In this document: positions 1-64,000 of the stretch, piece by piece | How positions within the stretch are numbered: position 1 is the stretch's first letter | Layout of the letters: every line of letters starts with the position of its first letter | Source of the DNA: a virus | DNA length: 64,000 nucleotides | Reading direction: 5' to 3' (one strand) | Virus record (IMG/VR): IMGVR_UViG_3300022753_000060 | Position numbers and translations under genes: made by a program | The notes under the pieces: model-generated | What the model saw: only the letters and a program-made list of their open reading frames with translations | Told to the model about the DNA's origin: nothing | The model's database searches: none

Positions 1-1
1 A

Positions 2-208
2 TTTAGATCTAATATATTAGCCTTAGATGAGGTATTTGATAATTTAGATTCAATAGGATGCGATAAAATAATTGAATTAATAACTACTAAGTTAACTGAT
101 GTTGAAAGTATATTTATAATAACCCATCATTCTGATGATTTATTAATACCTTGTGATTTAGAATTAAAAATTGTTAAAAATGTAAATGGTATAAGTGAGA
201 TAATGTAA
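2..208 (+). CDS. SMC/SbcC(Rad50)-family ATPase, C-terminal fragment (5' end outside window)
   Basis: Frame-2 translation ...LALDEVFDNLD (Walker B/D-loop) ... SIFIITHHSDDLL (H-loop) ... ISEIM, stop TAA 206-208. Confidence 0.5.
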   Translation, partial: FRSNILALDEVFDNLDSIGCDKIIELITTKLTDVESIFIITHHSDDLLIPCDLELKIVKNVNGISEIM

Positions 209-315
209 TGAAAAAAGAGCCAAAAATGAAATACACCGATATGTGCATTTATATTGATAAATGAATATATACGGACAATTATGATGCAGATATCATATTT
301 GATTATTTATATAAA

Positions 316-1059
316 TTGTTTTATGCGCTATCCTATAAGAAAAAATTTTTTAATTCCATTGAGGATTATAAAAATTACAGTATCTATGGGGCTACGCAGA
401 CATTCTTAAGATTGACAAATCCAAAACAATTCTTACCGGATGATGATCCAAAAAAATTACCTAAAATTAAATCTGTTTTAAATTTTATAAAGAAAATATT
501 ATACCCAGCTAGAGTTAATTATCAACAAGAAGCGTTTAATAAGATAATAGATTCAGAAGTTCAAGGAAATGATGCAGTAGATGCTTTTAAAGAATACTCT
601 TCGAGATCTATAAGTGATCAACATAACCCATTAATCCAAATAGAAGTTGAGAATTGTTTGTCTTCTATTCCGCGAACATTAAAAAAATTTCTAGAAGATA
701 GCCCATACTCATCTGATAATGTAACATTGAATAATATATATACTAGTTGTTTGATAACTTTACTAAGAAGCATAACAATGAGTAATTATAATAAAACTAG
801 ATTATATTCTAAAGGTACGGATAATTATAGACTAAATATTGATGAGTTATTAGTAGATATTTATAAGCAAGAAGCAGCTAATTCACCTATAACTTGGCAT
901 TTACCTCGAGAGCTTACAGAATATATTAATGTAGTGTGCAATCAATTAAAGCATTTAATAGCGAAAGATATAAAACATATATGCATGATGAATGAGATAG
1001 ATACCGCTGTTTTTGAAGATTTATTAATAAACCCAGGAGATAATAAAGATGTTGAATAA
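316..1059 (+). CDS. hypothetical protein
   Basis: 247-aa ORF, TAA stop, overlaps next gene start (operon-like). Confidence 0.5.
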   Translation: MFYALSYKKKFFNSIEDYKNYSIYGATQTFLRLTNPKQFLPDDDPKKLPKIKSVLNFIKKILYPARVNYQQEAFNKIIDSEVQGNDAVDAFKEYSSRSISDQHNPLIQIEVENCLSSIPRTLKKFLEDSPYSSDNVTLNNIYTSCLITLLRSITMSNYNKTRLYSKGTDNYRLNIDELLVDIYKQEAANSPITWHLPRELTEYINVVCNQLKHLIAKDIKHICMMNEIDTAVFEDLLINPGDNKDVE

Positions 1060-1435
1060 AGATGCTATAAAAACATTGCAAGATATAGATATATATTCAT
1101 TATCAATGTTCACATTATATAAATTGACTGAGATACCAGAATATACAGCAATTGGAGAGTTACCTTATATTTTAGATAAAGATAACATGTTAAAATTATG
1201 CCAATATTTTGGCGGTCGAAGTATTAAAATTCCTACAGTAGAAGAATTATATTCTACCATGAATTTATTGTTATTATATCAGTATGTGAATATTGAGGGA
1301 AAATCTTATGATGAAGCCATACAAATTATTGGTTATTCGTCAAGAGAACTTAGAAAAGTAAAACAAGCTTACCAAAAACTATGTGATGTTTTAGCAAATT
1401 ACAATTTTAAGCATAGAGGTAAGTATGAAGATTAA
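1049..1435 (+). CDS. hypothetical protein
   Basis: 128-aa ORF; ATG overlaps upstream stop. Confidence 0.45.
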   Translation: MLNKDAIKTLQDIDIYSLSMFTLYKLTEIPEYTAIGELPYILDKDNMLKLCQYFGGRSIKIPTVEELYSTMNLLLLYQYVNIEGKSYDEAIQIIGYSSRELRKVKQAYQKLCDVLANYNFKHRGKYED

Positions 1436-1640
1436 TTATATATTGCAAGAACTAAAATCTTATGTTGAGCCGGATAAGAAAAAAATTTTTAGTGCCGCAG
1501 TAGAAGATAGGTTGAACAAAGGTGTAGTTCAATATTATAATAATTTAAGTAAAGCTTATGATAAGCTGTATTTATATTCAGATAATTATGAATTAAAATT
1601 AATAAAAAAACTAAATAAAGGAATGAAAAAAGATGAATAA
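1425..1640 (+). CDS. hypothetical small protein
   Basis: 71-aa ORF in tight operon spacing. Confidence 0.35.
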   Translation: MKINYILQELKSYVEPDKKKIFSAAVEDRLNKGVVQYYNNLSKAYDKLYLYSDNYELKLIKKLNKGMKKDE

Positions 1641-1641
1641 T

Positions 1642-1950
1642 ATGATAGAAGATTTATCTAAATTGACCACTATCCCAACAGATGCTCTTTCTAAATTAGT
1701 GCAAAAATCGGAATGAATTATTTGCGATACAATTTGCGGGTCAACAGGTAATATATTTGAGATTGATATTGGGCTTGGTAAATTACTTATTTCAAATGAA
1801 TTAGAATATGTTAGGTATAAATTTATACCTAGTGAATCATTAGATGCGAGTATTAGAAAGACATTAGATACAAAAATTAATCCTCTTCAAGATAAGCTTG
1901 AAAAAAGATTAATAAATAAAATAATACATACATACAAGGATATTTTATAA
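1642..1950 (+). CDS. hypothetical protein with in-frame TGA (read as sense)
   Basis: ATG 1642 directly after upstream stop; single frame of 103 codons to TAA 1948-1950, with one in-frame TGA at 1714-1716 (..QKSE[TGA]IICDTICG..). Not in standard-code ORF track. Confidence 0.45.
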
Positions 1951-1956
1951 AATAAA

Positions 1957-2457
1957 ATGGAAGATAAATTAACATCAACTGATTTAATAAATATAAGTAA
2001 TTTACAAAGTTCTGATGAATTGAATAAAAAATTAATAGAAGAAACTGATCCAGAAAAATTAAAACGAATTGCTGATCTATTCAATATGGTACAGGCTAAA
2101 AAAGATATATTAAGATTAGAGAAATACAGCGACCTTATTGATGCTATCACAGCTCAAATGGAAGCTAGAATACGACTTAAGCCATCTGAATTTAGTAATA
2201 AAGATTTGATTGATTACCTAAATGCGATAAGCTTAAATCTAGATAAAGCTAAAAAATCTTTTGATGTAGTTGAAAATTCACCTACAATTCAAATAAACCA
2301 AGTAAATATAGACAATGAAAATGCATCTATATCAAGAGAATCTAGAGAAAAAGTAACTGAGGCTATTGCAGCTATAATGAAAAAATTAAATATGCAAGAA
2401 CAATCAGAAGATGAGATTATAGTAGAGCAAGATGCTTTATTAAAAGAGGAAGAATAA
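1957..2457 (+). CDS. hypothetical acidic protein
   Basis: 166-aa ORF. Confidence 0.5.
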   Translation: MEDKLTSTDLINISNLQSSDELNKKLIEETDPEKLKRIADLFNMVQAKKDILRLEKYSDLIDAITAQMEARIRLKPSEFSNKDLIDYLNAISLNLDKAKKSFDVVENSPTIQINQVNIDNENASISRESREKVTEAIAAIMKKLNMQEQSEDEIIVEQDALLKEEE

Positions 2458-2741
2458 TGTTAGAATTTATTTTAAAGAAAGATAAAAAACATAATTCACT
2501 TTGCCAGATTAAAAAAGATGATATTGTTATTTATCTAACAGAAAAAGAATTAGAAATTCTCATAGAAGATATTTATGAAAAAAGACGAGATGCTTTTGAC
2601 AATATTCCTGTATTAACTATAATGAAACAAGAAATAGATGATTTGAAAAGTACAGTTAATAATTTATATGAAGAAATGGCTGAAATGCAGTCAGATATGG
2701 ATGATTTAGAAGATGAATTGAATGAATACAGGGAGGATTAA
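2457..2741 (+). CDS. hypothetical acidic protein
   Basis: 94-aa ORF, stop/start overlap. Confidence 0.45.
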   Translation: MLEFILKKDKKHNSLCQIKKDDIVIYLTEKELEILIEDIYEKRRDAFDNIPVLTIMKQEIDDLKSTVNNLYEEMAEMQSDMDDLEDELNEYRED

Positions 2742-3106
2742 TGAAACAGACTATTAGAATAGGTACATTTGAAACTAACTCAAGTTCAACTCATTCTTTA
2801 ATACTAGTTAATGTTGATGAATTTGAAAAATTTAAAAATAAAGAATTATATTTTTATATATGGGGTGATAAATTTTTAAAGAAAGAAGAAATTGCAGAAC
2901 TTGAGGATTTTAAAAGTGAATACCCAGATTATAAAGAGTTAGATGACTCTGAAAAAGAAACCGCTATCAATGATTTTATTTGTGATTTTTCAGAATGTGA
3001 TTATCCAGTTTTAGGAACATATCATAGCATGGATATATGTACTCGAGGAGTATATGATAAAGATGGCAATAAACAAATAGCATTTAGTTATTATATATCA
3101 GGTTAA
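2741..3106 (+). CDS. MKQxIR-TFETNSSSxHS family protein (paralog 1 of 6)
   Basis: N-terminus MKQTIRIGTFETNSSSTHSLIL shared with 5 other ORFs in window; divergent C-terminus. Confidence 0.6.
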   Translation: MKQTIRIGTFETNSSSTHSLILVNVDEFEKFKNKELYFYIWGDKFLKKEEIAELEDFKSEYPDYKELDDSEKETAINDFICDFSECDYPVLGTYHSMDICTRGVYDKDGNKQIAFSYYISG

Positions 3107-3120
3107 AGGAGAATAAAAAA

Positions 3121-3525
3121 ATGAAACAAACAATTAGACAAAATACTTTTGAAACGAATAGTAGTTCTGTACATAATATGGTAGTTATTCCTGAAAGTAA
3201 AATGGAAGCGTGGGAGAATAACGAACTATATTATGCTAGATATGTATGGGGAAAAGAAGTAAAAGAATTTGTTAAGAAAAATAATGGTAGATTATTGTAT
3301 ACCAAACAAGAACTTATAGATTCTGGAATGTTTGATGATATGCCAAAAAGGGAAGATTTTGAAGATGAATATGAGTTCGAAGATGCAATAGAAGAATATT
3401 TTGATGATAGTGATTTTGTAACTGCTGATAAATGGTCAAGAGAATTGGAAGAAGATGAGCATATTTATATAACAGAATCTGGTGAAAAATTACATATAAT
3501 TTGTCAATATGGTTATGAAGGATAG
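3121..3525 (+). CDS. MKQxIR-TFETNSSSxHS family protein (paralog 2)
   Basis: N-terminus MKQTIRQNTFETNSSSVHNMVV; RBS aaggaga upstream. Confidence 0.6.
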   Translation: MKQTIRQNTFETNSSSVHNMVVIPESKMEAWENNELYYARYVWGKEVKEFVKKNNGRLLYTKQELIDSGMFDDMPKREDFEDEYEFEDAIEEYFDDSDFVTADKWSRELEEDEHIYITESGEKLHIICQYGYEG

Positions 3526-4315
3526 TATTTTAGTTCAATTAAACACTTCTTTTAATGATTATTGTTTTTATGAAAAAGAACATTATTACACTTATAAAGA
3601 TAAAAGAGTAAAGTGCAGTGTAACACAGTTTGTAAGTCAAAAACATATAGAATTCGATAAAGAAAATATGAGTGCTTACGTTGCAAAGAGAGATAAAGTT
3701 TCTCAAGAAGAAGTTCTTAAAAAATGGGATATTGCTGCTAAGTTATCTTGTGATGTAGGTACTTTATTTCATTTAAGAAGTGAGCAGCTTGCTAATAATA
3801 AAGTATTTGATATTGATTATAGTTCTTATGCAAATTTAGAACATATTTCAGATATAAAAGGAAGACTTGAAAAACTAATACCTTTACAAGATAAATTCTT
3901 CTTAGATATTCATAATAAACTGATACCTATAAAAACAGAGTTTACTGTAGGATATGAAGATATAATAGCTGGTAATATAGATTTATTAGCTTGGAATGTT
4001 AAAGATCAAGAATTTCAGATATGGGATTATAAAACTAATAAAGATATAAAAACGAGTAATAAATATCAGAAATTATTAGATGAGTTTGATTTTCTAGATG
4101 ACTGTGAGTTAAATAAATATTCAATACAACTTGGTATTTATAAAGAACTTTTACAAAGAAAATTAGGTATAAAGATTGGTAAATGTTATTTAGCTTGGTT
4201 TAATGAGAATAACGATGATTACAAGATATTTAAATGTCTAGACTTAGAACAATCTATTAAACAATGCTTAGATAACTTAATAAGGAAAGAGATAGATGGA
4301 AATAACTCCAATTAA
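3509..4315 (+). CDS. PD-(D/E)xK nuclease (RecB/Cas4-like)
   Basis: Motifs GNIDLLAW...EFQIWDYKTNK (hhhD ... E ... hDYKT) typical of RecB-family nuclease core. Confidence 0.5.
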   Translation: MVMKDSILVQLNTSFNDYCFYEKEHYYTYKDKRVKCSVTQFVSQKHIEFDKENMSAYVAKRDKVSQEEVLKKWDIAAKLSCDVGTLFHLRSEQLANNKVFDIDYSSYANLEHISDIKGRLEKLIPLQDKFFLDIHNKLIPIKTEFTVGYEDIIAGNIDLLAWNVKDQEFQIWDYKTNKDIKTSNKYQKLLDEFDFLDDCELNKYSIQLGIYKELLQRKLGIKIGKCYLAWFNENNDDYKIFKCLDLEQSIKQCLDNLIRKEIDGNNSN

Positions 4316-5105
4316 AACAAAGTTAGACAATGTAGGGAATAATATTAAAATATACACTCTAAGTGATATGCATATAGGTGATGCAAATGCTGATCTACCT
4401 ACATTAAGAATGATTATTGATTTTATTAAAAATACCCCAGAATGTTATTGTATTTTATTAGGTGATATACTAAATACTGCTTTAAAAATGTCTAAGTCAG
4501 ATATTTATAGTGAGGCCTTGAGCCTATCTGAAGCGCAAAAATTAGCATTAGAATTATTATTACCTATTAAAGATAAAATACTAGCAATGACACCAGGTAA
4601 TCATGAGAATAGAGTTTGGAAAGAAGTTGGGGTAGATTTATCTTTATGGTTAGCTGAAAAGTTAGGTATTCAAGATAGATATAGAAATAATGGTATAGCA
4701 CTAACAATTCAATTCGGTAAAGATGTAAATGGTAATCCTTTTAGATTAAATATATTTGGTCAACATGGTGCTTATGGTGGCGGTAGAAAATTAGGTGCTG
4801 CTATGAATGCACTTGAAGATTTAGATGGCATTGTTGGCAATGCAGATATCTATATAAGAGCGCATACACATCAACCAATTCAAGGTTCAAGAAATATATT
4901 CTTATTTGATGATAAAGGTAACATAAGTAGAAATACAAAGTATTATTTCAATAGCCCATCAGTAATGAATTATGGTGGATATGCTTACGATAAAGGCTAT
5001 AAACCAACAGATGATACTCCTTGCTATTTGAATATTAGAGCTGTCTCTCAAAGAAAAGGAACTAAAACTTTAAAGAATTTTAAAATAGATAAAGTGAGTT
5101 TGTAG
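4296..5105 (+). CDS. calcineurin-like metallophosphoesterase
   Basis: LSDMHIGD, LLGDIL, PGNHEN, GQHG, AHTHQ metallophosphatase motifs in order. Confidence 0.6.
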   Translation: MEITPIKTKLDNVGNNIKIYTLSDMHIGDANADLPTLRMIIDFIKNTPECYCILLGDILNTALKMSKSDIYSEALSLSEAQKLALELLLPIKDKILAMTPGNHENRVWKEVGVDLSLWLAEKLGIQDRYRNNGIALTIQFGKDVNGNPFRLNIFGQHGAYGGGRKLGAAMNALEDLDGIVGNADIYIRAHTHQPIQGSRNIFLFDDKGNISRNTKYYFNSPSVMNYGGYAYDKGYKPTDDTPCYLNIRAVSQRKGTKTLKNFKIDKVSL

Positions 5106-5106
5106 T

Positions 5107-5295
5107 ATGGATATCTTAAATTTTATATTAATAGAGATATTAATGATAACCCTTCATGCTTTATATATAGCAGATAATGTAAGAAATAAAATACCTTATA
5201 TTCATCTAATTATTTTAATGATAATATGGGGCTGTCTATTAATAGCTGATATAGTGAGATTACTAACTTCCTTAAATTTTATTTATTTATGCTAA
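5107..5295 (+). CDS. small hydrophobic protein
   Basis: 62-aa ORF, two hydrophobic segments. Confidence 0.3.
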   Translation: MDILNFILIEILMITLHALYIADNVRNKIPYIHLIILMIIWGCLLIADIVRLLTSLNFIYLC

Positions 5296-5403
5296 ATTTA
5301 TATGAGAAGGAAAACTCAATAAAACCAAAGCTCATATTAATTTTGTATAAGTCAAAACGTAAGTCCTATAAAGGTAAGTCGTTAAAGTAAAGGAGAATTA
5401 AAA

Positions 5404-5850
5404 ATGAAATATTGGTCAGAATTGTTACAAAAACCGTTTGATACGGAAAAAGAATGCTTACAAGCAGAGAAAGAATTTAAAAGAAAAAAAGCACAAGAAG
5501 ATGCCACAAAATCAGCAATTAGTGCTGATAAAAAATTTATGGCAGGAAAAATAGAAGAAGCAGATAAAAAATTAAAAGAAGCAAACGAAAATTATAAATT
5601 AGCAAAAAATAAAGCAGCTGAAATATTAGAAAAATCTAATAAAGAAGTTGAGACAATATTAGAAGAAGCAAGAGAAGTAGTAAGACAAGCAGAAAAAGAT
5701 AGATTAGAAGCAGTTAGATCTTTTAATGAAAAATATGGTGCTTATACCACAACATTAACTGGTGAAAAAGCAACAGAAGAATTTAATAAAGCTATTTCAA
5801 AGCTTACAGATGATTTTAATCCATTTAAATGGTTTAATTTATTGTTTTAG
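5404..5850 (+). CDS. hypothetical coiled-coil protein
   Basis: 148-aa ORF, RBS aaggagaa upstream, K/E-rich. A hairpin follows at 5870-5910 (ACCAGAGTGCTTCTAAACATCTCTGGTT). Confidence 0.5.
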   Translation: MKYWSELLQKPFDTEKECLQAEKEFKRKKAQEDATKSAISADKKFMAGKIEEADKKLKEANENYKLAKNKAAEILEKSNKEVETILEEAREVVRQAEKDRLEAVRSFNEKYGAYTTTLTGEKATEEFNKAISKLTDDFNPFKWFNLLF

Positions 5851-5973
5851 TATTTAATATGTTAATATGAGTTTCGTAAACCAGAGTGCTTCTAAACATC
5901 TCTGGTTTTTATTGTTTAATAATACATTCAAATAACATTTTAATATAAATAAAAATTTTTTAAAAAATATGTG

Positions 5974-6011
5974 AAATTTAGTTTACTTTTTAATTTTAAT
6001 AGTATATAATA
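5974..6011 (+). promoter_or_regulatory. class-A promoter/terminator motif AAATTTAGTTTACTTTT-N(16-18)-TATAAT (copy 1 of 8)
   Basis: Other copies at about 29753, 32671, 34974, 40126, 46293, 48591 and 54984. Several are preceded by inverted partner AAAGTAAACT, forming a hairpin, and followed by a T-run. Confidence 0.45.
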
Positions 6012-6046
6012 ATTATGTAATTAAAATTAAAAAGGAGAAATTAAAT

Positions 6047-6472
6047 ATGGCAAAATGGTATGGAAGTGTAAACAATAGGTTAGAAGAAAATAAAATGTTC
6101 TGTGATAAAATAGAAGTAGGAACATTGTTAACTGAGTATTTCTACAGTGATTGTCATCCGTACGAAGTAGTTGAAGTTATAAGTCAAACACATGTAAAAG
6201 TAAGAGCTTTAGATTATAAACCAGCAGGCCCTGCAATGAGCAATGATTGGGAACTTGTACGCAACTTTAACAACTCAGTGGTAGAATTAAAAAAGCGTTA
6301 TGGTTTTTGGAATTGGGTTAAACGTTGGAAAAAAGAAGACTTAAAAACTTGCTATGTATTTCCAAAAAATAAAATTTATGATAAGCTTATTAAAGACGGT
6401 ATTGCTGTAGAATATATAAGAACAAATATAAGCTTTGGAGTTGGAGAATATTATTATGACTACACAAAATAA
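6047..6472 (+). CDS. hypothetical protein
   Basis: 141-aa ORF downstream of TTTAC..TATAAT promoter motif and RBS aaaggaga. Confidence 0.5.
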   Translation: MAKWYGSVNNRLEENKMFCDKIEVGTLLTEYFYSDCHPYEVVEVISQTHVKVRALDYKPAGPAMSNDWELVRNFNNSVVELKKRYGFWNWVKRWKKEDLKTCYVFPKNKIYDKLIKDGIAVEYIRTNISFGVGEYYYDYTK

Positions 6473-6734
6473 AGCCATATATTTAAGAACAGAATATGTA
6501 AAAGATAAGTTTAGGCCCTATAAGATTAAATATTATTCTTATAGAGGCCAGACTTACTGGCTTGAATTTGATTTAACTGGATTCTATCTAGGGATGCACC
6601 ATTCAGTGAGAGGTGCTCATATATATCATCAATCTCAGATAGATGATCAGCTAGACAGAATACAAGTTTCAGTAGAAGATGCAGAAGTTGGATTTAATTT
6701 GTTTTATGACTATTGTGAAGGAAAACTAGATTAA
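6435..6734 (+). CDS. hypothetical protein
   Basis: 99-aa ORF overlapping upstream gene end. Confidence 0.4.
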   Translation: MELENIIMTTQNKAIYLRTEYVKDKFRPYKIKYYSYRGQTYWLEFDLTGFYLGMHHSVRGAHIYHQSQIDDQLDRIQVSVEDAEVGFNLFYDYCEGKLD

Positions 6735-6790
6735 TTACTGTATATATTTATGAGCTAATAACAACGATACTATATTAGCAAGGAGATAAA

Positions 6791-6985
6791 TTGAAAGAAA
6801 ATTTTAAATGTCCGAAATGTAGAAAAATGATAAAAGTCGGTAAAAAATTGCATGCTAGCTACACATGCCCAAACTGCCATAATCAAATGCTAATTTCTAA
6901 AGAAGAAAGGCAACAAGGAAAACTTAATTTTAAACCGAATTTTTTCTTGCATGATAGAAATACTAAACAAGTATATTCTCATTAA
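6791..6985 (+). CDS. zinc-ribbon protein
   Basis: CPKC...CPNC pair; RBS aaggaga; TTG start assumed. Confidence 0.4.
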   Translation: MKENFKCPKCRKMIKVGKKLHASYTCPNCHNQMLISKEERQQGKLNFKPNFFLHDRNTKQVYSH

Positions 6986-7073
6986 AATTTGATATGGGAA
7001 AACAAGGGAGAATAGGTAATATATATATCAAAATTCAATAACAGATTTTTATAAAGAAGCTACTAATACTGGT

Positions 7074-7337
7074 ATGGAAAGATTCTTATTATTTTTACAA
7101 GATTCTATATATGATTTAGAAGTTAATGGTAAGCAATTCGATCCTGATTATTTAGTCTTATCAGCTGCATTTTTTGTTGAATATATAAAGATATGTAAGA
7201 AAGAAGACACAGCTAAATCTATGCCAAAGCGATATGTAAATAACGCAATAAAGAAAGTTCGTCGTAGACAATGTACTTTGCTAGAATGTTATAAATCATT
7301 TTTTCCTAAATATTTTTTAAATTTTACAATAAAATAG
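7074..7337 (+). CDS. hypothetical protein
   Basis: 87-aa ORF. Confidence 0.4.
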   Translation: MERFLLFLQDSIYDLEVNGKQFDPDYLVLSAAFFVEYIKICKKEDTAKSMPKRYVNNAIKKVRRRQCTLLECYKSFFPKYFLNFTIK

Positions 7338-7389
7338 TTTACTTTTAGAGATAATTTATTATATAATAATGTATATAAAGGAGAATCAT

Positions 7390-7614
7390 ATGAAAACTAT
7401 TTTAGAAGAATCTGAGTTGAGATCAGAATTATTGATAGAATTAAAAGGCTATAGGAAATTAGATAAAAACGTACCGCTTTATGAGAAAGGATATCATCAA
7501 TTGTTTGGAACATCATTACGCACAATGACTAGTTCGCAGATAAACGATATGCTTATATTTATAACTAATATGAGGTTGTGTTACGAAAATAGAAATTTAA
7601 ACTGTATATTATAA
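7390..7614 (+). CDS. hypothetical protein
   Basis: ORF track starts 7369, but RBS aaggagaa precedes ATG at 7390. Confidence 0.4.
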   Translation: MKTILEESELRSELLIELKGYRKLDKNVPLYEKGYHQLFGTSLRTMTSSQINDMLIFITNMRLCYENRNLNCIL

Positions 7615-7619
7615 TGTAA

Positions 7620-7940
7620 GGTCTTTTTCAGCCAAATAAAGGTAGACCTAAATGGATAGCGATGCTTTGGAACTTATAGTTTAAGGTAATTTAGGTGAGT
7701 TAAGTTATATCTAAAAATCAAGATGCAGACTATCGCTCCCAAGACAGAGAGAATTAAAGAATAAAGTATTTGGAATCATTTATATCTTAAGCTGTCAGAT
7801 ATAAATGATTGAGATCTATACGGACAGTATTCGCGAATGGCACCCAGGAAAGACTGGGGTATACGGATATAAGATCTTAAGGTAAGAGCCCTGAGTAAGG
7901 GAAGTGTCGGTTCGATTCCAACTATATCCCAAATTAATTA
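7620..7940 (+). ncRNA. candidate structured non-coding RNA with tRNA-like 3' module (7865-7930)
   Basis: No ORF. 3' part folds as acceptor GGATATA/TATATCC with T-arm GTCGG-TTCGATT-CCAAC, but only ~66 nt with a degenerate anticodon arm. Upstream 250 nt is rich in short helices (e.g. CCCAGGAAAGACTGGGG). Confidence 0.3.
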
Positions 7941-7994
7941 TAAGTAGCTACATAAAAGAGAATTAATTGACACTCTGGAAAGACAGAGATGCAT

Positions 7995-8113
7995 GGCAAG
8001 GTAGCTCAGCAGGAGAGCGCGTAATAATTGAATCTTGTAGAAAAGATTTGTAACTGCAACTCTAAAAAGGTCTTTTAAACCCGTGGTCGTTGGTGCAAAT
8101 CCAACCCTTGCCT
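7995..8113 (+). tRNA. tRNA-like gene with ~45-nt insertion (identity unresolved)
   Basis: Acceptor GGCAAGG/CCTTGCC, D-arm GCTC-AGCAGGA-GAGC, T-arm GTTGG-TGCAAAT-CCAAC, but ~70 nt between D- and T-arms instead of ~22. No CCA encoded. Confidence 0.4.
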
Positions 8114-8315
8114 CAATTAGTTTATTATATTCCATACTGTAATAAACTTTTTATGTTTTTATATATTTAAGGATTTTAATTAGTTTTTATTCATTAATTC
8201 TTTATTATCTCCTTATATGGTTCAATAAGATATAAAAACATATACTTTTGCCTATCTAAAAGTTTTGGCTAGTCTTTCAGATAGTTGCTTAGCTCTTTAA
8301 AACTAGCTGCGTTAT

Positions 8316-8452
8316 GCAGATATGGCGGAATAGGTAGACGCAAAGGACTTCTTCAATATAGGAACGAAAGTTACGAGTTCAATTCTCGTGTTGAAGACCA
8401 AAAATCCCTCGGTAGCAATATCGTATCGGTTCGACTCCGATTATCTGCACCA
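8316..8452 (+). tRNA. tRNA-like gene (Leu-type D-arm) with ~45-nt insertion; internal CAA-loop hairpin
   Basis: Acceptor GCAGATA/TATCTGC + A + CCA; D-arm TGGCGGAATAGGTAGACGC (class II/Leu-like); T-arm ATCGG-TTCGACT-CCGAT; internal hairpin ACGAG-TTCAATT-CTCGT. Total 137 nt. Confidence 0.4.
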
Positions 8453-8806
8453 TTACAATTAGATAAATCTTTAAAGTAGAAGATAATAGAAATATCAAAT
8501 CGTGTTCCAATCGCTACGTATTTCTGCCTACTTTAGAAGAGATTTAGCGGTCTCAAATTTCCTAAGTGTTTAGTAAGCATTGGTTGCAAGAAAGAGATTT
8601 AATTTAATTGTATTATATAAATAGATAAAGTCCAGATTAGACCCAATGAGTAATTTGAGGATGAGAGGTTTGGTTGTTGGCCGCAACTCCTAGGCGAAGA
8701 GATTGTCAGTAATAGAAGGAATTCTATTATCACTCACAAATTACAAGAGTTTGAGTATCATCAATTAGAGATAGGTTAGTGGCGCTCTATTATCTATTTG
8801 TTATAT

Positions 8807-8881
8807 TCCTCGGTAGCTCAGCGGTGGAGCACTCGGCTGTTAACCGATAGGCCGTCCGTTCGAATCGGACCCGGGGAGCCA
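8807..8881 (+). tRNA. tRNA-Asn(GTT)
   Basis: Cloverleaf: acceptor TCCTCGG/CCGGGGA, anticodon loop CTGTTAA, T-loop GTTCGAATC, CCA encoded. Confidence 0.8.
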
Positions 8882-9085
8882 TTAATAAGAAATAAATCCG
8901 ATAATACCAAGTTCTATTAGAAAGGTATTTACTCTAATTAATATGTGAGTTAATTAGATAGAGTAGTTCACAGTGGTTAATAGTTTCTTATTAAGCCAGG
9001 ATAGTTAAACAAGCAAATAATGGGTCTGTCGTGGGAATAACTAAAAACCCAAATGTGTCCTTTTGCGTTAAGGTTAAACGCACAA

Positions 9086-9160
9086 TGCGAATTAACTCAA
9101 TGGTAGAGTGGCTGCTTCATACGCAGTAAGTTATAGGTTCGAGTCCTGTATTCGCAACCA
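9086..9160 (+). tRNA. tRNA-Met(CAT)
   Basis: Acceptor TGCGAAT/ATTCGCA, D ACTC-AATGGTA-GAGT, anticodon stem GCTGC/GCAGT, loop TTCATAC, CCA encoded. Confidence 0.75.
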
Positions 9161-9419
9161 TAACCCTCTAACGACGGTTAGATAAAAATGCAGATGGGTT
9201 CGACATGACTTTGTGAGTTTCAAAGTAAAATCTCCGTTCCTTATGTAGAAAGCGGTAGGGTACATACGTTTTTAGAATTTTGACGAGACAAAAAGGTGCA
9301 CAAAAGTGGGAAGTTTGTATATTTGATGTTACACTATAAAACTGATAATAATAATTGATAAATCGAGTTTATATAATTTGAATAAACCAACCTATCATAT
9401 TATATAAAATATACTTTAT

Positions 9420-9495
9420 CCGAATGTAGGTCAGTTGGTAGACTGCGTGGTTTGGGACCATGAGGTCGGGGGTTCGAGTCCCTCCATTCGGACCA
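9420..9495 (+). tRNA. tRNA-Pro(TGG)
   Basis: Acceptor CCGAATG/CATTCGG, anticodon loop TTTGGGA, T-loop GTTCGAGTC, CCA encoded. Confidence 0.8.
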
Positions 9496-9497
9496 AT

Positions 9498-9573
9498 GCT
9501 TCCATGGCGCAATTGGCAGCGCAACTGACTTGTAATCAGTAGGTTGTCCGTTCGACTCGGACTGGAAGCTCCA
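9498..9573 (+). tRNA. tRNA-Thr(TGT)
   Basis: Acceptor GCTTCCA/TGGAAGC, D GCGC-AATTGGCA-GCGC, anticodon stem ACTGA/TCAGT, loop CTTGTAA, CCA encoded. Confidence 0.8.
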
Positions 9574-9882
9574 TAGGTGCTAATACCTTAGAGAATATAT
9601 TTAAGTGTACATAAAATATATTGATATTAAATTAGAAATTTGTGTATGGGTGCTACGAAGCCAAGGGACACATTACTTCAAGATGTTGCTCCTAAAATCG
9701 TGATTATATAATCAGTAAAAATCTCGAAGGGAAATGGTGCGGAAACAGCAGCTGTAGTTAAATGGAGTTAGATGAACTGCCCAAACACAATTAGACCTGC
9801 CTTGGATGATGGTCTATAAAATAAAAATGTAACGTCCAAGACCGTGGACCCTTAGCTCAGTTGGTTAGAGCTACCGGCTCAT

Positions 9883-10333
9883 CAAGAAGATTAAGAGGTA
9901 TTATATGGAAGAGAGTGCTGTTAAAGGAAATTGCGCTGAGCTTGCTTCAATGCATTATTTACAAAGTTTAGGTTGCGGAATATCAATTCCTTTTGGTTCA
10001 CTTAGATATGATTTTATTATTGATTATAAAAATAAATTATATCGTATCCAATGTAAAAGCGGAAAGTTAAAAAATAATGATGAATACTTGTATGTTCAAT
10101 TAACTTCCGGTAATAACAAAAGAGTAAAATTTTATGATGATTCAGAAATTGATTTCTTCTGTACAGCGATCGCTGGAAAATGTTATCTTTTGCCTAAAGA
10201 GGAAATTAAAACAAGAACATTTACGTTGAGATTAGTTGAACCAAAAAATAAACAAGAGCTCGGAATACATATGGCGCAAGATTACTTAGCTGATAAGATT
10301 CTTTCTTCCTTAAAATAAGCTCAATCGATGATG
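9883..10333 (+). mobile_element. putative group I intron in tRNA anticodon loop carrying homing-endonuclease ORF
   Basis: Insertion between anticodon positions 36/37; 5' splice after U, last intron nt G; contains 137-codon ORF 9905-10318. Confidence 0.5.
9905..10318 (+). CDS. intron-encoded small endonuclease, PD-(D/E)xK-like (I-Ssp6803I-like architecture)
   Basis: 137 aa with candidate active-site pattern E12 ... D36 (YDFIID) ... Q49-C-K51 (RIQCK). Lies within the tRNA(CAT) intron. Confidence 0.4.
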   Translation: MEESAVKGNCAELASMHYLQSLGCGISIPFGSLRYDFIIDYKNKLYRIQCKSGKLKNNDEYLYVQLTSGNNKRVKFYDDSEIDFFCTAIAGKCYLLPKEEIKTRTFTLRLVEPKNKQELGIHMAQDYLADKILSSLK

Positions 10334-10376
10334 AACCGGTTGGTCCGGGGTTCGAGTCCCTGAGGGTCCACCACAT

Positions 10377-10461
10377 GGGATGTTTGTCTAGCGGCAATGA
10401 CCTGAGACTGTAAATCTCATCTCTTCGGAGTTCGGTGGTTCGAGTCCATCACATCCCACCA
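10377..10461 (+). tRNA. tRNA-Tyr(GTA)
   Basis: Acceptor GGGATGT/ACATCCC, anticodon stem TGAGA/TCTCA, loop CTGTAAA, long variable arm, CCA encoded. Confidence 0.75.
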
Positions 10462-10723
10462 TTATATCTAGGTTAAATATTAGACCAGCCCGATATGGAT
10501 ACGGGAAAGTATAGGTGTAAATCCTATGGTATAAATAAGTACTTATCAACTTATAGTCAAAAGATAGGTGGTTTCATTAAGTACCAGAGATATGTCTCGA
10601 ATAAAGAGCTTAATCGATTGCGAATGTATCATATGTTAAGTTGCAGGTAAAGCTTGTAATCCAAAATAGCAAGTCGTATCAGTCTTATATTGTTAGTGAG
10701 GTGACTCCACATAGACATTTATA

Positions 10724-10799
10724 TAGCGGGGTGGAGAAGATGGAATCTCGTCGGACTCATTATCCGAAGGTCACTGGTTCGAGCCCAGTCCCCGCAACC
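10724..10799 (+). tRNA. tRNA(CAT), third CAU species (possible initiator-type, 1:72 mismatch)
   Basis: Acceptor AGCGGGG/CCCCGCA (A1xA72 mismatch), D GAGA-AGATGGAA-TCTC, anticodon stem TCGGA/TCCGA, loop CTCATTA, CCA encoded. Confidence 0.65.
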
Positions 10800-10802
10800 A
10801 TT

Positions 10803-10878
10803 TGTTCTCATAGTATAAGGGATTAGTACAAGGGTCTTCTAAACCTTAAATCTTGGTTCGAATCCAGGTGGGAACACC
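10803..10878 (+). tRNA. tRNA-Arg(TCT)
   Basis: Acceptor GTTCTCA/TGGGAAC, anticodon stem AGGGT/ACCTT, loop CTTCTAA, CCA encoded. Confidence 0.75.
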
Positions 10879-10881
10879 ATA

Positions 10882-10955
10882 TAGGCTTTTAGTTTAAAGG
10901 TAGAACAACAGACTTTGACTCTGTAGGTGGTAGTTCGATTCTATCAGAGCCTGCC
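10882..10955 (+). tRNA. tRNA-Gln(TTG)
   Basis: Acceptor AGGCTTT/AGAGCCT, anticodon stem ACAGA/TCTGT, loop CTTTGAC, CCA encoded. Confidence 0.75.
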
Positions 10956-11073
10956 ATTTCTTATATCTATTCCTTATTACGCGAGAGTTAGTCATTAAGG
11001 TGAGAATCAAGTACGATATAAGAATGTAACCATCGGCGGCGTAGTGGTAACTCAATAGGTGGTTACAAATTTT

Positions 11074-11147
11074 AGGCCCTTAGTTTAAAGGTAAAACTAT
11101 GGTCTCCAAAACCATTGTTGGAAGTTCGAGTCTTTCAGGGCCTGCCA
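11074..11147 (+). tRNA. tRNA-Trp(CCA)
   Basis: Acceptor AGGCCCT/AGGGCCT, anticodon stem ATGGT/ACCAT, loop CTCCAAA, CCA encoded. Confidence 0.75.
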
Positions 11148-11150
11148 AAT

Positions 11151-11224
11151 GCGACATTGGTGTAGTGGTAACATTCCTGCCTTCCAAGCAGTTGTCGTCG
11201 GTTCAAATCCGACATGTCGCTCCA
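11151..11224 (+). tRNA. tRNA-Gly(TCC)
   Basis: Acceptor GCGACAT/ATGTCGC, anticodon loop CTTCCAA, T-loop GTTCAAATC, CCA encoded. Confidence 0.7.
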
Positions 11225-11228
11225 ATAT

Positions 11229-11304
11229 AGGAGAGTGGCCAAATGGTTAAGGTTTCTGTCTGATACACAGAAGATTATAGGTTCAAGTCCTATCTCTCCT
11301 ACCA
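11229..11304 (+). tRNA. tRNA-Ile(GAT)
   Basis: Acceptor AGGAGAG/CTCTCCT, anticodon stem TCTGT/ACAGA, loop CTGATAC, CCA encoded. Confidence 0.75.
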
Positions 11305-11307
11305 TAT

Positions 11308-11383
11308 GCCTGGATAGCCTAGTTGGTCAAGGCAGTGGACTGAAAATCCACCCATCTTAGTTCGATTCTAAGTCCAGGCACCA
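11308..11383 (+). tRNA. tRNA-Phe(GAA)
   Basis: Acceptor GCCTGGA/TCCAGGC, D-arm AGCCTAGTTGGTCAAGGC, anticodon stem GTGGA/TCCAC, loop CTGAAAA, CCA encoded. Confidence 0.8.
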
Positions 11384-11386
11384 TGT

Positions 11387-11477
11387 GGTAAGTTGGGTGA
11401 ATGGTTAAACCAGCAGTTTGCTAAACTGCCGTAGGAAGCAATTTCTACTATTAGTTCGAATCTAATACTTACCGCCA
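11387..11477 (+). tRNA. tRNA-Ser(GCT)
   Basis: Acceptor GGTAAGT/ACTTACC, anticodon stem GCAGT/ACTGC, loop TTGCTAA, long variable arm, CCA encoded. Confidence 0.75.
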
Positions 11478-11483
11478 AAATAT

Positions 11484-11559
11484 GGCTCTATCGTCTAATT
11501 GGCTAGGACAGCACGCTTTCAATGTGCAAACAGGAGTTCGAATCTCCTTAGAGCTACCA
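11484..11559 (+). tRNA. tRNA-Glu(TTC)
   Basis: Acceptor GGCTCTA/TAGAGCT, anticodon stem GCACG/TGTGC, loop CTTTCAA, CCA encoded. Confidence 0.7.
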
Positions 11560-11562
11560 CGT

Positions 11563-11651
11563 GGAGAGTTACCAAAGCGGTCGTACTGGGATGGTCTTGA
11601 AAACCATTTGTCTGTAAGGGCACGGGGGTTCGAATCCCTCACTCCCCGCCA
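11563..11651 (+). tRNA. tRNA-Ser(TGA)
   Basis: Acceptor GGAGAGT/ACTCCCC, anticodon stem ATGGT/ACCAT, loop CTTGAAA, long variable arm, T-arm GGGGG-TTCGAAT-CCCTC, CCA encoded. Confidence 0.7.
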
Positions 11652-11859
11652 AGCCTGTTAGGAATGTGCACTTAAAACTAATGTTATGAATCCTAACTTT
11701 AAAAGCAGATGTTTTGGCTGTCTGATTTCAGAGTACAGATAAAACTCTTGTCCTTTCCTTGGGAGATAAAGGAGCTTCTTAATACTTGTCTTGACAGCTA
11801 AAAGATAATATCAATGTTCCTAACGCATTTATTTGAAGGTATATAAAGTTAGGGTATAT

Positions 11860-11936
11860 GGTCCGTTAGTTCAGTTGGTTAGAACGTCTGCCTGTCACGC
11901 AGAAGGTCAGCGGTTGAAGTCCGCTACGGATCGCCA
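11860..11936 (+). tRNA. tRNA-Asp(GTC)
   Basis: Acceptor GGTCCGT/ACGGATC, D GTTC-AGTTGGTTA-GAAC, anticodon stem TCTGC/GCAGA, loop CTGTCAC, CCA encoded. Confidence 0.8.
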
Positions 11937-12117
11937 TTTTTTACTGTATAATATAATATGAAGAAAAAATTTACTATGGTATTTCCTGATAAAACCATTA
12001 AATCAACTTTTATCAAAATAAGAGATGAAAATTTTATAAATATCATTTCTTCTAACCCAAGTAAAGTTTATAAAAATAAAAAGAAATATAGTAGAAAACA
12101 AAAACATAGGAGAGATT

Positions 12118-12486
12118 ATGAATAGTCATTATTTAATTGAAGTTATGAATATGTTACATATTAAACCTAATAGCAAAATAAAGTATCATAAGAAAGGAGA
12201 TGATACTTACACCTATCAATATATTTATGAAAATAAAGAAGAAGCTCACATAGAATGTATTTCTCATACAACAGGTTATCCTTGTGATTATATAGTAATA
12301 GGGTTACTATTAAGTGAAGATATTGATGTGATAGTAGAAGATAAATTAAATTATAAGAAAGCATATCAAGAATTAGTTGAGTGTATTGAATCAAGGTTTC
12401 TTAATTGCAGTGATAACGATAATAGGGTGTACAGTAGTCTATTAGAATATATTCAAGTTATAGAAGTGAGGAATCAAGGTGAGTAA
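12118..12486 (+). CDS. hypothetical protein
   Basis: 122-aa ORF with RBS ataggagag upstream; first gene after the tRNA array. Confidence 0.45.
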   Translation: MNSHYLIEVMNMLHIKPNSKIKYHKKGDDTYTYQYIYENKEEAHIECISHTTGYPCDYIVIGLLLSEDIDVIVEDKLNYKKAYQELVECIESRFLNCSDNDNRVYSSLLEYIQVIEVRNQGE

Positions 12487-13219
12487 AACATATTTTGTAG
12501 TTAGTGATGTCCATGGTTTTTATTCCATACTTAAGAAAGAATTAAAGAAGAAAAAATTTGATTTAAAAAATCCAGACCATATACTAGTAGTGGCGGGTGA
12601 TTTATTTGATAGAGGTAATGAGGCTGTAGAATTATTTAAATTTGTTCAATGGTTAAACAATAAGAAAAGATTTGTATATGTAAGAGGTAATCATGAAGAT
12701 TTGTTAGAAGAATGTGTTAAGGAGTTAAATTTTACAGGTGGTGCTGCTTCTTCATATCACTATTCAAATGGAACTATATCTACATGTATGCAGTTACAAG
12801 ACGAAAGATATTTAAAGAAAGTACTTAAATTCATAAAAAAGAATTGTGTAAATTATTTTGAAGTTGATAAATATATTATAGTACACGGTTGGATACCTTC
12901 ATTTACAACAGCAACTGAACCTTATGAGACAAGCAATGCTATTTTGAATTATAATCCAGATTGGAGAAATAGTAATGATTATCACTGGGAATGTGCTCGA
13001 TGGGTCAATGGTATGAAAGCATGGAATGATAGGGTAAGAGAAAAAGATAAAACTATAGTATGTGGTCATTGGCATTCAGGGTATGGGCATTTTAATCTAC
13101 ACAAGAAATATGGCAGTGAATATGAGTGCTTTGAACCATTTGAAGATGCTGGAATTATAGCATTAGATGCAATGACCGCTTATTCAAAAAGAATAAATGT
13201 GTTAAAAATAAAAGAATAG
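12479..13219 (+). CDS. PPP-family Ser/Thr phosphoprotein phosphatase / diadenosine tetraphosphatase-like metallophosphoesterase
   Basis: VSDVHG (GDxHG), GDLFDRG (GDxxDRG), RGNHE (GNHE), HGW, GHWH motifs. Confidence 0.65.
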   Translation: MSKTYFVVSDVHGFYSILKKELKKKKFDLKNPDHILVVAGDLFDRGNEAVELFKFVQWLNNKKRFVYVRGNHEDLLEECVKELNFTGGAASSYHYSNGTISTCMQLQDERYLKKVLKFIKKNCVNYFEVDKYIIVHGWIPSFTTATEPYETSNAILNYNPDWRNSNDYHWECARWVNGMKAWNDRVREKDKTIVCGHWHSGYGHFNLHKKYGSEYECFEPFEDAGIIALDAMTAYSKRINVLKIKE

Positions 13220-13389
13220 AATAAATAATATTAAAAATAAATATATTTAGATGTTAAATTTCAGGTGAATTACTGTATATTATTATAGGAGAGCATAAGA
13301 TGTGCCTGAAATTTTATGGTATAATCTCATGTGAATAAAAACAAATAAAAGATTTTAACAGCAAATAAATTAAAAAGGAGAATCTTGTT

Positions 13390-14895
13390 ATGACATTTTT
13401 ACAAGGATTAAAAAATGAATTAAATACCTCAACCACAGAAAATGGTGCAAAAGGGTATGCTGCTACTGGTAAAGCATTATTAGACTTTAACTTTAAAATA
13501 TCTTCATTTAGGGATTCAAGTGAAGAAGAAATTGAGATAGAATTTAAAAAAGCATGGTTTGAAAACAAAGAACTCGCTCTTAAATACCTATTCTATGCTA
13601 GAGATGCAAGAGAAGGTTTAGGAGAAAGAAGACTATTTAGAACATGTGTAACTGAAATTATAGATGAATTAGATGAAAGAGTATTTGATTGGATTGTTGA
13701 ATTTGGTAGATACGATGATTTATTTGTTTTCTTTGGTACTAAACTAGAAAAACAAATGCTTGAATACGTAAAAACCCAATTGAGAAAAGATGCTAAAAAT
13801 CTTGTTAATAAAGAGCCTATATCATTATTAGCTAAATGGATGCCATCAATAAATACATCTTCAAGCGAAACAAAACGAAAAGCAAGGAGAATTAAATCTT
13901 ATTTAGGAATGTCAGAAAAAGATTATAGAAAAATGCTTTCTGATTTAAGAAACCATTTAGATGTGTTAGAAAGAAAATGTTCTTCAAATAAATGGGAAGA
14001 GATAAAATATGAAAATGTACCATCTCAAGCTAACATAAAATATATGGGGGCATTTTTAAGACATGATGAAGATAGAAGAAGAGATTATTTATCTAAACTT
14101 GAAAAAGGTGAGACAAAAATAAATGCTTCAACTCTATTCCCTCATGATATAGTTTGCAAGTATAGAAATTGTAGAAATAAAGATATCACATTAGAAGAAT
14201 TATGGAAATCTTTACCTGATTATGTTCAAGGAGATAGTTCAACTATAGTAGTTAGAGATGGTTCAGGTTCGATGACTTGTAATGTAGGAAAGACTAGCAC
14301 ATCTGCATTAGATGTTGCAACTGCATTATCTATTTATTTTGCAGAAAGATGTAAAGGTGAGTTTAAAGATAAATTTATCACTTTTTCGAATCAACCAAGA
14401 TTAGTTTCTTTTGAAAAATATGATAATTTAAAAGATAAATTAAATGTAGCTTATGCAGAAGCAGAGGTTGCTAATACTAATATTGAAGCTGTATTTGATT
14501 TAATATTAAAAACAGCAGTTAAAAATAATATGTCTCAAGAAGAGATACCAAATATTTTAATTATATCAGATATGGAATTTGATGAATGTGCTACAACAAA
14601 CGCAACAAGAACTAATAGATGGGATCATACTGCTCCAGATGCTAAATTATTTGATGCTATAAGACAAAGATATGAGAATGCAGGTTATAAATTACCTAAA
14701 ATGTCTTTCTGGAATGTTAATTCAAGAACAAAGACAATCCCAGTAATTCAAAATGATTTAGGGGTAGCTTTAGTATCAGGATTTAGTCCAGCAGTCGTAA
14801 ATATGGTTTTATCAAATGAAATAGATCCATATATAGCATTGCTAAAAGAAATAACTAAAGATAGATATGCAGAAATTACATTAAAAACTGTATAA
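13390..14895 (+). CDS. vWA-domain protein (DUF2828/TROVE-like)
   Basis: 501 aa; N-terminal TENGAKGY...ALLDFNFK; MIDAS-like DxSxS motif VRDGSGSMT; C-terminal ILIISDMEFDE. Confidence 0.4.
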   Translation: MTFLQGLKNELNTSTTENGAKGYAATGKALLDFNFKISSFRDSSEEEIEIEFKKAWFENKELALKYLFYARDAREGLGERRLFRTCVTEIIDELDERVFDWIVEFGRYDDLFVFFGTKLEKQMLEYVKTQLRKDAKNLVNKEPISLLAKWMPSINTSSSETKRKARRIKSYLGMSEKDYRKMLSDLRNHLDVLERKCSSNKWEEIKYENVPSQANIKYMGAFLRHDEDRRRDYLSKLEKGETKINASTLFPHDIVCKYRNCRNKDITLEELWKSLPDYVQGDSSTIVVRDGSGSMTCNVGKTSTSALDVATALSIYFAERCKGEFKDKFITFSNQPRLVSFEKYDNLKDKLNVAYAEAEVANTNIEAVFDLILKTAVKNNMSQEEIPNILIISDMEFDECATTNATRTNRWDHTAPDAKLFDAIRQRYENAGYKLPKMSFWNVNSRTKTIPVIQNDLGVALVSGFSPAVVNMVLSNEIDPYIALLKEITKDRYAEITLKTV

Positions 14896-15215
14896 TATAA
14901 TAAGACACATACAGCAATTCTACATAAGGAACTTGAAATTCGTTTTATACTGTGTCTTGTAAAAAATAAGACCTTTACAGCAATTTTAAAAAACTATTCG
15001 TTGGGAGAATATCTTTTTCAGGTCTTGTAAATAATTTCGACAAGGAAAAGTCGCTTTAAAACCATGTTGTCCTATACCAACGGAGTGATAGGGTGTAGCG
15101 TTCCACTAGCAAACGTTTGGTTCTTGATAAGTGAGCCAATGATAAATTAGAGTAATCTTAACAAAAAGAATCTTGACACTTGCGGAAAGACAGCCAAGAA
15201 ACAACTTATCCATGT

Positions 15216-15309
15216 AGGGGTGTACGATAATTGGAAGTCAAGCGGTCTTCAAAACCGTAACAATAGGTCTCCAAAACCTATAGCGCGGGTTCGATTCCTG
15301 CAACCCCTG
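15216..15309 (+). tRNA. candidate opal-suppressor tRNA(UCA), Trp-derived/Sec-like, with an extra CCA-loop hairpin; no CCA encoded
   Basis: Acceptor AGGGGTG/AACCCCT (6/7 bp), D-arm GATAATTGGAAGTC, anticodon arm GCGGT-CTTCAAA-ACCGT (anticodon TCA), extra hairpin TAGGT-CTCCAAA-ACCTA, T-arm GCGGG-TTCGATT-CCTGC. Sits in 550-nt ORF-free island. Confidence 0.5.
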
Positions 15310-15448
15310 GCTCAATGAGTAAGTACCTTCACGCTGGTTGAGCTGTTTTAACCAAACTTACTCATTTTAAGTAACTTAGCTTTGGTAATGGTGCACCTAC
15401 TAAGTTACCAGAGCTATTTAACTTAATATTATTAAAGGAGAAGAAAAG

Positions 15449-15904
15449 ATGAAATTTACTATTAAAAACAAGAAATTTTTAAATAGAAGTGATTTAGTTA
15501 TTGATTATATCCAGTATCAAGACAATGATAAAATATCAACAAAGCTTATTGAAGGTATGCTCAATATATCTAAGATTGAAGAAAATAAAACAGAATTTGA
15601 ATATGTTGATTATAGAAAAGATGGTTATGTTTTAATTGAAAATCAACTAGGTGCTTTTATTGTTAGAGAAGATAATCTTAATGAGATTGAAGAAGATAAA
15701 GATATTCTAGATTTTCGTAATATTAAAAAAGTTATAAAAAGCAAAGATAAAACTATAATGCTAACTTATGATGACAGAAAGTTTGTTACTACTCGTTCTA
15801 AAGATGATGAAGACGATATTGAAAAAGCAGTTATGATTTTACTTCTTAAAAAAGAAGGGTATACTGTGAATGAAATTTATACTATAATTAATTCAGCAAA
15901 ATAG
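15449..15904 (+). CDS. hypothetical protein
   Basis: 151-aa ORF, RBS aaaggagaag upstream. Confidence 0.5.
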   Translation: MKFTIKNKKFLNRSDLVIDYIQYQDNDKISTKLIEGMLNISKIEENKTEFEYVDYRKDGYVLIENQLGAFIVREDNLNEIEEDKDILDFRNIKKVIKSKDKTIMLTYDDRKFVTTRSKDDEDDIEKAVMILLLKKEGYTVNEIYTIINSAK

Positions 15905-15915
15905 AGGTAAATCTA

Positions 15916-16095
15916 ATGAACAAGAATATTAAGATTATAAGTTGTAAAGATTGTATGTATTTTCAAGTACAAAATATAAATAAAAATTCTCAATTATATT
16001 CTTGCAAATTAAACAAAAGAAATTTTGATTTAAGTAAATTAGATGTAAATACTAATAAATCATGTTACAAGGATAAAAGTTCTAAAAAGAACTAA
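15916..16095 (+). CDS. small Cys-rich (zinc-ribbon-like) protein
   Basis: 59 aa, MNKNIKIISCKDC...SCKLNK...SCYKD; below ORF-track threshold. Confidence 0.3.
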   Translation: MNKNIKIISCKDCMYFQVQNINKNSQLYSCKLNKRNFDLSKLDVNTNKSCYKDKSSKKN

Positions 16096-16324
16096 TTGTT
16101 TAACGACACGTAAACTGCAACATTAATACATAAACAGTTTTCTAAATACTACATTTCAATCTTTTAAAAAGATGTTAAGTTGGATTTATCCACGATAAGT
16201 CGAAAGAGCTTATAAGAAATGTCTGTGATATACAGGTTATATCTTTGAATTAGAACGAGATTTCTAATTGCTTATAGCCCTAGTAAGTCTAGGTAATGCT
16301 CGTTGCCCTTAACGGAAAAGGAAT

Positions 16325-16798
16325 GTGTCGTGTTATTATTTTAAATTAAGGAGAAATATTTTGCAAAGGATACTGAATGATGAGGTCATTGAAGAGGTAT
16401 TGTCTTTAAGATTACCTTTGACAGATGATTTTCAAAAATGTTCTTATATACTTCCAGATGGAAAATTCTTAGAGATGCAAGACCATTATGAAGCACATAA
16501 ATTTTTAGTGACTGAAGATTATGTTGCATGTCCATCTGATGCAGAGGTCTTATTAAGTGATTTAGGCTACATAAGATATAGTTTTGTAGGGTATGTCACA
16601 TTGGCTAACAAAAAACCTACTAAAGAGCAGTACAAATCTCTTGAAATGGCTTTAATTAGAATAAAAGATTATAGAGATGAGATAAGTATACAAATACAAA
16701 ATCAGCCTAAATTTTTTATAAATATGTCTTTAGATGATATCCCGTATATTATAAAAAGAATAAAACATTACTATACTACTGGTACTTTAATGATGTAG
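16325..16798 (+). CDS. hypothetical protein (true start may be TTG at about 16361 after RBS aaggagaa)
   Basis: 157-aa ORF. Confidence 0.45.
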   Translation: MSCYYFKLRRNILQRILNDEVIEEVLSLRLPLTDDFQKCSYILPDGKFLEMQDHYEAHKFLVTEDYVACPSDAEVLLSDLGYIRYSFVGYVTLANKKPTKEQYKSLEMALIRIKDYRDEISIQIQNQPKFFINMSLDDIPYIIKRIKHYYTTGTLMM

Positions 16799-16804
16799 GT
16801 GACT

Positions 16805-17062
16805 ATGGAAATAAAATTTTTTGAAGATGGAAAAGAGTTATCTATAAGAGAAGTAATTAATACTAAAATAGATAAAAATAATAATATAGTAAATGTTATT
16901 CAATGCTGTGTTGAAGGATTTAGTCCATCCGAGATACATGAGTGTATATTAGCTTTAAAACAATTATTTATGGAGCATGGGGTAAATATTATACCTCTTG
17001 CAATACCTGATTTAGAGCATAGATATATTTTTAATCAATTACAAATAAAAGGAGATGAATAA
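16805..17062 (+). CDS. hypothetical protein
   Basis: ORF 16799-17062; ATG at 16805 follows RBS-like aggtga. Confidence 0.4.
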   Translation: MEIKFFEDGKELSIREVINTKIDKNNNIVNVIQCCVEGFSPSEIHECILALKQLFMEHGVNIIPLAIPDLEHRYIFNQLQIKGDE

Positions 17063-17588
17063 TATGGTAGTTGTTACAGTGATCTTAAGTTTGTTGGTAG
17101 TAGCACTAATCTTATTAGCAATTTTTAAGAAAGAATGGCTATTATCAATATTTGGTAATTCAGTAGTTGGAAAGGTTGAAAAGAAAAAGAAAATTGAAGG
17201 TGAGATAGAAGTTTTAAAGAAACAACAAAAAGTTGAAATTGAAAATATTATTAAGACTTATGACCAAAAGAAAGCAAATTTAATTGATACTACAAATGCT
17301 CAAATCAATAGTCTACAAGCACAAATTGCTGCTTTAAAAGCAAATAAAGAGACACAAACAAATGTTCTTAATGAAGAAAAGAAAGTTGATATTGATAGAA
17401 AAACTAATGAATATAATCAAAAAATTGTAAGTAAAACAAACCAAGCTAAAAAATTAGGTTATCTTATTGAAGCAGAGCAAAAGAACTTAGCGGATGTTAT
17501 TTCACCGAATCAACCTAATCAACCTACTGAACAACCTAAACCTAAACCAAAACTTCTATTAGAATCATCAAGAAAAGACAGGATTTAA
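17055..17588 (+). CDS. membrane-anchored coiled-coil protein
   Basis: N-terminal hydrophobic helix VVVTVILSLLVVALILLAIF, then K/E/Q-rich coiled coil. Confidence 0.45.
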   Translation: MNNMVVVTVILSLLVVALILLAIFKKEWLLSIFGNSVVGKVEKKKKIEGEIEVLKKQQKVEIENIIKTYDQKKANLIDTTNAQINSLQAQIAALKANKETQTNVLNEEKKVDIDRKTNEYNQKIVSKTNQAKKLGYLIEAEQKNLADVISPNQPNQPTEQPKPKPKLLLESSRKDRI

Positions 17589-17692
17589 GACGGCTGAAGT
17601 TAAGAAAACAAAAAAAAATAATTATAAATAAAAAGTCTATAACATATAATTATAGACTTTTTTTTACTGTATATTATAATGAGGAGATTAAA

Positions 17693-18259
17693 ATGTTAAA
17701 GTTTATATATGGAACGATGGGTAGTTCGAAAACAGCTTCAGCTCTTATGAGATATTTTGAATTAAAAACTTCAGGGTATAATGTTGTACTAATGAAACCA
17801 GCTATTGATGAACGCGATGGATCTGATATAATAAAGAGTAGAATAGGATTAGAAGAAAAAGCTATTGTATTTGATGTTAAAGATAATTTAGCTGGTTTAT
17901 TTAAAGCAAAGAGATTACATACTGTAATTATAGATGAAGCTCAATTTTGCACAGAAGAACAGATAAACAACTTAAAATTATTATCTATTAAAAATAACGT
18001 TAAAATATATTGTTATGGGCTCAAAACTGATTTTACATCGCATCTTTTTGAGGGCAGTAAGAGATTATTAGAAATAGCGGATTCTATAGAAGAACTAGAA
18101 ATGAGTTGTAAAAGATGTGGAGAACCAGCACAAGTAAACGCAAGAGTGGATAAGAAAGGTAATATTATAAGAGATGGAGAACAAATTGAATTAGGCTCTA
18201 ATGATAAATATCAAGCATTATGTTATAGATGTTGGATTGAAGAAAATAAGGAGAAATAA
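17693..18259 (+). CDS. tdk: thymidine kinase
   Basis: P-loop GTMGSSKT, DEAQF, C-terminal zinc ribbon CKRC...CYRC; 188 aa. Confidence 0.85.
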   Translation: MLKFIYGTMGSSKTASALMRYFELKTSGYNVVLMKPAIDERDGSDIIKSRIGLEEKAIVFDVKDNLAGLFKAKRLHTVIIDEAQFCTEEQINNLKLLSIKNNVKIYCYGLKTDFTSHLFEGSKRLLEIADSIEELEMSCKRCGEPAQVNARVDKKGNIIRDGEQIELGSNDKYQALCYRCWIEENKEK

Positions 18260-18261
18260 AA

Positions 18262-18612
18262 ATGAGTGTAAAACATATAAAAGAATATTATGAACAAGTT
18301 TGCGATCAATATAATGAGATGATTCAAAATTTAAAAGACTTTGAAGAATACGCAAAAACAAATATTGTCAGCCCGGAGCAGATTGATAATATGAAAAAAT
18401 TAGTTGAACCAATTAAAACAAACTATATGACATTAAGTTATATAATATTTTTACTTAATACTCCTAATAAAAAAGAGAAGAAAGATAAATATATTAAACA
18501 ACATCAGAAACATTTAAAGAAGATAGGTGAAATTAAGTCAAAAGATGACATCTTAAATGAAGGAAAAGAAATATTAGAAAAAATGAATGAAGGAAGTAAT
18601 AATAATGGTTAG
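18262..18612 (+). CDS. hypothetical protein
   Basis: 116-aa ORF. Confidence 0.4.
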   Translation: MSVKHIKEYYEQVCDQYNEMIQNLKDFEEYAKTNIVSPEQIDNMKKLVEPIKTNYMTLSYIIFLLNTPNKKEKKDKYIKQHQKHLKKIGEIKSKDDILNEGKEILEKMNEGSNNNG

Positions 18613-18973
18613 AAAACAAAAAGAACTCAATAGCTTGAAAATAAAAGGTACGCAATTTGACAGAAGAAGTAAACTATCAAAAGAAGACAGGGAGCAAATT
18701 ATATATTTATGTAGTAACAAAAAAGAACTTGAAATCACTAATGAAGATATAGCAAAAGCTTTTAATATATCTAAATGTCATGTCTACAGATGCAGTTCAG
18801 AGGCAAGATATAAAGAGTACTTAGAGAGAAGTAAGCTAGATTCTAAAACATATCGAGCTTCATTATCTGATGAAGAATTGAAAGAAAAGAGAAGAAAGGG
18901 AGCAGAAAGCTGTTCAAACTACAAAAATGCTTTATTGGATATAATCGATAAATATTCTATCAAATCCTGCTAA
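18605..18973 (+). CDS. putative HTH DNA-binding protein
   Basis: ORF track starts 18587, but RBS gaaggaag precedes ATG at 18605; HTH-like ITNEDIAKAFNISKCHVYR. Confidence 0.35.
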   Translation: MVRKQKELNSLKIKGTQFDRRSKLSKEDREQIIYLCSNKKELEITNEDIAKAFNISKCHVYRCSSEARYKEYLERSKLDSKTYRASLSDEELKEKRRKGAESCSNYKNALLDIIDKYSIKSC

Positions 18974-18994
18974 ATTACAAAAGAGAGGTAGAAA

Positions 18995-19285
18995 ATGGAT
19001 ATAAAGGAATATTTACAATCTTTGGGAATAAATAATAAGTTGCAGCAAGGAGAAGATAATTCATATGTAGCGCTAATAATGAACTCTAATGAGTTCGGTA
19101 AAATATTCTCAAAATTAGAAAATGCAGATGATCTAGAGCCATTAGAAGATAATCAAGTAGTGACAGAACAAGGTAGCTCATTAGTATATGAATCTATATC
19201 AGAACCATATATGTTAAACCTAATAGCTGATTTTGATGCAGATGTCTATAGTTTAATAATAAATTATATTGGGGACAAGCATTAA
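18995..19285 (+). CDS. hypothetical acidic protein
   Basis: 96-aa ORF, RBS agagaggtag. Confidence 0.4.
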   Translation: MDIKEYLQSLGINNKLQQGEDNSYVALIMNSNEFGKIFSKLENADDLEPLEDNQVVTEQGSSLVYESISEPYMLNLIADFDADVYSLIINYIGDKH

Positions 19286-20025
19286 TGTATATCTATAAAA
19301 TAACCAACAACTCAAATGGGAAAGTATACATTGGGAAGACAACTAAAAGTGTTGAGACCAGATATAACCAACACTTAAAAGCATCTGAAATATATGCTCA
19401 AGAACATAGAAATCTATCATTACTTTATGAGGCAATTAATAAATATGGTAAGTGTAATTTCGGTGTCGAGACAATTGACACTGCCTCTACTATAGAAGAG
19501 TTAAATAAGAAAGAGATTTATTGAATAAAGTTTTATAGAGACTCATTTGGCAAAGAGTTTTGTTACAATATGGCATCGGGTGGAGATGGTGGGGATACAA
19601 ACTCTGGCAAGACCCAATCAAAGGAATGGATAGCTAAACGCTTGGCTAGTAGAGAAACTTATGATGTATCAGATGAAACTCGTGAGAAACAAAGACTAGC
19701 ACATTTAAATCAAGTACCTTGGAATAAAGGCAAGAAAATGTCAGCAGAGTATTGTGAGAAATGTAGAGAACGGAGTAAAGGTAACACTAATCATTTAGGG
19801 CATAAAGCAACTGAATTACAGAGAAAGCGTATGAGTGACTCACATAAAGGTCAGATACCTTGGAATAAAGGTTTGAAGGGGTGTATTACCCAGTCAGAAG
19901 AAACAAAGAAAAAACGAGCAGATAAATTAAGAGGGACTATTGGTATTAATGATGGCACCAAAAATACTCGAGTACCTAAAGAATACTTAGACAAGTATTT
20001 AAATGCAGGATGGTCGATTGGTTGA
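19285..20025 (+). CDS. GIY-YIG homing endonuclease with NUMOD3-like repeats; contains in-frame TGA at 19522-19524 decoded as Trp
   Basis: ORFs 19285-19524 and 19570-20025 are in the same frame, split only by TGA. N-term YIYKITN..GKVYIGKT (GIY-YIG); around the TGA ..KKEIY[TGA]IKFYRDSFGKEFCYNMASGGDGG matches I-TevI ..ENFWIKEL..GYNI, so TGA falls on the conserved Trp. C-terminal half repeats QIPWNKGKK / QIPWNKGLK. Confidence 0.7.
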
Positions 20026-20552
20026 TTAAAGAAAAAATAGTATTTAATTCTAATCAAATAAAAGTTAAAGAGAGATTAGAAGAATCTTTAAGTAGCAGCA
20101 AACTAAATTTAAGTGAATACAATATAAAAGATATTTTGATAAATAACCCAGATTTATATAGAATATTATATGATGCTAGAATAGATAAGTATATGATAGG
20201 TAATTCATATGATATAATACATAGAGATTTAATAATAGATGCTTATAAGAAAGGTTATTATGAAAGTCAAAAAGATTTCATAGAAACTTTTGGCGCTATT
20301 GATAACTATATTGAAATAGGTTTAGATGGTTATTATAATAAAGAGTTAGTAAATGAAACCATTGAACCTTTTATGTATCCGTTAGTATTTATTCCAAAAG
20401 GTAAAGAAGAAGAGATAGACATAGAAGCTGCTGATGGTTATATAGAATTATTTGAATATGATTTTGGATATATCTTATCAAGAGAGAATGATTTTAGAGG
20501 AACAAGTTTGTATGATATATTAGTAGAACTAGTGTCAACTAAATACTTATAA
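20010..20552 (+). CDS. hypothetical protein
   Basis: 180-aa ORF. Confidence 0.45.
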   Translation: MVDWLIKEKIVFNSNQIKVKERLEESLSSSKLNLSEYNIKDILINNPDLYRILYDARIDKYMIGNSYDIIHRDLIIDAYKKGYYESQKDFIETFGAIDNYIEIGLDGYYNKELVNETIEPFMYPLVFIPKGKEEEIDIEAADGYIELFEYDFGYILSRENDFRGTSLYDILVELVSTKYL

Positions 20553-20583
20553 ACTGTATAATATATTAAGGAGATAAGAAAAG

Positions 20584-21303
20584 ATGATTAGTAATGATAA
20601 AAATTATATTAAAGAAATCGTAACAGATTTAGAAAAGCTTTCTAACAGATGTGATGAGGTAGATGTTAGAAAGAACAATGAAGCAGTTAGAGAAACAGTT
20701 GTTGAATTAAAACAAACTTTAAGAGAAAGTAAAAATGGTGTAGGATTAGCTGCTCCACAAATTGGTAAAAAAGAAAGAATATTTGTAATCAATTTTAATG
20801 GGGATATTAGAGCATTTATCAACCCAATTATAACTCAAACAAAAGGTATGAGTATTAATAGAGAGGGATGTTTAAGTTTACCAGGTAAAGAATATTTAGT
20901 GCCAAGATACAATCAAATTGAAGTTATGTACCAAACTGCATTAGGTAAACCAGAGTCAAGAAGAATGGTTGGTATGGCTGCTTATGTATTCCAACATGAA
21001 TTAGATCATTTAGAAGGCATCACACTTGCTGATATTGGTCTTGAAGTTGGAGAAGATTTTGATAATGCTACTGATGAAGAAAGACAGCAAATTGTTGAGA
21101 TGTATTTAGAATCTTTAGATTTGAAAAGAAAAGAATTACAAAAAGAAATTGAAGAGGACCCAGAGTTAAAACAAACTGCAGATGCAATTGATTTTATGAC
21201 TAAAGTACAAAAAGGTGAAGTTCAAGTAGAAGTAAATCAAGTAGATAATGAAACTCATGGACAAATTGCTGATAAAGTAGCTGAAGGGTTAAAAGAAGAA
21301 TAA
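20584..21303 (+). CDS. def: peptide deformylase with acidic C-terminal extension
   Basis: Motifs GVGLAAPQIG (motif 1), EGCLSLPG (motif 2), QHELDHLEG (HExxH); 239 aa. Confidence 0.85.
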   Translation: MISNDKNYIKEIVTDLEKLSNRCDEVDVRKNNEAVRETVVELKQTLRESKNGVGLAAPQIGKKERIFVINFNGDIRAFINPIITQTKGMSINREGCLSLPGKEYLVPRYNQIEVMYQTALGKPESRRMVGMAAYVFQHELDHLEGITLADIGLEVGEDFDNATDEERQQIVEMYLESLDLKRKELQKEIEEDPELKQTADAIDFMTKVQKGEVQVEVNQVDNETHGQIADKVAEGLKEE

Positions 21304-21836
21304 TGCAGTATTTTATTAGTGATACACATTTCTTCCATGAAAATGTAATTAGAATTTGTAATAGACCTTTTATAGATTTAGAAAGAATGCATGCGGTTCT
21401 AATACATAATTGGAATAAAAAAGTAAAACCTGAAGATGAGATTTATATATTAGGTGATTTATCTTACAAATGTCCAAATGGTGGTTATCAGCAGTTATTT
21501 ACTTTAATTAAAAACTTAAATGGTAAGAAACATTTAATAATAGGCAATCATGATAGTAAATGGTTAAAAAGCTATAATAATCAATGTAAAGAAAAACTGT
21601 TTGAATCTATACAAATGTATAAAGATATCTATGATGACAAAAATAGAAGAATTATAATGTTCCACTATCCTATAGAAGATTGGGATGGAATGTATAGAGG
21701 TAGTTATCATTTATATGGACATGTGCATAATGCAGATAATGGGTATAAAGTTATTCCAAATAGATTTAATGTTGGCGCAGATGTAATAGATTTTGAACCT
21801 AAAACACTTGATGAATTGATAGAAATAAACAAATAA
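21303..21836 (+). CDS. metallophosphoesterase (YfcE-like)
   Basis: ISDTHF, LGDLSY, IGNHD, FHYP, GHVH motifs. Confidence 0.6.
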   Translation: MQYFISDTHFFHENVIRICNRPFIDLERMHAVLIHNWNKKVKPEDEIYILGDLSYKCPNGGYQQLFTLIKNLNGKKHLIIGNHDSKWLKSYNNQCKEKLFESIQMYKDIYDDKNRRIIMFHYPIEDWDGMYRGSYHLYGHVHNADNGYKVIPNRFNVGADVIDFEPKTLDELIEINK

Positions 21837-21910
21837 AATTGAAGTTTTAAATACTTCAATTTTTTATTTAACTGCTAAATTTATTAGATGATAAATCAAG
21901 GAGACTTTAA

Positions 21911-23158
21911 ATGAATAATAGAATAAGATTAGCAAGAGGGACTTCAGATAAAAGAAAAGCAAGTGACTTAGAAATAGTCCCAGGTCAATTATTTTTCGAG
22001 ACTGACACGAATTTATTATATTCAACTACCAACAATAAAAACACCCCTCTTAAAAATGCTACAAGTATTTATAATAAAAATTTTATAGTATCTCTAGATA
22101 AACCTATACATCAAGATAATTTTGATATGTGGGCTAGTTTTAATTCTATAATAGATTCTTTTATAGGGGATTGGATTGGAGAAACAGTTGTATCTTCTAC
22201 TAGAACAGATTTTATTAAATTTAAATATAACAACGCAGGTCAAGTATATTTCAATATAAGTTGGAATGGATATTATGGTCATACTATTTTAGTAGATGAT
22301 TCAAATCCTCCAATTTATTTTAAAACAGAAACTAATAAGTTGATATTTCATTTTAAATTTACTCACCCACAGACTACCCTTACATATTATGGTAGATTAA
22401 CTTTAAGTTCTGTTTCAGATAATGAGTCAATAAATGCCTTATACGAATATGATAACCCAATAAATGGTTGGGAATCTATACTTAATTTAAATTTACTTAA
22501 ACAAGAAGAAGATATAGAAGGCGATTTTGCGAATTTAGATTATTCTAAACCAGTTGCATTAATGTATAAATACAATGAGGACTATGTAAATTATGTGCCA
22601 GAATTGGCAACTAATGTTGTAAATGCAATAAGGAATAATGATGGAGAAAACAAAAGCTTAACTCTAAATAAAAATATATTGAATATAAATAATGCACCTT
22701 TAACTAACTATGATTATGACACAACAAACATACCTTATACAACATTATTATACACATTAGATTCTAGAGATGGTAATTATACCCCAGCAACTTTTTCTGA
22801 TAATTTATACATAAAATTAGGTCAGTATGAGAGTCTTAATATTGAATTGATGATTAGAAGTACTTATACTTCTAATGGTGAATCTTTTACTTCCACGCAT
22901 AAATTATCTTTTGATAATATAAATACTAGCACCTTTAGTTCAAGTTCTGTTTTAATACATAGTTACAATGAGGGAAATCAACTTATATCCTATATATTTA
23001 CATGTAGATTATATGATTATGATTCAGCAACTGGCACTTATAGAATTGATTTTGGTCATGATGCTGGAACATTGATTTGGAAAAATACAAGTGCTTCATC
23101 AGACTACACAAATACAATTTCGATAGATTCAAGCTCAGTTAAAAGAGTATTTAAATAA
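21911..23158 (+). CDS. hypothetical protein (N/Y/T/S-rich; possibly structural)
   Basis: 415-aa ORF, RBS caaggagac. Confidence 0.45.
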   Translation: MNNRIRLARGTSDKRKASDLEIVPGQLFFETDTNLLYSTTNNKNTPLKNATSIYNKNFIVSLDKPIHQDNFDMWASFNSIIDSFIGDWIGETVVSSTRTDFIKFKYNNAGQVYFNISWNGYYGHTILVDDSNPPIYFKTETNKLIFHFKFTHPQTTLTYYGRLTLSSVSDNESINALYEYDNPINGWESILNLNLLKQEEDIEGDFANLDYSKPVALMYKYNEDYVNYVPELATNVVNAIRNNDGENKSLTLNKNILNINNAPLTNYDYDTTNIPYTTLLYTLDSRDGNYTPATFSDNLYIKLGQYESLNIELMIRSTYTSNGESFTSTHKLSFDNINTSTFSSSSVLIHSYNEGNQLISYIFTCRLYDYDSATGTYRIDFGHDAGTLIWKNTSASSDYTNTISIDSSSVKRVFK

Positions 23159-23745
23159 TGAACAAGATACAATTAAATGGAATAATAAAAAATATAGAAT
23201 ATTCTCATTATATACAAGATATAGAATTTTATAAAGCTAATCTAATAACTAGAAGAGAAAATGGAAAAGAAGATATTATAAATTTAAAATTTAAAAAGTT
23301 TTCAAACCCATATAAAGAAAATCAAGAAATATCTATTCTAGGTAATATTAGAACTTTTAATAGACAAGAAGAAGATAGAAATAAAGTAGAATTATTTGTA
23401 TTTACTTATTTTGATGAAGCAGAAGAAAGTCCTAATAATCTCGCATACATAGATGGTAGAATATGTAAAAAGAATAATTTAAGAAAAACATCATCTGGAA
23501 AAGATGTTTTAGATTTTATATTAGCAAACAATATAGAAAATAATGGGCAAGTATTAAATGTATATTTACCTTGTGTTGCATGAGGGAAGTGTGCTAAGGC
23601 ATTAAATAAATTAAATGTTGGGGACAAGATTTTAATTCAAGGTCAATTACAATCGAGAGAGTATAAAAAGAGATTAACAGAAACTGATTATGAGATACGA
23701 GTTTGTCATGAACTGAGTGTAAATACTTTTGAAACTTTACAGTAA
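23158..23745 (+). CDS. ssb: single-stranded DNA-binding protein (OB fold) with in-frame TGA at 23581-23583 decoded as Trp
   Basis: ORF 23158-23583 ends at TGA; the same frame continues 54 codons to TAA 23743-23745. Junction ..YLPCVA[TGA]GKCAKALNKLNVGDKILIQGQLQSREYKK..TDYEIRVCHEL matches SSB core (B. subtilis ..CVTWRRQAEN..KGS...GRLQTR..), so TGA falls on the conserved Trp. Confidence 0.7.
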
Positions 23746-23851
23746 AAAGTTTACATAGGAGTTTACTATATTCTTTTTATTCTAAAAGGATTAATAAAAT
23801 AAATATACTACTAAGTTTACATTAATAGTAAACTATTAAGGATAATTTAAG

Positions 23852-24226
23852 ATGGAATTTAAATATTATTATGTACAAACATATTCAGATACACTAAATA
23901 TAGAAAATTTGGGTAATTGTTTTATAGAGGCGTTCAGTGATAAAGGTGTTAAAGTATATTTATGGATAAGAACAGAATTAGGCTTTTCTAAAATACTTGA
24001 AGCTGGCCCTTATATAGATGATGGGAATATACCTTGCAAAGTTTGTGATATATCATTCTTTCAAACAGAGTTCTCCGAATCAAAGATAATAAAGAGAATT
24101 CAGAGTTTTTTGAATATGCCAAGGTATGCTATAACTCAAGCATTTGATAAACAAGAAGAATATTCGGAAGAAGAGAAATTTCAAAAACTGTATAATATTA
24201 TAAATTATATGGAGAAAGAAAACTAA
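23852..24226 (+). CDS. hypothetical protein
   Basis: 124-aa ORF. Confidence 0.45.
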   Translation: MEFKYYYVQTYSDTLNIENLGNCFIEAFSDKGVKVYLWIRTELGFSKILEAGPYIDDGNIPCKVCDISFFQTEFSESKIIKRIQSFLNMPRYAITQAFDKQEEYSEEEKFQKLYNIINYMEKEN

Positions 24227-24429
24227 TGCAAGAAGAAATAATAAGAGATTTTTATGGTAAAATTATAGGTTATATTCAAACTGATGATAAAGGAAATAAA
24301 GTCATAAGAGATTTTTATCGTAGGATACTTGGTAGATATGATAAAGCATCTAATGTTACAAGGGATTTTTATGGTAGGATAATTGCTAGAGGGGATCAAG
24401 CTTCTGGCCTATTGTATAGAGGAAAATAA
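24226..24429 (+). CDS. small protein with three tandem RDFYG(K/R)II repeats
   Basis: IRDFYGKIIGYIQTDDKGNKV / IRDFYRRILGRYDKASNVT / RDFYGRIIARGDQASG. Confidence 0.4.
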   Translation: MQEEIIRDFYGKIIGYIQTDDKGNKVIRDFYRRILGRYDKASNVTRDFYGRIIARGDQASGLLYRGK

Positions 24430-24920
24430 TGAGATTTTTAAGAGAAAATTCAAACATAGCTTTATATCAAGAAATTTTAAATTTATTTGATAATCAAATA
24501 AGCTTTGGTTATTTTGGTGGGGCTGCTTATATACTGAAGGATGGTGAATATTTAAATATAGAGGAAGGATCTCACATGTGAGTAGATGATTTTCTTTATG
24601 ATAATAATTTAATAGAGACTTCACCATTCGAACTAGACAAACTTATTCTTATAGACGATTTTAATTGCATAAGAGTAAATGATGGAGTATTAACAGATTC
24701 AGATCCTTACATAGAATTACCTACGAAATTACCTACTTATTCTCAACTAGATACGTTAGAAAATTGGCTGACTAAATATCCTATTATATGAATAGGTATT
24801 AGAGGAGATAGAAAAGCTGGTAAGTATTTTAATACAAAAGATATTTTACCAGAAGATATTATAAAAAAGATAAAAAGATATTATAGTTCTGGTATATTAT
24901 ACGAGAATTATAAGATATAA
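24429..24920 (+). CDS. hypothetical protein with two in-frame TGA codons (24579-24581, 24789-24791)
   Basis: ATG overlaps upstream TAA; 163 sense codons to TAA 24918-24920 with no TAA/TAG; ..EGSHM[TGA]VDDFLYD.. and ..KYPII[TGA]IGIRGD... Absent from standard-code ORF track. Confidence 0.5.
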
Positions 24921-25014
24921 ATTCAAAGAAAAGGAGATATAGTAGTTCTTATGAACATTTAAAACGTTTATAAGAACTATTTTATTCACTGTATAAATCA
25001 TAAGGAGGATATCA

Positions 25015-28000
25015 ATGCAAATTATAAAACGAGATGGATCAAAGCAAAAATTTGATGAGTATAAAATATGGAAAGCAATATTAGGTTGTTTTGAAGATTG
25101 TTGTCCTAAAGGTGAGTATGTTAATGATGGTGTGATAACAGAATTAACAAATAAAGTAACACAACAATTAGATAAAAGAAAAAATTATACTGTAGAACAA
25201 ATTCAAGATATTGTAGAACTAACTTTGATGGAAGCTAATAAATATGAACAAGCAAAAGCATACATAGAATATAGACAATTACATAAACTAGCTAGAAATA
25301 GTTATACTGAACTAATGAATAAAGTTAAAGCTAAACTAGAAGCAAAGAATGTAGAAAATTCAAATGCAAACCTAGATGAAAATACTTTCAGTGGAAGAGA
25401 GAAAGAAGCATTTGGAACTATATTAAAAGAATATGCACTTAATAATTTAGTATCAGAAACTACTAGAAATAATCATATTAATAATGAAATTTATATACAT
25501 GATTTAGATGCTTATGCAAGTGGTATGCATAATTGTTTATCAATTCCTTTAGATGATTTATTAGCAAAAGGATTTAAAGTTAAACAGACAGATATAAGAC
25601 CTGCTGGAACAGTAAATACAGCGATGCAATTGTCAGCTGTTATAATGCAATTACAAAGTTTATGTCAATTTGGTGGTGTATCATATACTCACTTTGATTG
25701 GTCAATGGTCCCTTATGTAAGAAAGAGTTTTTATAAACATTATAAAGAAGGATTATATTGGTTCGGTAATGAAAAGTATTTAGAAGGAATTACAAAAGAA
25801 ACTTCTATAATTGACGAAAAATATAAACTAAATCAAGATGCTTATGAATATGCTATGAGACAAACTGAAAAAGAAACACATCAAGCAGTTGAAGCATTAT
25901 ATCACAATTTAAATTCATTACAATCAAGAAGTGGACAACAACTACCATTTAGCTCTATAAATTATGGAACTTGCACTTTACCAGAAGGTAGAATGATAAC
26001 AGAAGAATTGTTAAATGTATCTATTGAAGGTTTAGGAAAATATCATAGAACAAGTATATTCCCTTGTGGTATATTCCAGTGCATGAAAGGTGTTAACAGA
26101 AAACCGGGCGATCCAAATTATGACTTATTTAAGTTAGCATTAAAATCAACTTCAAAGAGATTGTATCCAAATTATGCCTCAGTTGATTGGAGTGGTAATG
26201 CAGGTTACGATGTAAATGATCCAAAAACATATTTTAGTACAATGGGTGCTTTGAGTGGTCATGAACATCTAACAGTTAAAATAGGAAATGAAGAACCTAT
26301 TGACTTATCTATCAGAGACTTATTTGATTATTGTAAAACAGATGATTTACAAAATTATAAGAAAACACAGATTTGGTATAACAGAGAAAAATTAAATGAA
26401 GAGCCTTTAGGTAGACATTATCAAGAAAAATCTGGATTACCTAATCTACCAGGTGTTTATTCAATAACTTATTTACCAGAAGATGTCACATATATTGGAA
26501 GTTCAAGTTCTATTTCTAGAAGATGCGCTGAGCATAAATGTGCTATAGGCAAAACAGGTGGGATTGATGCAGGAATAAATTTTGGGGATATTGATACAGC
26601 TAATTATGAATTTAAAGTATTAGAAATAACTGAAGATTATAAAGAAGCTGAAAACCTTTATATTCAAAAGAATGCAAATATAAATCCTAGAGGAACAGAT
26701 AAGAAATATTATAAGTTAATTACTCAAAAATCTAGGCATAGAGTATATGATAGACCTGTATTTAAAGTTGATTTGAGTAAAAAACAAGAATTGATTGATT
26801 TATCTGAATTTGATATTAAAGTATTAGATAGAGATAATAAATGGGTAAAGATCAAACATATCTTTAAAAATGATAAATTAAATACTCCGTATATGATGCA
26901 TATCTATTACAAAGAATACGATAAAGAATATTGTTTGTCTTGTACTGAAGATCACCCTCTATGGACAGGAGATAAATTTACAAGAGCAGATCAATTAAAA
27001 ATAGGTGATAAACTTTATAGAGCTGATAATTTAGAGTTAGAAATAACTGATATATGTTGGCATTGGGAAGCAGTTGATAGCTACGATATAGGTACTGAAA
27101 CTGGTTCATTTATAGGTTCAGATATTATAATGCATAACTGTAGAACTGCAAATGGTTGGGATATTAATGGTTTAAAACAACAAAAAGATGGTAGAGGAAA
27201 TATTGCACCTACTACTATTATATTACCAACAATAGCAATGAAATCTAAAGAATGTACAAGAGCTTCAGAAGAATCAGATATAGATGTATTTATGAGATTA
27301 CTTGAATGTAAAATAAATGAAGCAAAAGACTCTTTGATAGAAAGATTTGAGCATATCTGTAGCCAATCACCTAAATCAGCCCCATTTATGTATGAAAATA
27401 ACACAATGGCTGGTTATATTCCAGAAGAAGGAATTAGGAGTGCTTTAAAACATGGAACATTAGTTATAGGTCAATTAGGTCTTGCTGAATGTTTACAAAT
27501 ATTAATTGGAAAAGACCATACTACAAAAGAAGGTATGGAACTTGCTAAAAAGATAGAACAATTATTTAAAGATAAATGTGCTTATTTTAAAGAACAATAT
27601 AAATTAAATTTTGGTGTTTATTATACTCCTGCAGAATCTTTATGTAAAACTGCTATGACTAAATTTAAAGAAAAATATGGTATTATTCCAAATATATCTG
27701 ATAGAAAATATTTTACTAATTCAATGCATGTTCCAGTATACCATAACATAAATGCTTTTGATAAAATAGATATTGAAAGTCAATTAACAGGTTATTCTTC
27801 AGCTGGGTGTATTACTTATGTAGAATTAGATTCATCTTCAATTCATAATATAGAAGCTATTGAAAAATTAGTTAATTATGCTATGGATAAAGATATACCT
27901 TACTTTGCTATAAACGTACCAAATGATGTTTGTATGGACTGCGGACATCAAGAAGAAATGAATGATAAATGTCCAGAATGTGGTTCAGATAATATTGAAA

Positions 28001-28110
28001 GATTAAGAAGAGTTACAGGATATGTTTCTACAGATTATCATAATTTTAATGAAGGTAAGATAGCGGAAGTAGAAGATAGAGTCAAACACACAGGAGTTCC
28101 TATTGAATAA
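25015..28110 (+). CDS. nrdD: anaerobic ribonucleoside-triphosphate reductase (class III) with an in-frame intein-like insertion carrying a GIY-YIG domain
   Basis: N-terminal ATP-cone (IIKRDGSKQKFDEYKI); C-terminal Zn ribbon CMDCGH...CPECGS and glycyl-radical motif RRVTGYVS; RBS aaggagga. Confidence 0.85.
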   Translation: MQIIKRDGSKQKFDEYKIWKAILGCFEDCCPKGEYVNDGVITELTNKVTQQLDKRKNYTVEQIQDIVELTLMEANKYEQAKAYIEYRQLHKLARNSYTELMNKVKAKLEAKNVENSNANLDENTFSGREKEAFGTILKEYALNNLVSETTRNNHINNEIYIHDLDAYASGMHNCLSIPLDDLLAKGFKVKQTDIRPAGTVNTAMQLSAVIMQLQSLCQFGGVSYTHFDWSMVPYVRKSFYKHYKEGLYWFGNEKYLEGITKETSIIDEKYKLNQDAYEYAMRQTEKETHQAVEALYHNLNSLQSRSGQQLPFSSINYGTCTLPEGRMITEELLNVSIEGLGKYHRTSIFPCGIFQCMKGVNRKPGDPNYDLFKLALKSTSKRLYPNYASVDWSGNAGYDVNDPKTYFSTMGALSGHEHLTVKIGNEEPIDLSIRDLFDYCKTDDLQNYKKTQIWYNREKLNEEPLGRHYQEKSGLPNLPGVYSITYLPEDVTYIGSSSSISRRCAEHKCAIGKTGGIDAGINFGDIDTANYEFKVLEITEDYKEAENLYIQKNANINPRGTDKKYYKLITQKSRHRVYDRPVFKVDLSKKQELIDLSEFDIKVLDRDNKWVKIKHIFKNDKLNTPYMMHIYYKEYDKEYCLSCTEDHPLWTGDKFTRADQLKIGDKLYRADNLELEITDICWHWEAVDSYDIGTETGSFIGSDIIMHNCRTANGWDINGLKQQKDGRGNIAPTTIILPTIAMKSKECTRASEESDIDVFMRLLECKINEAKDSLIERFEHICSQSPKSAPFMYENNTMAGYIPEEGIRSALKHGTLVIGQLGLAECLQILIGKDHTTKEGMELAKKIEQLFKDKCAYFKEQYKLNFGVYYTPAESLCKTAMTKFKEKYGIIPNISDRKYFTNSMHVPVYHNINAFDKIDIESQLTGYSSAGCITYVELDSSSIHNIEAIEKLVNYAMDKDIPYFAINVPNDVCMDCGHQEEMNDKCPECGSDNIERLRRVTGYVSTDYHNFNEGKIAEVEDRVKHTGVPIE
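26248..27138 (+). other. intein-like (Hint) element within nrdD, class-2-like (Ala1, +1 Cys), carrying GIY-YIG endonuclease domain
   Basis: Starts ALSGHEHLTVKIGNEEPIDLSIRDLF (block A-like, Ala replacing Cys1). Contains GVYSITYLPEDVTYIGSS...RRCAEH (GIY-YIG). Ends ..GSDIIMHN followed by extein Cys (MG|...|CRTANGW). Confidence 0.55.
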
Positions 28111-28147
28111 AATATTAAATTGATTTATTAAATCAATCTTAGCAGGA

Positions 28148-28732
28148 ATGTTTATAGGGATAGGCTGTTTAGCCTATCTATCATCTCCTGATAAAATAGT
28201 GGGTGCTTTCTTATTTACTGTAGGATTATTTGTTATACTTACTTTTAAATTAAATTTATTCACAGGTAAGATTTGTTATGTTATAGAAAAGAAAAATTAT
28301 TTAGAAGTAGTTATAACTTTACTTGGTAATTTTATAGGAACATTATTACTAGCTTTAATGTGTAGAGCTACACGGTTAATTAATCTAATAGAGTATGCAA
28401 ATGCAATATGTGAAATCAAATTAAGTGATTCCTATATAAGTTTATTTATACTCGGAATTTTATGTAACATATTAATTTATATAGCGGTAGAAGGATACAA
28501 TAAGTTCAAAGATATAAGAGGTATTTTATCTCTTTTCTTTGGAGTTATTATCTTTGTAGTTATAGGATTAGAACACTGTATTGCAGACATGTTTTACTTT
28601 AATTTTACTTTTATATATTCTTGAGAGGTATTATTAAGATTATTAATTATAGTTTTAGGAAACGGTATAGGTGGAATAAGTATAAGATATTTATTTAGGA
28701 GACGTAATGAAATTTTTAAAGGAAGAGATTAA
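28148..28732 (+). CDS. multi-pass membrane protein; in-frame TGA at 28622-28624 followed by 35 more sense codons (extra TM helix)
   Basis: ORF 28148-28624 ends TGA; same frame continues ..FIYS[TGA]EVLLRLLIIVLGNGIGGISIRYLFRRRNEIFKGRD to TAA 28730-28732. Confidence 0.45.
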
Positions 28733-29279
28733 TAATTTATACCACGCATATCATGGATCTAATGCAGAATTCGACAGATTTGAGCAGCAATTCATTGGAG
28801 CTCATGCATTAGGGCATGGATTTGGCTTTTACTTTACAGACGAAATTAATCAAGCTAAAAGTTATGGTGATTATGTTATAGAAGCAGATTTATTAATTAG
28901 AAAACCATTTTCAGATGACAGTATAACTATAGCTAAAAATCAAGTTAAAAATTATATTAGAAAATATGTAGATCCTATTGGAAAAGATTATTTATCTAAC
29001 TATGGTTGGTATGAAGATGAAGGTTATGAAAATGTTTTAAATAATTGTGTAGAATCTTTATTTGCATATAACAATAGTGATAATGATATTATTAGTGAAA
29101 TATTGTTTAATGTACAAAATAAATATACTGATGAAGCTTATGATGCTATATTTGAAATATTTGGAAAAGATGGAATTATATATCAAGGCTTTTCTGGCTG
29201 GCAAGGCGAACCTTTAACAAATTATTTAGTTTATAGCAATTCACAAATATTAAATAAGAAAAAAATTAAGGTGAGATAA
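28707..29279 (+). CDS. hypothetical protein
   Basis: 190-aa ORF, RBS tttaggagacg. Confidence 0.45.
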   Translation: MKFLKEEINNLYHAYHGSNAEFDRFEQQFIGAHALGHGFGFYFTDEINQAKSYGDYVIEADLLIRKPFSDDSITIAKNQVKNYIRKYVDPIGKDYLSNYGWYEDEGYENVLNNCVESLFAYNNSDNDIISEILFNVQNKYTDEAYDAIFEIFGKDGIIYQGFSGWQGEPLTNYLVYSNSQILNKKKIKVR

Positions 29280-29280
29280 T

Positions 29281-29733
29281 ATGAGATATCAACAAATTTT
29301 AGATTGCTCTATTGCAGATGGTGAAGGTGTCAGAGTTGTTTTATTTGTTACAGGCTGTTCACACTACTGCAAAGGCTGTCACAATCCAGAATGTTGGGAC
29401 GAGACACGAGGTAAACTATTTACAGAAGAAACCAAACAAAAATTATTTGAATTATTAGATAGAGATTACATAGATGGGATTACATTTAGTGGTGGGGATC
29501 CATTTTATCCAGGAAACAGAGATGAAATTGTAGCTCTAACAAAAGAGATAAAAGAAAAATTTCCTAGTAAAACTATTTGGTTATATACTGGTTATTTGTA
29601 TGAAGACATGAAAAACTTTGGTGTATTAAATTACATAGACGTTTTAGTGGATGGGAAATTTGAACAAGATAAAAGAGATATTACATTACCATTTAGAGGT
29701 TCCAGCAATCAAAGAATAATAAGATTAAATTAA
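29281..29733 (+). CDS. nrdG: anaerobic ribonucleotide reductase activating protein (radical SAM)
   Basis: GCSHYCKGCHNPECW Cys cluster, FSGGDPFYPGN; 150 aa. Confidence 0.8.
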   Translation: MRYQQILDCSIADGEGVRVVLFVTGCSHYCKGCHNPECWDETRGKLFTEETKQKLFELLDRDYIDGITFSGGDPFYPGNRDEIVALTKEIKEKFPSKTIWLYTGYLYEDMKNFGVLNYIDVLVDGKFEQDKRDITLPFRGSSNQRIIRLN

Positions 29734-29809
29734 TGTATTAAAAGATAGAGAAATCAGTTTACTTCTCTATCTTTTTATTATATAATATATGATATAAAGA
29801 GGTGTTAAT

Positions 29810-30142
29810 ATGTTTATAGAAAAAGTAGAATTTAAACAAGATATAGCTTATGTATATGTAGCAGGATGTAGTAATAATTGCAAGCAATGCAGAAAGTCAC
29901 CGCCAAAAGATAATAAGAATTTTAAGTATTTAGATATTAAAAATACATTAATATCACAAATAAATAATAATGATATCTGTCAAGTTATAATAACAGGTAA
30001 TGACCCTTTATATTGCGGTAATAAAAAAGATTTACAAGATTTTGTGAGATCAATTTCTGTATTTAAGATCTCTATTATAAGCAAATATAATACTAACTGG
30101 TTTAACAATGAGAAACATATTGAGATTGTTTCAAATGAATAA
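29810..30142 (+). CDS. NrdG-like degenerate paralog
   Basis: VAGCSNNCKQC and ITGNDPLYCGN parallel the NrdG motifs. Confidence 0.35.
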   Translation: MFIEKVEFKQDIAYVYVAGCSNNCKQCRKSPPKDNKNFKYLDIKNTLISQINNNDICQVIITGNDPLYCGNKKDLQDFVRSISVFKISIISKYNTNWFNNEKHIEIVSNE

Positions 30143-30216
30143 TTTTATATAAATATATTCAAAATCGGTTTGCTTTTTGTTAATGATAGTATATAATTAT
30201 AATATAGGAGGTTAAC

Positions 30217-30594
30217 GTGATAAAATATAATATGAATCCAAAAGGCATAAAAGCTGGTGACTGTGTTATTCGTGCGATAGCTTATTCTCTAGATCAAACC
30301 TGGGAAGAAACCTATGATGATCTCTGCAAACTTGGAATGAAGATGAAAAGAATGCCGAATGAAAAACAAGTGTATGAAAAATACTTAGAACAAAAAGGTT
30401 GGGTAAAGCATAAGCAACCTAGAACATCATTTAATACAAAATATACTGTATTTGAATTTATAGAGTATCAGATGGAGAGAAAAGCTATTATTTCAGTCGC
30501 TAATCATTTGACATGCGTCGATAATTTTGAATTAGTAGATACATGGGATTGTTCTAGAAAATCAATTGGTAATTATTGGACAAAGGAGGACTAA
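30217..30594 (+). CDS. hypothetical protein (GTG start)
   Basis: RBS ataggaggt 7 nt upstream of GTG; 125 aa. Confidence 0.45.
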   Translation: MIKYNMNPKGIKAGDCVIRAIAYSLDQTWEETYDDLCKLGMKMKRMPNEKQVYEKYLEQKGWVKHKQPRTSFNTKYTVFEFIEYQMERKAIISVANHLTCVDNFELVDTWDCSRKSIGNYWTKED

Positions 30595-31008
30595 ATGAAA
30601 AAACCTAGAGTGCTAGATGCTTATTTAAAAGAATATCAAAGAAAATTAAAAGAAGCTAGAGCTAATAAAAAAAGAAATAAAGATAAGCTATTTACTTTAA
30701 CCGAAACTTCAATACAAACTATATTGCAAAATAATATAAAAATTAAATATCCAGAGATTTCATTTAAAGTAGATAAATCTATATCCACTAATAGTTATTA
30801 CATAATGTTCTTTTATGGTGATAGATATGTAACAACAAGAATTAGTGATCATGAATCAAGAGTAGGGGCATTAGGAATCGTAGTTACACCTGATACAACT
30901 AAGAAAGAAGTTATTCAAGTTTTAGAGCAGCGCGTCATTGATTTAAAGTATAAATATAAAGCACATTTATTTAATAAATTTAAAGAAATAGAAAAGGAAA
31001 GAATATGA
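30595..31008 (+). CDS. hypothetical basic protein (ends at TGA 31006-31008; 4 further sense codons if read through)
   Basis: 137-aa ORF; ATGA overlap with next small ORF. Confidence 0.45.
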   Translation: MKKPRVLDAYLKEYQRKLKEARANKKRNKDKLFTLTETSIQTILQNNIKIKYPEISFKVDKSISTNSYYIMFFYGDRYVTTRISDHESRVGALGIVVTPDTTKKEVIQVLEQRVIDLKYKYKAHLFNKFKEIEKERI

Positions 31009-31169
31009 AAAAACAATACATAATATCTTTTATAGATATTAATACAGGTTTACTAAGTTTTAATAAAAAATATGAATCCAACAGTAAGAAAGAAGCTTGT
31101 ATTAAATTTAAACAAGATTATCCATATTGCCAAATTATTACTGTATCTAAAATAGAGGTGAGTAAATGA
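31005..31169 (+). CDS. hypothetical small protein
   Basis: 54 aa; ends TGA then AAT TAA. Confidence 0.3.
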   Translation: MKKQYIISFIDINTGLLSFNKKYESNSKKEACIKFKQDYPYCQIITVSKIEVSK

Positions 31170-31387
31170 AATTAAAAGATTTAGAAAGACTTCTTAGAGG
31201 TAGCGTGAAATTTAAATTGCAAGCTAGAGTAGAAGATAGAATAGAAACATTAGATGAGGTATTAATTTATGAAATTAAATATTTGCCTTCTGGATTATTA
31301 AAAAGAGAAGTATTACAGATAGATTTAGATACTAATGTGATTTTCTTGGATAAAATAAATGAAGAGGAGGCAGTAAGAGATATGTAG
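31166..31387 (+). CDS. hypothetical small protein
   Basis: 73-aa ORF. Confidence 0.4.
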   Translation: MKLKDLERLLRGSVKFKLQARVEDRIETLDEVLIYEIKYLPSGLLKREVLQIDLDTNVIFLDKINEEEAVRDM

Positions 31388-31481
31388 AAATTGATTCTTT
31401 GCAATCTGTAGATGATTATAAAGAAAGTTTTTTAAATATTAAATATGAAGATTCTAATTTAATTTAAGGAGATAAGAGAAA

Positions 31482-32528
31482 ATGAAAATTATATTCATTA
31501 TTTTACCATTAATTTTATTAGCAGTAGGAATAACTTGGGCTTGTTTTTCTGCTAAGAATTTGAAAGGACAAAAAGAAGTTGATACTCAAGTTGCTGAATA
31601 TATTAGAGGAAAAAAGACAGTTACATATATTAAGAAACCAAAACTAATTCAATTGATTGCATCAAGCATACTTGCACTTGTAAGTTTCTTTGTGCTCATC
31701 ATAGTACCAGGTAGCTATCATCAGATTGAAGCAGGACAAGTAGCTGTAGTAAAGATTTGGGGTGAAGCTAAAGAAGTTAGAACTCCAGGAATGCATTTTG
31801 ATTTTTGGTTAAGTCATAAGTACGAAATTTATGATACAAAAGTTCAACAGTCGACTATTCAAACACAGGCATATTCTAGTGATGGACAAACGATGGATAT
31901 TGAGTTAGTAATTCAATTTCAAATTCAACAAGAAAATGCAATGAAAATAGCAACTAATTATGGTGGTCTTGAAATGCTACAATCAAGAATTGAAACAGTT
32001 GCTAATGAGAAAATGAAAAGTGTGTTATCTCAAAAATCCGCAATGAAAATAATTGAAACAAGAGCAACTGTATCACCAGATGTAGAAGAATCGATTAGAG
32101 CCGCAATTACAAACGACTATTATGTTAATATCACAAGTGTTGTATTAACAGATATTAGTTTTAGTGATGCTTTTGAAAAAACCGTAGAAGATAAGATGAT
32201 TGCAGAACAAGAAAAAATCAAAGCAGAGTATGAAAAAGAAAAAGCAATTATTCAAGCAGAACAACAACTAGAGGTTGCTAAAAAAGAAGCTGAAGCATTA
32301 TTAGAAAAAGCAAAGAAAGAAGCTGAATCAGAGTTAGTACTTGCACAAGCAGAGGCAGAAGCTCTTGAAATAATGAATGCAACTTGGAATACTTTAACAG
32401 CAGAAGTTAAAGAAGCAATTTTAACTCAAATGGCGATAGACAAATGGGATGGTAAGTTACCTGAAACATTAGTAGGGGATGAATTCCTTAAAGAATTGTT
32501 AGGTTATATTGGAGGTTCAAATGCTTAG
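31482..32528 (+). CDS. SPFH/band-7 (prohibitin/stomatin-like) membrane protein
   Basis: N-terminal TM helix, then HQIEAGQVAVVKIWGEAKEVRTPGMHF (SPFH core), Ala/Glu-rich coiled-coil tail. Confidence 0.65.
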   Translation: MKIIFIILPLILLAVGITWACFSAKNLKGQKEVDTQVAEYIRGKKTVTYIKKPKLIQLIASSILALVSFFVLIIVPGSYHQIEAGQVAVVKIWGEAKEVRTPGMHFDFWLSHKYEIYDTKVQQSTIQTQAYSSDGQTMDIELVIQFQIQQENAMKIATNYGGLEMLQSRIETVANEKMKSVLSQKSAMKIIETRATVSPDVEESIRAAITNDYYVNITSVVLTDISFSDAFEKTVEDKMIAEQEKIKAEYEKEKAIIQAEQQLEVAKKEAEALLEKAKKEAESELVLAQAEAEALEIMNATWNTLTAEVKEAILTQMAIDKWDGKLPETLVGDEFLKELLGYIGGSNA

Positions 32529-32649
32529 TGCATTATTCATAGTATCAGTATGGGTAACTTCTTGCCCACTTTGGTTTAGTATATTAGCTACTTGTTTGTG
32601 TGGACTTGACATATTAGCTGATGTTATAAAAGATCATAAAGATAATTAA
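32521..32649 (+). CDS. small hydrophobic protein downstream of SPFH gene (NfeD-like partner?)
   Basis: 42 aa MLSALFIVSVWVTSCPLWFSILATCLCGLDILADVIKDHKDN; ATG overlaps end of SPFH gene. Confidence 0.3.
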   Translation: MLSALFIVSVWVTSCPLWFSILATCLCGLDILADVIKDHKDN

Positions 32650-32710
32650 TAATTTATACAAAAAGAATGAAATTTAGTTTACTTTTCATTCTTTTTATTA
32701 TATAATAATA

Positions 32711-33139
32711 TTGTATAATAAATTTAGGAGGTATTTTATGACATTATTAGATTCTATAAATGGAGTAAATGTGATTGATGCTCATTATGCTTGGGGCAAT
32801 CCTTATTACTGTAAATTAAATTTAGAGAATGGTGAAACTGTTACAATAACTACCGAAGAAGAGTTTAAAATTTTAAAACAAAAAGAAGAGGCTTTAATAG
32901 CAGAAAGAAAAGAAAAAGAAAGACTTGAGTGGATAGAGCGAGAAAGAAATAGACCAATAGAATTTGGTCAGTATGTAATGTATGTTAGCTATAAGGATGG
33001 CTCTGGTAATGTTTTTGCTAGACATATTGAAAAAGATGAAATTGTTACTGAAAATTCAATAATGGCAGAACTTGAACTTGAATATGGTAAAAAAGTTAGC
33101 AATATTGATTTAGTTCCATTTTCAGAGATGGGGGATTAG
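32711..33139 (+). CDS. hypothetical protein
   Basis: 142 aa; promoter motif AGTTTACTTTT..TATAAT and RBS aggaggt upstream. Confidence 0.5.
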   Translation: MYNKFRRYFMTLLDSINGVNVIDAHYAWGNPYYCKLNLENGETVTITTEEEFKILKQKEEALIAERKEKERLEWIERERNRPIEFGQYVMYVSYKDGSGNVFARHIEKDEIVTENSIMAELELEYGKKVSNIDLVPFSEMGD

Positions 33140-33141
33140 TA

Positions 33142-34230
33142 ATGTCTAATATAGATGAAGTAAGAACTCTAGCCAAATTAGTTGCTGATAAAATTAGAAA
33201 GGATAAATGTATGTTGAATATAAAAGAAATAATAAGTAAACCTGAGTATAGATGGCTAGAAGAATATAAAGATAGATTATGCTTCTTAGTTATATCAGGT
33301 TCTCATGGATATGGTACTAATGTAGAAGGTAGTGATATTGATATAAGAGGAGTTATGCTACCCACTAAAGATGAATTGATTGGGTTAAAAACTTTTAAAC
33401 AAAGAGAAGATTCGAGCACAGACACAACTATTTATGAGTTTAATCAATTTATCAAACTTGCTATGGCAAATAACCCAAATGTGATTGAAATGTTAGGTTT
33501 CAAACATTATCTTATATTTAATGAAATTGGGCATGACTTACTTGATAGTTTACCTTTATTATTAAGTAAAAAATGTTATCAAACATTTAATGGTTACGCA
33601 GTAGCGCAATTAAGAAAAATTGAAAATGCTTTAGCAAGTACTGAATATACTGAAGAAGAAAAAGTAAAACATATAAAGCAAACAATGGATGTTGCTATGA
33701 TGAAACTATCTGAATCAAACAAATTATTTGCAGACGGCTGTATAAATGTTACTGCAGATTTAGATAAACTTTATATTGACTGTAATATAAAACAAGCACC
33801 AATAGACCTAGTAAGAAGTTCTTTAAATGATATATTAACTATAGAAAAAAGTTATAATAAAATAAATCAAAGAAATACTAAACCAACTATGGAAAAATTG
33901 AATAAACATTGCATGCACTTATTTAGACTAATCATAACTTGTTGTGAGATACTAGAGAAAGGTGTATTAAATTCTTATAGAGAAGATGATAGGGATTTTC
34001 TATTGGATATCAGAAATGGTAAGTTTATAAAAGATGGTCATTTAACAGCAGAATTTACAAATACTTTAAATGGATTAAATAAAAGATTACAATTAGCAGA
34101 GAGACATTCTACATTGCAAAAAACACCTAATTATGATGAATTGAATAAATTTGTCACCGATGTAAACAGTAAAGTTATAACTGATACTGTATTAAAATAC
34201 AAAGAACCATTGGAGGAGATCATACTATAA
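33142..34230 (+). CDS. predicted nucleotidyltransferase (Pol-beta superfamily)
   Basis: ISGSHGYGTNVEGSDIDIRGV = GS-x(n)-DxD NTase motif; 362 aa. Confidence 0.5.
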   Translation: MSNIDEVRTLAKLVADKIRKDKCMLNIKEIISKPEYRWLEEYKDRLCFLVISGSHGYGTNVEGSDIDIRGVMLPTKDELIGLKTFKQREDSSTDTTIYEFNQFIKLAMANNPNVIEMLGFKHYLIFNEIGHDLLDSLPLLLSKKCYQTFNGYAVAQLRKIENALASTEYTEEEKVKHIKQTMDVAMMKLSESNKLFADGCINVTADLDKLYIDCNIKQAPIDLVRSSLNDILTIEKSYNKINQRNTKPTMEKLNKHCMHLFRLIITCCEILEKGVLNSYREDDRDFLLDIRNGKFIKDGHLTAEFTNTLNGLNKRLQLAERHSTLQKTPNYDELNKFVTDVNSKVITDTVLKYKEPLEEIIL

Positions 34231-34775
34231 TGAAAGTAGAAATTTTAAAACATCCAACCAAAGAAGATTGGAGATATGTTCGAAAATGTACGCTCAACAC
34301 GGTAGGTAAAACATCTACAAAAGATGCAACGGATGCTTGGAAAGTAAAATTACTTATGGCAGAACATTCACCTATAAGAGAATTATGGTTTGGTATTAAA
34401 ATGGAGATACCTTATTATGTATCAGTTCATCTTGTAAGACATCATATTGGGGTTAATCATTATGTGCAAACACAAAGAGATGATAGAACAAATGATGCAA
34501 CACCAAGAGCAGAAAAACCACAAGGTGCGATTGTATCTCATATTATGTCCATCAATGCACAAGAACTATTATTCTTGGCTCATAAAAGATTATGTAACCA
34601 AGCCTCACCTGAAACAAGAGATGTAGTAAAAGAAATCTGCAGACAAGTAATTGAGGTCAATCCAGAGTTCAAAGATTTACTTGTTCCACTTTGTGCATAT
34701 AGAGGAGGCGTGTGCACAGAATTTAATCCATGTGGTTATAATAAAAAATTTCAAAATAGAGGTACCGAAAAATAA
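34230..34775 (+). CDS. ThyX-like (flavin-dependent thymidylate synthase-like) protein
   Basis: VRHHIGVNHYVQTQRDDR resembles ThyX RHRxxxxxxxS-QR signature; short (181 aa). Tentative. Confidence 0.3.
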   Translation: MKVEILKHPTKEDWRYVRKCTLNTVGKTSTKDATDAWKVKLLMAEHSPIRELWFGIKMEIPYYVSVHLVRHHIGVNHYVQTQRDDRTNDATPRAEKPQGAIVSHIMSINAQELLFLAHKRLCNQASPETRDVVKEICRQVIEVNPEFKDLLVPLCAYRGGVCTEFNPCGYNKKFQNRGTEK

Positions 34776-34966
34776 TGGAGCAGAAGTTTTATGGGCAAGA
34801 GTGCTATTTCTGTGGAGGAGATTGTAAACATCAGATATTTGCAACTCCAGATGGTAGAATTTGTTGTAAAGAATGTGCAAATAAATTACAAAAAGGTGAG
34901 ATGAGTTTAGATCCTAATGTAATAATATTATCTAAAGATGAATATGAAATAAAAGATTTTGAGTAA
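34775..34966 (+). CDS. zinc-ribbon protein
   Basis: CYFCGGDC...CCKEC. Confidence 0.4.
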   Translation: MEQKFYGQECYFCGGDCKHQIFATPDGRICCKECANKLQKGEMSLDPNVIILSKDEYEIKDFE

Positions 34967-35037
34967 ACTAATGAAAAATAGTTTACTTTTCTTTTTCAAT
35001 AATATATAATATTTATAATTAAAGGAGGAAAATAAAT

Positions 35038-35232
35038 ATGTTTCATGATAATTATAAAGTATACCAAACAGGTTTTGGTGAATATGGGGTAGAGGTAGAG
35101 TTTTGGAATTTCATTAGTGAGAAAGTAGAAACTCTTAACTTTGATAAATTAAATGAAGAACATTTAAATAAATTGATTGATTTATTAACCAAACTTGATT
35201 TTGATGATAGAACACCAGATAAAGGAGAATAA
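35038..35232 (+). CDS. hypothetical small protein
   Basis: 64 aa; promoter motif and RBS aaaggagga upstream. Confidence 0.4.
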   Translation: MFHDNYKVYQTGFGEYGVEVEFWNFISEKVETLNFDKLNEEHLNKLIDLLTKLDFDDRTPDKGE

Positions 35233-35235
35233 TAT

Positions 35236-35796
35236 ATGAATTATGAATATAAAGATGAAAATATATATTTAAAATTGATAGAGGGTAATATCTATCGAGT
35301 AAAAGATAATAAAGATGTTAAATTAACAGAAGGCTATCATATACCTTATTTTACTTTTATAACAGAATTTGATGATAAATTATATTTTAAATATGATGAA
35401 AAATCATTTTATTATGATAAAAAATATAATATAATTTATTTTGAATCTAAAAATAAGTTTATCTATAAAATAAATGGTAAAGATGTATCAAAAGAACAAT
35501 TTGAAATTGAATTTCAAAAGCGGGTAGAAACTTATATACCTTACAGTGAATATTGGCCAAAGAAAGAAGATTTAAGAAAAAACTTGCAAGAGCGTAGGGA
35601 GATGTGGTTTCCAACCTATGATAAAAGATATAAAGATAAGTTAGTTATTATCGATAAAGATTACTTTATGGCATGCGAAGAAGAGATACTTGAAATTGCA
35701 AATCTTGTAGAAGAAAATGAATATGATCCAGAAGATAATGATTCACTTAGAATTGCTATTGCATTATGGAATGCAGGATATAGAAAAGGAGAGTAG
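35236..35796 (+). CDS. hypothetical protein
   Basis: 186-aa ORF. Confidence 0.45.
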   Translation: MNYEYKDENIYLKLIEGNIYRVKDNKDVKLTEGYHIPYFTFITEFDDKLYFKYDEKSFYYDKKYNIIYFESKNKFIYKINGKDVSKEQFEIEFQKRVETYIPYSEYWPKKEDLRKNLQERREMWFPTYDKRYKDKLVIIDKDYFMACEEEILEIANLVEENEYDPEDNDSLRIAIALWNAGYRKGE

Positions 35797-35797
35797 T

Positions 35798-36148
35798 ATG
35801 AAAAAGAAAGGAAGATGCTGTTTTTGCAATGTTGAATATGATAATTATGGAAATGACATAAGACCATTAATTACTACTTCTGGAGATAGATGTTGTGATA
35901 AATGCAATGTATTAATTGTAATTCCAAATAGAATTAAATTCTGGTTTACAGACATGTATATGTATGTTATTAAAAATAGAGATACAGGTGAATTTATAAA
36001 TGAGTATGGTTTAGGTACAAATTACACTAATATTGCAGATCCTACTGTATTAAAATTTAAAACAGAAGAAGATGCTCAACATCATATCGATATTGACCAA
36101 TTATTTAATTGTGAAATTGTTAGATTAATTGTAAGAGAGGACGATTAA
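35798..36148 (+). CDS. Cys-rich zinc-binding protein
   Basis: ORF track 35717, but ATG 35798 follows RBS aaaggagag; CCFCN...CCDKC. Confidence 0.4.
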   Translation: MKKKGRCCFCNVEYDNYGNDIRPLITTSGDRCCDKCNVLIVIPNRIKFWFTDMYMYVIKNRDTGEFINEYGLGTNYTNIADPTVLKFKTEEDAQHHIDIDQLFNCEIVRLIVREDD

Positions 36149-36149
36149 T

Positions 36150-37421
36150 ATGGAGATAAAATTACCAAAATATGTTGAATTACTAATAAACATGTTAAAT
36201 GAAAATGGTTATGCAGCATATGCAGTTGGTGGCGCTATTAGAGATTCTATATTAGGTATTGAACCAAAAGATTGGGATATAGCAACAAGTGCTTTACCTG
36301 CTGAAACAAAGAAACTATTTGAAGATAATAGTTTTCACAAGAGTGATATGGATATTTATTTTAAAGTTATTCCAACAGGAGAAAAATATGGCACTATGAC
36401 TATTGAAGTTATAGAAAAATATAAATTAAATAAATATGAACATCTTGCAGGTATTTATGAAATAACCACATTTAGATATGATAGCGATTACACTGATGGT
36501 AGAAGACCAAATAATGTAACTTTTGGTGAATCTATTATAGATGATTTAGATAGAAGAGATTTTACTATGAATGCTATTGCTTATAACCCATTAGTAGGTA
36601 TAGTAGACCCACATAATGGTGTTGAAGATATTAAAAATAAAATAGTTAAAGCAGTAGGAGACCCACAGGTTAGAATAAAAGAAGATGCTTTGAGAATTTT
36701 AAGGGGCATTAGATTTGCTTGTAAGTATAATTTTGAGTTAGAGAATGCAACAAGCAATGTTATAGCGGGTACTGGTAGTCTCTTAAAGAATGTATCAAAA
36801 GAAAGAATTACTGAAGAAGTTAAGAAGATATTAGAATATTCAAAAGGTAATTCTGAAACTTTAAATTCAACAATAGAAACACTAGCAGAGATATTTGAGA
36901 TACCTCAAAACAAAGTAAGTAAATGGGGTAGTAACCAGGTCATCATAGATATAGATAATGACAACCCACCTATGTTAAAGTTGTATTCAATATTGAATAA
37001 GTATAAGTCAATGATAGATGCAGAAATTTGGATGAGGTTATATAAATATAGTAACCAACAAATCAAAGAGGTTATTAGCTATTATAAGATGTCAAAGTTT
37101 ATGGAAGATGTTCAGCAACAAGATATTGTCCTAACAATCAAGCAACTATTCAATAAATTTGAACATGCATACGTATGCAAGTATTTGGGTATTTACACAA
37201 AAATAGAAGGAATAGATTTGTCAGAAATTACAAGTCAACCATATAGATTACAAGACTTGGCAATAGATGGGCACTTTCTTCAATCTACATTTGATATAAG
37301 TGGTGAGAAGATAGGTAAGGTTCTTAATTTCTTATTAGGCAAAGTTATGGAGAATTCCCAACTAAACACAATAGAAACTTTATCTGAAATTACAAGGAGA
37401 TACTTAAATGGAGAAAATTAA
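36150..37421 (+). CDS. cca: CCA-adding enzyme / tRNA nucleotidyltransferase (class II)
   Basis: AVGGAIRDSILG...DWDIAT (GGxxRD..DxD head), RRDFTMNAIAY; 423 aa. Confidence 0.7.
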   Translation: MEIKLPKYVELLINMLNENGYAAYAVGGAIRDSILGIEPKDWDIATSALPAETKKLFEDNSFHKSDMDIYFKVIPTGEKYGTMTIEVIEKYKLNKYEHLAGIYEITTFRYDSDYTDGRRPNNVTFGESIIDDLDRRDFTMNAIAYNPLVGIVDPHNGVEDIKNKIVKAVGDPQVRIKEDALRILRGIRFACKYNFELENATSNVIAGTGSLLKNVSKERITEEVKKILEYSKGNSETLNSTIETLAEIFEIPQNKVSKWGSNQVIIDIDNDNPPMLKLYSILNKYKSMIDAEIWMRLYKYSNQQIKEVISYYKMSKFMEDVQQQDIVLTIKQLFNKFEHAYVCKYLGIYTKIEGIDLSEITSQPYRLQDLAIDGHFLQSTFDISGEKIGKVLNFLLGKVMENSQLNTIETLSEITRRYLNGEN

Positions 37422-37818
37422 GATATATGCTGATGGTGCTTGTAGAGGAAATCAATTTGCAGAAAACATAGGTGGTTATGGGATAGTGCTTCAGTACCAA
37501 GATCAATATAAAGAACTAAAAAATGCTTTTCGAAATACAACTAATAATAAAATGGAAATTTTATCTGTGATAGAAGGGTTAAAAGCATTAAAAGTATATG
37601 ATATTCCTATTGAAGTATATTCAGATAGCCAATATGTAGTTAGTACAATTAATTTAAATTGGAATAAAAAAGCTAATTTAGATTTATGGGAAGAACTGTA
37701 TACATATATAAATAAATTTAAAGATATTAGATTCATAAAAGTAAAAGGACACTCAGATAATGAATTTAATAACAGGGCAGATAAATTAGCAAATGAAGCT
37801 ATGGATGCTTTAAAATAA
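37408..37818 (+). CDS. rnhA: ribonuclease H (type 1)
   Basis: IYADGACRGN, NNKMEILSVIEGL, VYSDSQYVV, KVKGHSDNEFNNRADKLA (D-E-D-D residues in order). Confidence 0.8.
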   Translation: MEKIKIYADGACRGNQFAENIGGYGIVLQYQDQYKELKNAFRNTTNNKMEILSVIEGLKALKVYDIPIEVYSDSQYVVSTINLNWNKKANLDLWEELYTYINKFKDIRFIKVKGHSDNEFNNRADKLANEAMDALK

Positions 37819-37831
37819 AAGGAGAGAACAA

Positions 37832-38389
37832 ATGATCTATAATAGCATTTATTTGAATAAAAAACATGAAAAAGTTTGTAAGGAATTCTATAAAAGGTTT
37901 GCTTACGGTGAACAATATTTAAGTTTGAATCATATTGGTGAAATAGAAGAGATGCCTAGAGATTATTATTGGCAAGAAAGAGAGGTATATAATATAATAT
38001 TACCTTATATAAATTTACTTAAAAATAAAGGGGTAAAGGATAAAGATTTATATGGCAGATATGGATTTGTATCTCTAGTATATAACCTACAAGTAGCTTA
38101 TAATAAAGTTAAAAATAATGCTTTAACAATTATAAATAGATATGCTTTCCCAACTGCTCTAATAGAAGATGGTTCAGTTGATATCGATAGCTTAGAAGAA
38201 GAGGGATTAGCTCCAGGGAAAATCTTAGTTTATAGACAAGGTGCTCAAAAACCAGATACTAGTCAGGATTTCTTAAAAACAGATATTTTATTTTCATTAT
38301 CTACTTATGAAGAGCACCTGGAAACTGAAATGCGTAAAATGTATGATTTATTCTTAGAAGGATGGTATAAAAACAATGAGAAAATATAA
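37832..38389 (+). CDS. hypothetical protein
   Basis: 185-aa ORF. Confidence 0.45.
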   Translation: MIYNSIYLNKKHEKVCKEFYKRFAYGEQYLSLNHIGEIEEMPRDYYWQEREVYNIILPYINLLKNKGVKDKDLYGRYGFVSLVYNLQVAYNKVKNNALTIINRYAFPTALIEDGSVDIDSLEEEGLAPGKILVYRQGAQKPDTSQDFLKTDILFSLSTYEEHLETEMRKMYDLFLEGWYKNNEKI

Positions 38390-39014
38390 TAAAATTGAAG
38401 CAATTTATGCAAGAGATGAAGAAACTAAAAAGACTATAGATAAATATAGAAACCCAACTATAGAATTTTTAAAAGATTTAACTTGGCAATTTACTGAAAA
38501 AGTGGATGGTACTAATGTTAGAGTTCATTGGGATGGTCATAAAGTAACGTTTGGTGGAAGAACAGATAATGCATCAATGCCTGCATTTTTAGTAAATAGA
38601 CTAAATGAATTATTCGGTGGTAATGCTAATGAAGAACTATTTGAACAAAAATTTGGTGAAATGGAAGTAACCTTATATGGTGAAGGATATGGACCTAAAA
38701 TTCAATCAGGTGGAGCTTATAGAAATGATGTAGATTTTATTTTATTTGATGTTCAAATAGGAGATAATTATCAACCAAGAGAATCTGTAGAAGATATAGC
38801 GAATTACTTTAAATTAGATATTGTACCTATTTTATTTGAAGGTCCATTAAGTAGAGGGATCAACTATGTTAAAACAGAAAGAAGAAGTGCTATAGCAAAG
38901 AATGGGCACTTGATTGAAGGACTTGTTGCAAGACCTAAATTTGAATTGAAAGATAGATGCGGGAATAGAATTATTGTTAAAATAAAATATGAAGATTTAA
39001 AGGATATATTATAA
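38376..39014 (+). CDS. ATP-dependent RNA ligase-like adenylyltransferase (Rnl2-like nucleotidyltransferase domain)
   Basis: Motif I EKVDGTNVRV (KxDG), III DFILFDV, IV HLIEGLVARP, V KIKYEDLK; 212 aa. Confidence 0.5.
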   Translation: MRKYNKIEAIYARDEETKKTIDKYRNPTIEFLKDLTWQFTEKVDGTNVRVHWDGHKVTFGGRTDNASMPAFLVNRLNELFGGNANEELFEQKFGEMEVTLYGEGYGPKIQSGGAYRNDVDFILFDVQIGDNYQPRESVEDIANYFKLDIVPILFEGPLSRGINYVKTERRSAIAKNGHLIEGLVARPKFELKDRCGNRIIVKIKYEDLKDIL

Positions 39015-39015
39015 T

Positions 39016-39225
39016 ATGAAACAGTTTATTAGAAATAAGACTTTTGAAACAAACTCAAGTTCTACTCATAGTTTAACTTTGGATAACCATAATAAAATAA
39101 CAGATCTACTATATGAAGCTATAAACAAAATTGAAAGTATAGATAGTATGGATGAAGTATATGCAATTCTTGGATTAATGAAACGAGCAGAACGTTTATT
39201 ACTAGATAATTTAGGAGATTATTAA
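39016..39225 (+). CDS. MKQxIR-TFETNSSSxHS family protein (short paralog 3)
   Basis: MKQFIRNKTFETNSSSTHSLTL; 69 aa. Confidence 0.5.
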   Translation: MKQFIRNKTFETNSSSTHSLTLDNHNKITDLLYEAINKIESIDSMDEVYAILGLMKRAERLLLDNLGDY

Positions 39226-39227
39226 AT

Positions 39228-40100
39228 ATGAAACAACTTATTAGAAATTCAACCTTTGAAACAAATAGCAGTTCAATGCATAGTTTAGTTATATCTAAGA
39301 AAGTTAAACCTTACTCAGTTAGTGATAAATCATTGCACTATTATGGCAATGATTTTGAACTATTTGGATGTTGTGATACTCATTCTTTTGGAAGAACACC
39401 TTTTGAAGTTTTATCTAGTCCAAAAGATAAACTAAGATATTATGTAGCACATTATGTAGGTTTCAAAAAAGAAAAAGAAAGGTTAAAAGAAGTTGAAGAT
39501 CTTGTTTATGAGCTTACAGGATGTTCTAGGGAGAAAATAAAATTATATTGTGAAGAAGAATACCCTTGGAAAAAGAAACCAGAAAAATCTTATGGATATG
39601 CTGGTATAAATGACACAGGCGAAGATGTATTTGATTATATTGAAAAGAATAATATATCTTTGAGAGAATTTATCCTTGACCCTAGGTACACTGTTATTGT
39701 AGATGGTGATGAATACCAAGAGTTTAAAAAATTATTTAAAAAAGGTATTATTGATTTAGATAATATAGATTATATATCTAGTGGTAAGCATTTTTGGATT
39801 GATGATATTAAAACATTTAGTCTATATTACATTAATAGATTTGTAAATGATGATGTTTATAATGAATTTATGGAAGAGATAGATAATTATAATAATGAAT
39901 TTATAAAATGTATTGAAATAGAAGATGAAGAGGATGTTGATATAAATCAATCAGCTATGATAACATTTGCATCAGTATTAGAATGTTTTAAGCATTTAAC
40001 TTATGGCAGAAATATACCAATCAAACTTATTCTTAAAACTCATTCACTAGATGATTTTAAACCAATATTAAAATATATAAGTTTAGAAGTTGATAATTAA
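39228..40100 (+). CDS. MKQxIR-TFETNSSSxHS family protein (paralog 4)
   Basis: MKQLIRNSTFETNSSSMHSLVI; 290 aa; intrinsic terminator (AGTTGATAATTAATTATCAACT + T-run) at 40088-40120. Confidence 0.6.
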   Translation: MKQLIRNSTFETNSSSMHSLVISKKVKPYSVSDKSLHYYGNDFELFGCCDTHSFGRTPFEVLSSPKDKLRYYVAHYVGFKKEKERLKEVEDLVYELTGCSREKIKLYCEEEYPWKKKPEKSYGYAGINDTGEDVFDYIEKNNISLREFILDPRYTVIVDGDEYQEFKKLFKKGIIDLDNIDYISSGKHFWIDDIKTFSLYYINRFVNDDVYNEFMEEIDNYNNEFIKCIEIEDEEDVDINQSAMITFASVLECFKHLTYGRNIPIKLILKTHSLDDFKPILKYISLEVDN

Positions 40101-40340
40101 TTATCAACTTTTTTATTTTTCTGTTAAAATTAGTTTACTTTTTAATCATAATCTTATATAATATTTATAATTAAAAGGAGTAGCTATGGTAGTAGTAAAA
40201 GAATCTTATAATATAAATAATGAATTAGAACTTAATATATGTTCTACTTTTCTGTATATTTTATATAAAGATAAGATAAACAAAGGTTTAGCAAATATCA
40301 CATTTGAAAATAATATTTTATATTACAGGGAGATTGTATA

Positions 40341-41510
40341 ATGAATAAAAAGTTAATATGTGTTACACCTAACAATAATAATAAGTTTTACAATATGACA
40401 GATCTCGGTGACGGTACTTTCGAAGTTGAATATGGAAGAGTTGGAGCTACAAGTGTAAAAACTTCTTACTCTATGTCTCAATGGGATAAAAAATACAATG
40501 AAAAAATAAAGAAAGGGTATGTTGATATAAGTGAATCTTTATCTCAAGACATTAAAAAAGCTTCTTTAAAGATAGATGATAAAGATGTTAAAGATTTAAT
40601 TTCATTTCTTATGAGTTGTGCAAAACAGTCTATCAAATCAAATTATGAAGTATCACTGGACTCAATTTCAGATATTCAAATAAATAAAGTCCAAGAAATA
40701 TTAGACGAGTTGAATGACTTGGATTTAACAAAATTACCTTATAATATTATAAATAACTATCTTCAAAAGGTGTATACAACTATACCAAGAAAAATGTATG
40801 ATACAAGAGCTTTTTTCTTAAAACCTAATTACACTAAACAAGAATTTATAGAATTATTACAAGAAGAACAAAATAAACTCAACACACTTAAATCACAAGT
40901 TAATTTGAATACCCAATCTAATAAAATTGAAGATATAACATTAGAAACACTTGGGTTTGATTGTAGATTAGCAACGCAAGAAGAAAGAGAATTTATAGCT
41001 GCCAATACTGATTTTAGAGTTAATAATCAAAAAATATTTAGAGTTACAAATCATGAAACTGAGAAAGTATTTAATCCAGATAATCTTAAAACAAGACTTT
41101 TATATCATGGAAGTAGAAATGAGAATTATCTAAGCATTATGCAAACAGGGTTAAAAATTAGACCTAAGGGTGTTGTCTTAACAGGTTCGATGTTTGGTAA
41201 TGGTATATATGCAGCTAATAAAGCAAGAAAAAGCATTGGTTATACATCATTAAGAGGTAGTTATTGGGCATCTGGCTCAAGTAATAAAGCTTATCTAACT
41301 ATATTTGAATTTGCTACAGGTCAAGAATGGCGAATTTTAGATAATGAAAGTTATAAATCTTGGATGGGCAGGATTACTGAAGATCAAGTTAAATCACAAA
41401 AATGTAATTCAGTATTTGCTAGAGGTGGTGCTGATTTAAGAAACGATGAATATATTGTATATAATAGTAATCAATGTACTATTAGATATATAATTGAAAT
41501 AAATAATTAA
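40341..41510 (+). CDS. PARP-like ADP-ribosyltransferase with WGR domain
   Basis: N-term DGTFEVEYGRVGATSVKTSY (WGR-like); catalytic LLYHGSRNENYLSIMQTGL...GSMFGNGIYAANKARKSIGY...DEYIVYNSNQCTIRYIIE (PARP H-Y-E signature). Confidence 0.6.
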   Translation: MNKKLICVTPNNNNKFYNMTDLGDGTFEVEYGRVGATSVKTSYSMSQWDKKYNEKIKKGYVDISESLSQDIKKASLKIDDKDVKDLISFLMSCAKQSIKSNYEVSLDSISDIQINKVQEILDELNDLDLTKLPYNIINNYLQKVYTTIPRKMYDTRAFFLKPNYTKQEFIELLQEEQNKLNTLKSQVNLNTQSNKIEDITLETLGFDCRLATQEEREFIAANTDFRVNNQKIFRVTNHETEKVFNPDNLKTRLLYHGSRNENYLSIMQTGLKIRPKGVVLTGSMFGNGIYAANKARKSIGYTSLRGSYWASGSSNKAYLTIFEFATGQEWRILDNESYKSWMGRITEDQVKSQKCNSVFARGGADLRNDEYIVYNSNQCTIRYIIEINN

Positions 41511-41524
41511 GGAGATATGATATT

Positions 41525-41989
41525 ATGTTAATAGTTTTATTTTTAATTTCTGTAGGTATACTTATATCAGGTTTGTTAGTATATAAACTAACAGATTATG
41601 GAGATGAAAATCCATATAGTTATATAGGTATTATTTTAGGCATTCTTTTATCGCTTGGTGCTTTTGTAACACTTATAGTAGGTGGGATAACTATATCAGA
41701 AAGTAGTATTATTGATGATAAAATACAAATGTACACTGAGGAGAATACAAATATCGAAACAACTATCACAGCTACAGTAGAGAAATATCTTGAGCACGAA
41801 TTAAACATATTTGATAGTTTACAAGGTGAAGACATACAAACGCTATTGGTAGTATACCCAGAAATTAATAGCAATGAGCTTGTTAAAGCACAAATAGAAG
41901 TGTTTATAGATAACAATAACAAAATAAAAGAATTAAAAGAACAAAAACTAAATATTCAAGTTTGGAAATTTTGGGTTTATTTTGGATAG
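41525..41989 (+). CDS. membrane protein
   Basis: Two N-terminal TM helices; 154 aa. Confidence 0.45.
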   Translation: MLIVLFLISVGILISGLLVYKLTDYGDENPYSYIGIILGILLSLGAFVTLIVGGITISESSIIDDKIQMYTEENTNIETTITATVEKYLEHELNIFDSLQGEDIQTLLVVYPEINSNELVKAQIEVFIDNNNKIKELKEQKLNIQVWKFWVYFG

Positions 41990-42000
41990 GAGGAGAGAAA

Positions 42001-42639
42001 ATGAGATCTATTTTAATTAGTATTAAACCTGAATGGGTTGAGAAAATATTTACCGGTAAGAAAATTCTTGAAATCAGAAAATCAATCCCAAAATGCAATC
42101 TGCCTTGTAAAGTTTATATTTATTGTACTCAATCTACTAAGTATGCTTTTTATCATATTAAAGATGAAAGATTCATGTTATATAAAGGTACTGGAAAGCA
42201 AGTAAATGGTAATTTGAGTTGCGGTACAAAATTAAATGGTAAAGTAGTTGCAGAATTTACATTGCATGATATTGAAACTATTGATAGAGATTATAATGAT
42301 TGGCTACCAAAAAGAATGTATGATATAATGCCAAGTCAATTAGAGGCATCTTGTTTAACTGAAGAGCAACTAGATAATTATGGTAAAGGTAAAACTTTAT
42401 ACGCATGGTGTATAGATGATTTGAAAATTTATAAACAACCAAAAGCGTTAAATGAATTTAAAAAAGACTTAGATTGTGATGATTATCCTTGCAATAAAAA
42501 TAGTGATTGTAAATATAACTATTATGACACAAGTGAAGGTTGTTGGGCTTGTGGGATCGACTTTGATGGTGCAAATTGTATTTATAAACAAATAAATAAA
42601 GCCCCACAAAGCTGGTGTTATGTAGAGGAGATTAAGTAA
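42001..42639 (+). CDS. ASCH/PUA-like domain protein with Cys-rich C-terminus
   Basis: RBS ataggaggagag before ATG 42001; ILISIKPEWVEKIFTGKKILEIRKS. Confidence 0.4.
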   Translation: MRSILISIKPEWVEKIFTGKKILEIRKSIPKCNLPCKVYIYCTQSTKYAFYHIKDERFMLYKGTGKQVNGNLSCGTKLNGKVVAEFTLHDIETIDRDYNDWLPKRMYDIMPSQLEASCLTEEQLDNYGKGKTLYAWCIDDLKIYKQPKALNEFKKDLDCDDYPCNKNSDCKYNYYDTSEGCWACGIDFDGANCIYKQINKAPQSWCYVEEIK

Positions 42640-42640
42640 C

Positions 42641-43375
42641 ATGTATGATTATGAAGATTATTATAGAGAACCATCAGAGATAGAAGATTTATTTAATGAG
42701 TATTCAGCAAAATTACAAACAATGTTAAAGAATGAGATTGTAAATAATGCTAAGAAATATGATGTAAATAAAGATGAAGTTAAAACTATGATGATGGTTG
42801 CGAATGGACTTAAAGAAGAGTATGAAAAGAAACTTGAAGATTTTGATAATGAAATAAGTAAAGCAGCCCAAGAACAACATAATAAATGGTTAGAGAAATT
42901 ACTCCACACTGATATTAAAGTTGGTGATACTGTTTATAAGATATATTCAAATGGGTATACTTATCTAACTTGTCCTTATTGTGAAAATGGAAAAGTTGCA
43001 GTCACTTTAGGTAATAGAATAGAATCTGTTGATTGTCCTATTTGTAAAAATTATAGACCATCTCTACCTAAATATGAGTATAAAAAAGTTAGAGTAAGAC
43101 AATTAAGTATGACTCTCACTTGTTCAGATAAGAATGAAAAAGCTACTCCTTATGTTGATAATTGGGTAGATACATCTAATTATCCTTTTAATAAATTCCA
43201 ATGTAATTGGTGCATTAGAGATGAGAATTGGGACACTTTAACATCTGATAGAACTGCAAAAACAGAAGAACAGGCAAAACTACTTATTACTCATATTAAA
43301 GAAGAAGCAATAAGTAAATTAGAAGAAAAATATGGTAAAGATAAAGTTCAAGATATGTTAAAGGAGATTGAATAA
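42641..43375 (+). CDS. zinc-finger protein
   Basis: CPYCENGK...CPICKN and CNWC motifs; 244 aa. Confidence 0.45.
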   Translation: MYDYEDYYREPSEIEDLFNEYSAKLQTMLKNEIVNNAKKYDVNKDEVKTMMMVANGLKEEYEKKLEDFDNEISKAAQEQHNKWLEKLLHTDIKVGDTVYKIYSNGYTYLTCPYCENGKVAVTLGNRIESVDCPICKNYRPSLPKYEYKKVRVRQLSMTLTCSDKNEKATPYVDNWVDTSNYPFNKFQCNWCIRDENWDTLTSDRTAKTEEQAKLLITHIKEEAISKLEEKYGKDKVQDMLKEIE

Positions 43376-44693
43376 AATGGTTTTAAAAGTATTTGAAGAA
43401 TTTGTAAATGAAATTAACTCTAGTAATTCTAGATTATATAAAGAAGCTGTGTTAGATAAATATAAAGAAAATGAATATGTAAAACAAATAGTTCATTTTA
43501 TATTCAACCCCTATATTGTCACAGGTATCTCAAAAAAGAAAATAGATAGAATTAAATCTTCATTTATAAGTAAAGAAGATATACCAGAAACTTATGATAT
43601 ATTTGACTTACTTAATTATGTTAAGTTGAATAACACTGGTTCAGATTCAACTTTAATTGAAGTCTTAAAATGTGCTATGTCTAATAAAGATTATTCTGAA
43701 CTTATATTTAAAATAGTTTCTAAAGATATTAAATTGGGTATTCAATCAACAACTATAAATAAAATTTGGGGTGATAATTTTATACCTTGCTTCGACGTGA
43801 TGTTAGCACAAAAATATTTTGACAATCCAGATAAACTTGTTCCAGAAGGGATTCAATTTATTTTGACTCCAAAGTTAGATGGTGTCAGATGTGTTTTAAT
43901 TAACGATGGTTTTTCAGGTGCAAAATTCTTTTCCAGACAAGGTCAGTTAATAGAGCAATTGATAGAACTTGAAGAAGAAGCAAAACAGTTACCTATGGGT
44001 TATGTATATGATGGTGAACTACTGTTAGATAACAAAGATAATTTAGAGAGTAAAGATTTATATAGGGCAACTGTAAAAGTTACTAGTGCAGATAAAGAAA
44101 AAACTAATCTTATATTCAATGTTTTTGACATGATTCCAATTACAGATTTTCAAAATGGTTATTGTAATGCGCCTGCATCTTTAAGAAAAGAGCAATTATT
44201 AAAACAATTTACTTTTATGAAATTACCTCATATAGTTGACGTTCCTATCTTATATTATGGTGATGATAAACAGGTTATTACTGAACAATTAGATATTATA
44301 ACAGCTGCTGGAGGTGAGGGTGTCATGATTAATATTGCAGATGCCCCTTATGAATGTAAAAGAAGCAAAGGCTTACTTAAAGTTAAGAAAATGCAAACCT
44401 GCGATGTTAAAGTTGTTGGTATGGAAGAAGGTACAGGAAAAAATAAAGGTAAACTTGGAGCATTAAAGATTGAATTTATTGGTCCTGATGGGTTTACTTA
44501 TCAAAATGATGTAGGTTCGGGTTTGACTGATGAGGATAGAGAGTATTATTGGGATAACCCAGATAAAATTTTAAATAAAATAATTGAAATACAATATTTT
44601 GAAATATCAGCCAATCAACAAGGTACTTTTGGATTAAGGTTTCCTGTATTCAAGTGGATAAGAGAAGATAAGACTGATATATCAATGTATTAA
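43368..44693 (+). CDS. ATP-dependent DNA ligase
   Basis: Motif I TPKLDGVRCV, III YVYDGELL, IV EGVMIN, V LLKVKK; 441 aa. Confidence 0.75.
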   Translation: MNKMVLKVFEEFVNEINSSNSRLYKEAVLDKYKENEYVKQIVHFIFNPYIVTGISKKKIDRIKSSFISKEDIPETYDIFDLLNYVKLNNTGSDSTLIEVLKCAMSNKDYSELIFKIVSKDIKLGIQSTTINKIWGDNFIPCFDVMLAQKYFDNPDKLVPEGIQFILTPKLDGVRCVLINDGFSGAKFFSRQGQLIEQLIELEEEAKQLPMGYVYDGELLLDNKDNLESKDLYRATVKVTSADKEKTNLIFNVFDMIPITDFQNGYCNAPASLRKEQLLKQFTFMKLPHIVDVPILYYGDDKQVITEQLDIITAAGGEGVMINIADAPYECKRSKGLLKVKKMQTCDVKVVGMEEGTGKNKGKLGALKIEFIGPDGFTYQNDVGSGLTDEDREYYWDNPDKILNKIIEIQYFEISANQQGTFGLRFPVFKWIREDKTDISMY

Positions 44694-44704
44694 AGGGGGT
44701 TATT

Positions 44705-45043
44705 ATGGAATATATTTCAAAGAAAGACTGGGAGTGGATAAGTGACCGTTTTTTAACAGGTTGGGACTTTATTTTTAGTAATGGTGTTATATCTATTAAA
44801 TGTGATAAGTTTACGAAAACTTACCCAAGAGATGGGAAATATGTAACATTAGATATTCATTACTTGCATTTACATGATTTATACATAGATGCAAGTTCTA
44901 AAGAGAATATTGAATATATTTGTAATGAACTCCATAAGTCTAATTCAAAGAAAACATATTTAAAACTTATAAAGAAAAATTTAGTTTCAAAGTATAGTTT
45001 CTTTTGTTTATATGAATTAAATCAATTGGGTTTATTGGATTAA
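44705..45043 (+). CDS. hypothetical protein
   Basis: 112-aa ORF. Confidence 0.4.
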   Translation: MEYISKKDWEWISDRFLTGWDFIFSNGVISIKCDKFTKTYPRDGKYVTLDIHYLHLHDLYIDASSKENIEYICNELHKSNSKKTYLKLIKKNLVSKYSFFCLYELNQLGLLD

Positions 45044-45072
45044 ACTGTATAATTATATAGGAGAATTTATAT

Positions 45073-45621
45073 ATGCATAAATTTACAAGAAATTATGTTT
45101 TTGGTAGAGTAGAGTATGTAATAGACCATTTAGATACCTCTAAAAGTTCTATGCATATGGATATTGACTATGAATATACTCGAATGTTGATAGAGGAAGA
45201 AAAGAATCATAGGTGCACCCAAATATGGAGTGTTATATTTCTTATAATCTCTGTAGCTTTATCAGTTTTAAATGGCGTTTGTTTAAGTGCAGAGTCATAC
45301 ACCACTTTACTTGCTAATGTTATAGCAGCAATTATAGAAACAATATTTGTTTTATTAAGTTTTGTATTGATAGTTTATGCTGGCTGTAATTTGGATGAGG
45401 ATTCCAATATACGGAAATTAGAAGATTTGTATACTATGACTGATGCAGGACTTGCTCAATTTTTGAAAGCAAAAGAAGAATATGAGTTAAAAGAAAAAGC
45501 AAAGAATGATTTAAAAGCAGATAAATTAATAACAGTATACGATACACTAGATTCTGAATTAAGTAGACAGAGAAAACTTAAAATAATATCAAGTATTATA
45601 AAAGAAATGGAGAATGAATAA
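45073..45621 (+). CDS. membrane protein
   Basis: Two TM helices; 182 aa. Confidence 0.45.
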   Translation: MHKFTRNYVFGRVEYVIDHLDTSKSSMHMDIDYEYTRMLIEEEKNHRCTQIWSVIFLIISVALSVLNGVCLSAESYTTLLANVIAAIIETIFVLLSFVLIVYAGCNLDEDSNIRKLEDLYTMTDAGLAQFLKAKEEYELKEKAKNDLKADKLITVYDTLDSELSRQRKLKIISSIIKEMENE

Positions 45622-46215
45622 ATGAAACAAACTATAAGATTAGAAACATTTGAGACTAATAGTTCAAGTTATCATAGCTTAGCCATTATTAAACAAAGTA
45701 AAGAAACTAAAAATGCAAGAGAAATAATTCCAGGACAAGATTTAGAGATAACAAGTAAAGTTTCTAGAAGGACAATGGGGTGGACAAGCTCATATCAATT
45801 TACCGCAAGAAGTACTTTTGATAAAGCACAAACCTTGTTAAGATTTATTGCATCAGAAGTAGATGATCAATGTGATGAAATAGTAAAAGAATCAGAGTAT
45901 ACTAACTATGACGAGCCTAAATATTTAGAAGATTATTATGATAGTAAAGGTTGTCATCACATAAAAACAAATCCAAAAAGATGTGATTATGAACTTAGAA
46001 GAAAACTTATGGATGAAAGATTTTATGAAGTACCTTTAATCAAAGCATTTGTGAATGCAATAAAGAAATATATCGGTGAAGATAAACAAGTAATTATTCC
46101 AGAAAAAAGAGATTTAGAGCATCTGTATGATGAAGGTAAAGGATTAGATGATTTATTAATGATTCCAAGCTACGAACTTAAAAATGTAGAATTACTCACA
46201 AAGAAATTTTATTAA
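45622..46215 (+). CDS. MKQxIR-TFETNSSSxHS family protein (paralog 5)
   Basis: MKQTIRLETFETNSSSYHSLAI; 197 aa. Confidence 0.6.
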   Translation: MKQTIRLETFETNSSSYHSLAIIKQSKETKNAREIIPGQDLEITSKVSRRTMGWTSSYQFTARSTFDKAQTLLRFIASEVDDQCDEIVKESEYTNYDEPKYLEDYYDSKGCHHIKTNPKRCDYELRRKLMDERFYEVPLIKAFVNAIKKYIGEDKQVIIPEKRDLEHLYDEGKGLDDLLMIPSYELKNVELLTKKFY

Positions 46216-46399
46216 ATAATATTTGACCCAGATTATATACTGCAAGAAGATTGTGAAAGTAATGAATAATAAAATTTAAAGTAAACTAGTTAAAATTAGT
46301 TTACTTTTTCTTTTTATTGATATATAATATTAATGTATATATAAATAAAGGAGAAAAAACTATGTTAGATGCAGCATACATAAAAATAAACATTATACA

Positions 46400-46669
46400 T
46401 TGCATAAAGATTCTTATGCTAATAATGGTTCATTAGCGGTATTTTTATCAGATAACAAGGAAATGATAGCAGTATTAACAGTAAATATAGATGCTAGTGA
46501 TTGTATAGGTGATGAAGCATGTGCTTATATAGATACTAACAATATCCCATGGGTTGAGGATTTTTTACAAGAGAATAAAATAGCTTATCCGACAGGTGAG
46601 TATGGATTTAGTGGGTTCTGTGCTTACCCTTTATATAGATTTGATTTAAGTAAACTCGAGGAGGTTTAA
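46400..46669 (+). CDS. hypothetical protein (start uncertain)
   Basis: 89-aa ORF; a strong RBS+ATG at 46362 is in a different frame with an early stop. Confidence 0.3.
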   Translation: MHKDSYANNGSLAVFLSDNKEMIAVLTVNIDASDCIGDEACAYIDTNNIPWVEDFLQENKIAYPTGEYGFSGFCAYPLYRFDLSKLEEV

Positions 46670-46673
46670 TAAT

Positions 46674-46991
46674 ATGGATAGAACATATGTAGTATGTCAA
46701 GAATGGGATTATTACGATAAACATGAAAAATGTGTGATAACATATACATCTGCTGATATTGAAGATTATGATGGTTACAATATGATAGGACATAAAGGTT
46801 TTGAAGGATGTAGTATTGACATATATCCAACATTAGAAGAAGCTATAATTAAGTCTCATTTTAATCCACAGGCTATTGATTTTCAACTAGATGAAAAAGA
46901 TTTAATAGAAGCAAAAGATATAATTTCAAGATATGATTGGAGTTATGAAAAAGGATTAATTAAAAAAGGAGATGAAGATGCAATTAACTAA
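46674..46991 (+). CDS. hypothetical acidic protein
   Basis: 105-aa ORF, RBS gaggaggt. Confidence 0.45.
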   Translation: MDRTYVVCQEWDYYDKHEKCVITYTSADIEDYDGYNMIGHKGFEGCSIDIYPTLEEAIIKSHFNPQAIDFQLDEKDLIEAKDIISRYDWSYEKGLIKKGDEDAIN

Positions 46992-47331
46992 AGAATCAAT
47001 ATTAATAGATACCCAACCAGGTTTTGCTTTTATGCTTCATTATAACTGGGAAAAAGGAGTTATCTGGTTATCTAAGAATAGTTCCAAGAGTAAAAAAGTT
47101 AGATTAACTACAAAAGATGTTTATATAAGTGAAGGTGAAAAGGATAAATTTTATAGATCTAGAACTGGATACGGTCCTGATGTCGAACTAGGTTTGCTTA
47201 AACCTTGTTCTTATATAACCAAAAAAGATAATGAAAATATATTTAATTATTGGGTAAAATTTATGTATGATAGATATATGAATCTTAAACACAAGCAAGA
47301 AGTTATAGATAAAGGAGTTTATAATGGATAA
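46972..47331 (+). CDS. hypothetical protein
   Basis: 119-aa ORF. Confidence 0.45.
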   Translation: MKMQLTKESILIDTQPGFAFMLHYNWEKGVIWLSKNSSKSKKVRLTTKDVYISEGEKDKFYRSRTGYGPDVELGLLKPCSYITKKDNENIFNYWVKFMYDRYMNLKHKQEVIDKGVYNG

Positions 47332-47414
47332 ATATTTAGATAAAGTAGAGAAGAATGGTTCTTTCAAGAAAAATTATTTTCTTGAAAAAGTAGAATTATA
47401 TGAGGAGGAAGAAA

Positions 47415-48569
47415 ATGCTTAAAACTATTCAATTTATGAAGAGTCATGAAAATTGGAGAGAGTTGCTACAAGCTGCTCCTTATAATTTATTCATAAACGA
47501 AGATGAAAATTATGTATTATTAAAATATAATCAAATAAACTCAGATTTTAATGAAGATATATGCAGAGAATGTAGAGGTCTTATTATAGACAAAAATATT
47601 TTAGAGCCAGCAGCTTTATCTTTCTATAAATTTTTTAATGTCCAAGAAAGTTTTGCTGATAAGATAGACTGGGATAGTGCAAAAGTATTAGAAAAAGTAG
47701 ATGGATCTAAGATGCTTGTGTGGTATGATGATTACTTACATAAATGGAGGGTGTCTACTTCAAGTGAATTAGATGCAAGTAATGCTCCTGTTGGAGACTT
47801 TGGAATATCTTTTAGAGATTTATTTGACAGAGCTCTCTCAAATTATACTTTTCCAAACAATTCTTCTATGTTTGAATGCTTGAATAGATTATACTGCTAT
47901 ACATTTGAATTAGTAACTCCAGAATCTAGAGTAGTTGTTCCATATAGAAAAGATGCTTTATACTTGATTGGCGTAAGATGCAAATTCGCATTTGAAGAGT
48001 TAGATCCAAATTCTCTTGAGTTGAGTAAATTTATTAAAACTCCAAAACAATTTCCTTTTCAAAATTTAAAAGAATGCTTGAATAGAGTAGAATATATGGG
48101 CTATGATGAAGAAGGATTTGTTGTAGTAGATAAATATTGGAAAAGAATTAAGATTAAATCACCTGCATACGTAGCTGCACATTATTTAAAAAATAATGGA
48201 GTTAATTCAAGAGCAAAAATTCTTTCAATTATAGAAAAGAATGAGCAATCAGAATTTTTAGGACTATTCCCAGAATATACTGATTTATTTAATGAAATAG
48301 AAACTAAATATAAAGAAATGCAAAATAAAATATATGATGCTATTGATGATATGTTATTTAAAAGTAATACTTTCCTCTATGAAAATGAAAAAGAAAAACG
48401 AAAAGAACTAGCTAATTATATTTTAACTGAACATAAAGACTTATCAGGGTTTCTATTTAAATATTTAGATATAGACCCAATAGAATATTTTATAAAGCAA
48501 GAATGGAAAGAATTATCTAAAGATAAGAAAATGAATTTATTAGGTTATAAATTAGAAAAAGAAGATTAA
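47415..48569 (+). CDS. RNA ligase (Rnl1-like)
   Basis: RBS gaggaggaag before ATG 47415; motif I LEKVDGSKMLVWY (KxDG), IV EGFVVVD, V KIKSP; ~384 aa like T4 RnlA. Confidence 0.55.
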   Translation: MLKTIQFMKSHENWRELLQAAPYNLFINEDENYVLLKYNQINSDFNEDICRECRGLIIDKNILEPAALSFYKFFNVQESFADKIDWDSAKVLEKVDGSKMLVWYDDYLHKWRVSTSSELDASNAPVGDFGISFRDLFDRALSNYTFPNNSSMFECLNRLYCYTFELVTPESRVVVPYRKDALYLIGVRCKFAFEELDPNSLELSKFIKTPKQFPFQNLKECLNRVEYMGYDEEGFVVVDKYWKRIKIKSPAYVAAHYLKNNGVNSRAKILSIIEKNEQSEFLGLFPEYTDLFNEIETKYKEMQNKIYDAIDDMLFKSNTFLYENEKEKRKELANYILTEHKDLSGFLFKYLDIDPIEYFIKQEWKELSKDKKMNLLGYKLEKED

Positions 48570-48654
48570 AAATTTTAAAGTAAACTATGAAAATTAGTTT
48601 ACTTTTTTATTATAATATTATATAATATAAATATAATTAAGTAGGAGATATAAT

Positions 48655-49083
48655 ATGTTTGAATATGCACCAGATATTAAAGTCGGAGATGTATTTACTA
48701 GAATTGATAAAAATGGTAAAGTTTGGAAAGCTGAAGTTATTAACAGAACAGAGTATTTTGTTGATGTTAAGAAAACTCAACAATACCAAATTAAAGTATG
48801 TGATGTTGAACCAATAAGACAAAGGAGATTTTATAATAGTACTTGGCATTCTAAGGATGTTGGCGGTGTGTTTCATTATGAAGATGCTGAACCTACTTCT
48901 GAAAGGGCTCAAATAAATATTGAATATGAAGAGTATGAGACAGGTGAAATAGAAGAAAGTATATGGGGTACATATAAGAAAACCGCAAAAAGACCTACTG
49001 GTAAATATTTTATAGCTATTAAAGAAGATTATAGCAAATATTCACAATATGATAAATTATATTTTATAGATAAAAGGAGTTAA
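48655..49083 (+). CDS. hypothetical protein
   Basis: 142-aa ORF; promoter motif upstream. Confidence 0.45.
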   Translation: MFEYAPDIKVGDVFTRIDKNGKVWKAEVINRTEYFVDVKKTQQYQIKVCDVEPIRQRRFYNSTWHSKDVGGVFHYEDAEPTSERAQINIEYEEYETGEIEESIWGTYKKTAKRPTGKYFIAIKEDYSKYSQYDKLYFIDKRS

Positions 49084-49084
49084 T

Positions 49085-49462
49085 ATGTTAAATAAAATTT
49101 GGAAAGTAAAAGGAAATGAGATCAACACAGTAGCAGAAGTTAAAGATGCTATATATGGTATCATTCTAGAGAATAAATTTGGATCTAGTGTTTATGATAA
49201 AGAATTAATTACCGGTTATAAATTCTCTTATTCAGATGAAGAGATATTTAATAAATTAAATGATTTAAAATTGAATTATAAAATATTTGCTTTAAAGGAA
49301 ATAAAACGACCTGCAATATTCACAGAAGAGATAGATAATATCATAAATGATATCGTAATTGAGAATAAAGATGAATTAGAAGAGTATTCGATTACTGAAA
49401 CAAATATGGATAATCTACTTAAAAAGTTAAAAGAAAAATTGGACATTAAATTAAAGGAGTAG
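49085..49462 (+). CDS. hypothetical protein
   Basis: 125-aa ORF. Confidence 0.45.
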   Translation: MLNKIWKVKGNEINTVAEVKDAIYGIILENKFGSSVYDKELITGYKFSYSDEEIFNKLNDLKLNYKIFALKEIKRPAIFTEEIDNIINDIVIENKDELEEYSITETNMDNLLKKLKEKLDIKLKE

Positions 49463-49467
49463 TAAAT

Positions 49468-51399
49468 ATGATAAATGAATTAAATGAAATATTTGAAGCA
49501 TATTTAAAGGCTACTGGAAAAGATCCTACAGATAATTCTATTAGGTTTGGTGTTGAAAGTGATGCTCTTTGCCATAAAGCAAAAAATTATTTAGATATAG
49601 ATAATACTGGACTATTAAGTGTATTAACTATGAGAGAAGCTTACAAATCTTTTATTAAAGAACATTACTATACTATTGAAGAATTACTTGATGGTAATTG
49701 GTATGAAGAAAAGAAAAAATTTGTTCATGTTGAATATTTATTGAATTCAGGTAAAGCCGGAGAAGTGTACCATAAATTCATAGATTTAATCATTAAACAT
49801 GCTTCAGTGTTAGGTAAAAATTATACAGAAGAAGATATTGAATCTATTAAAAAGATAGAAAATATCATAACTAAAGCTATTGAAAAGTTTAATAATAAAT
49901 ATTCTTTTAAGCATGAGAAATTTAGTGAAGGTGAAATTAAAATAAATAAAAATGTAACAATACTCCCTAGATTATATAGATTTCAACATTTAAAATTATT
50001 TGTAGATAAAATGAAAAATGCAAGTGAAGATAATTTTATATGTATGGCTTTGATAGATAGAACAAACGAAAAGATTGAAGATGAATACTATGATAATAAC
50101 TTAGATTCTTTCTTTGCTTTTGGTTTTAAGAATAATGGTGTCGTATGGGTAGTATCAGATAGGGTAACTTATGATAGTCCTGAAGGTGCTTTTAAGTCTA
50201 GAAACCCTGGCAGAGCTATGAGAGATAAGATAGACTATGATTGGTTACCTTATTATAAATTAGATAAGATAAAGCAATCAAATGAGCATGTGAATCAAGT
50301 ATTATTACCTTTTAATGATAACGCAAAAGAAAGTGGCTATAATATAGTTGATCTATTTGATGATGAAGGTGTTATATATTCTACTTTAATAATGACTTTA
50401 ATTTACAACAAATATTTCTGCAATTCAATAGAAGAAAACTTTAATAGGAAATACTTCTCGTCTGAAGTAAAATTATTACCACTCAATGATTCTAAAGCTT
50501 TAGTATCTTCTAATGAGCTACAGTTGCCTATTCTTCCGAATAATATCAAAGCAGATACTTATATCTATGAAGGTAAATCATATTCAAATTCATTATTTGA
50601 TTATTTAATTGATCAATACCCATTAAAAACAGAATTACCTATATTAAAAAGTTTTATTGGAGATAAGGAAACAGCTGAAAAATATATCTGGTGGAATATC
50701 AGAAAACAACAAAAGGATCATATAGAAGCTTGTTTAAAAGAGCAAGATAACTATGAAGGGCGTAAAAAATTAGAAGACTGGCACCAAAATAATATTTCTA
50801 AAAATATTAAATCCATAGTTAAAATAATGATAGAAACACCTGATAGAGATGGGTTTAAAGATAACTATAAGAATAGTTATTCTAACAATAATCAAGATAA
50901 TAGAAAAATGTTTTGGGAAGCATTTAGAGATAATGACGATTTAAATACTTATAGTTTAAAAACTTTTGAAAATGAGCATAAACAATCTTTTGCTAGATAT
51001 GATGGTTATACTGAAACTGACTATGGTAATATTTACTATAGTTTATATGGTACGAGAAATTATATTTGGTTTGCTAATGACAATGATAGAAAGTACTGTG
51101 AAATAGAATTAATATTAAGAAGCCATAGCGATTTAGAAAAATTTTTTAATATAACAAATGAAGAAATACCTCAGGTACTGAGAAAACATTTTTATTCTAG
51201 ATCTAGTGCATGTACATTATATTCATGGAAACCTTATACTGGAAATAGTATTTTAGAATTTACTGATCCAATGAATGAGATAAAAGATCCATTTGAAGAT
51301 TTTGGGTGTCATATAAGTATAGTATTATCTAAATCAAAATTAAAAGAGTTAAAAAGAAAAATTCAGATAAAAGCTCATGAAATTAATTTACTTTTATAA
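49468..51399 (+). CDS. hypothetical large protein
   Basis: 643-aa ORF, no recognisable motif by eye. Confidence 0.5.
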   Translation: MINELNEIFEAYLKATGKDPTDNSIRFGVESDALCHKAKNYLDIDNTGLLSVLTMREAYKSFIKEHYYTIEELLDGNWYEEKKKFVHVEYLLNSGKAGEVYHKFIDLIIKHASVLGKNYTEEDIESIKKIENIITKAIEKFNNKYSFKHEKFSEGEIKINKNVTILPRLYRFQHLKLFVDKMKNASEDNFICMALIDRTNEKIEDEYYDNNLDSFFAFGFKNNGVVWVVSDRVTYDSPEGAFKSRNPGRAMRDKIDYDWLPYYKLDKIKQSNEHVNQVLLPFNDNAKESGYNIVDLFDDEGVIYSTLIMTLIYNKYFCNSIEENFNRKYFSSEVKLLPLNDSKALVSSNELQLPILPNNIKADTYIYEGKSYSNSLFDYLIDQYPLKTELPILKSFIGDKETAEKYIWWNIRKQQKDHIEACLKEQDNYEGRKKLEDWHQNNISKNIKSIVKIMIETPDRDGFKDNYKNSYSNNNQDNRKMFWEAFRDNDDLNTYSLKTFENEHKQSFARYDGYTETDYGNIYYSLYGTRNYIWFANDNDRKYCEIELILRSHSDLEKFFNITNEEIPQVLRKHFYSRSSACTLYSWKPYTGNSILEFTDPMNEIKDPFEDFGCHISIVLSKSKLKELKRKIQIKAHEINLLL

Positions 51400-51443
51400 G
51401 TAATTATTGTATAATATAAATAATTAATAAGGAGATTATAAAA

Positions 51444-51914
51444 ATGGATAAAGAATTCGAAAAACAGTTAGAGGATTTTTATCAAGGTTATAGGGATAGA
51501 GCCAACTGGCCTTTGTGCGATGGGATACGGGTTGACGACCTTGCAAGAGACACCGCCAAATTTTTTAAAAAATTTAAAAGCGTGCAATTTACTAATACTA
51601 AAGATGAGCAAATTAAAAGAAGAATTGCTATCTATGAAAAACAATTTATTGAGCAAACCAATGAGAATTACGAACTCAAACAACAACTTGCAGAGAAAGA
51701 AAAAGAGTTTAATTGGCTACATCAAAAGTTTGCAAAATTTGTAGAAAGCAACCAAGATAAAATCTCATTCGCAGTAGAGCGAATTAAAAATTTAAAATCG
51801 TTGATATTAAATAGCTGGCGAAAGAATTATTGTAACTTATTTTTAGACGATATTGAAGAAATAATCGACAACCAAGTAGAACAACTCAAAAAGGAGATGA
51901 TGAAAAGTGAGTAA
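51444..51914 (+). CDS. hypothetical protein
   Basis: 156-aa ORF, RBS aaggagatt. Confidence 0.45.
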   Translation: MDKEFEKQLEDFYQGYRDRANWPLCDGIRVDDLARDTAKFFKKFKSVQFTNTKDEQIKRRIAIYEKQFIEQTNENYELKQQLAEKEKEFNWLHQKFAKFVESNQDKISFAVERIKNLKSLILNSWRKNYCNLFLDDIEEIIDNQVEQLKKEMMKSE

Positions 51915-52395
51915 ATGTGTTAAATGCGGAAATGAAATTTTAACAGGAGATATCCATTGGGAAATGGGCTTATGTAACAACTGTTATAATGAATTATATA
52001 AAGACCATAAAACTCATATTAGTTTGGATAATATGTGGTTGAAACTTGCTCAAGATTTTAGAGATGAGAACGAAAAATTGCAAGACAAGGTAACCGACCT
52101 AGAAGCAAAACTAGTATTGAAATCTTCATTTAGTAAGTTTACATTATCTGACGAGTTATATAAATTATATATAAATTTGGAAAGAGAATATACAAAATCA
52201 AGCCAAGAAATTGCTGAGAGAGGTAAAGAAATTGAAAAATTAAGAGTTATGTTAGATACCTCTTTAACAAAACTCCATAAAGCAAGGAGGAAAATAAATA
52301 GAGTATTATTGAAAATAGCTAAATTTGAAGCCGAATTAGATAATTATACTATACAAAATGAAACTTTCTTAAAGAGAGGCAATCAGCATGAATAA
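51907..52395 (+). CDS. coiled-coil protein with N-terminal zinc ribbon
   Basis: CVKCGN...CNNC then heptad-rich sequence. Confidence 0.4.
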   Translation: MSKCVKCGNEILTGDIHWEMGLCNNCYNELYKDHKTHISLDNMWLKLAQDFRDENEKLQDKVTDLEAKLVLKSSFSKFTLSDELYKLYINLEREYTKSSQEIAERGKEIEKLRVMLDTSLTKLHKARRKINRVLLKIAKFEAELDNYTIQNETFLKRGNQHE

Positions 52396-53368
52396 AGATA
52401 TAAAAATAATAGGATTAGACATAGCAGAAGATAGGTTACCTAAACTGGTTGTGATGTGTGGTTTGCAAGGTTCCGGTAAATCAACTATTGCAGAAGAATT
52501 GAGTTTGAAATATAACATGATTGTATTATCTAGTGATAAATTAAGAAAAGAATTTCCAGATGAGAACAATGAATTTATTTTTAGACGCTTATATAATCAA
52601 GCAAATATAGCTTTGAAACAAGGATTAAATGTTATCCTAGATGCAACTAATATTACAATTAAATCTAGAAAACAAATATTTTTAAATATAAAAGAACCTT
52701 GTAAAAAGATTTGTTACATAGTAAACACGCCTTATGAAGTATGTATAGAAAGAGTTAAAAAAAGAAATGAAGATATAAATTCTCATCAAGTTCCATTAGA
52801 AGTGGTTAGAAGATATTTAGAATCTTTTGAAGTACCTTTTTATGAAGAAGGATGGGACAACATATTACTGTATAATATTATAGGGCATAATGAGTCTGTA
52901 GAAAATTTTAATAATATGATGAAATCTGCATTTGGATTTGACCAACATAATAAACATCATACTCAATTATTACATGAACATTTAGAATCGGTTGCTAATC
53001 AATTATATGATATAGATAATGTTTTATATGAAGCAGGATTATTACATGATATAGGCAAACTTGATACGCAGACATATAAAGAAAATGACCCTAATGCACA
53101 TTACTATAATCATGCCAATGTTGGTGCTTATAAAGTATTATGTAATTATATGTCTTGGTATATGATAGAACAATTAGGAGAAGATTATCCTAAATATGAT
53201 ACTACATTAGATATAGTATTTTACATAAATTATCATATGCATATGTATAATATTAAAACTGAAAAATCTGAAAGGAAGTGGAGACAAGTATTTGGGGATA
53301 TAAAATTTAATAATTTAAAATTGTTAAATGAAGCTGACCAATTTAATCATAGTAAGGAGATAAAATAA
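52388..53368 (+). CDS. polynucleotide kinase-like P-loop kinase fused to HD phosphohydrolase domain (RNA end-healing enzyme candidate)
   Basis: Walker A MCGLQGSGKST (cf. T4 Pnk GxPGSGKST), D-x-T later; C-terminal HD motif LLHDIGK and H..H pairs. Confidence 0.55.
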   Translation: MNKDIKIIGLDIAEDRLPKLVVMCGLQGSGKSTIAEELSLKYNMIVLSSDKLRKEFPDENNEFIFRRLYNQANIALKQGLNVILDATNITIKSRKQIFLNIKEPCKKICYIVNTPYEVCIERVKKRNEDINSHQVPLEVVRRYLESFEVPFYEEGWDNILLYNIIGHNESVENFNNMMKSAFGFDQHNKHHTQLLHEHLESVANQLYDIDNVLYEAGLLHDIGKLDTQTYKENDPNAHYYNHANVGAYKVLCNYMSWYMIEQLGEDYPKYDTTLDIVFYINYHMHMYNIKTEKSERKWRQVFGDIKFNNLKLLNEADQFNHSKEIK

Positions 53369-54036
53369 TGACAGATTTGGAAATGAAGAAATTAGCAGAA
53401 TGTACAAGAGAAGAATTAATTGATATAATTATCAGTATGGATAAACAATTAGAATCAAATAATTCTTTAAAAGAAAGTATTGCAAGAGGAATTAAAGAAG
53501 GTTTAACACCACCTAATACTTTAGATATAAAAGATGGGCAAATTTATGTGAAAAGCAATAATGATTGGTCTTTCCAAGATTGTAGTTATGCAGTCACTTC
53601 TCAATTAGATGAATTTAAAAGACTTGCAAAAGAAGCTCAAGAAATAAATAAAGAAATAGATTTTGTTATTAAAGATAAATTTTTAAATTATAAATTTATT
53701 AGCGGTAAAGATGATAGATTTAAAATAGGTAAGTTAGAAGTCTTAGACCCATTTAATGTAACTGACACAGAAATTAATGCACGAAAAGAAACATTAAAAA
53801 ATTTAAAGTTATTAATGTCTGCTTACAAATTAGGTTTTGATGATTTTGCAAAAAATAACTATTTTATTGCTTATACTCATTTCAAAGAAATAATAAAAGA
53901 ATCTAAATTAAAAGAGAAACATAAAGAAGATATTTTGAATAAAGCTTGGAAAGATTATGCTAATTATTGGGATCTTTATAATACGCCTATATATGTAAAT
54001 ATTGATACCACAAAAGAGGGTTCTGTGAATGAATAA
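53368..54036 (+). CDS. hypothetical protein
   Basis: 222-aa ORF. Confidence 0.45.
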   Translation: MTDLEMKKLAECTREELIDIIISMDKQLESNNSLKESIARGIKEGLTPPNTLDIKDGQIYVKSNNDWSFQDCSYAVTSQLDEFKRLAKEAQEINKEIDFVIKDKFLNYKFISGKDDRFKIGKLEVLDPFNVTDTEINARKETLKNLKLLMSAYKLGFDDFAKNNYFIAYTHFKEIIKESKLKEKHKEDILNKAWKDYANYWDLYNTPIYVNIDTTKEGSVNE

Positions 54037-54241
54037 AGACCAAGAATTGCTAATGAAGATAATGTTTGATAAACAACTTTCAAAAAGAGATGATAAAACT
54101 ATTTTAGAAAGCATTAAAACTGAGATAAAATCAGAAGAATTAAAATTAGAAGATACTTCGTACAATTCTGCTTTTTCAGCTGGTTGGATACTCGGTTCTA
54201 TCCATACATATCATAAAGTAGAAGAAATATTGGATAAATGA
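54029..54241 (+). CDS. hypothetical small protein (ends at TGA; 3 more sense codons if read through)
   Basis: 70-aa ORF. Confidence 0.35.
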   Translation: MNKDQELLMKIMFDKQLSKRDDKTILESIKTEIKSEELKLEDTSYNSAFSAGWILGSIHTYHKVEEILDK

Positions 54242-54408
54242 TTGAAAGGTTTATAAAAAGATATAAAATTTTTAAAAAGGAATTAATTATGATAGAAGGG
54301 TTACTAATTCTTATAGCGACATTATTATTTTTTTTAGTTGCGATTATTTTAGTAAAATATTAACTAAGGAATTAATATTATTAAAAATAACAAGGAGAAA
54401 TTAATAAA

Positions 54409-54963
54409 ATGAATCAAAAAATTAGAAATAATACATTCGAAACAAATAGTTCATCTATTCATAGCTTAGCAATTTGCAAAACGGATAAAACAGATACCCA
54501 GTTTGAATTATTAGCTTCAGAATATGAAGTAAATATTCCATTGGAAAATTTTGATTATGATATGATACTAGATGAGCCTTATGATATATTATCATATTTA
54601 TATAGTTACTCGGTAGTATCTAAATATTGGAAGCTATATGATCTAATTATCAAAACTTTTCCAAATTGCATTTTTGAAAAACCTAGATATGATTTGCCTT
54701 GGAATAGTAAAAAAGGTTATTGTAATGATAGATCTATAATAAGTTTTTGTGATGTTATAAATTGTCATATGGCACCATTATTAGAAAAAAATGCGCAAGA
54801 ATATATTTTAGATCATCTTGCAAAAGTTGTTTTTTCAAGTAAAATATGTATAATGAGAGATCTAAATTTTGGTAATTATATAGATGAAAGAGATGATATA
54901 ATTGACAAAGAAAAATATAAAAAAGAAAATTTTGAAATAATATTTGATGAAGAAGAATTTTAA
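54409..54963 (+). CDS. MKQxIR-TFETNSSSxHS family protein (paralog 6)
   Basis: MNQKIRNNTFETNSSSIHSLAI; 184 aa. Confidence 0.6.
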   Translation: MNQKIRNNTFETNSSSIHSLAICKTDKTDTQFELLASEYEVNIPLENFDYDMILDEPYDILSYLYSYSVVSKYWKLYDLIIKTFPNCIFEKPRYDLPWNSKKGYCNDRSIISFCDVINCHMAPLLEKNAQEYILDHLAKVVFSSKICIMRDLNFGNYIDERDDIIDKEKYKKENFEIIFDEEEF

Positions 54964-55044
54964 ATAATTCTTCTTTTTTAATGAAATTTAGTTTACTTTT
55001 TATTTTGTATAATATATAATATGGATGATTAAATAGGAGGTATT

Positions 55045-55254
55045 ATGGTAGTTACATGCAAAGTAATTAGTCTATTCAAGACAAGCAAAGAAGATAGAAT
55101 GTTTATACCAGAGAAAGATTTTAGTTTTGAAGACTTGATTAGATGGGTTTATAGGAATTGCCCAGGAGAAAGAAAGATAATAATTGAAGATAATTGTGTT
55201 CAAGCGCATTATGAAGAGCGTGTGGAACTGTATTATATAAGAGAAGGAGAATAA
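55045..55254 (+). CDS. hypothetical small protein
   Basis: 69 aa; promoter motif and RBS taggaggt upstream. Confidence 0.4.
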   Translation: MVVTCKVISLFKTSKEDRMFIPEKDFSFEDLIRWVYRNCPGERKIIIEDNCVQAHYEERVELYYIREGE

Positions 55255-55255
55255 T

Positions 55256-56284
55256 ATGTTTAAAGATGTAATAGAAGAATTAGGATTAACTGAAGAACAA
55301 CTTAAAGACAAAGAAATTTGTAATTTTGCTATGCAATATGCATATAGAAAACAACAAGGAGATTGGATTCAATTTAAAAATGGAAATGGTATCTGCGAGA
55401 TAAATAGAAAAGATGGAACACAAATAACTACTGTTTTATCAGATGAAGAATTTAAAGCAGATTTTCCACTTAATTGTGATATGTCTATATCTGAAAGATG
55501 TAACATGGGTTGTAAATTCTGTTATTTGGAGTGTACACCAAATGGTAAAGAAGCTAACATTAAAAAATTTATTGAAGATAAAAATAGTTTCTTATACTCT
55601 TTGCACCCTGGCACTGAATTGGCAATTAATGGTAATGAACCTTTACATGAAGATTTAGATTTATTATTAGAATTTTGTAAAGAAAGAGACATACTTGCAA
55701 ATTTAACTGTTAATGAAATTACTTTGATGAGAAATAAAGAAATTATCGAGAAATGGTTAGATGATAGTTATATTCATGGTATTGGTGTTAGTCCATCTAC
55801 TTACACACAAAATATGATTGATTGGTGTAAAGAACATTCAACATCTGTTATTCATACTATTGCAGGTATAACCACAGCAGAGCAATATAACCAATTGAAA
55901 GACCAGGGTTTAAAGATACTTATTTTAGGGTATAAAGAATTTGGTAGAGGTGTAGATTACAATTTATTTTTAGGAGACAAAGTTTCTAAAAATATCAAAT
56001 GGTTAAAAGAAAATATATTAGATTTAACTGAACATTTTGAAGTAACATCTTTTGATAACTTAGCTATCGAACAACTTGAGATGAAAGGGAAATTAAGTGA
56101 GAAAACATGGTCATCTTTTTATAGAGGAGATGAAGGTTCACATACAATGTATATAGATTTAGTTAATGAAACTTTTGCTAAAAATAGCATTCAATCAAGA
56201 AGTAATCATTATAAATTAAAAAATAATATAAATGAGATGCTTGAAATCGTTCAATGCCCTGAATTAAATCAAATTTGGAGATAA
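55256..56284 (+). CDS. radical SAM enzyme
   Basis: CNMGCKFCY (CxxxCxxC) at ~aa 83; 342 aa. Confidence 0.5.
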   Translation: MFKDVIEELGLTEEQLKDKEICNFAMQYAYRKQQGDWIQFKNGNGICEINRKDGTQITTVLSDEEFKADFPLNCDMSISERCNMGCKFCYLECTPNGKEANIKKFIEDKNSFLYSLHPGTELAINGNEPLHEDLDLLLEFCKERDILANLTVNEITLMRNKEIIEKWLDDSYIHGIGVSPSTYTQNMIDWCKEHSTSVIHTIAGITTAEQYNQLKDQGLKILILGYKEFGRGVDYNLFLGDKVSKNIKWLKENILDLTEHFEVTSFDNLAIEQLEMKGKLSEKTWSSFYRGDEGSHTMYIDLVNETFAKNSIQSRSNHYKLKNNINEMLEIVQCPELNQIWR

Positions 56285-56285
56285 T

Positions 56286-56747
56286 ATGACTATATATGAA
56301 ATTCGCGATGATAAGAAGTATTACAAAAATAATAAACATGTTAGCAAAAAATCTGTTTTAGAAGCATTAAAACCATATCAATTAGCCAAATTAAATGAAA
56401 ATAAAATTTGTAAAGTTAGAGATAAACAAGAGCAGCTTGTCTCACAACAGAAAACATATCAAGATTCAATCAAACAGCCTAATATTAATAAATTTACTGT
56501 AAATGAATTAAAACCTAGAGAATTAAAGATTATTGAAAAAGTAAAATCTAAATATAAAGTAGAGAGGATATTTTACATAAGAAAGGGATATCAAGATGAG
56601 TTATGGAGAAAGAATCCAAAAGGATATTGGAACTTTGTTTGCATACTATCTAATACTCTAGAACTAACAGTTAATAAGGCGATTCTAGAAGATATAAAAA
56701 TGCAGAAAAAAGAAGCGTCTAAAATTAATAAAGAAAGTGCATTCTAG
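56286..56747 (+). CDS. hypothetical basic protein
   Basis: 153-aa ORF. Confidence 0.45.
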   Translation: MTIYEIRDDKKYYKNNKHVSKKSVLEALKPYQLAKLNENKICKVRDKQEQLVSQQKTYQDSIKQPNINKFTVNELKPRELKIIEKVKSKYKVERIFYIRKGYQDELWRKNPKGYWNFVCILSNTLELTVNKAILEDIKMQKKEASKINKESAF

Positions 56748-56759
56748 GAGATTTATTGT

Positions 56760-57083
56760 ATGATTACATATTTTAACAAAACTTTTAAGCAGTTCACTGT
56801 TGGTGATAAGATTGATGTAAGTATTATCGCTTATGAGATATCTGAGGAAGATATGATTAAATTAAGTCAAGAACAATCTATAAGTTATGAGCCATTGAAA
56901 ATAGGATTAATTGCTAAAGAATGTGATAATCTGATTGACTTAGCAGTAGATAATATTGAGGATGGAAGAATAATTGAGGGTGGTTTGACATCAGAGGGTA
57001 AATTTATGTTAAATCAGTATATAGTACACAAAGGCTTAAATGAATTTTTAAAGATGAAACAGCTAGGAGGGTCTAATGAATAA
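56760..57083 (+). CDS. hypothetical protein
   Basis: 107-aa ORF. Confidence 0.4.
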   Translation: MITYFNKTFKQFTVGDKIDVSIIAYEISEEDMIKLSQEQSISYEPLKIGLIAKECDNLIDLAVDNIEDGRIIEGGLTSEGKFMLNQYIVHKGLNEFLKMKQLGGSNE

Positions 57084-57186
57084 AGAAGAATTATTAGCAA
57101 TGAGTGATATATCAATATTTTACTAGTATCTTGCATTAGGAAATGTAATTACATTTAATAATGGTCTTGCAGATTTTGAATTAACT

Positions 57187-57423
57187 ATGACAGAAAGTCC
57201 ATATTTTAGAGTATTGGCAAGAAACATGAACTATCCAGAATTTGAACCTTATGTATATGATGATATGTTATATGTAGGGAATGTACTTGGTATTATTGAT
57301 TATTTAAAGCGACAACCTAGTACTATAAATCCACACCTAAAAGAAGATAATAGATGGAATGAAATTAAAACTATTGTTGGAATGACAGTAGGTCTAAATG
57401 AATTTAATTATAAAAAGAGGTAG
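57187..57423 (+). CDS. hypothetical protein (start uncertain)
   Basis: 78-aa ORF without obvious RBS. Confidence 0.3.
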   Translation: MTESPYFRVLARNMNYPEFEPYVYDDMLYVGNVLGIIDYLKRQPSTINPHLKEDNRWNEIKTIVGMTVGLNEFNYKKR

Positions 57424-57425
57424 AT

Positions 57426-57596
57426 ATGTGTTGGTTCTGTAAACATAAATATAAGATTATAAAAGTAGTGCAAGTTTATGATGATGATTTTAATCATTGG
57501 TTAAAAACAAATAATACAAAAAATGATTTACCAATATATCATAAGTATGTTCTTCAATGTGTAAACTGCGGTAAACTTAAAACTAAAAAAGTATAA
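57426..57596 (+). CDS. small zinc-ribbon protein
   Basis: 56 aa MCWFCKHK...CVNCGK. Confidence 0.3.
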   Translation: MCWFCKHKYKIIKVVQVYDDDFNHWLKTNNTKNDLPIYHKYVLQCVNCGKLKTKKV

Positions 57597-57899
57597 AAAA
57601 GTAAACTCCAGTGTAAACCTTACTTAAATAATTAAAGTTTGCTACAAAGCTTCTATATAAGCGCTTATATAAATATATTATAGAGACTTAAAGTCTCTAT
57701 AAATAATATTAATATATATAATATATGCTTGATATAGATTGATTATGATAGCTATAGCGCAGCAAAAATTATGAAAAATAATGTTTATGTAAACTCTAAA
57801 CGAGTTTACAGCGCTAAAATTAAAAAATTTAATCCAAACAGAATTTAATTTCAAAAGTTTTAGCTAAATTTATCGTAAAGAGGAGATACTAGAAGATAG

Positions 57900-59369
57900 A
57901 TGAATGCAATAGCTAGAATATATGGTAATAGTAAACATCCAGATATAAGTGGAGAAGTTAAATTTACCCAGTTGGACGATAAAGTAAAAATTACAGCTGA
58001 TATAAAAGGATTACCAAAATCAACTTTCTTAGGATTTCATATACATGCTAAAGGTAATTGCTCAGGAGATGAGCAAGATGAATTTAAAGATGTAGGTAAG
58101 CATTACAATCCAGATAGAAAAAGACATCCAAATCATAAAGGTGATTTATCTTCTATAAATACATCAACCGGAAAAGTTCATATAGAACAAGAAACAGATA
58201 GATTTACAGTCGATGAAATCATTGGAAAAGCAATTATATTGCATTCACAGAGAGATGATTTTACAAGTCAACCAGCAGGTGATGCTGGAGATAAGATAGC
58301 ATGTGGAGTGATAAGAGAAATGAAATTATTAGAAAATGAATCAAAAAATCCTTTAAAAGATGCAGAAGAATTTGCTAAAAAGCATCAAAAAGGATTAGGA
58401 GCATTTGTTAAGTTGAACGCTGGTAATGTAGAAAAAGGGATAGCAACATTTAATAAAAATATGGGATCTAGTGAAACAAGTACATCTAGCACAGCTATGA
58501 GTGAAAGCATAGAATATAAAGGAATTGAATTAACTTCAAATAATAAAGAAGAATCAAAAGAAGATATAATAGATAATTTATCAGGCATTGTTGATGATAT
58601 AGTAAGGGCTGGTTATTTTAACTATTCTGATATAATTAGAGTAGAAGAAGTTATAGATGAAAAAACCTTTGATAACTCGCATTTAATTATAACAACGAAA
58701 GATGAAGGACCTAAATTATTTACATATGTTGGTGGTAGGCTGTACAACTACGAACCAAGAGAATATATTAATAGGGGAGTTGAATCAAAGATGAATATCA
58801 GAGAAGAATTAAATAAGATTGATATGGATACTTGCGAAACCGATTTAGTTAATATGTATGAAGCTTGTAAGTTAACAAATGAGGATAAAAAACAAATAGT
58901 CGCATTGTTGCAAGAAAATAAAGTAGAAGATCTAAATAAATTTTTAGAATCTAAATTATTTGAAGATGAACTTGATCCTGAAACATTAGATGAAAATGAT
59001 TATTCTGAAGAAGATTTAAAAATGTTTGCTAATATGATTAGAGTAAATAGTCCGCGTTTTAGAGGTGATCCATATCCTCCATTCGCAGAAACAAAGATAA
59101 ATGAATCTAATATCCCAGATAATATGAGATTTAAAATGTGGGATAGTGAAGTTACAAGTGATGATGTTATCGAATTTACTTGGATAACTCAAGGAGAGTT
59201 TACAACTGAAGATTCAGAAATGTTTATAAAAGAAATAAAAAGAGCTATTAATGCTTTAATAGACAGTTCTAGATTCGATCAACCATTTACTCTTGCCCTA
59301 GAAGTAAGATCAAGATCAGGATATGAAAATGGGCATTTAGTGATAGATTTAGATTTTAACCGAGAATAA
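57900..59369 (+). CDS. Cu/Zn superoxide dismutase-like domain protein with ~330-aa C-terminal extension
   Basis: GFHIHAKGNC, GKHYNP, HKGDL, ILHSQRDDF, GDAGDKIACGVI = Cu,Zn-SOD motifs in canonical order (aa 40-170). Confidence 0.55.
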   Translation: MNAIARIYGNSKHPDISGEVKFTQLDDKVKITADIKGLPKSTFLGFHIHAKGNCSGDEQDEFKDVGKHYNPDRKRHPNHKGDLSSINTSTGKVHIEQETDRFTVDEIIGKAIILHSQRDDFTSQPAGDAGDKIACGVIREMKLLENESKNPLKDAEEFAKKHQKGLGAFVKLNAGNVEKGIATFNKNMGSSETSTSSTAMSESIEYKGIELTSNNKEESKEDIIDNLSGIVDDIVRAGYFNYSDIIRVEEVIDEKTFDNSHLIITTKDEGPKLFTYVGGRLYNYEPREYINRGVESKMNIREELNKIDMDTCETDLVNMYEACKLTNEDKKQIVALLQENKVEDLNKFLESKLFEDELDPETLDENDYSEEDLKMFANMIRVNSPRFRGDPYPPFAETKINESNIPDNMRFKMWDSEVTSDDVIEFTWITQGEFTTEDSEMFIKEIKRAINALIDSSRFDQPFTLALEVRSRSGYENGHLVIDLDFNRE

Positions 59370-59378
59370 GGAGGTTGA

Positions 59379-60191
59379 ATGAAATTTTTATCAAATTCAA
59401 CAAAAATAAAATGCATCGTGGCCAGTGTTTTAACTGGCCTTGCATTCATTACTTTAATAATGCTAACAAGTTTATTAACAGTTACATTTGAAAGTAAATT
59501 GACTATGACTTTTATATACACAATAAGTTTAATGTTAATTTTACTTATTTGGCAAGGTATATTACAAATAAATGTATTTACTGATTATAAAGCTAAACGA
59601 AATTATCTATGTGCAGATGGTATATTAACCTTATGTATGGGTGCTTTAATAATTATAAGCGGTATATTATTAAGTGTATTGCAATTAGATAAAATAATGC
59701 ATGGTATATTTATAGGTACTTCAGACATAAGAATATTCTTAACTTGTTTTCTTTCAGTTATAGGTATATGGAAAATATTTGTTACAATTAGAAGTATAAA
59801 AGAAAAACATTTCAATTGGTGGTGTGAATTATTATTTAGTATATTATGGATTGGATTAGCAATTACTTGTTTATTAACAATGTTTATAAGTTCACAAGCA
59901 CTGCTTTGGATTATGATTTCAATTGCTTGGGCTTTAATAGTTCTTACAATATTCTATATGCTTTATAGTTATGTAATTAAAAAACCAGACTACTTAGAAA
60001 CAGAAGAAGCTATAAAAGAATTAGAAGAACAAATGGAAGAAGAACAAGCAAAGAAAGATAAAAATCAAAAAATAACTTCTTCATTTAGACTTCAAGATAA
60101 GTTAAGAAAGTTAAAAGAATTGAAAGATAACAATTTAATAACAGAAGAAGAATATAATCAAAAGAAAAATCAATTATTAGATACTTTGTAA
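59379..60191 (+). CDS. multi-pass membrane protein with C-terminal SHOCT-like motif
   Basis: About 6 hydrophobic helices; C-term KLKELKDNNLITEEEYNQKKNQLL. Confidence 0.45.
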   Translation: MKFLSNSTKIKCIVASVLTGLAFITLIMLTSLLTVTFESKLTMTFIYTISLMLILLIWQGILQINVFTDYKAKRNYLCADGILTLCMGALIIISGILLSVLQLDKIMHGIFIGTSDIRIFLTCFLSVIGIWKIFVTIRSIKEKHFNWWCELLFSILWIGLAITCLLTMFISSQALLWIMISIAWALIVLTIFYMLYSYVIKKPDYLETEEAIKELEEQMEEEQAKKDKNQKITSSFRLQDKLRKLKELKDNNLITEEEYNQKKNQLLDTL

Positions 60192-60205
60192 GGAGAGAAG
60201 AATAA

Positions 60206-60598
60206 ATGGCACTATCAAATATAATCAGCAAAATAACTTTAGGGGAATGGTTACAAACAGATTCAGATAATTTTAATTACTGCTATCTAATAGCAATTAA
60301 GGGTACTAAACAAGAAGGTGATACTATAGATCCTAAAGATGTTAGAAGAATAACTTTTGAATTAGGTATCGATTGCGGTATAAGTCAAAAACCTTTAACT
60401 ATTCAAAGATTTACAATTAACTTTAATGATGAAATATCGCCTAATAATGAATTAAACGATATAGCTAGAGGTGTTAGATTAACTAATATACCAAATGAAT
60501 TTTATATTAAAGTTGTTTCAGTAGATGATGGTAAGAAAGAAATAGCTGAAGGTACTGTTGCTATAGAAATTAATATGAATTCAATGCAATTAGTTTAA
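60206..60598 (+). CDS. hypothetical protein
   Basis: 130-aa ORF. Confidence 0.45.
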   Translation: MALSNIISKITLGEWLQTDSDNFNYCYLIAIKGTKQEGDTIDPKDVRRITFELGIDCGISQKPLTIQRFTINFNDEISPNNELNDIARGVRLTNIPNEFYIKVVSVDDGKKEIAEGTVAIEINMNSMQLV

Positions 60599-60673
60599 AA
60601 AATTAAAATAGGAGCAGGTTATTTAATCTAATAACCTGCTAAATTTAATGTATAAAATAAGGAGAATATAATA

Positions 60674-61285
60674 ATGATGGGTATCATATTTCCAATAATA
60701 GTTAATTTAGTATTAGTTAGTGTATTTGTATCATCTATACTAATTGGTAAGAAACTTGGATGGAAAGCAAGTTTAGTGAATTTATTCATAACAGTTGGTT
60801 CGCTTATAGGTGGTTATTATCTTTCCAAAATAGATTTCTTTACAAATATACATGCTACTTATTTATCAATATTAAGTGACTTAATGTTTAAAGTAACTTT
60901 TGCAAGTTTGTTTGCAACTATTGTATATGTTATTGAAGTTATAATTAGTGTTATAATATATAGAAAGAAAAATTTAATTAAAGCAGAAGTTTTAAATACT
61001 GCTAAGATAAAAAGAGCAAAAGCAATAGATAAAAAAGTAGAAAAACTAATTAAAAAACAAGAAAGACAAGCTGAAAAAGTAAATAGAGTTTATAGAAAAT
61101 TAACTACTAAATCAAGAGTATTTGGTGCTTTAATCTGTGTTTTAACAGGTTTATTACTTACTTGTACTTCTTACGTAGGTATAAAAGCAATATGTATCTA
61201 TGCCCAAGATAAAACTCAAGTTGAATGGTTAGATGAGGGTTATATCTATACTTTACCAGGTCAATTGGATAAAGTAATTAAATAA
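60674..61285 (+). CDS. membrane protein
   Basis: Multiple TM helices; RBS aaggagaat. Confidence 0.45.
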   Translation: MMGIIFPIIVNLVLVSVFVSSILIGKKLGWKASLVNLFITVGSLIGGYYLSKIDFFTNIHATYLSILSDLMFKVTFASLFATIVYVIEVIISVIIYRKKNLIKAEVLNTAKIKRAKAIDKKVEKLIKKQERQAEKVNRVYRKLTTKSRVFGALICVLTGLLLTCTSYVGIKAICIYAQDKTQVEWLDEGYIYTLPGQLDKVIK

Positions 61286-61297
61286 GGAGAATATAAA

Positions 61298-63022
61298 ATG
61301 ATATTGAATGAAAATATAGGACTTGCTCCAGTAGAGAAAGAAGATCATGGTGAAGTTGATCAAACTTATGCAGCTGCTATCAGAGATATAGAAAAAGCAG
61401 AAAAAAAGAAAGCAGAGTTCACTAAAATACAAGCAGAACCTAAACATGATGAAAAACCAAAAAATCCTAAAATGGTTAGTGGTGCAAAGAAAATGCATTT
61501 AGATGAAAGTTTGTTTGAAGATATTTTAGATGAAAAGAAAGAGAAAACTAAAGAAGATATATTAGATGATTTATATGATGAATTACGTAAAGCTAAATAT
61601 CTAGTTAACGCAGATCCAATTGGCTATAGGATAGGAAAGAGACAACCTGAAGGTCAGATACAACTTAGTAGAAAAGATAAATCATACGAATTTATAAAAG
61701 ATGAAAAAGATCTTGATGATGCTAAAGCAATCGTAGATAAGTATGGCTTTAAGTATTATGTTAAATCAACATTAGGTATACCTTCTCTTTATATAGACAC
61801 TGAAAGCTTAGAAGAAGAAATATATAGCACTTCTGGCGCAGCCGGCAAAGAAATGTCTTTTGATATAAAAGATGATGGAACTATCGTAATATATGATGGT
61901 GATAAAATAGTTAAGCAAAGCAAAACAAATCCAACATATGCTAAACAAGTTTTAAAAGATTTGGGGTTTAAAGAAAAAGAAATTATTAAAGAAGATATTA
62001 ATAATTTAGAAAAAGAATTTACTATTCATTATAATAGAGAGGGATTTGAATATGGTGGATATGGTGCAGTAAGAGTTAAAGCTTCTAATGAAAAAGAAGC
62101 TAAAGAGAAATTCTTAGATGAGAAACCCGATAAAGATATTGAAATAACTTCTGTAAGACCAACTGAAAATGAAGATATTAGAAAAGGTATCAGATTGTTA
62201 GAAGATACTGAGATAGTTAAAGAATCTTTTGAAGACTTCTATGCTCAATTTGATATTAGACCTGAAAGAAAAATAAAAGAAGTTTACGCAGAAATATCCC
62301 CAGAAGAATTTCAATTAGATAAAATACACCCAACAAAAACTATCGCTGATATATGGTCAGAAATGCAATCAGGAGAAGATTTTTATAGAATAGCTTCAGA
62401 AGATGGAGAAGGCTTCGATAGCGCAGTAAGAGAAGGCATATTTGAAATTATATCTAAAGCTTTTAAAATCCCATATGATACAGTTTATTTAACTTGGAGA
62501 AATGGTGGCAAGTTAGAAGAATCTTTTGAAGATGAACAAAAAGCGGCAGAAGAAAGAGCGAGAGAAGAGACTATTAAAAAAATGGTTAAAGAAAGAGAAG
62601 AAGGTTCTCTCGGTGACAGAATTGAAGCTGCAGAATTAGAACAAGAATTAAAAGAAGATTATACTGATGGAACTACTATCGAGGATGGGGGTGAAATAAC
62701 ACCAGATTCAATTCAACCAGGTCCAGAAGCAGGATTAGCAGCTGAATTAACTAAACTAATTAAAGAAGAATGAGACGCAATTCAAGATTATAATGATGCT
62801 ATAGTAGCAGCAGAATTAGAAGGTTATCATGATATTGCAAAAGTATTTAAAGATATAGTTAATGAAGAAATGAACCATGTAGGCATGCTTGAAACTTCTT
62901 TAAGCACAATATCTCCTAATACCCAGACTATAGAAGACGGAGAAGCAGAAGCTTCTGATATATTAAATGAAATACCTCACGAAGTTATGGATGAAGACCC
63001 TGAAGAAGGTATGCATTATTAA
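61298..63022 (+). CDS. acidic protein with in-frame TGA at 62771-62773 followed by a rubrerythrin/ferritin-like C-terminal segment
   Basis: ORF 61298-62773 ends TGA; same frame continues 83 codons ..LIKEE[TGA]DAIQDYNDAIVAAELEGYHDIAKVFKDIVNEEMNHVGMLETSL.. to TAA 63020-63022. EGY.DIAKLF..I..EE..H resembles the rubrerythrin/ferritin-like di-iron helix pair. Confidence 0.5.
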
Positions 63023-63044
63023 TATTTAAAAGGAAGATAAGAAT

Positions 63045-63470
63045 ATGGAAATATTTGGATGGATTATGTTAGCTTTATTAGCAGCATTTGGAATATTTAT
63101 TTTAGTTTTATTTGTTATTCCATTTATTGTAAGCGAAAGTAAAGCACTTGGTTATAAAATTAAAAAAGCAGTTCAAGATAAAAGAGAAGATATTGATAAA
63201 AGATCTGAAGCAAGAAAACATAGAGATGAAATTAAACGTCAAAGAGACTTTGAACTTGCTGATAAAAAACTAGATGCAAAACTTTTGAAAGTTGACAAAC
63301 AAATAGAATTGCATAATAAAAAATTAAAACTTGCTAATGAACTAAAAGATGCAACTAAATCAAGAAAAGAGATTTTAAGAAAAGAAAATACACTTAAACA
63401 TGTAGAAGAACCAATATACGCAGTTCCAGAAGAAGATGAAGCTTCAGAAGTTAAAGATATAGAAGAATAA
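63045..63470 (+). CDS. membrane-anchored coiled-coil protein
   Basis: N-terminal TM helix, K/E-rich tail; followed by terminator hairpin AAGAAGCTAT..ATAGCTTCTT + Ts (63487-63518). Confidence 0.45.
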   Translation: MEIFGWIMLALLAAFGIFILVLFVIPFIVSESKALGYKIKKAVQDKREDIDKRSEARKHRDEIKRQRDFELADKKLDAKLLKVDKQIELHNKKLKLANELKDATKSRKEILRKENTLKHVEEPIYAVPEEDEASEVKDIEE

Positions 63471-63534
63471 TTAGTAAAGAAGCTATTGATTTAAATATAG
63501 CTTCTTTTATTTTAAGGAGATAGTATGTCATATA

Positions 63535-64000
63535 ATTTATTACTTGATACAAAATTTGAAAACGATCAATGAAAATTTATAAACTGCAGATATGAAAATG
63601 GCAAACTTACTTCTAGTTCAAAAATATTTGGTATTGAACAAGAATTGATTTTACCAGATCTAACAAAATTATATTTCAGATGTAATTATATGACTGCTTC
63701 GAAAGATATCACAGAAGTTAAGATAGGCATACTTAATAAAAATACTTTGGATATAGATAAACGTTTCCCAAAATATTTAAAATGGAATAATATATCAGTC
63801 ATAGATTACAGCAAGCAAGAGAAAATAAAAGTACATCTAATATTTGAGTCTACAGAAGATATCAACGAAGTATATATAAAAGAACCAATATTAGTAGATT
63901 TAAATTATTTACATAAATCTACATGGTTAAAAATAATACTAGATAGAACTATAAATTATCTACCTGGCTATTCATATAAAAATGAGTATAAAGAATTACA
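63535..64000 (+). CDS. hypothetical protein with in-frame TGA at 63580-63582 (3' end outside window)
   Basis: RBS taaggagatag before ATG 63535; ..FENDQ[TGA]KFINCRYENG.. then open to window end. Confidence 0.4.

Follow-up and report, generated by a model that had tools for sequence, protein, structure and literature searches.

We believe that a gut phage of about 154 kb has begun to reassign UGA from a stop codon to tryptophan, and we put the probability of this at roughly 0.85. In the window (the whole stretch of 64,000 nucleotides that we analyzed), at least eight reading frames that look essential have UGA within them. As a terminator, UGA has been nearly purged, and the four leftovers each have a TAA or TAG close by. 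The window also contains a gene for a predicted opal suppressor tRNA, which was absent from the preliminary description of this DNA. These features are listed in Table 1.

Table 1. Genes with in-frame TGA codons, terminal TGA codons, and tRNA-related genes in the window.
Feature	Position	Strand	Details
Gene, function unassigned	208..1059	+	TGA 262-264; ATG 208 overlaps TAA of upstream SbcC-like gene (TAATG)
Small gene	1633..1950	+	TGA 1714-1716; start is ATG 1633 or 1642
Ordinary phage tRNA-Trp(CCA)	11074..11147	+	Anticodon arm AUGGU-CUCCAAA-ACCAU, 4-nt variable loop
Opal suppressor tRNA (predicted)	15216..15309	+	ARAGORN anticodon tca; Rfam tRNA 38 bits (gathering score 29)
GIY-YIG/NUMOD3 homing-endonuclease-like gene	19285..20040	+	In-frame TGA 19522-19524; terminal TGA 20023-20025, then TAG 20038-20040
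Two-OB-fold SSB-like gene	23158..23745	+	TGA 23581-23583, within SSB domain
Gene, function unassigned	24429..24920	+	Two TGAs, 24579-24581 and 24789-24791
Short formate/nitrite-transporter-family membrane protein	28148..28732	+	TGA 28622-28624
Terminal TGA of gene 30595-31008	31006..31023	+	ATGA overlap; TAA 4 codons on
Terminal TGA of gene 31005-31169	31167..31175	+	ATGA overlap; TAA 1 codon on
tRNA nucleotidyltransferase (CCA-adding enzyme)	36150..37421	+	PHROG phrog_2244, E = 8e-54
Terminal TGA of gene 54029-54241	54239..54256	+	ATGA overlap; TAA 4 codons on
Acidic 574-aa protein	61298..63022	+	TGA 62771-62773, between 491-aa part and 82-aa C-terminal part
Gene running off window end	63525..64000	+	TGA 63570-63572

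TGA codons lie within eight genes

The preliminary description had listed seven genes as single frames that are broken only by TGA. All seven are indeed such frames, but it had missed an eighth (208..1059). This gives nine in-frame TGA codons in eight otherwise continuous genes on the plus strand. None of the nine interruptions is a TAA, a TAG, or a frameshift; all are TGA. The start given for the last gene (63535) was also wrong: that frame is full of stop codons, and the gene begins instead with an ATG at 63525 that follows an AAGGAG ribosome-binding site. This gene reaches the equivalent of position 64391. (Its full length of 288 amino acids is found at 15626-16492 of L013, which has a further in-frame TGA at 16918, just beyond the end of the window.)

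Coding potential continues across the TGA codons. We scored each segment with a codon-usage log-likelihood that was trained on 60 uninterrupted genes. For every segment that flanks any TGA, including both sides of the TGA in the gene at 208..1059, frame 0 has a positive score and the other two frames have negative ones. The highest in-frame score among all of the segments (0.97) is for the part of the acidic protein's gene that lies downstream of the TGA. (The corresponding 82 amino acids have a weak match to rubrerythrin that is below the cutoff.)

Protein families also extend across the TGA codons, and in three genes a Pfam domain crosses the TGA. In the SSB-like protein, the SSB domain spans residues 97-184, with the TGA at residue 142. 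In the putative transporter, Form_Nir_trans (E = 1.8e-27) spans residues 7-179, and residue 159 is the TGA; this site is also crossed by alignments to solved structures, and its column is not conserved. In the endonuclease-like protein, GIY-YIG spans residues 1-86 and NUMOD3 spans residues 172-210. As for the gene with two TGAs (24429..24920), its homologs are full length over both sites, and these columns are not conserved either. A public pipeline put tryptophan at both sites in a 1.2-kb fragment of this gene, where the DNA has TGA.

The choice of genetic code makes a difference to gene calling. With table 11, three additional gaps of 268-433 nt appear, while the median gap between genes in this genome is 2-4 nt. 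Positions 1640-1957 turn into a 316-nt gap with table 11. For the gene at 208..1059, table 11 offers a TTG at 316 as the start instead, with a gap of 108 nt ahead of it.

The genes in the window are those of the early/middle region of the genome: genes for replication, nucleotide metabolism, and RNA repair, as well as tRNA genes. All of the visible in-frame TGAs are in early/middle-type genes, at a density of about 1 per 6-7 kb, and the late region (about 78 kb) lies outside of the window.

TGA is nearly absent as a terminator

If TGA is read through, then all 101 curated plus-strand genes end with TAA (82 genes) or TAG (19 genes). This agrees with the earlier claim that TAA or TAG ends every gene other than a few with a terminal TGA. 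Those few were said to be the cases where read-through adds just 1-4 codons, which is correct, but there are four of them instead of three. Specifically, TGA is the first terminal codon at 20023, 31006, 31167, and 54239, and the next TAA or TAG is 4, 4, 1, and 4 codons away, respectively. Three of the four are within ATGA start/stop overlaps.

The scarcity of TGA is not due to composition. Among the genes that we used to train the codon score, TGA occurs 221 times in one off-frame and 878 times in the other. In a control phage that uses the standard code and has similar GC content (TR-TP1), TGA accounts for 10 of 84 stops. And in 23 more distant relatives of the phage, TGA is an ordinary stop codon (213 of 650 ORFs). 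So, compared to its standard-code relatives, this phage avoids TGA as a terminator.

TGA is rare as a sense codon as well. The window has 186 TGG codons versus 9 real in-frame TGA codons (or about 9-11), so TGA makes up about 5% of the codons for tryptophan. This bears on whether the host might be a code-4 bacterium from a Mycoplasmatota-like gut lineage, with the phage following the code of its host and its tRNA(UCA) serving as a supplement. Such a host would fit with the near absence of TGA as a true terminator and with the genome's 28% GC. Also, metagenome-assembled genomes (MAGs) from Mollicutes and Erysipelotrichia are among the matches to the phage's NrdD. But in AT-rich organisms with code 4, TGA is the main codon for tryptophan. 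Here TGG predominates even though the genome is AT-rich, and the 23 related phages end a third of their ORFs with TGA. We consider a code-4 host to be unlikely. That the recoding is specific to the phage, as had been suggested, is supported indirectly by the low share of TGA among tryptophan codons, by the TGA stops of the relatives, and by the phage's own tRNA(UCA). The neighbors of the phage's NrdD are animal-gut Bacillota and other MAGs.

TGA codons in two genes align with tryptophan

Two of the TGAs had been reported to sit on conserved tryptophans, and this holds up in larger alignments. At the TGA column of the SSB-like protein, 55 of 70 homologs have tryptophan, and the closest homologs have CVAWGK. 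(Three homolog representatives are truncated exactly at the TGA site.) At the TGA column of the GIY-YIG domain, 23 of 50 homologs have tryptophan, 11 have tyrosine, and 7 have phenylalanine, so 41 of 50 are aromatic; the closest homologs have E-I-[YH]-W-I. From the alignments of these two genes, TGA most likely encodes tryptophan.

A relative of the phage (L168, with 61% protein identity) has TGA at the same tryptophan column of SSB. It also has four TGAs within a gene of 665 amino acids, and it has no true terminal TGA. The 23 more distant relatives have TGG, TTT, or TAT at the SSB site.

We also considered code 25, in which TGA encodes glycine (as in Absconditabacteria/Gracilibacteria and their phages). 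This does not fit the alignments: glycine is not among the six most common residues at the TGA column of either SSB or GIY-YIG.

A predicted suppressor tRNA with two anticodon-like hairpins

The tRNA at 15216..15309 has a Trp-type acceptor end, with an A1-U72 pair and G73. (Both the G73 discriminator and the A1-U72 pair reportedly belong to the identity set of bacterial tRNA-Trp.) The anticodon arm is next to the D stem and reads GCGGU-CUUCAAA-ACCGU, with the anticodon UCA. The variable arm forms a second anticodon-like hairpin, AUAGGU-CUCCAAA-ACCUAU, with a pseudo-anticodon of CCA. By its letters, the CUCCAAA loop is a copy of the anticodon loop of tRNA-Trp. The suppressor tRNA mirrors, in its 3' part, the anticodon arm and the 4-nt variable loop of the phage's ordinary tRNA-Trp. 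In bacterial tRNA-Trp, the anticodon arm holds CCA and the variable loop is short (class I); this tRNA has neither feature. In the literature, we found no description of a tRNA(UCA) with a second hairpin that copies the anticodon loop of tRNA-Trp.

In its minimum-energy fold, the tRNA is a cloverleaf with four arms, and the stem of the variable arm has six pairs. Its 7/5 geometry includes a mismatch between G7 and A66. The gene ends with ...ACCCCUG-GCU and does not encode the 3' CCA, which the phage's CCA-adding enzyme may add.

Because of its architecture, this tRNA might instead be a substrate for SerRS, like the allo-tRNAs, and UGA might be read as serine or ambiguously. The long variable arm makes it class II-like, and a long variable arm with G73 and G2-C71 overlaps the identity set of bacterial SerRS. 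Also, long-arm tRNAs with anticodons for other amino acids are thought to carry serine (PMC5389517). However, the acceptor end with A1-U72 is Trp-type, and the TGAs in SSB and GIY-YIG are on strongly conserved tryptophan columns. Furthermore, the variable arm has a 7-nt loop in which U-CCA-A is invariant, while the tRNA-Ser genes in the window have a short arbitrary loop. Some serine may be inserted at UGA, but we think that serine is quite unlikely to be the usual reading.

The TGA codons are stable across assemblies

A near-identical genome is present in at least 38 index blocks of public assemblies. The identity across independent assemblies is 99.97-100%, and the TGAs are unchanged in the stretches that we compared. 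Because the genome recurs in this way, the TGAs are not assembly errors. Could they be lesions, such as nonsense mutations in a defective phage, so that the genes are pseudogenes or separate fragments? The near-identical assemblies do differ here and there by nonsense changes (TCA to TAA, GAA to TAA), so defective variants or errors exist. But the interruptions are exclusively TGA, they coincide with tryptophan columns in two genes, and the codon signal carries on downstream of them. The SSB TGA is also shared with the 61%-identical relative, and the phage encodes the matching tRNA. Lesions or errors are a very improbable explanation.

The second hairpin is found in many phage tRNAs

We recovered 71 distinct genes for long-arm tRNA(UCA) from viral contigs (IMG/VR), and 45 of them have UCCA in the variable arm, versus 4.3 expected from shuffles (with a maximum of 11). 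Among 43 members of this family, 34 have both A1-U72 and G73. In the stem of the arm, 94% of cells are paired, with 64 double-change cells versus 19 in shuffles. The covariation score is 1.01, versus 0.27 for shuffled arms and at most 0.25 for slid controls. (The arms for the covariation analysis were chosen by requiring UCCA, so the invariance of UCCA within them is a selection effect.) Many of the phages with these tRNAs show a large gain in ORF coverage if TGA is treated as a sense codon (for example, from 25% to 74%). Judging from these comparisons, the putative pseudo-anticodon arm is a family trait.

The other 26 long-arm tRNA(UCA) genes lack the motif, have longer stems, and mostly have loops of 3-6 nt. 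These look Sec-like. ARAGORN labels the phage's tRNA as tRNA-SeC too, and it does have a UCA anticodon and a long extra arm, but selenocysteine insertion is scarcely credible: in Rfam, the general tRNA model matches best, the geometry is 7/5 (tRNA-Sec has an 8/5 acceptor/T-stem geometry and a long D stem), the 7/5 geometry and 7-nt CUCCAAA loop are unlike the motif-less genes, the homologs have Trp and not Cys or Sec at the TGA columns, and no SelA- or SelB-like match was found among the window proteins that we scanned.

A possible mechanism

If UGA is being reassigned to tryptophan, then the suppressor tRNA would be transcribed during infection and would gain its 3' CCA post-transcriptionally, perhaps from the phage's enzyme. 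The host's TrpRS would charge it with tryptophan, and the charged tRNA would compete with the host's release factor 2 at UGA. The rarity of UGA (about 5% of tryptophan codons) could reflect incomplete suppression or a recent change.

More speculatively, the first hairpin, with UCA, would be the decoding anticodon on the ribosome, and the variable-arm hairpin would present CUCCAAA to TrpRS and compensate for the loss of the identity nucleotide C34. We offer this "two-headed" tRNA, with UCA for decoding and CUCCAAA giving the host's TrpRS its CCA during an early stage of reassignment, as a tentative idea that we rate at somewhat below even odds. It is not obvious that the variable arm would reach the anticodon-binding domain of TrpRS.

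If the idea is correct, then UGA can be reassigned in a standard-code host without a phage synthetase. The two-headed design would be common to 45 or more distinct tRNA(UCA) genes of phages, and it would account for the many TGA-recoded phages that seemed to have no detectable suppressor tRNA. The window would also show an early stage of reassignment, with the stops purged and only about 5% of tryptophan codons converted.

Comparison to known systems

Mycoplasma and Spiroplasma (code 4) also read UGA as tryptophan with the anticodon UCA. Code 4 is cellular and genome-wide, with TGA as the dominant tryptophan codon, loss of RF2, and a class I tRNA. In contrast, the recoding described here is in a virus, with TGA at about 5% of tryptophan codons.

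The preliminary description rightly drew a likeness to recoded gut phages (Borges et al., bioRxiv 10.1101/2021.08.26.457843). Like the TGA-recoded phages of the Agate and Jade clades, this phage is large (those are about 130-200 kb), is from the animal gut, has TGA codons that align to tryptophan, encodes a tRNA(UCA), and has close relatives that have kept the standard code. However, in Agate and Jade, TGA builds up in the genes for structure and lysis, and the replication genes are spared (bioRxiv 10.1101/2021.08.26.457843), whereas the TGAs visible here are sparse and belong to early/middle genes, among them SSB and a homing endonuclease. Also unlike those clades, we found no "code-change operon" with a phage TrpRS or RF1 in the 76 kb of the genome that we examined. 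(The other 78 kb or so, which includes the structural and lysis genes, may hold a phage TrpRS or RF1 and may reveal the true distribution of TGA.) Finally, a pseudo-anticodon arm is not mentioned for the tRNAs of those phages (bioRxiv 10.1101/2021.08.26.457843). So the recoding itself is of a known kind, but the architecture of the tRNA looks new, as does the sparse use of TGA in early genes.

The phage TrpRS:tRNA-Trp(UCA) pairs AP1 and HF2 have been shown to insert tryptophan at UGA, and in E. coli, the AP1 tRNA suppressed UGA only if its own phage TrpRS was co-expressed (PMC12636597). Because the AP1 tRNA needed its own synthetase, charging can be problematic for a tRNA whose anticodon is simply UCA. 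The tRNA described here shares the UCA anticodon and the G73 discriminator with AP1, and is likewise predicted to insert tryptophan. Unlike AP1, it has no synthetase nearby; the hairpin with the CCA loop could let the host's enzyme recognize it.

The second hairpin has a synthetic parallel. Mukai 2020 placed a His pseudo-anticodon on an allo-tRNA chassis, so that the hairpin recruits the anticodon-binding domain of the synthetase to the suppressor tRNA; for this, the synthetase had to be fused to an additional binding domain (PMC7590224). Both have a variable-arm hairpin that mimics the cognate anticodon arm, with a putative role in our case. Unlike that design, the hairpin described here is natural, would be specific to tryptophan, and is found in many lineages of phages.

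In-frame TGA codons and terminal codons

The preliminary description listed seven genes whose reading frames are broken only by TGA, and on re-reading, every one of these frames was continuous except for TGA. The last of them keeps its frame and its TGA but starts at 63525, not at 63535. The set was also incomplete, as an eighth gene, 208-1059, had been overlooked; its ATG overlaps the stop codon of the upstream SbcC-like gene (a TAATG arrangement). A further in-frame TGA case lies just past the end of the window. With a codon-usage log-odds score trained on 60 uninterrupted genes, all 17 segments that flank the nine TGAs score above zero in the continuing frame and below zero in both others.

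The claim that other genes end in TAA or TAG also stands: with TGA read through, the 101 curated + strand genes end in TAA (82) or TAG (19). Under the standard bacterial code (table 11), TGA would become the apparent end of 9 of the 101, and three additional gaps (268-433 nt) would appear (the genome's median gap is 2-4 nt). Table-11 annotation thus splits or shortens at least eight genes in this phage. Terminal TGAs do occur only where read-through is short, as had been described: there are four, with TAA or TAG 4, 4, 1, and 4 codons on, and three of the four lie in ATGA overlaps. Out of frame, TGA is frequent in the codon-score training genes (221 and 878 occurrences), so its absence in frame is not explained by composition.

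The SbcC-like gene's TAA is directly followed by an in-frame TGA, which the next gene's ATG overlaps (TAATGA). In the gene at 61298-63022, TGA lies between a long acidic part of 491 aa and a distinct C-terminal part of 82 aa, whose match to rubrerythrin is weak and below the cutoff; if suppression is partial, there would be two isoforms of this protein.

Features discussed in the text, by position in the window
Position	Feature	Remark
206-211	TAATGA	end of SbcC-like gene
208-1059	recoded gene	TGA at 262
7640-7935	non-coding stretch	ends in GGTTCGATTCC (about 7910)
7967-7986	TTGACAC-N3-4-GGAAAGACAG
7995-8113	tRNA-like gene	60-85-nt insert instead of anticodon arm
8316-8452	class II tRNA gene (Leu-like, A73)	50-nt structured insertion in anticodon loop
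8807-11936	cluster of 16 canonical tRNA genes
11074-11147	ordinary tRNA-Trp(CCA)
15173-15193	TTGACAC-N3-4-GGAAAGACAG
15216-15309	suppressor tRNA	anticodon UCA
19285-20040	GIY-YIG gene	recoded
20584-21303	peptide deformylase
23158-23745	SSB	recoded
24429-24920	recoded gene	two TGAs
25015-28110	NrdD	1031 aa
28148-28732	shortened formate/nitrite-transporter-family channel (FNT)	recoded
36150-37421	CCA-adding enzyme
38376-39014	RNA ligase
47400-48569	RNA ligase
48655-49083	gene with TAA in one assembly difference
52388-53368	polynucleotide kinase
57900-59369	489-aa protein	Cu/Zn-superoxide-dismutase domain
61298-63022	recoded gene	TGA at 62771
63525-	last gene, recoded

The TGAs are not assembly errors

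Exact-protein look-ups found the window within contigs of 154,272-154,409 bp, which span 38-41 index blocks of public assemblies (JGI 3300024268, 3300018878, and 3300018494; ENA ERZ27248446 and ERZ27248314). Over the 14-16 kb compared, their identity to the window is 99.97-100%, so this is a recurrent phage genome of about 154 kb, probably complete. The TGA sites are identical in the two stretches compared between assemblies, which cover four of the nine sites. This recurrence excludes assembly error as the source of the TGAs. Differences between near-identical assemblies never fall at TGA sites, so strain polymorphism gives no evidence for synonymy of TGA and TGG.

The few substitutions between these assemblies are C to A or G to T (at 1146, 8665, 9596, and 18901 in L014 and at 3373 in L017). 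The codon changes seen are TCA to TAA and GAA to TAA, plus a few others, and three create TAA stops (in the gene at 48655-49083, the SbcC-like gene, and a 750-aa gene). The differences may stem from defective variants or from oxidative damage in sequencing.

The amino acid at TGA

The preliminary description read TGA as tryptophan because it sits on conserved tryptophans in SSB and in the GIY-YIG protein. Both columns support this. For the SSB-like protein, a full HMMER scan gave 2,719 homologs; among the best 70 of these, the column holds W in 55, Y in 5, and F in 3, and the nearest homologs read P-C-[VI]-A-W-G-K. Among 50 GIY-YIG homologs, the column is W in 23, Y in 11, and F in 7 (E-I-[YH]-W-I in the nearest). 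Gly, Cys, and Ser are not among the commonest residues at either column, except for two Ser in GIY-YIG, which argues against glycine (code 25), selenocysteine or cysteine, and serine as the ancestral residue. In alignments to PDB structures, W or F occupies the SSB column, the FNT column varies, and the GIY-YIG alignment stops short of the site. Unless TGA is read through, SSB, FNT, and GIY-YIG are each cut within a Pfam domain.

Three SSB cluster representatives end exactly at the TGA column, as would be expected of table-11 gene calls on TGA-bearing relatives. For the gene with two TGAs, only five homologs were found, and both columns are variable and uninformative. (One match has W at both sites, but we rejected it as a TGG variant: it reflects a public pipeline's code-4 translation of TGA.)

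A suppressor tRNA with two hairpins

In this phage, UGA stands at sense positions, and one of the encoded tRNAs can pair with it. ARAGORN reports this tRNA as a 97-nt "tRNA-SeC" with anticodon tca (15215-15311), and Rfam's general tRNA model matches it at 38 bits. In a cloverleaf reading, its 7-bp acceptor stem begins with A1-U72, G73 is the discriminator, and the D arm is weak; the anticodon arm (GCGGU-CUUCAAA-ACCGU) is followed by a second hairpin (AUAGGU-CUCCAAA-ACCUAU), four nucleotides, and a normal T arm, and the CCA end is not encoded. The second hairpin, 4-nt loop, and T arm mirror the phage's ordinary tRNA-Trp(CCA). The suppressor looks like a tRNA-Trp with a duplicated anticodon arm, in whose 5' copy C34 would have changed to U.

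We infer that this tRNA is charged with tryptophan, given its Trp-type acceptor identity, the Trp columns, and published proof that UGA is read as Trp by a phage tRNA-Trp(UCA) (PMC12636597). No gene for tryptophanyl-tRNA synthetase (TrpRS) or a release factor was found in the 76 kb of phage sequence examined, and searches with E. coli TrpRS and RF2 sequences had no match in it. The host's TrpRS is therefore likely to charge the tRNA, with the host's RF2 as the competitor. The identity nucleotides for bacterial TrpRS include the anticodon, C34-C35-A36. In E. coli, the tRNA-Trp(UCA) of phage AP1 suppresses UGA only if the phage's own TrpRS is co-expressed (PMC12636597). Given this, we propose that the conserved CCA hairpin serves as a pseudo-anticodon, which would give anticodon identity in trans-position. 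In this way, a suppressor tRNA with a changed anticodon could retain its amino-acid identity, and such tRNAs could supply UGA suppressors charged by a host synthetase. An engineered pseudo-anticodon tRNA is a precedent, but for histidine (PMC7590224), whereas this one would be natural and for Trp. If confirmed, it would be the natural counterpart of a deliberate design from synthetic biology. In a literature search for natural pseudo-anticodon tRNAs for Trp, the engineered one was the sole precedent; coverage was incomplete, so absence is no proof.

The second hairpin may instead have another role: the hairpins might exchange places, so that the suppressor also reads UGG; the hairpin might be a binding site for another factor; or it might draw SerRS.

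The sequence TTGACAC-N3-4-GGAAAGACAG occurs exactly twice, each time in front of a non-canonical tRNA gene (at 7995-8113 and 15216-15309), whereas 100 shuffles gave no match; it could be a dedicated promoter or processing signal. Both genes lack an encoded CCA and have a common 3' trailer, CTCAAT(G/T)AGT. We rejected a sigma-70 reading of the TTGACA upstream of the suppressor because, by eye, there is no convincing -10 hexamer 17 nt downstream.

Two-hairpin tRNAs in other phages

Scanning IMG/VR for a UCA arm followed by a T loop gave 97 loci, or 88 distinct tRNA genes (89 with the window's). The variable region is a short loop in 18 and a long arm in 71. As an unbiased test of the loop, 45 of the 71 long arms contain UCCA (shuffled mean 4.3, maximum 11), almost always in a 7-nt loop (CUCCAAA, GUCCAAA, GUCCAUA, or UUCCAAC). 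The other 26 mostly have longer stems and 3-6-nt loops, and most of them look Sec-like.

A1-U72 plus G73 is present in 34 of 43 pseudo-anticodon tRNAs. Their arm stems differ (32 kinds among the 43), yet pairing is maintained: across 34 distinct 17-nt arms, 94.1% of cells have a standard pair (56.6% when shuffled and 27-52% with slid partners), 64 cells changed on both sides (versus 19 and 3-25), and the covariation score is 1.01 (versus 0.27 and 0.25 or less). The arms were chosen by loop motif and not by pairing, so this result is unbiased.

Judging from their reading frames, many phages with such tRNAs look heavily TGA-recoded. With TGA as sense, coverage by ORFs of at least 100 aa rises, for example, from 25% to 74%, but this metric is noisy and does not cleanly separate the tRNA classes, because ORFs also fuse wherever a real TGA stop is read through. 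No TrpRS gene lies within the flanks searched near pseudo-anticodon tRNAs. In contrast, another contig (L029; IMG/VR 3300021399_000106) has, at 4430-5527, a TrpRS gene (39% identity to E. coli TrpRS) directly downstream of a short-variable-loop tRNA(UCA), which resembles the published "code-change operon"; one case is too few for a test.

A derived reassignment

A direct IMG/VR search with the window phage's SSB gave no match. A closer relative, L168 (a 230-kb contig with 61% SSB identity), has the same gene order of DUF2828, deformylase, SSB, and NrdD. Its SSB Trp column is also TGA, one 665-aa frame holds four TGAs, and none of its 29 ORFs has a true terminal TGA. More distant relatives were found in IMG/VR via a 10-sequence SSB alignment (a 71-sequence alignment was too diverse as a query). 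In these 23 relatives (43-56% identity), the column is TGG in 12, TTT, TTC, or TAT in 6, and unreadable in 5, and TGA ends 213 of 650 ORFs. Of the 84 stops in a Thomasclavelia phage (29% GC), 10 are TGA. Because the distant relatives use TGA as a stop and have TGG or an aromatic codon at the SSB column, these sequences indicate that the reassignment is a derived trait of the window phage's sub-lineage. TGA stops have been purged, and a few Trp codons have been converted (9 TGA versus 186 TGG in the window). The lineage seems to have been caught midway through a code change, with TGA almost lost as a stop and rare as Trp. (We rejected a host call from NrdD, as its matches come from many different gut phyla and some are probably mis-binned phage contigs.)

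Comparison with described recoded phages

Stop-codon recoding in phages is established, and this phage is another member. In the recoded gut phages of Borges et al. (bioRxiv 10.1101/2021.08.26.457843), TGA builds up in structural and lysis genes and spares replication genes, and recoding was proposed to time late expression. In contrast, the window phage's TGAs are at low density and in early/middle genes, including SSB, in the early/middle region covered. By PHROG and Pfam matches, this region encodes nucleases (PD-(D/E)XK and Mre11-type), thymidine kinase, NrdD, a ThyX fragment, DNA ligase, DNA polymerase, peptide deformylase, and RNA enzymes (a CCA-adding enzyme, RNA ligases, and polynucleotide kinase). 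It has 28% GC and nearly all of its genes are on the + strand. The suppressor tRNA gene lies in the same region. Given TGA in genes such as SSB, UGA suppression is probably active from early infection. For the early/middle genes covered, this does not fit the "late-gene timer" model.

Among the code-4 phages of Borges et al., only 35% had a detected suppressor tRNA, which led the authors to suspect tRNAs of non-canonical form. As tRNA finders mislabel the two-hairpin tRNA as SeC, recoding surveys may have undercounted suppressors. Overall, the recoding itself is of a known kind; for the tRNA architecture, only an engineered precedent was found; and the stage of reassignment and the suppressor's architecture set this phage apart from known cases.

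Other unusual RNAs and genes

Within the class II tRNA gene, the insertion is made up of a 7-bp outer stem, one hairpin with a GAAA tetraloop, and another of 5 bp whose loop is UUCAAUU; a group I intron would be far longer. This tRNA is found by ARAGORN in intron mode only (Rfam tRNA, 38.5 bits). The tRNA-like gene at 7995-8113 and two in L168 (about 3673-3797 and 3850-4010) have good acceptor, D, and T arms, and their inserts have a common motif (ATCTTG...AAAAG...ACAGCAA or CTGCAA). In one of the L168 copies, the 5' half is that of the tRNA-Trp(UCA) family (GGGGAGUAGUGUAA...GCAC). The window phage also has genes for RNA ligases, polynucleotide kinase, and a CCA-adding enzyme, and protein-mediated processing or repair of insert-bearing tRNAs is conceivable. 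The non-coding stretch at 7640-7935 has a T-arm-like end and may be another aberrant tRNA or tRNA-like RNA; Rfam gave no match at the gathering threshold.

NrdD is about 730 aa in most homologs. Here, PHROG matches at 1-412 and 718-1025 flank an in-frame insert of about 300 aa, which is probably an intein. (In Thomasclavelia phage TR-TP1, the NrdD gene is split around an HNH endonuclease gene.) Peptide deformylase, the FNT channel, and the superoxide-dismutase-domain protein are auxiliary genes that are unusual in phage.

Follow-up and report, generated by a model that had tools for sequence, protein, structure and literature searches.

The tag and the enzyme described here point to an undescribed system for recognising or modifying proteins, and not to a signal for capsid packaging. 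The tag is a stretch of about 20 residues that begins a very large, unannotated, phage-borne family of proteins. This family is defined solely by the tag, which is portable between bodies. The enzyme, phrog_16999, is a radical-SAM protein whose gene accompanies the tagged genes. We lean towards reading the tag as an element recognised, and most probably also modified, by this dedicated single-cluster enzyme. The DNA analysed is a 64-kb stretch of a virus (the window), which holds these tagged ORFs:

2741..3106, + strand, 121 aa (o2741): type 2 tagged protein; tag residues 1-20 are nt 2741-2800; C-terminus ..IAFSYYISG
3121..3525, + strand, 134 aa (o3121): tandem partner of o2741 and likewise a type 2 tagged protein; very acidic (pI 4.4)
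39016..39225, + strand, 69 aa (o39016): tag and a short body
39228..40100, + strand, 290 aa (o39228): type 1 tagged protein with an extra C-terminal extension
45622..46215, + strand, 197 aa (o45622): tagged protein of a rarer subfamily
54409..54963, + strand, 184 aa (o54409): tagged protein (MNQKIR..), 292 bp upstream of the radical-SAM gene and on the same strand

The initial annotation had reported six ORFs of 69-290 aa with near-identical N-termini, and all six are confirmed on the plus strand. A six-frame scan of the window gave no seventh copy of the tag, so there are exactly six. All follow the pattern M(K/N)QxIRxxTFETNSSSxH(S/N), and M1, Q3, I5, R6, T9, F10, E11, T12, N13, S14, S15, S16 and H18 are invariant in their alignment. 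An 11-residue string found six times within 64 kb is not attributable to chance. The Ser codon triplets differ between the copies (TCA-AGT-TCA, AGT-AGT-TCT, TCA-AGT-TCT, AGC-AGT-TCA, AGT-TCA-AGT and AGT-TCA-TCT), which argues for selection on the peptide and bears out what had been claimed from the synonymous codons. Every one of the six ATGs has a GGAG-like ribosome-binding site 5' of it, so the N-termini are well placed. Proteins of about 70 aa like o39016 occur elsewhere (P0156, P0158, P0197 and positions 15905-16126 of locus L001), and o54409 has relatives in P0150, P0157 and P0175. There are no structural genes in the window.

Across the family the consensus is M-(K/R)-x-x-(I/V)-R-x-x-h-F-E-(T/S)-N-S-S-S-x-H-(S/A), about 20 residues long. 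A 32-aa profile of the tag matches 3,946 representative proteins (clusters at 50% identity) at E<=1e-3. The phages come from the gut, rumen, freshwater and hot springs and include the Lak megaphages. The tag nearly always starts at residue 1; in a collection of 282 tag-bearing proteins, 279 have the Phe of the tag at residue 9 or 10. What follows the tag is another matter. The o39228, o2741/o3121 and o45622 subfamilies were compared by hhalign, and their mutual profile similarity stops at residues 26-36. The claim of unrelated C-termini thus stands for these three, but o2741 and o3121 are homologues from end to end and form one subfamily. The link between o54409 and the o39228 group is only a chain of weak intermediate matches. 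Bodies were never found without the tag among whole-protein homologues. It is present in 118 of 120 in one set and 28 of 28 in another, and the remaining two look like fragments that have lost their N-terminus.

Profile searches had been proposed as a way of placing the family, and they matched no curated family or solved structure. The six tagged proteins have no match in Pfam, NCBIfam or PADLOC and only weak matches in PHROGs, to phrog_28997 of unknown function. Three tagged-protein profiles found nothing in PDB sequence searches. There was no match for the window or o39228 in INPHARED (megablast, tblastn); o3121 matched Lak phages only. A plasmid search gave no match, and nothing relevant was found in the literature on the motif, on Lak phage radical SAM or on phage radical-SAM client systems.

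The argument for a partner enzyme comes from gene neighbourhoods. Two further ORFs of the window matter here:

55045..55254, + strand, 69 aa: intervening ORF, perhaps part of the module, that abuts the radical-SAM gene, without the tag and without a family or PHROG match
55256..56284, + strand, 342 aa: radical-SAM enzyme, with CNMGCKFC (CxxxCxxC) and a SAM-motif region; phrog_16999

The nearest tagged gene in the window is o54409, whereas 8-52 kb separate the enzyme gene from the other five copies. No terminator-like site was seen between o54409 and the enzyme gene; the promoter and terminator scan was otherwise uninformative in this AT-rich DNA. When loci are collected by the tag, a CxxxCxxC protein of about 300 aa is present in 67 of 81, and the window ORF at 55256-56284 is a member of that cluster. 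The median distance between the enzyme and the nearest tagged gene is 15.5 bp, the strand is always shared, and in 47 of these loci the enzyme lies directly downstream of a tagged gene. No other neighbour cluster reaches a comparable frequency in the tag-seeded loci, where the lesser clusters are annotated only in part.

The coupling also holds in the other direction. The radical-SAM alignment was used to find 80 IMG/VR loci, and tagged ORFs were sought within 8 kb. ORFs with TNSS[ST].H are there in 73 of the 80 (169 ORFs, all on the same strand as the enzyme). Three more loci carry FESNSSS or WETNSSA variants, which brings the count to at least 76, and two loci are cut off upstream. The spacing from Met to Thr is 10-11 in 160 of the 169 ORFs. 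Exactly two tagged members are found in 43 of the 80 loci, and the canonical module is type 1, type 2 and the enzyme.

Within one genome, the tags of such non-homologous paralogs show concerted evolution. Leaders of type 1 and type 2 proteins share 62-65% identity when they come from the same locus and 47% when they come from different loci. Their lengths are equal in 89% of pairs from the same locus and in 48% of pairs from different loci, and none of 5,000 shuffles reaches the observed co-variation in a permutation test. In locus L085 even an FES variant is common to both paralogs. Gene conversion could alternatively produce this pattern.

The same pairing recurs in phages far from the window. 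In Lak megaphages the enzyme gene is followed by five tagged genes. Microcystis phage Ma-LMM01 has a single tagged member in the order gp130 (tagged), gp129, gp128 (radical-SAM), and gp130 clusters with o39228 as type 1. All three genes fall in middle class B5, and gp130 is the only one of them preceded by a predicted middle promoter; most genes of this phage belong to the middle class, and those for head and sheath to the late class (PMC5780444). In Rhodothermus phage RM378 the enzyme p108 is paired with tagged p106, MKAFIRFGLSTNSSSSHS, in which Ser replaces the tag Glu and Leu replaces the tag Phe.

The enzyme itself matches phrog_16999 (E 7e-35), Radical_SAM in Pfam weakly, and generic radical-SAM entries in NCBIfam. 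It has 1,705 homologue clusters, every one of them named hypothetical. C82, C86 and C89 are invariant in its alignment, and no other Cys is conserved, including in the C-terminal half. Radical-SAM enzymes that modify peptides usually have SPASM/twitch domains and an RRE, and it has neither. Its matches to SPASM maturases cover the core region only and fall far under the family cut-offs. The best PDB sequence match is nevertheless a peptide maturase, SuiB, at E 1e-6 and again in the core region only. The RM378 enzyme is without the N-terminal hairpin in the alignment. Inteins typically sit in functionally critical sites, and in locus L004 one splits the GGGNPL motif of the enzyme.

Whether the tag is a structural core or a flexible leader can be judged from predicted structures. 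The AlphaFold model of o39228 has a pLDDT of 86.8, with residues 1-14 below 50 and the first strand at 17-23. In two independent models residues 1-14/15 are coil at pLDDT 39-73 while the remainder is at 87-91, and residues 1-15 are unpacked against either body, ahead of the first core strand. These models favour the leader, since the first 14-15 residues are low-confidence coil outside the core. The low values in the tail could partly stem from invariant columns that carry no covariation signal. The o39228 model gave no convincing fold match, and a BFVD search returned nothing useful.

The initial annotation compared the arrangement to T4 internal proteins IPI-III. Under that scenario the tag is a capsid-targeting leader that the prohead protease cuts after ..TFE, and the bodies are packaged and ejected as effectors. 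Part of the comparison holds. T4 has a conserved N-terminal leader of about 10-20 residues on unrelated small proteins scattered over a large myovirus genome. Here too a short, portable leader sits on diverse, non-homologous bodies, it is flexible, unpacked coil in the models, it has a Glu at position 11, and its genes, like the ip genes of T4, are dispersed among accessory genes. However, the T4 leader stops at its (L/I)xE cleavage site with nothing conserved beyond, whereas conservation here is strongest past the proposed TFE|T cut (TNSSSxHS) and runs on into the first core strand in residues 16-24. RM378 p106 has Ser where the cut would need its Glu. T4 internal proteins are basic, whereas the tagged proteins are acidic (pI 4.4-5.9 in the window). 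The sole conserved partner is the radical-SAM enzyme, with the lesser neighbour clusters annotated in part; the conserved neighbours of tagged genes include neither a protease nor a capsid gene. The module is also found in prophage-like regions of isolates, beside antirepressor and methylase genes. The single Ma-LMM01 member is middle-class, like most genes of that phage, and co-transcribed with the enzyme, not late-class. A search for a virion proteome that covers gp130 of this phage found none. The prohead-protease and capsid part of the comparison is thus unsupported, and we consider it very improbable. One can also imagine a signal read by the host, such as a Clp/Lon-type N-terminal degron or a secretion or localisation signal, which would give the tagged proteins a common fate or timing and make the linkage to the enzyme incidental. 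An obligatorily N-terminal, flexible tail of fixed length would suit such a signal. But the tag is conserved across phages of Bacteroidota, Cyanobacteria, Rhodothermus and Firmicutes-type hosts, which differ in their proteolytic and secretion signals. It is not hydrophobic, and its variation follows the phage genome, not the group of hosts. Linkage to an enzyme that the phage itself encodes, seen in both search directions, is much too strong for coincidence, and we give this scenario hardly any credence.

A more serious competitor is that the tag is an intrinsic element of the tagged proteins, that is a small catalytic, metal- or phosphate-binding loop or an N-terminal strand for homo- or hetero-oligomerisation. 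The enzyme would then be a mere pathway or complex partner, making for example a small molecule for the tagged proteins to bind or process, and the tag would stay unmodified. The invariant E, T, N, S, S, S and H are typical active-site chemistry, so the tag could itself be catalytic. Type 1 proteins add conserved D106-H107 and D141 (Ma-LMM01 gp130 numbering). Beyond the tag o39228, for which 321 homologues were found, has invariant P58, K68, Y71 and D159-G-D-E162 in the alignment, the last within a VDGDEY stretch. A module of type 1, type 2 and enzyme would fit a three-subunit machine. Each subfamily has its own residue 17 (M, T/V, Y or I), which suggests packing of the 16-24 segment into the body that it precedes. 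Against this, the same motif is found on bodies without detectable homology, including a 69-aa protein too small for an enzyme. The type 2 subfamily (133 members in 118 loci, median 127 aa, typical C-terminus YGYDG) has no other conserved polar residue, with only G121 nearly invariant. Residues 1-15 are not packed against either body in the AlphaFold models, and no known fold or family was matched. The constant spacing from Met1 and the way the leaders change together, genome by genome, are what one expects of an element that is read from outside. The initial annotation had offered a related alternative, a shared catalytic or beta-strand element of a single domain, and this is also no more than half right, since the bodies do not make up a single domain. 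We regard an intrinsic element as unlikely, but it deserves some weight.

Recognition of the tag by the enzyme is the reading we prefer, and we infer it from the coupling of the two. The flexible N-terminal tail of each tagged protein would be recognised by the radical-SAM enzyme and would most probably enter its active site. A post-translational modification would then probably be made at one invariant position of T-N-S-S-S-x-H, and one enzyme would mature many client proteins. That a covalent modification takes place is a guess, as is its type; candidate chemistries within T-N-S-S-S-x-H are oxidation of Ser to an aldehyde, epimerisation and a crosslink within the tag. The neighbours of tagged genes include RNA-repair, nucleotide-metabolism, PARP and methylase genes, and this suggests that the acidic bodies are accessory proteins for host takeover or counter-defence. 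Quite tentatively, we propose that phages of widely differing hosts carry a maturation system, not recognised before, in which a compact radical-SAM enzyme puts a new modification on a portable tag, and so arms or activates polymorphic, rapidly expanding effectors of these kinds.

The closest parallels are RiPP families served by one maturase, such as the prochlorosins with ProcM, or SuiB and AlbA with tandem precursors. They share tandem paralogs that precede one radical-SAM gene in the same orientation; a conserved recognition segment on otherwise variable sequences that co-varies within a genome; and an enzyme whose best PDB sequence match is SuiB. They differ in that the clients here are folded proteins of 70-300 aa and not short peptides. 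The conserved segment here is the extreme N-terminus, and it apparently holds the recognition part and the invariant candidate target together. The phage enzyme has no SPASM/twitch or RRE, no leader protease or exporter forms a conserved neighbour cluster at the tagged loci, and everything is phage-borne. Another parallel is anSME/AtsB, a radical-SAM enzyme encoded beside its client. It converts one residue, Ser or Cys, of a short and conserved motif close to the N-terminus of the sulfatase, and it may serve several paralogous clients. The Ser-rich invariant motif and the type 1 D-H/D residues make a similar activation of an active-site residue conceivable here. Glycyl-radical enzymes and their activases also pair a small single-cluster radical-SAM enzyme with a conserved mobile terminal segment of several nearby-encoded clients. 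However, their target is a C-terminal RVxG with a Gly radical site, and the phage tag has no conserved Gly. A stable protein radical is unlikely because the hosts include the oxygenic or aerobic Microcystis and Rhodothermus.

If the inference is right it defines a large family that has been without a function, with about 3,900 tagged clusters and at least 1,700 enzyme clusters. Should the maturation scenario be true as well, RiPP logic would extend to entire folded proteins, in about 4,000 clusters of clients. With a single enzyme and a substrate motif of 20 residues, the module offers a concrete and testable handle, and two cultured phages, Ma-LMM01 and RM378, carry it in minimal form. The system could reveal new radical-SAM chemistry on proteins and could provide a short, genetically encodable tag together with a small enzyme to modify it. 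The tag could also serve to find phage effector proteins. At the very least, and whatever the mechanism, the T4-style equation of a conserved leader with capsid targeting is corrected.

Several other ideas for the motif were discarded. SGNH block I would place its catalytic His wrongly. Ntn-hydrolase or pyruvoyl self-processing at T12/S14 clashes with the non-homologous bodies and the 69-aa member. The PglB-type sequon E-x-N-x-S is a literal match, yet these are cytoplasmic phage proteins without a signal peptide. A three-residue cyclophane (F-x-T) fails since RM378 has Leu for Phe. Stop-codon recoding, whether to account for an in-frame TAA or for the tRNA(TCA), was also rejected: under the standard code 84% of the window is already coding, and TGA/TAG read-through gains little. 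It must be noted that o45622 ends at an in-frame TAA, 18 codons short of its orthologues, which end ..IIFNxxxEIxEECESNE in the alignment. The frame beyond this TAA reads IIFDPDYILQEDCESNE.

The window encodes six proteins that begin almost identically. In each of them an N-terminal tag of about 20 residues is followed by a body that makes up the remainder of the protein. The ORFs, named by start position, are:

2741-3106, + strand, o2741, type 2 tagged ORF of 121 aa
3121-3525, + strand, o3121, type 2 tagged ORF of 134 aa
39016-39225, + strand, o39016, tagged ORF of 69 aa
39228-40100, + strand, o39228, type 1 tagged ORF of 290 aa
45622-46215, + strand, o45622, tagged ORF of 197 aa
54409-54963, + strand, o54409, tagged ORF of 184 aa

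All six start with M(K/N)QxIRxxTFETNSSSxH(S/N), and in an alignment 13 of their first 18 residues do not vary. A six-frame scan of the window finds no seventh copy. The initial annotation had already described these ORFs and proposed that selection acts on the peptide, and both points hold. The three serines of the tag use both serine codon families, in combinations that differ among the six copies, and a GGAG-like ribosome-binding site lies upstream of every tagged ATG. Since the codons vary and each ATG has its own ribosome-binding site, the sequences indicate that the conserved unit is a peptide at a genuine N-terminus.

The C-termini had been called unrelated, and this is only partly right. 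Compared profile to profile, the o39228, o3121 and o45622 subfamilies align over residues 1-26, 1-36 and 1-30 and no further. o2741 and o3121 are homologous along their whole length, and o54409 is tied to the o39228 group solely through a chain of weak matches. The tag stays with its bodies in other phages, where there are 321 body orthologues of o39228 and 28 of o45622. It is present in 118/120 and 28/28 of these, and the two exceptions resemble N-terminally truncated fragments. The tag is a portable element of fixed length that is obligatorily N-terminal and sits on unrelated bodies.

This family is large. A profile built from residues 1-32 matches 3,946 representative proteins (50% identity clusters, E<=1e-3) of 30-400 aa, nearly always with the motif at residue 1. 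A census of 386 members from 165 loci includes two main types. Type 1 (181 members, median 182 aa) often ends in ..YKGN and includes o39228 and gp130 of the Microcystis phage Ma-LMM01. It conserves G43, Y58, D106-H107 and D141 beyond the tag (gp130 numbering), and the relatives of o39228 conserve P58, K68, Y71 and DGDE. Type 2 (133 members, median 127 aa) ends in ..YGYDG, includes o2741 and o3121, and has hardly any conservation outside the tag. Pfam, NCBIfam and PADLOC hold no model for the family, PHROGs gives only weak matches to a family of unknown function, and no solved structure matches by sequence. A plasmid search found no tagged proteins. When o3121 was used in tblastn over 50,697 deposited phage genomes the sole matches were Lak megaphages. 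Ma-LMM01 gp130 and p106 of the Rhodothermus phage RM378 bear the tag too, but they are reached only via the enzyme described below. Literature searches for the motif or system did not turn up the tagged family, a function for the radical-SAM subfamily or a link between the two.

The evidence from the genomic neighbourhood is decisive. The motif FETNSSS[TVM]H occurs at 79 loci when one genome per prokaryotic species is scanned. These are mostly 100-175-kb phage-like contigs from gut and rumen bins, and the isolates among them are Thomasclavelia cocleata, Eubacterium plexicaudatum ASF492, Lachnospiraceae MD308 and Acetivibrio ethanolgignens. Tagged genes lie in tandem same-strand arrays of one to eight. 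When all ORFs near tagged genes were clustered across 81 loci, a ~300-aa CxxxCxxC protein stood out. It occurs in 67/81 loci, always co-directional and with a median spacing of 15.5 bp to the closest tagged gene, and is immediately downstream in 47 loci. No other neighbour cluster in these loci has a similar frequency. The member in the window is ORF 55256-56284 (+), which lies 292 bp 3' of o54409; nothing resembling a terminator separates the two genes. The protein belongs to phrog_16999 ('Fe-S oxidoreductase'; E 1e-35 to 1e-48) and is a radical-SAM enzyme. Its similarity to curated radical-SAM families is generic and below threshold, and its closest solved relative, in the core region only, is the peptide maturase SuiB. 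Its homologues fall into at least 1,705 clusters, every one named hypothetical. One radical-SAM gene, of 691 codons on a Paludibacter-binned contig (L004 3629-5704), carries an intein-like element placed exactly in the conserved ELA-GGGNPL motif. The element runs from CLKGDS to ..THN, with a Cys next, and includes an LFDGDGCY LAGLIDADG-type motif.

The search also works in reverse. Among the best 80 of 487 confirmed IMG/VR loci seeded with the enzyme, 73 carry TNSS[ST].H ORFs no more than 8 kb from it, for 169 ORFs that are all on the enzyme's strand. FESNSSS or WETNSSA variants occur in three more of the 80, and another two loci are truncated upstream. The commonest module is one type 1, one type 2 and the enzyme, and 43 of these best 80 loci have exactly two members; the six-member set of the window phage is expanded and dispersed. 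The pairing reaches very distant, partly cultured phages. Lak-A1 has the enzyme followed by five tagged genes. Ma-LMM01 has gp130 (starting MLSIQVRQGVFETNSSSTHS..), gp129 and then gp128, the enzyme. In RM378 p108 (the enzyme) is followed by p107 and p106, the last of these beginning with MKAFIRFGLSTNSSSSHS. RNA-seq of Ma-LMM01 puts gp130, gp129 and gp128 in middle class B5, with a predicted middle promoter only before gp130 (PMC5780444), which is consistent with one operon. The tag and a single radical-SAM enzyme are tightly coupled in both directions, genomically and transcriptionally.

If a shared, genome-specific reader recognises the tags, concerted tag evolution is predicted. We compared eight variable leader residues between type 1 and type 2 proteins in 82 dereplicated loci that have both. 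Leaders of these non-homologous proteins share 62-65% identity when they come from one locus and 47% when they come from different loci, and leader length is equal in 89% of within-locus pairs versus 48% of between-locus pairs. In a test with 5,000 label permutations the observed value was never reached. One locus (L085) has the rare FES variant on both paralogs. The tags do evolve in concert inside each genome, and gene conversion could contribute to this as well.

We infer that the tag is the element recognised by the radical-SAM enzyme. The flexible tail of a tagged protein would be taken into the enzyme's active site and modified at one residue of the invariant T-N-S-S-S-x-H string. A single enzyme would mature many client proteins, as in RiPP systems or as anSME does with sulfatases. 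The simple RiPP analogy is weakened because the phage enzyme has no auxiliary-cluster or RRE domain and no protease or exporter gene is linked to the module among its conserved neighbours. The system is alike in kind to known radical-SAM maturase-client systems, but its clients are whole folded proteins with an N-terminal tag, its enzyme is minimal and its setting is phage-wide.

The strongest competing explanation gives the tag an intrinsic role, as a catalytic, metal-binding or assembly element, and makes the enzyme only a partner in a complex or pathway. It is favoured by the active-site-like residues of the tag and by the additional D-H/D residues of type 1. Counting against it are the non-homologous bodies, the tagged protein of only 69 aa, the lack of other conserved residues in type 2 and a tail that is unpacked in models. 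The initial annotation suggested a T4 IPI-III-like capsid-targeting leader cut between TFE and T. That reading is unlikely and is not supported: conservation is maximal past the cut and continues into the fold, the Glu of TFE is not universal, the tagged proteins are acidic, and the one conserved partner is the radical-SAM enzyme, which no other neighbour cluster in the 81 loci approaches in frequency.

It must be noted that o45622 is terminated by an in-frame TAA where a 93%-identical homologue (P0121) has Glu (window 46213-46272). The same frame then reads IIFDPDYILQEDCESNE before two stops, and this stretch is the C-terminal tail that the subfamily conserves. Either a recent nonsense mutation removed 18 residues from the protein, or the TAA is a read-through site or an error in the sequence.

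The window covers the non-structural part of an uncultured phage of ~154 kb; it has 28% G+C and every gene on one strand. Sixteen of its 17 tRNA genes form an array at 8807-11936. A separate 97-nt tRNA with anticodon TCA (15215-15311), called tRNA-SeC by ARAGORN, may act as an opal (TGA) suppressor. Of the stop codons in the window, TGA is used least (5/72 ORFs of at least 100 aa), and its read-through would fuse ORFs 19285-19524 and 19570-20025. Recoding is not strongly indicated in the window region, which is 84% coding under the standard code. A 501-aa DUF2828/DUF7788 protein (13390-14895) lies between the array and tRNA(TCA), and a 489-aa protein at 57900-59369 carries a Cu/Zn superoxide-dismutase domain at its N-terminus (E 1e-31). 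Both are uncommon as phage accessory genes. The 1,031-aa anaerobic ribonucleotide reductase NrdD (25015-28110) has a GIY-YIG nuclease domain at residues 480-555, flanked by two NRDD matches, which looks like a homing-endonuclease-type insertion within the reading frame.

Other genes lie closer to the tagged ones. A 268-aa PD-(D/E)XK nuclease and a 269-aa calcineurin-like metallophosphoesterase at 3509-5105 come right after o2741/o3121 and overlap the end of o3121; they resemble a recombination-nuclease pair whose translation is coupled to that of the tagged genes. Directly 3' of o39228 is a 389-aa protein with WGR and poly(ADP-ribose) polymerase catalytic domains (40341-41510). A related 142-kb phage contig has the same order (L001 10001-10903, 11747-12916) and also encodes an ART-PolyVal protein. 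RNA-repair and tRNA-maintenance genes surround the tagged genes at 33142-44693: an RlaP nucleotidyltransferase, a CCA-adding enzyme, an RNA ligase and an ATP-dependent DNA ligase. The CCA-adding enzyme and/or RlaP also lie a few kb from the tag and radical-SAM module in E. plexicaudatum (L038 1040-5290) and RM378 (L083 1735-2820), and this proximity may reflect more than shared ancestry.

Follow-up and report, generated by a model that had tools for sequence, protein, structure and literature searches.

Results

Two tRNA-shaped genes upstream of a Ro60-like gene

We analyzed a 64,000-nt stretch (the window) of IMGVR_UViG_3300022753_000060, a ~154-kb, AT-rich, Firmicute-type phage. This large phage is of gut or rumen origin. 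The window carries two tRNA-shaped genes on the plus strand, tRNA1 (7995..8113) and tRNA2 (8316..8452), which are followed by a tRNA array and, on the same strand, by a Ro60-like protein gene (13390..14895) that lies ~5 kb downstream of both (5.3 kb from tRNA1). The Rfam tRNA model RF00005 (gathering score 29) matched 7995-8113 with 40.6 bits and 8316-8449 with 38.5 bits, and each alignment contained a single large unaligned block in the anticodon region (60 nt and 54 nt, respectively). ARAGORN called neither gene in its default mode. In its intron mode, it found tRNA2, misplaced the intron and called the gene Phe(AAA); chimeric calls were produced as well.

A preliminary description of this DNA had reported perfect 7-bp acceptor stems and canonical D- and T-arms in both genes. 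The stems (GGCAAGG/CCTTGCC in tRNA1 and GCAGATA/TATCTGC in tRNA2) and the arms were indeed present, except that the T-loop of tRNA1, UGCAAAU with G55, is not fully canonical. The extra ~45 nt reported for each gene corresponded to inserts of 47 nt (8022-8068) and 50 nt (8351-8400). These do not replace the anticodon and variable arms, as had been supposed; the arms are present and split. The features of a decoding tRNA (5-bp anticodon stem, 7-nt loop, U33 and a purine at position 37) appeared in both genes only after in silico deletion of the insert. In agreement with the earlier statement, neither ARAGORN nor Rfam called another Leu or Lys tRNA in the array.

Both genes were kept with their inserts in the relatives L012, L013 and L102, and tRNA2 also occurred without its intron in L013. 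BLAST searches of GenBank phages with the locus and with 20 kb of the window returned generic tRNA-Asn and NrdD matches only, and IMG/VR contained no exact copy of the intron strings. Distant homologues of a small upstream ORF (6047-6472) were found only in unrelated phages that have no tRNA array. Promoter and terminator scans around both genes gave background-level signals.

tRNA2 is a tRNA-Leu(UAA) gene split by a minihelix

tRNA2 is the sole tRNA-Leu(UAA) of the phage, with a long variable arm (CGGTA-GCAA-TATCG), A73 and an encoded ACCA end; the Leu-type D-arm and encoded CCA of the preliminary description were borne out by the sequence. Comparison with intron-less orthologues in L013 (11362-11448) and L103 (7097-7178) uniquely set the boundaries of its insert (insert 2, a class II minihelix intron; 8351..8400, plus strand) between U34 (8350) and A35 (8401). 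The hairpin ACGAG-TTCAATT-CTCGT within the insert had been likened to an anticodon arm with a CAA anticodon. This assignment was wrong: the intron-less orthologues form UAA across the junction, the anticodon loop reads CTT|AAAA after deletion, and the hairpin is a T-arm mimic.

Insert 2 consists of a 7-bp acceptor-like helix (CUUCAAU, 8351-8357, paired with GUUGAAG, 8390-8396), a 15-nt linker (AUAGGAACGAAAGUU), the T-arm mimic (ACGAG-UUCAAUU-CUCGU, 8373-8389) on which the acceptor-like helix would stack, and a 3' end formed by a discriminator A (8397) and CCA (8398-8400). Its single-sequence MFE fold (z-score -1.7) kept the terminal helix, but extended it in place of the T-arm hairpin. Insert 2 was also retained in L012 and L102. 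The inserts of L012 and the window differ at only three positions, all in the terminal helix, which is CUCCAAU/GUUGGGG in L012 and covaries with that of the window. In contrast, the tRNA2 exons of the two phages differ at many more positions, some of which compensate one another within the acceptor, D, T and anticodon stems. In the window tRNA2, the anticodon stem has an A28-C42 mismatch, which does not occur in L102 or L012.

Thirteen IMG/VR contigs contained Leu(UAA) inserts with the architecture of insert 2, 47-52 nt long, located at U34|A35 and ending in ACCA. The minihelix of this family was 92.9% paired, with double changes in 8 of the 12 pairs, and in 7 of the 13 contigs a Ro60-like gene lay ~100 nt upstream on the same strand. 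Further, the tRNA-Asn(GUU) genes of L012, L013, L102 and L103 carried tRNA-like inserts with an NCCA 3' end, and their host anticodon stems compensated across the insert (TTTGG/CCAAA, GTTGG/CCAAC and TTCGG/CCGAA). A tRNA-Lys of the related locus L031 had an insert of the same tRNA-like design. In L031, an HDV-like ribozyme also lies directly next to a tRNA.

The precise intron-less orthologues, the Leu identity features and the encoded CCA thus give good support to an intron-containing tRNA, one of the readings proposed earlier, in the case of 8316-8452. The preliminary description had also named decay into pseudogenes, with no conservation of the insert among relatives, as an outcome that would speak against it. 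We found the opposite, in that the inserts were better conserved than the exons and the insert helices covaried.

These comparisons bear on a further explanation, in which selfish mini-elements that are not spliced have disabled the tRNAs and are tolerated because phage tRNAs are dispensable. A neighbouring third tRNA of the array, tRNA(CAU) (9846-10373), is interrupted by an insert of 451 nt, nearly all of which is an I-Ssp6803I-like homing-endonuclease ORF, and in which no ribozyme was detected. Insert 2 is patchily distributed among close relatives, the far greater likeness of the window and L012 inserts than of their exons is a hallmark of mobility, and the A-C mismatch would also fit a disabled tRNA2. 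However, the helices of the inserts and of the host stems co-evolve across phages whose proteins are 45-87% identical, decay without conservation of the insert was not seen, and junk would be expected neither to keep strictly to one strand nor to be linked to a single protein family, as the inserts are (see below). We therefore consider this explanation improbable.

tRNA1 carries a class I module in its anticodon stem

tRNA1 was supported by its Rfam score and, in alignment A2, by orthologues in L012 (11607-11726), L013 (10877-10993) and L102 (4933-5049). Its anticodon (8074-8076) is UUU in the window and GUU in the orthologues; the gene has discriminator U73 and no encoded CCA. Sequence inspection and an in silico deletion scan divided it into a 5' part (7995..8021, plus strand) with the 5' acceptor strand, the D-arm and positions 27-28 (CG), and a 3' part (8069..8113, plus strand), also defined by alignment, with GGU-CUUUUAA-ACC-CG, the variable loop, the T-arm, the 3' acceptor strand and the discriminator. 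Between them, in the anticodon stem after position 28, lies the 47-nt insert 1 (8022..8068, plus strand), which we assigned to a class I module (covariance model R1 match at 8026-8064, 25.1 bits). It is composed of an A/U linker, the hairpin GAAUCUU-GUAGAA-AAGAUUU (8030-8049), the heptamer ACUGCAA (8053-8059) and a linker (CUCUAAAAA). Unlike insert 2, it contains no tRNA-like part. In silico deletion of insert 1 restored a perfect 5-bp stem (CGGGT/ACCCG) and a canonical loop (CTTTTAA), and the stem pairs flanking the insert covaried across 17 genes. Pairing between the ends of insert 1 and a bulge-helix-bulge geometry were considered, and neither was convincing.

In related contigs totalling 1.2 Mb, the R1 model detected 104 class I modules, every one on the plus (coding) strand and 77 inside tRNA frames. 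The hairpin of this family was 91.4% paired with 116 double-change cells, and the motif ACAGCAA was invariant in the family. A strict motif search gave 115 matches on the plus strand, compared with 18 on the minus strand and ~15 in shuffled sequences, and 80 of the 115 were located at most 1.5 kb upstream of a Ro60-like gene. When loci were sampled by the RNA pattern alone, this gene adjoined the module in 20 of 34 model-positive loci, versus 1 of 45 loci with the pattern only. In bacterial genomes, a motif-pattern scan yielded mostly chance matches; the credible ones were clustered and came from Lachnospiraceae-type MAG contigs only.

Two further class I modules of the window stand free of any tRNA (14886-14922 and 14948-14988, plus strand; R1 scores of 21.0 and 33.5 bits, respectively), at or just past the 3' end of the Ro60-like gene. 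Free modules at the same end of the gene were also found in L102 (11559) and L012 (19707).

Whether tRNA1 decodes

The most used codon of the phage is AAA, and TTA ranks fifth. If both inserts were true introns, their removal would yield tRNA-Lys(UUU) and tRNA-Leu(UAA), which are otherwise missing and read these two codons, and the Ro60-like protein would act only in chaperoning or quality control, or be linked merely via the tRNA arrays. The canonical anticodon arms obtained by removing either insert in silico and the covariation across insert 1 agree with this explanation. So do the ligase, the kinase/HD protein and the CCA-adding enzyme encoded by the phage (see below). Further, the anticodon had shifted from GUU to UUU, UCU or AUU among class I orthologues, accounting for 4 of ~12 differences in 3 of ~120 nt, an enrichment that resembles selection on decoding. 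For tRNA1, a spliced decoder is favored over a pure mimic on these points, because deletion restores a canonical arm, because the shift to UUU reads the most used codon, and because the anticodon evolves faster than the rest of the gene.

Other features of class I argue against two true introns. In related phages, NCCA was encoded by 126 of 142 ordinary tRNAs (~90%) versus 11 of 57 module-bearing tRNAs, the class I discriminator bases were free to vary, and the T-loop of the window tRNA1 has G55. Deletion failed to restore U33 or a 7-nt loop in several class I families. The module was inserted after position 28, 29, 32 or 33 of the anticodon arm with linkers of varying length, so that no fixed cleavage geometry is evident. 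Finally, intron-less orthologues were not found for any class I gene, and free modules occur by the Ro60-like gene outside tRNAs. On balance, we regard the explanation by two true introns as possible but rather unlikely. An RNA with an extra arm, or a tRNA-derived regulatory RNA, both of which had been offered earlier as alternatives, is the better reading for 7995-8113 in view of the link to the Ro60-like gene, the mostly absent CCA and the variable discriminator.

The neighboring DUF2828 protein has a Ro60-like predicted fold

The gene at 13390..14895 (plus strand) encodes a 501-aa protein with the Pfam domains DUF2828 and DUF7788. Its AF2 model (pLDDT 85.6) shows a TROVE-like ring and a vWA domain with a MIDAS motif, and DGSGSM is present in the sequence. 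In a Foldseek search of the PDB, the best ten matches were all Ro60/TROVE proteins (E 2.6e-7 to 1.3e-5), and the alignments spanned the full length with a TM of ~0.55. When the PDB was searched by sequence alone with the DUF2828 profile, there was no match; the likeness to Ro60 was visible by fold search alone. Pfam lists DUF2828 without a function, and the family has at least 8000 metagenome members. As judged from the predicted structure, it has a divergent Ro60-like fold. An identification of the 501-aa "RNA-binding protein" as RtcB was considered and rejected on the Pfam domains and fold.

The Rfam YrlA and Y_RNA models did not match either tRNA locus. The Y RNA motif GNCGAAN0-1G was not present in insert 2, whose AACGAAAG fails at the first G.

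Candidate processing enzymes and the search for ribozymes

All the RNA-repair genes that we found in the window are on the plus strand. The product of 38376..39014 is an Rnl2-type RNA ligase (Pfam PF09414 RNA_ligase, E 2.4e-18), with PDB sequence matches to T4 Rnl2 (1s68 and 2hvq), and is a candidate sealing enzyme. A P-loop kinase (AAA_33) joined to an HD phosphohydrolase (52388..53368; Pfam) is a candidate for healing RNA ends. The window also encodes a tRNA nucleotidyltransferase (CCA-adding enzyme; 36150..37421; PHROG 2244, E 8e-54) and RlaP, a Pol-beta-type nucleotidyltransferase of an RNA-repair pathway (33142..34230; Pfam PF10127, E 5.6e-18). No EndA-family splicing endonuclease was found among the ~40 window proteins scanned. 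By inspection and in MFE folds, the bulge-helix-bulge motif (two 3-nt bulges and a 4-bp helix) was absent at both pairs of junctions.

The suggestion that the inserts contain ribozymes found no support. The group I intron model RF00028 gave no match (E <= 5 over 7600-8800 and E <= 1 over 8450-12100), nor did the hammerhead, twister, pistol, hatchet and HDV-like models of Rfam (7600-8800, E <= 5). With their 47-50 nt, both inserts fall short of the size of group I or group II introns, the smallest group I introns having ~200 nt. The group I end rule (5' exon ending in U, intron ending in G) is followed by neither, as the corresponding bases are U and A for insert 2 and G and A for insert 1.

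We nevertheless weighed whether the inserts could be small RNAs of a new kind that cleave or splice themselves, or what is left of a group I intron. The U34|A35 site of insert 2 is the insertion point of the classical group I intron in tRNA-Leu(UAA) of cyanobacteria and plastids; the invariant ACAGCAA could be a catalytic or recognition core; and the HDV-like ribozyme of L031 lies next to a tRNA. However, besides the lack of Rfam matches, the small size and the terminal A, what is conserved is a hairpin with a single-stranded heptamer, or a tRNA minihelix, and neither is a known catalytic fold. This explanation thus seems very improbable to us.

Discussion

The explanation that we prefer, and to which as a whole we give about an even chance, is that tRNA2 contains a tRNA-like intron processed by proteins and that tRNA1 is a Y-RNA-like partner of the Ro60-like protein. 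Insert 2 would be a protein-processed intervening sequence of tRNA-Leu(UAA). RNase P would cut its 5' junction, because the insert starts at acceptor position +1, is preceded by U at -1 and has a 3' ACCA. A second cut, by an endonuclease, would follow the CCA of the insert. Firmicute RNase Z is inhibited by CCA, which counts against our explanation at this 3' step. The tRNA body would keep both halves together as a nicked anticodon loop, and the phage Rnl2-type ligase would seal the nick after the kinase/HD enzyme had healed the ends, if needed. Nicked anticodon loops with 3'-OH and 5'-P ends are the natural substrate of phage RNA ligases, as in T4 Pnkp/Rnl repair. The product would be a tRNA for the fifth most used codon of the phage, and the freed minihelix may act as a small Y-like RNA. 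We know of no description of cleavage at tRNA-like signals and anticodon-loop repair acting jointly as a splicing pathway inside a tRNA.

tRNA1 is a tRNA(Asn-to-Lys)-shaped RNA with a 47-nt side arm in its anticodon stem, formed by the hairpin and ACUGCAA. It is one of a large family of RNAs with the shape of a tRNA, usually without CCA and with variable discriminators, whose genes lie around that of the Ro60-like protein and share its strand. Most likely, tRNA1 serves this protein as its RNA partner, as an analogue of Y RNAs that mimics a tRNA; trimming into a decoder may or may not occur in addition.

Several observations weigh against our explanation. In the window, the tRNA array separates both genes from the Ro60-like gene, which they do not adjoin; the MFE fold of insert 2 disfavors the T-arm hairpin, with a z-score of only -1.7; the anticodon stem of tRNA2 contains the A28-C42 mismatch; and the YrlA and Y_RNA models of Rfam gave no match.

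tRNA2 has the host tRNA and the insertion point in common with the group I intron that interrupts tRNA-Leu(UAA) in cyanobacteria and plastids. That intron, however, exceeds 200 nt, whereas insert 2 is a CCA-ending minihelix of 50 nt without a catalytic core or terminal G. As in archaeal and eukaryal bulge-helix-bulge introns, the inserts are short and non-catalytic, occupy canonical and non-canonical sites including the anticodon stem, and would require an endonuclease and an RNA ligase for removal. They differ in that no such motif could be drawn, EndA was absent from the window proteins scanned, and the ligase is of the Rnl2 type and not RtcB. Plant mitochondrial t-elements and the MALAT1 mascRNA (RNase P and RNase Z) resemble the present case in that an embedded tRNA-like element sets the cleavage sites.

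The closest likeness is to the "enigmatic" introns, some of them tRNA-like, in the tRNAs of Lak megaphages (Devoto et al., 2019, PMC6784885), the one report of short non-ribozyme introns in the tRNAs of bacterial viruses, which left them unexplained. Like the present inserts, these are short, lie in the anticodon loop of phage tRNAs, have no Rfam match, include some with a tRNA-like acceptor and T-arm, and are near-identical between genomes in spite of their patchy presence (PMC6784885). tRNA2 shares this set of features, whereas the insert of tRNA1 has no tRNA-like part. The Lak introns are 80-114 nt long, have a 5' hairpin and linker before the tRNA-like part and end in CA, ACA or CTA (PMC6784885). 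In contrast, insert 2 is a bare 50-nt minihelix that runs from +1 to ACCA in a ~154-kb Firmicute-type phage. Further, the Lak introns were not reported to be linked to Ro60-like or RNA-repair genes (PMC6784885).

The tRNA-mimicking Y RNAs YrlA and Yrl1/2 of bacteria and phages are encoded beside Ro60/Rsr and in the same orientation (Chen et al., 2014, PMC4201824). Both in these loci and in that of phage phiLo (PMC12135203), as here, small structured tRNA mimics lie near a Ro60-fold gene on the same strand, in several copies and with RNA-repair enzymes nearby. Class I RNAs differ from YrlA in having a complete cloverleaf, an open acceptor end, a real anticodon loop and a putative protein-binding module in the anticodon arm; the ends of YrlA lie in the "anticodon" stem rather than at the acceptor end. 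The class I module also lacks GNCGAAN0-1G and any Rfam Y RNA match, and the suggested protein partner belongs to the divergent DUF2828 family, Ro60-like by fold comparison only.

A bolder version of our explanation would be a third kind of tRNA splicing, in which a minihelix or Ro60-binding module serves as the intron, RNase P and an RNase Z-like enzyme make the cuts, the Rnl2-type ligase reseals the tRNA, and the freed intron, or else the precursor that still contains the insert, becomes the Y RNA of a viral Ro60. We consider this unlikely. If true, the tRNAs in greatest demand (Lys, Asn and Leu) would be supplied in a manner coupled to an RNA-surveillance or anti-defence particle.

In the literature, we found no account of DUF2828 function or of the splicing of tRNA-like introns in phages. 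The present results give the anatomy, exact boundaries and candidate enzymes for such introns. The hairpin-ACAGCAA and minihelix-ACCA elements are simple, searchable signatures that would improve the annotation of phage tRNAs, because standard tools miss these genes or misassign their anticodons. The DUF2828 protein, with its predicted Ro60 fold and two flanking families of insert-bearing tRNA genes, is the suggested partner. Both insert types occur beside the Ro60-like gene in many relatives, which suggests that tRNA introns or tRNA mimics are connected to a viral Ro60/Y-RNA-type system in a way not yet described. Thus, the removal of phage tRNA introns and the RNA targets of divergent viral Ro60 proteins become directly testable.

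Two interrupted tRNA genes at the head of the array

The window comes from a phage genome of approximately 154 kb (27% G+C) in which every gene lies on the plus strand. Near-identical contigs were present in JGI and ENA metagenomes, and no close relative was found among GenBank phages or in IMG/VR. Three syntenic relatives were retrieved via neighboring proteins, namely the loci L012 and L013 (77% and 87% identity, respectively, of the upstream ORF 6047-6472) and L102 (86% identity of the Ro60-like protein described below). L103 is a more distant relative (61% identity of the Ro60-like protein).

The tRNA array (8.8-11.9 kb) comprises 16 ordinary tRNAs; tRNA1 and tRNA2 stand at its head, and a UCA tRNA lies beyond it at 15.2 kb (position 15215). 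With the Rfam tRNA model (gathering score 29), tRNA1 (7995-8113) scored 40.6 bits and tRNA2 (8316-8449 of 8316-8452) 38.5 bits, each alignment containing a single large unaligned block in the anticodon region. ARAGORN called neither gene. The acceptor stems, D-arms and T-arms were as given in the preliminary description, and no other Leu or Lys tRNA was called in the array, as it had noted. Its proposal of two tRNA-like genes with insertions of ~45 nt thus holds, and the finding is richer than proposed.

Other tRNA-like and structured elements were observed in this region. A 66-nt element at 7865-7930 scored 25.6 bits with the same model (threshold 29); its 'anticodon' stem has 4 bp and its loop 5 nt, and the L012 copy is identical despite differing flanks. 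A small hairpin with the loop GGAAAGAC recurs at 7843-7858, 7967-7988 and 15167-15193, each copy a few bases 5' of an unusual tRNA-like gene (at 7865, at 7995 and, for the UCA tRNA, at 15215), and TTGACAC precedes two of the copies. This hairpin might act as a promoter or processing signal, or represent an RNA motif. Further, a conserved leader of ~95 nt, which had no Rfam match, lies immediately 5' of tRNA-Met in the window (8990-9085) and of tRNA-Ala in L012 (12455-12547), and the array spacers of 200-270 nt (9160-9420, 9574-9845 and 10461-10725) look structured too.

The insert of tRNA2 resembles a tRNA minihelix

L013 and L103 possess an uninterrupted tRNA-Leu(UAA) with the anticodon arm AGGGA-CTTAAAA-TCCCT, and the gene in the window, L102 and L012 has 50 additional bases. 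Because of this comparison, the insert of tRNA2 is placed uniquely at 8351-8400, between U34 and A35. It reads as a tRNA minihelix: a 7-bp acceptor-like helix (CUUCAAU/GUUGAAG), a 15-nt linker, and a hairpin (ACGAG-UUCAAUU-CUCGU) whose T-loop matches the consensus and whose closing pair is of the G53-C61 type. The hairpin directly abuts the 3' strand of the terminal helix, and after this strand come a discriminator A and CCA as the final three bases. The "CAA anticodon loop" of the preliminary description is thus the T-loop mimic of this minihelix. Between the window and L012, the exons of tRNA2 differ at many positions, and some of these differences are compensatory (acceptor, D, T and anticodon stems). 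Only three differences lie in the insert, all in the terminal helix, which stays paired (one U-A to C-G, another to U-G). The single-sequence MFE fold kept the terminal helix and preferred a different inner pairing, so the T-arm reading rests on tRNA homology and on related inserts.

Such inserts (class II, ending in ACCA or NCCA) were found elsewhere. The tRNA-Asn(GUU) genes of L012, L013, L102 and L103 carry after CUGU a tRNA-like insert of 65-102 nt, whose first base is +1 of an acceptor stem and whose 3' end is NCCA; the orthologous gene in the window (8807-8881) is without it. The split anticodon stems of these four hosts show compensatory changes (TTTGG/CCAAA, GTTGG/CCAAC and TTCGG/CCGAA), and the inner acceptor stem and other inner stems also covary. 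The tRNA-Lys(UUU) of another related locus, L031, contains a complete nested tRNA-like element (Rfam, 47.5 bits). An IMG/VR pattern search for Leu(UAA) genes interrupted at U34|A35 by 35-65 nt with ACCA at the end yielded 13 contigs with seven insert variants (47-52 nt). All have a terminal helix of 6-7 bp stacked on a 5-bp hairpin with the loop GGCAGCA or GGCAGUA; 92.9% of cells were paired, compared with at most 48% in slid controls, and double changes occurred in 8 of 12 pairs. Further, class II hosts have A73 in Leu and G73 in Asn and encode CCA, and behave like genuine tRNAs. In L031, a match to an HDV-like (theta-type) ribozyme (8234-8290; 40.5 bits, threshold 44) directly abuts a tRNA 3' end.

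A third tRNA of the window, with the anticodon CAU (9846-10373), is interrupted at CAU|AA by 451 nt (9883-10333), which shows that anticodon-loop insertions are frequent in this array. Except for 22 and 15 non-coding nucleotides, this insert is a PD-(D/E)XK ORF (9905-10318). The best PDB match of the ORF was I-Ssp6803I, the homing endonuclease that belongs to the group I intron of Synechocystis tRNA-fMet. Rfam detected no group I core in the insert, and orthologues in L012, L013 and L103 are intron-less. Some anticodon-loop insertions may be merely tolerated, a view that is compatible with this tRNA split by a homing-endonuclease ORF.

The insert of tRNA1 belongs to a widespread hairpin-ACAGCAA module

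The insert of tRNA1 (8022-8068, 47 nt) splits the anticodon stem on its 5' side, between positions 28 and 29, and its removal in silico restored a perfect CGGGT/ACCCG stem and the loop CUUUUAA. In L012, L013 and L102 the orthologous genes retain the insert, and their loop is CUGUUAA; thus, the window gene has shifted from Asn(GUU) to Lys(UUU).

The scan for similar genes covered 82 metagenome loci selected through homologues of a downstream gene, as well as the window, L012, L013 and other loci. Among 68 distinct 'long tRNAs', 54 contained a class I insert, consisting of an A/U-rich linker, a 7-9-bp hairpin, 0-3 nt, ACAGCAA (ACUGCAA in tRNA1 of the window) and a U-rich linker. In genes for Asn, Lys, Asp, Thr and Arg and those with a GAG anticodon, it follows stem position 28 or 29, and in Pro-like and Gly-like genes it follows loop position 32 or 33; the flanking stem pairs covary. 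R1, a covariance model built from the module alone, gave 104 matches in 1.2 Mb (E <= 0.1), all on the plus strand, and a tRNA frame was recognizable around 77 of these. The hairpin was 91.4% paired (slid controls, at most 58%) with 116 double-change cells (shuffled mean, 29.5). With a strict regular expression, the plus- and minus-strand counts were 115 and 18, compared with ~15 in shuffles.

The Leu minihelix loop GGCAGCA/GGCAGUA (L283-L295, the IMG/VR loci; L031 7267-7395) shares CAGCA with the invariant ACAGCAA of class I; therefore, the class I module and the second-type Leu minihelix may present the same recognition element.

Decoding or a partner RNA

Both genes could serve as decoders for Lys(UUU) and Leu(UAA). 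AAA is the most used codon of this phage (84 per thousand) and TTA the fifth (55 per thousand), no other such tRNA is present in the array, and deletion of the inserts in silico restores canonical arms. Further, among class I orthologues with >95% identity, 4 of ~12 differences fall in the three anticodon bases (GUU to UUU, UCU or AUU). However, NCCA is encoded by only 11 of 57 module-bearing genes versus 126 of 142 ordinary tRNAs (84 of 93 in the same loci), class I discriminators vary freely, the T-loop of tRNA1 in the window has G55, U33 or a 7-nt loop is not recovered on deletion in several class I families, and no intron-less orthologue of a class I gene was found. From these differences between the classes, we interpret tRNA2 as a true tRNA that contains an intervening sequence and tRNA1 primarily as a partner RNA of tRNA shape: its split stem would stack, the L-shape would be kept and the module would project as a side arm; excision of its insert is possible.

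Near-identical class I copies (L025, L027, L026, L028, L036, the window and L012) carry GUU, UUU, UCU or AUU, the anticodon changing much faster than the remainder of the gene. This may be anticodon switching or an arms race with anticodon-recognizing proteins.

Both insert families flank a Ro60-like gene

The gene at 13390-14895, whose homologues served to select the 82 metagenome loci scanned for class I inserts, is annotated only with DUF2828 and DUF7788. An AlphaFold model from 37 homologues (pLDDT 85.6) had Ro60/TROVE proteins as all of its best ten PDB matches, full-length (E 2.6e-7 to 1.3e-5) and including Ro60 of the Thermus phage phiLo; the next-best matches covered only the vWA domain. 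Upstream of Ro60-like genes, 80 of the 115 strict class I modules lay within 1.5 kb and 51 within 0.5 kb, and in the clade of the window free-standing modules were found at the 3' end of the gene (window 14886-14922 and 14948-14988, L102 11559 and L012 19707). In an independent sample of IMG/VR and bacterial genome bins chosen by the RNA pattern alone, a Ro60-like gene was present at 20 of 34 model-positive loci versus 1 of 45 pattern-only loci, and in the loci examined it lay ~100-400 nt from the module on the same strand. Seven of the 13 minihelix Leu(UAA) genes in IMG/VR, and likewise the minihelix-insert gene of L031, follow a same-strand Ro60-like gene at a distance of ~100 nt. Therefore, both insert families flank the same protein gene.

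The free copies in the window stand at and just past the Ro60-like stop codon, outside any tRNA frame (14886-14988). In the locus L024 (1529-1563), the Ro60-like gene has its ribosome-binding site fused to a half-tRNA plus module, an arrangement that may point to autoregulation.

It was by such flanking of Ro60 that Y RNAs (YrlA) of bacteria and phages, which are tRNA mimics, were identified (PMC4201824). Similarly, phiLo Ro60 has two Y-like RNAs upstream of its gene (PMC12135203).

A possible excision pathway

No bulge-helix-bulge motif, group I core or known ribozyme was found at the inserts of tRNA1 and tRNA2. The minihelix insert would be a standard RNase P substrate under established substrate rules, with U at -1, a 3' ACCA and the 5' junction at -1/+1 of the acceptor stem. 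Following cleavage 3' of CCA, the anticodon loop would have 3'-OH and 5'-P ends, the halves being held together by the tRNA body; a loop nicked in this way is the natural substrate of phage Rnl-type ligases. CCA normally blocks Firmicutes RNase Z, and so we assign no enzyme to the 3' cut. We infer an excision pathway via RNase P, a 3' cut and a ligase. The window encodes an Rnl2-type RNA ligase (38376-39014; PF09414, with PDB matches to T4 Rnl2), a P-loop kinase and HD protein (52388-53368), a CCA-adding enzyme (36150-37421) and RlaP (33142-34230).

Among these RNA-repair genes are those of a protein with PARP-catalytic and WGR domains (40341-41510) and an SPFH/Band 7 protein (31482-32528). 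The anaerobic ribonucleotide reductase NrdD (25015-28110; 1031 aa) has ~300 residues between 412 and 718 unmatched by the family profile, which may be an intein or an inserted endonuclease.

Relation to known tRNA introns

The tRNA introns of Lak megaphages, called 'enigmatic' by their discoverers, likewise have an acceptor/T-arm element, located at the 3' end, and no Rfam match (PMC6784885). Both insert types described here are tied to a divergent viral Ro60, and their processing and protein binding are putative. The Lak-type unexplained introns are now extended to another phage group, the minimal minihelix-ACCA form of the insert is defined, and a second, widespread type, the hairpin-ACAGCAA module, is identified.
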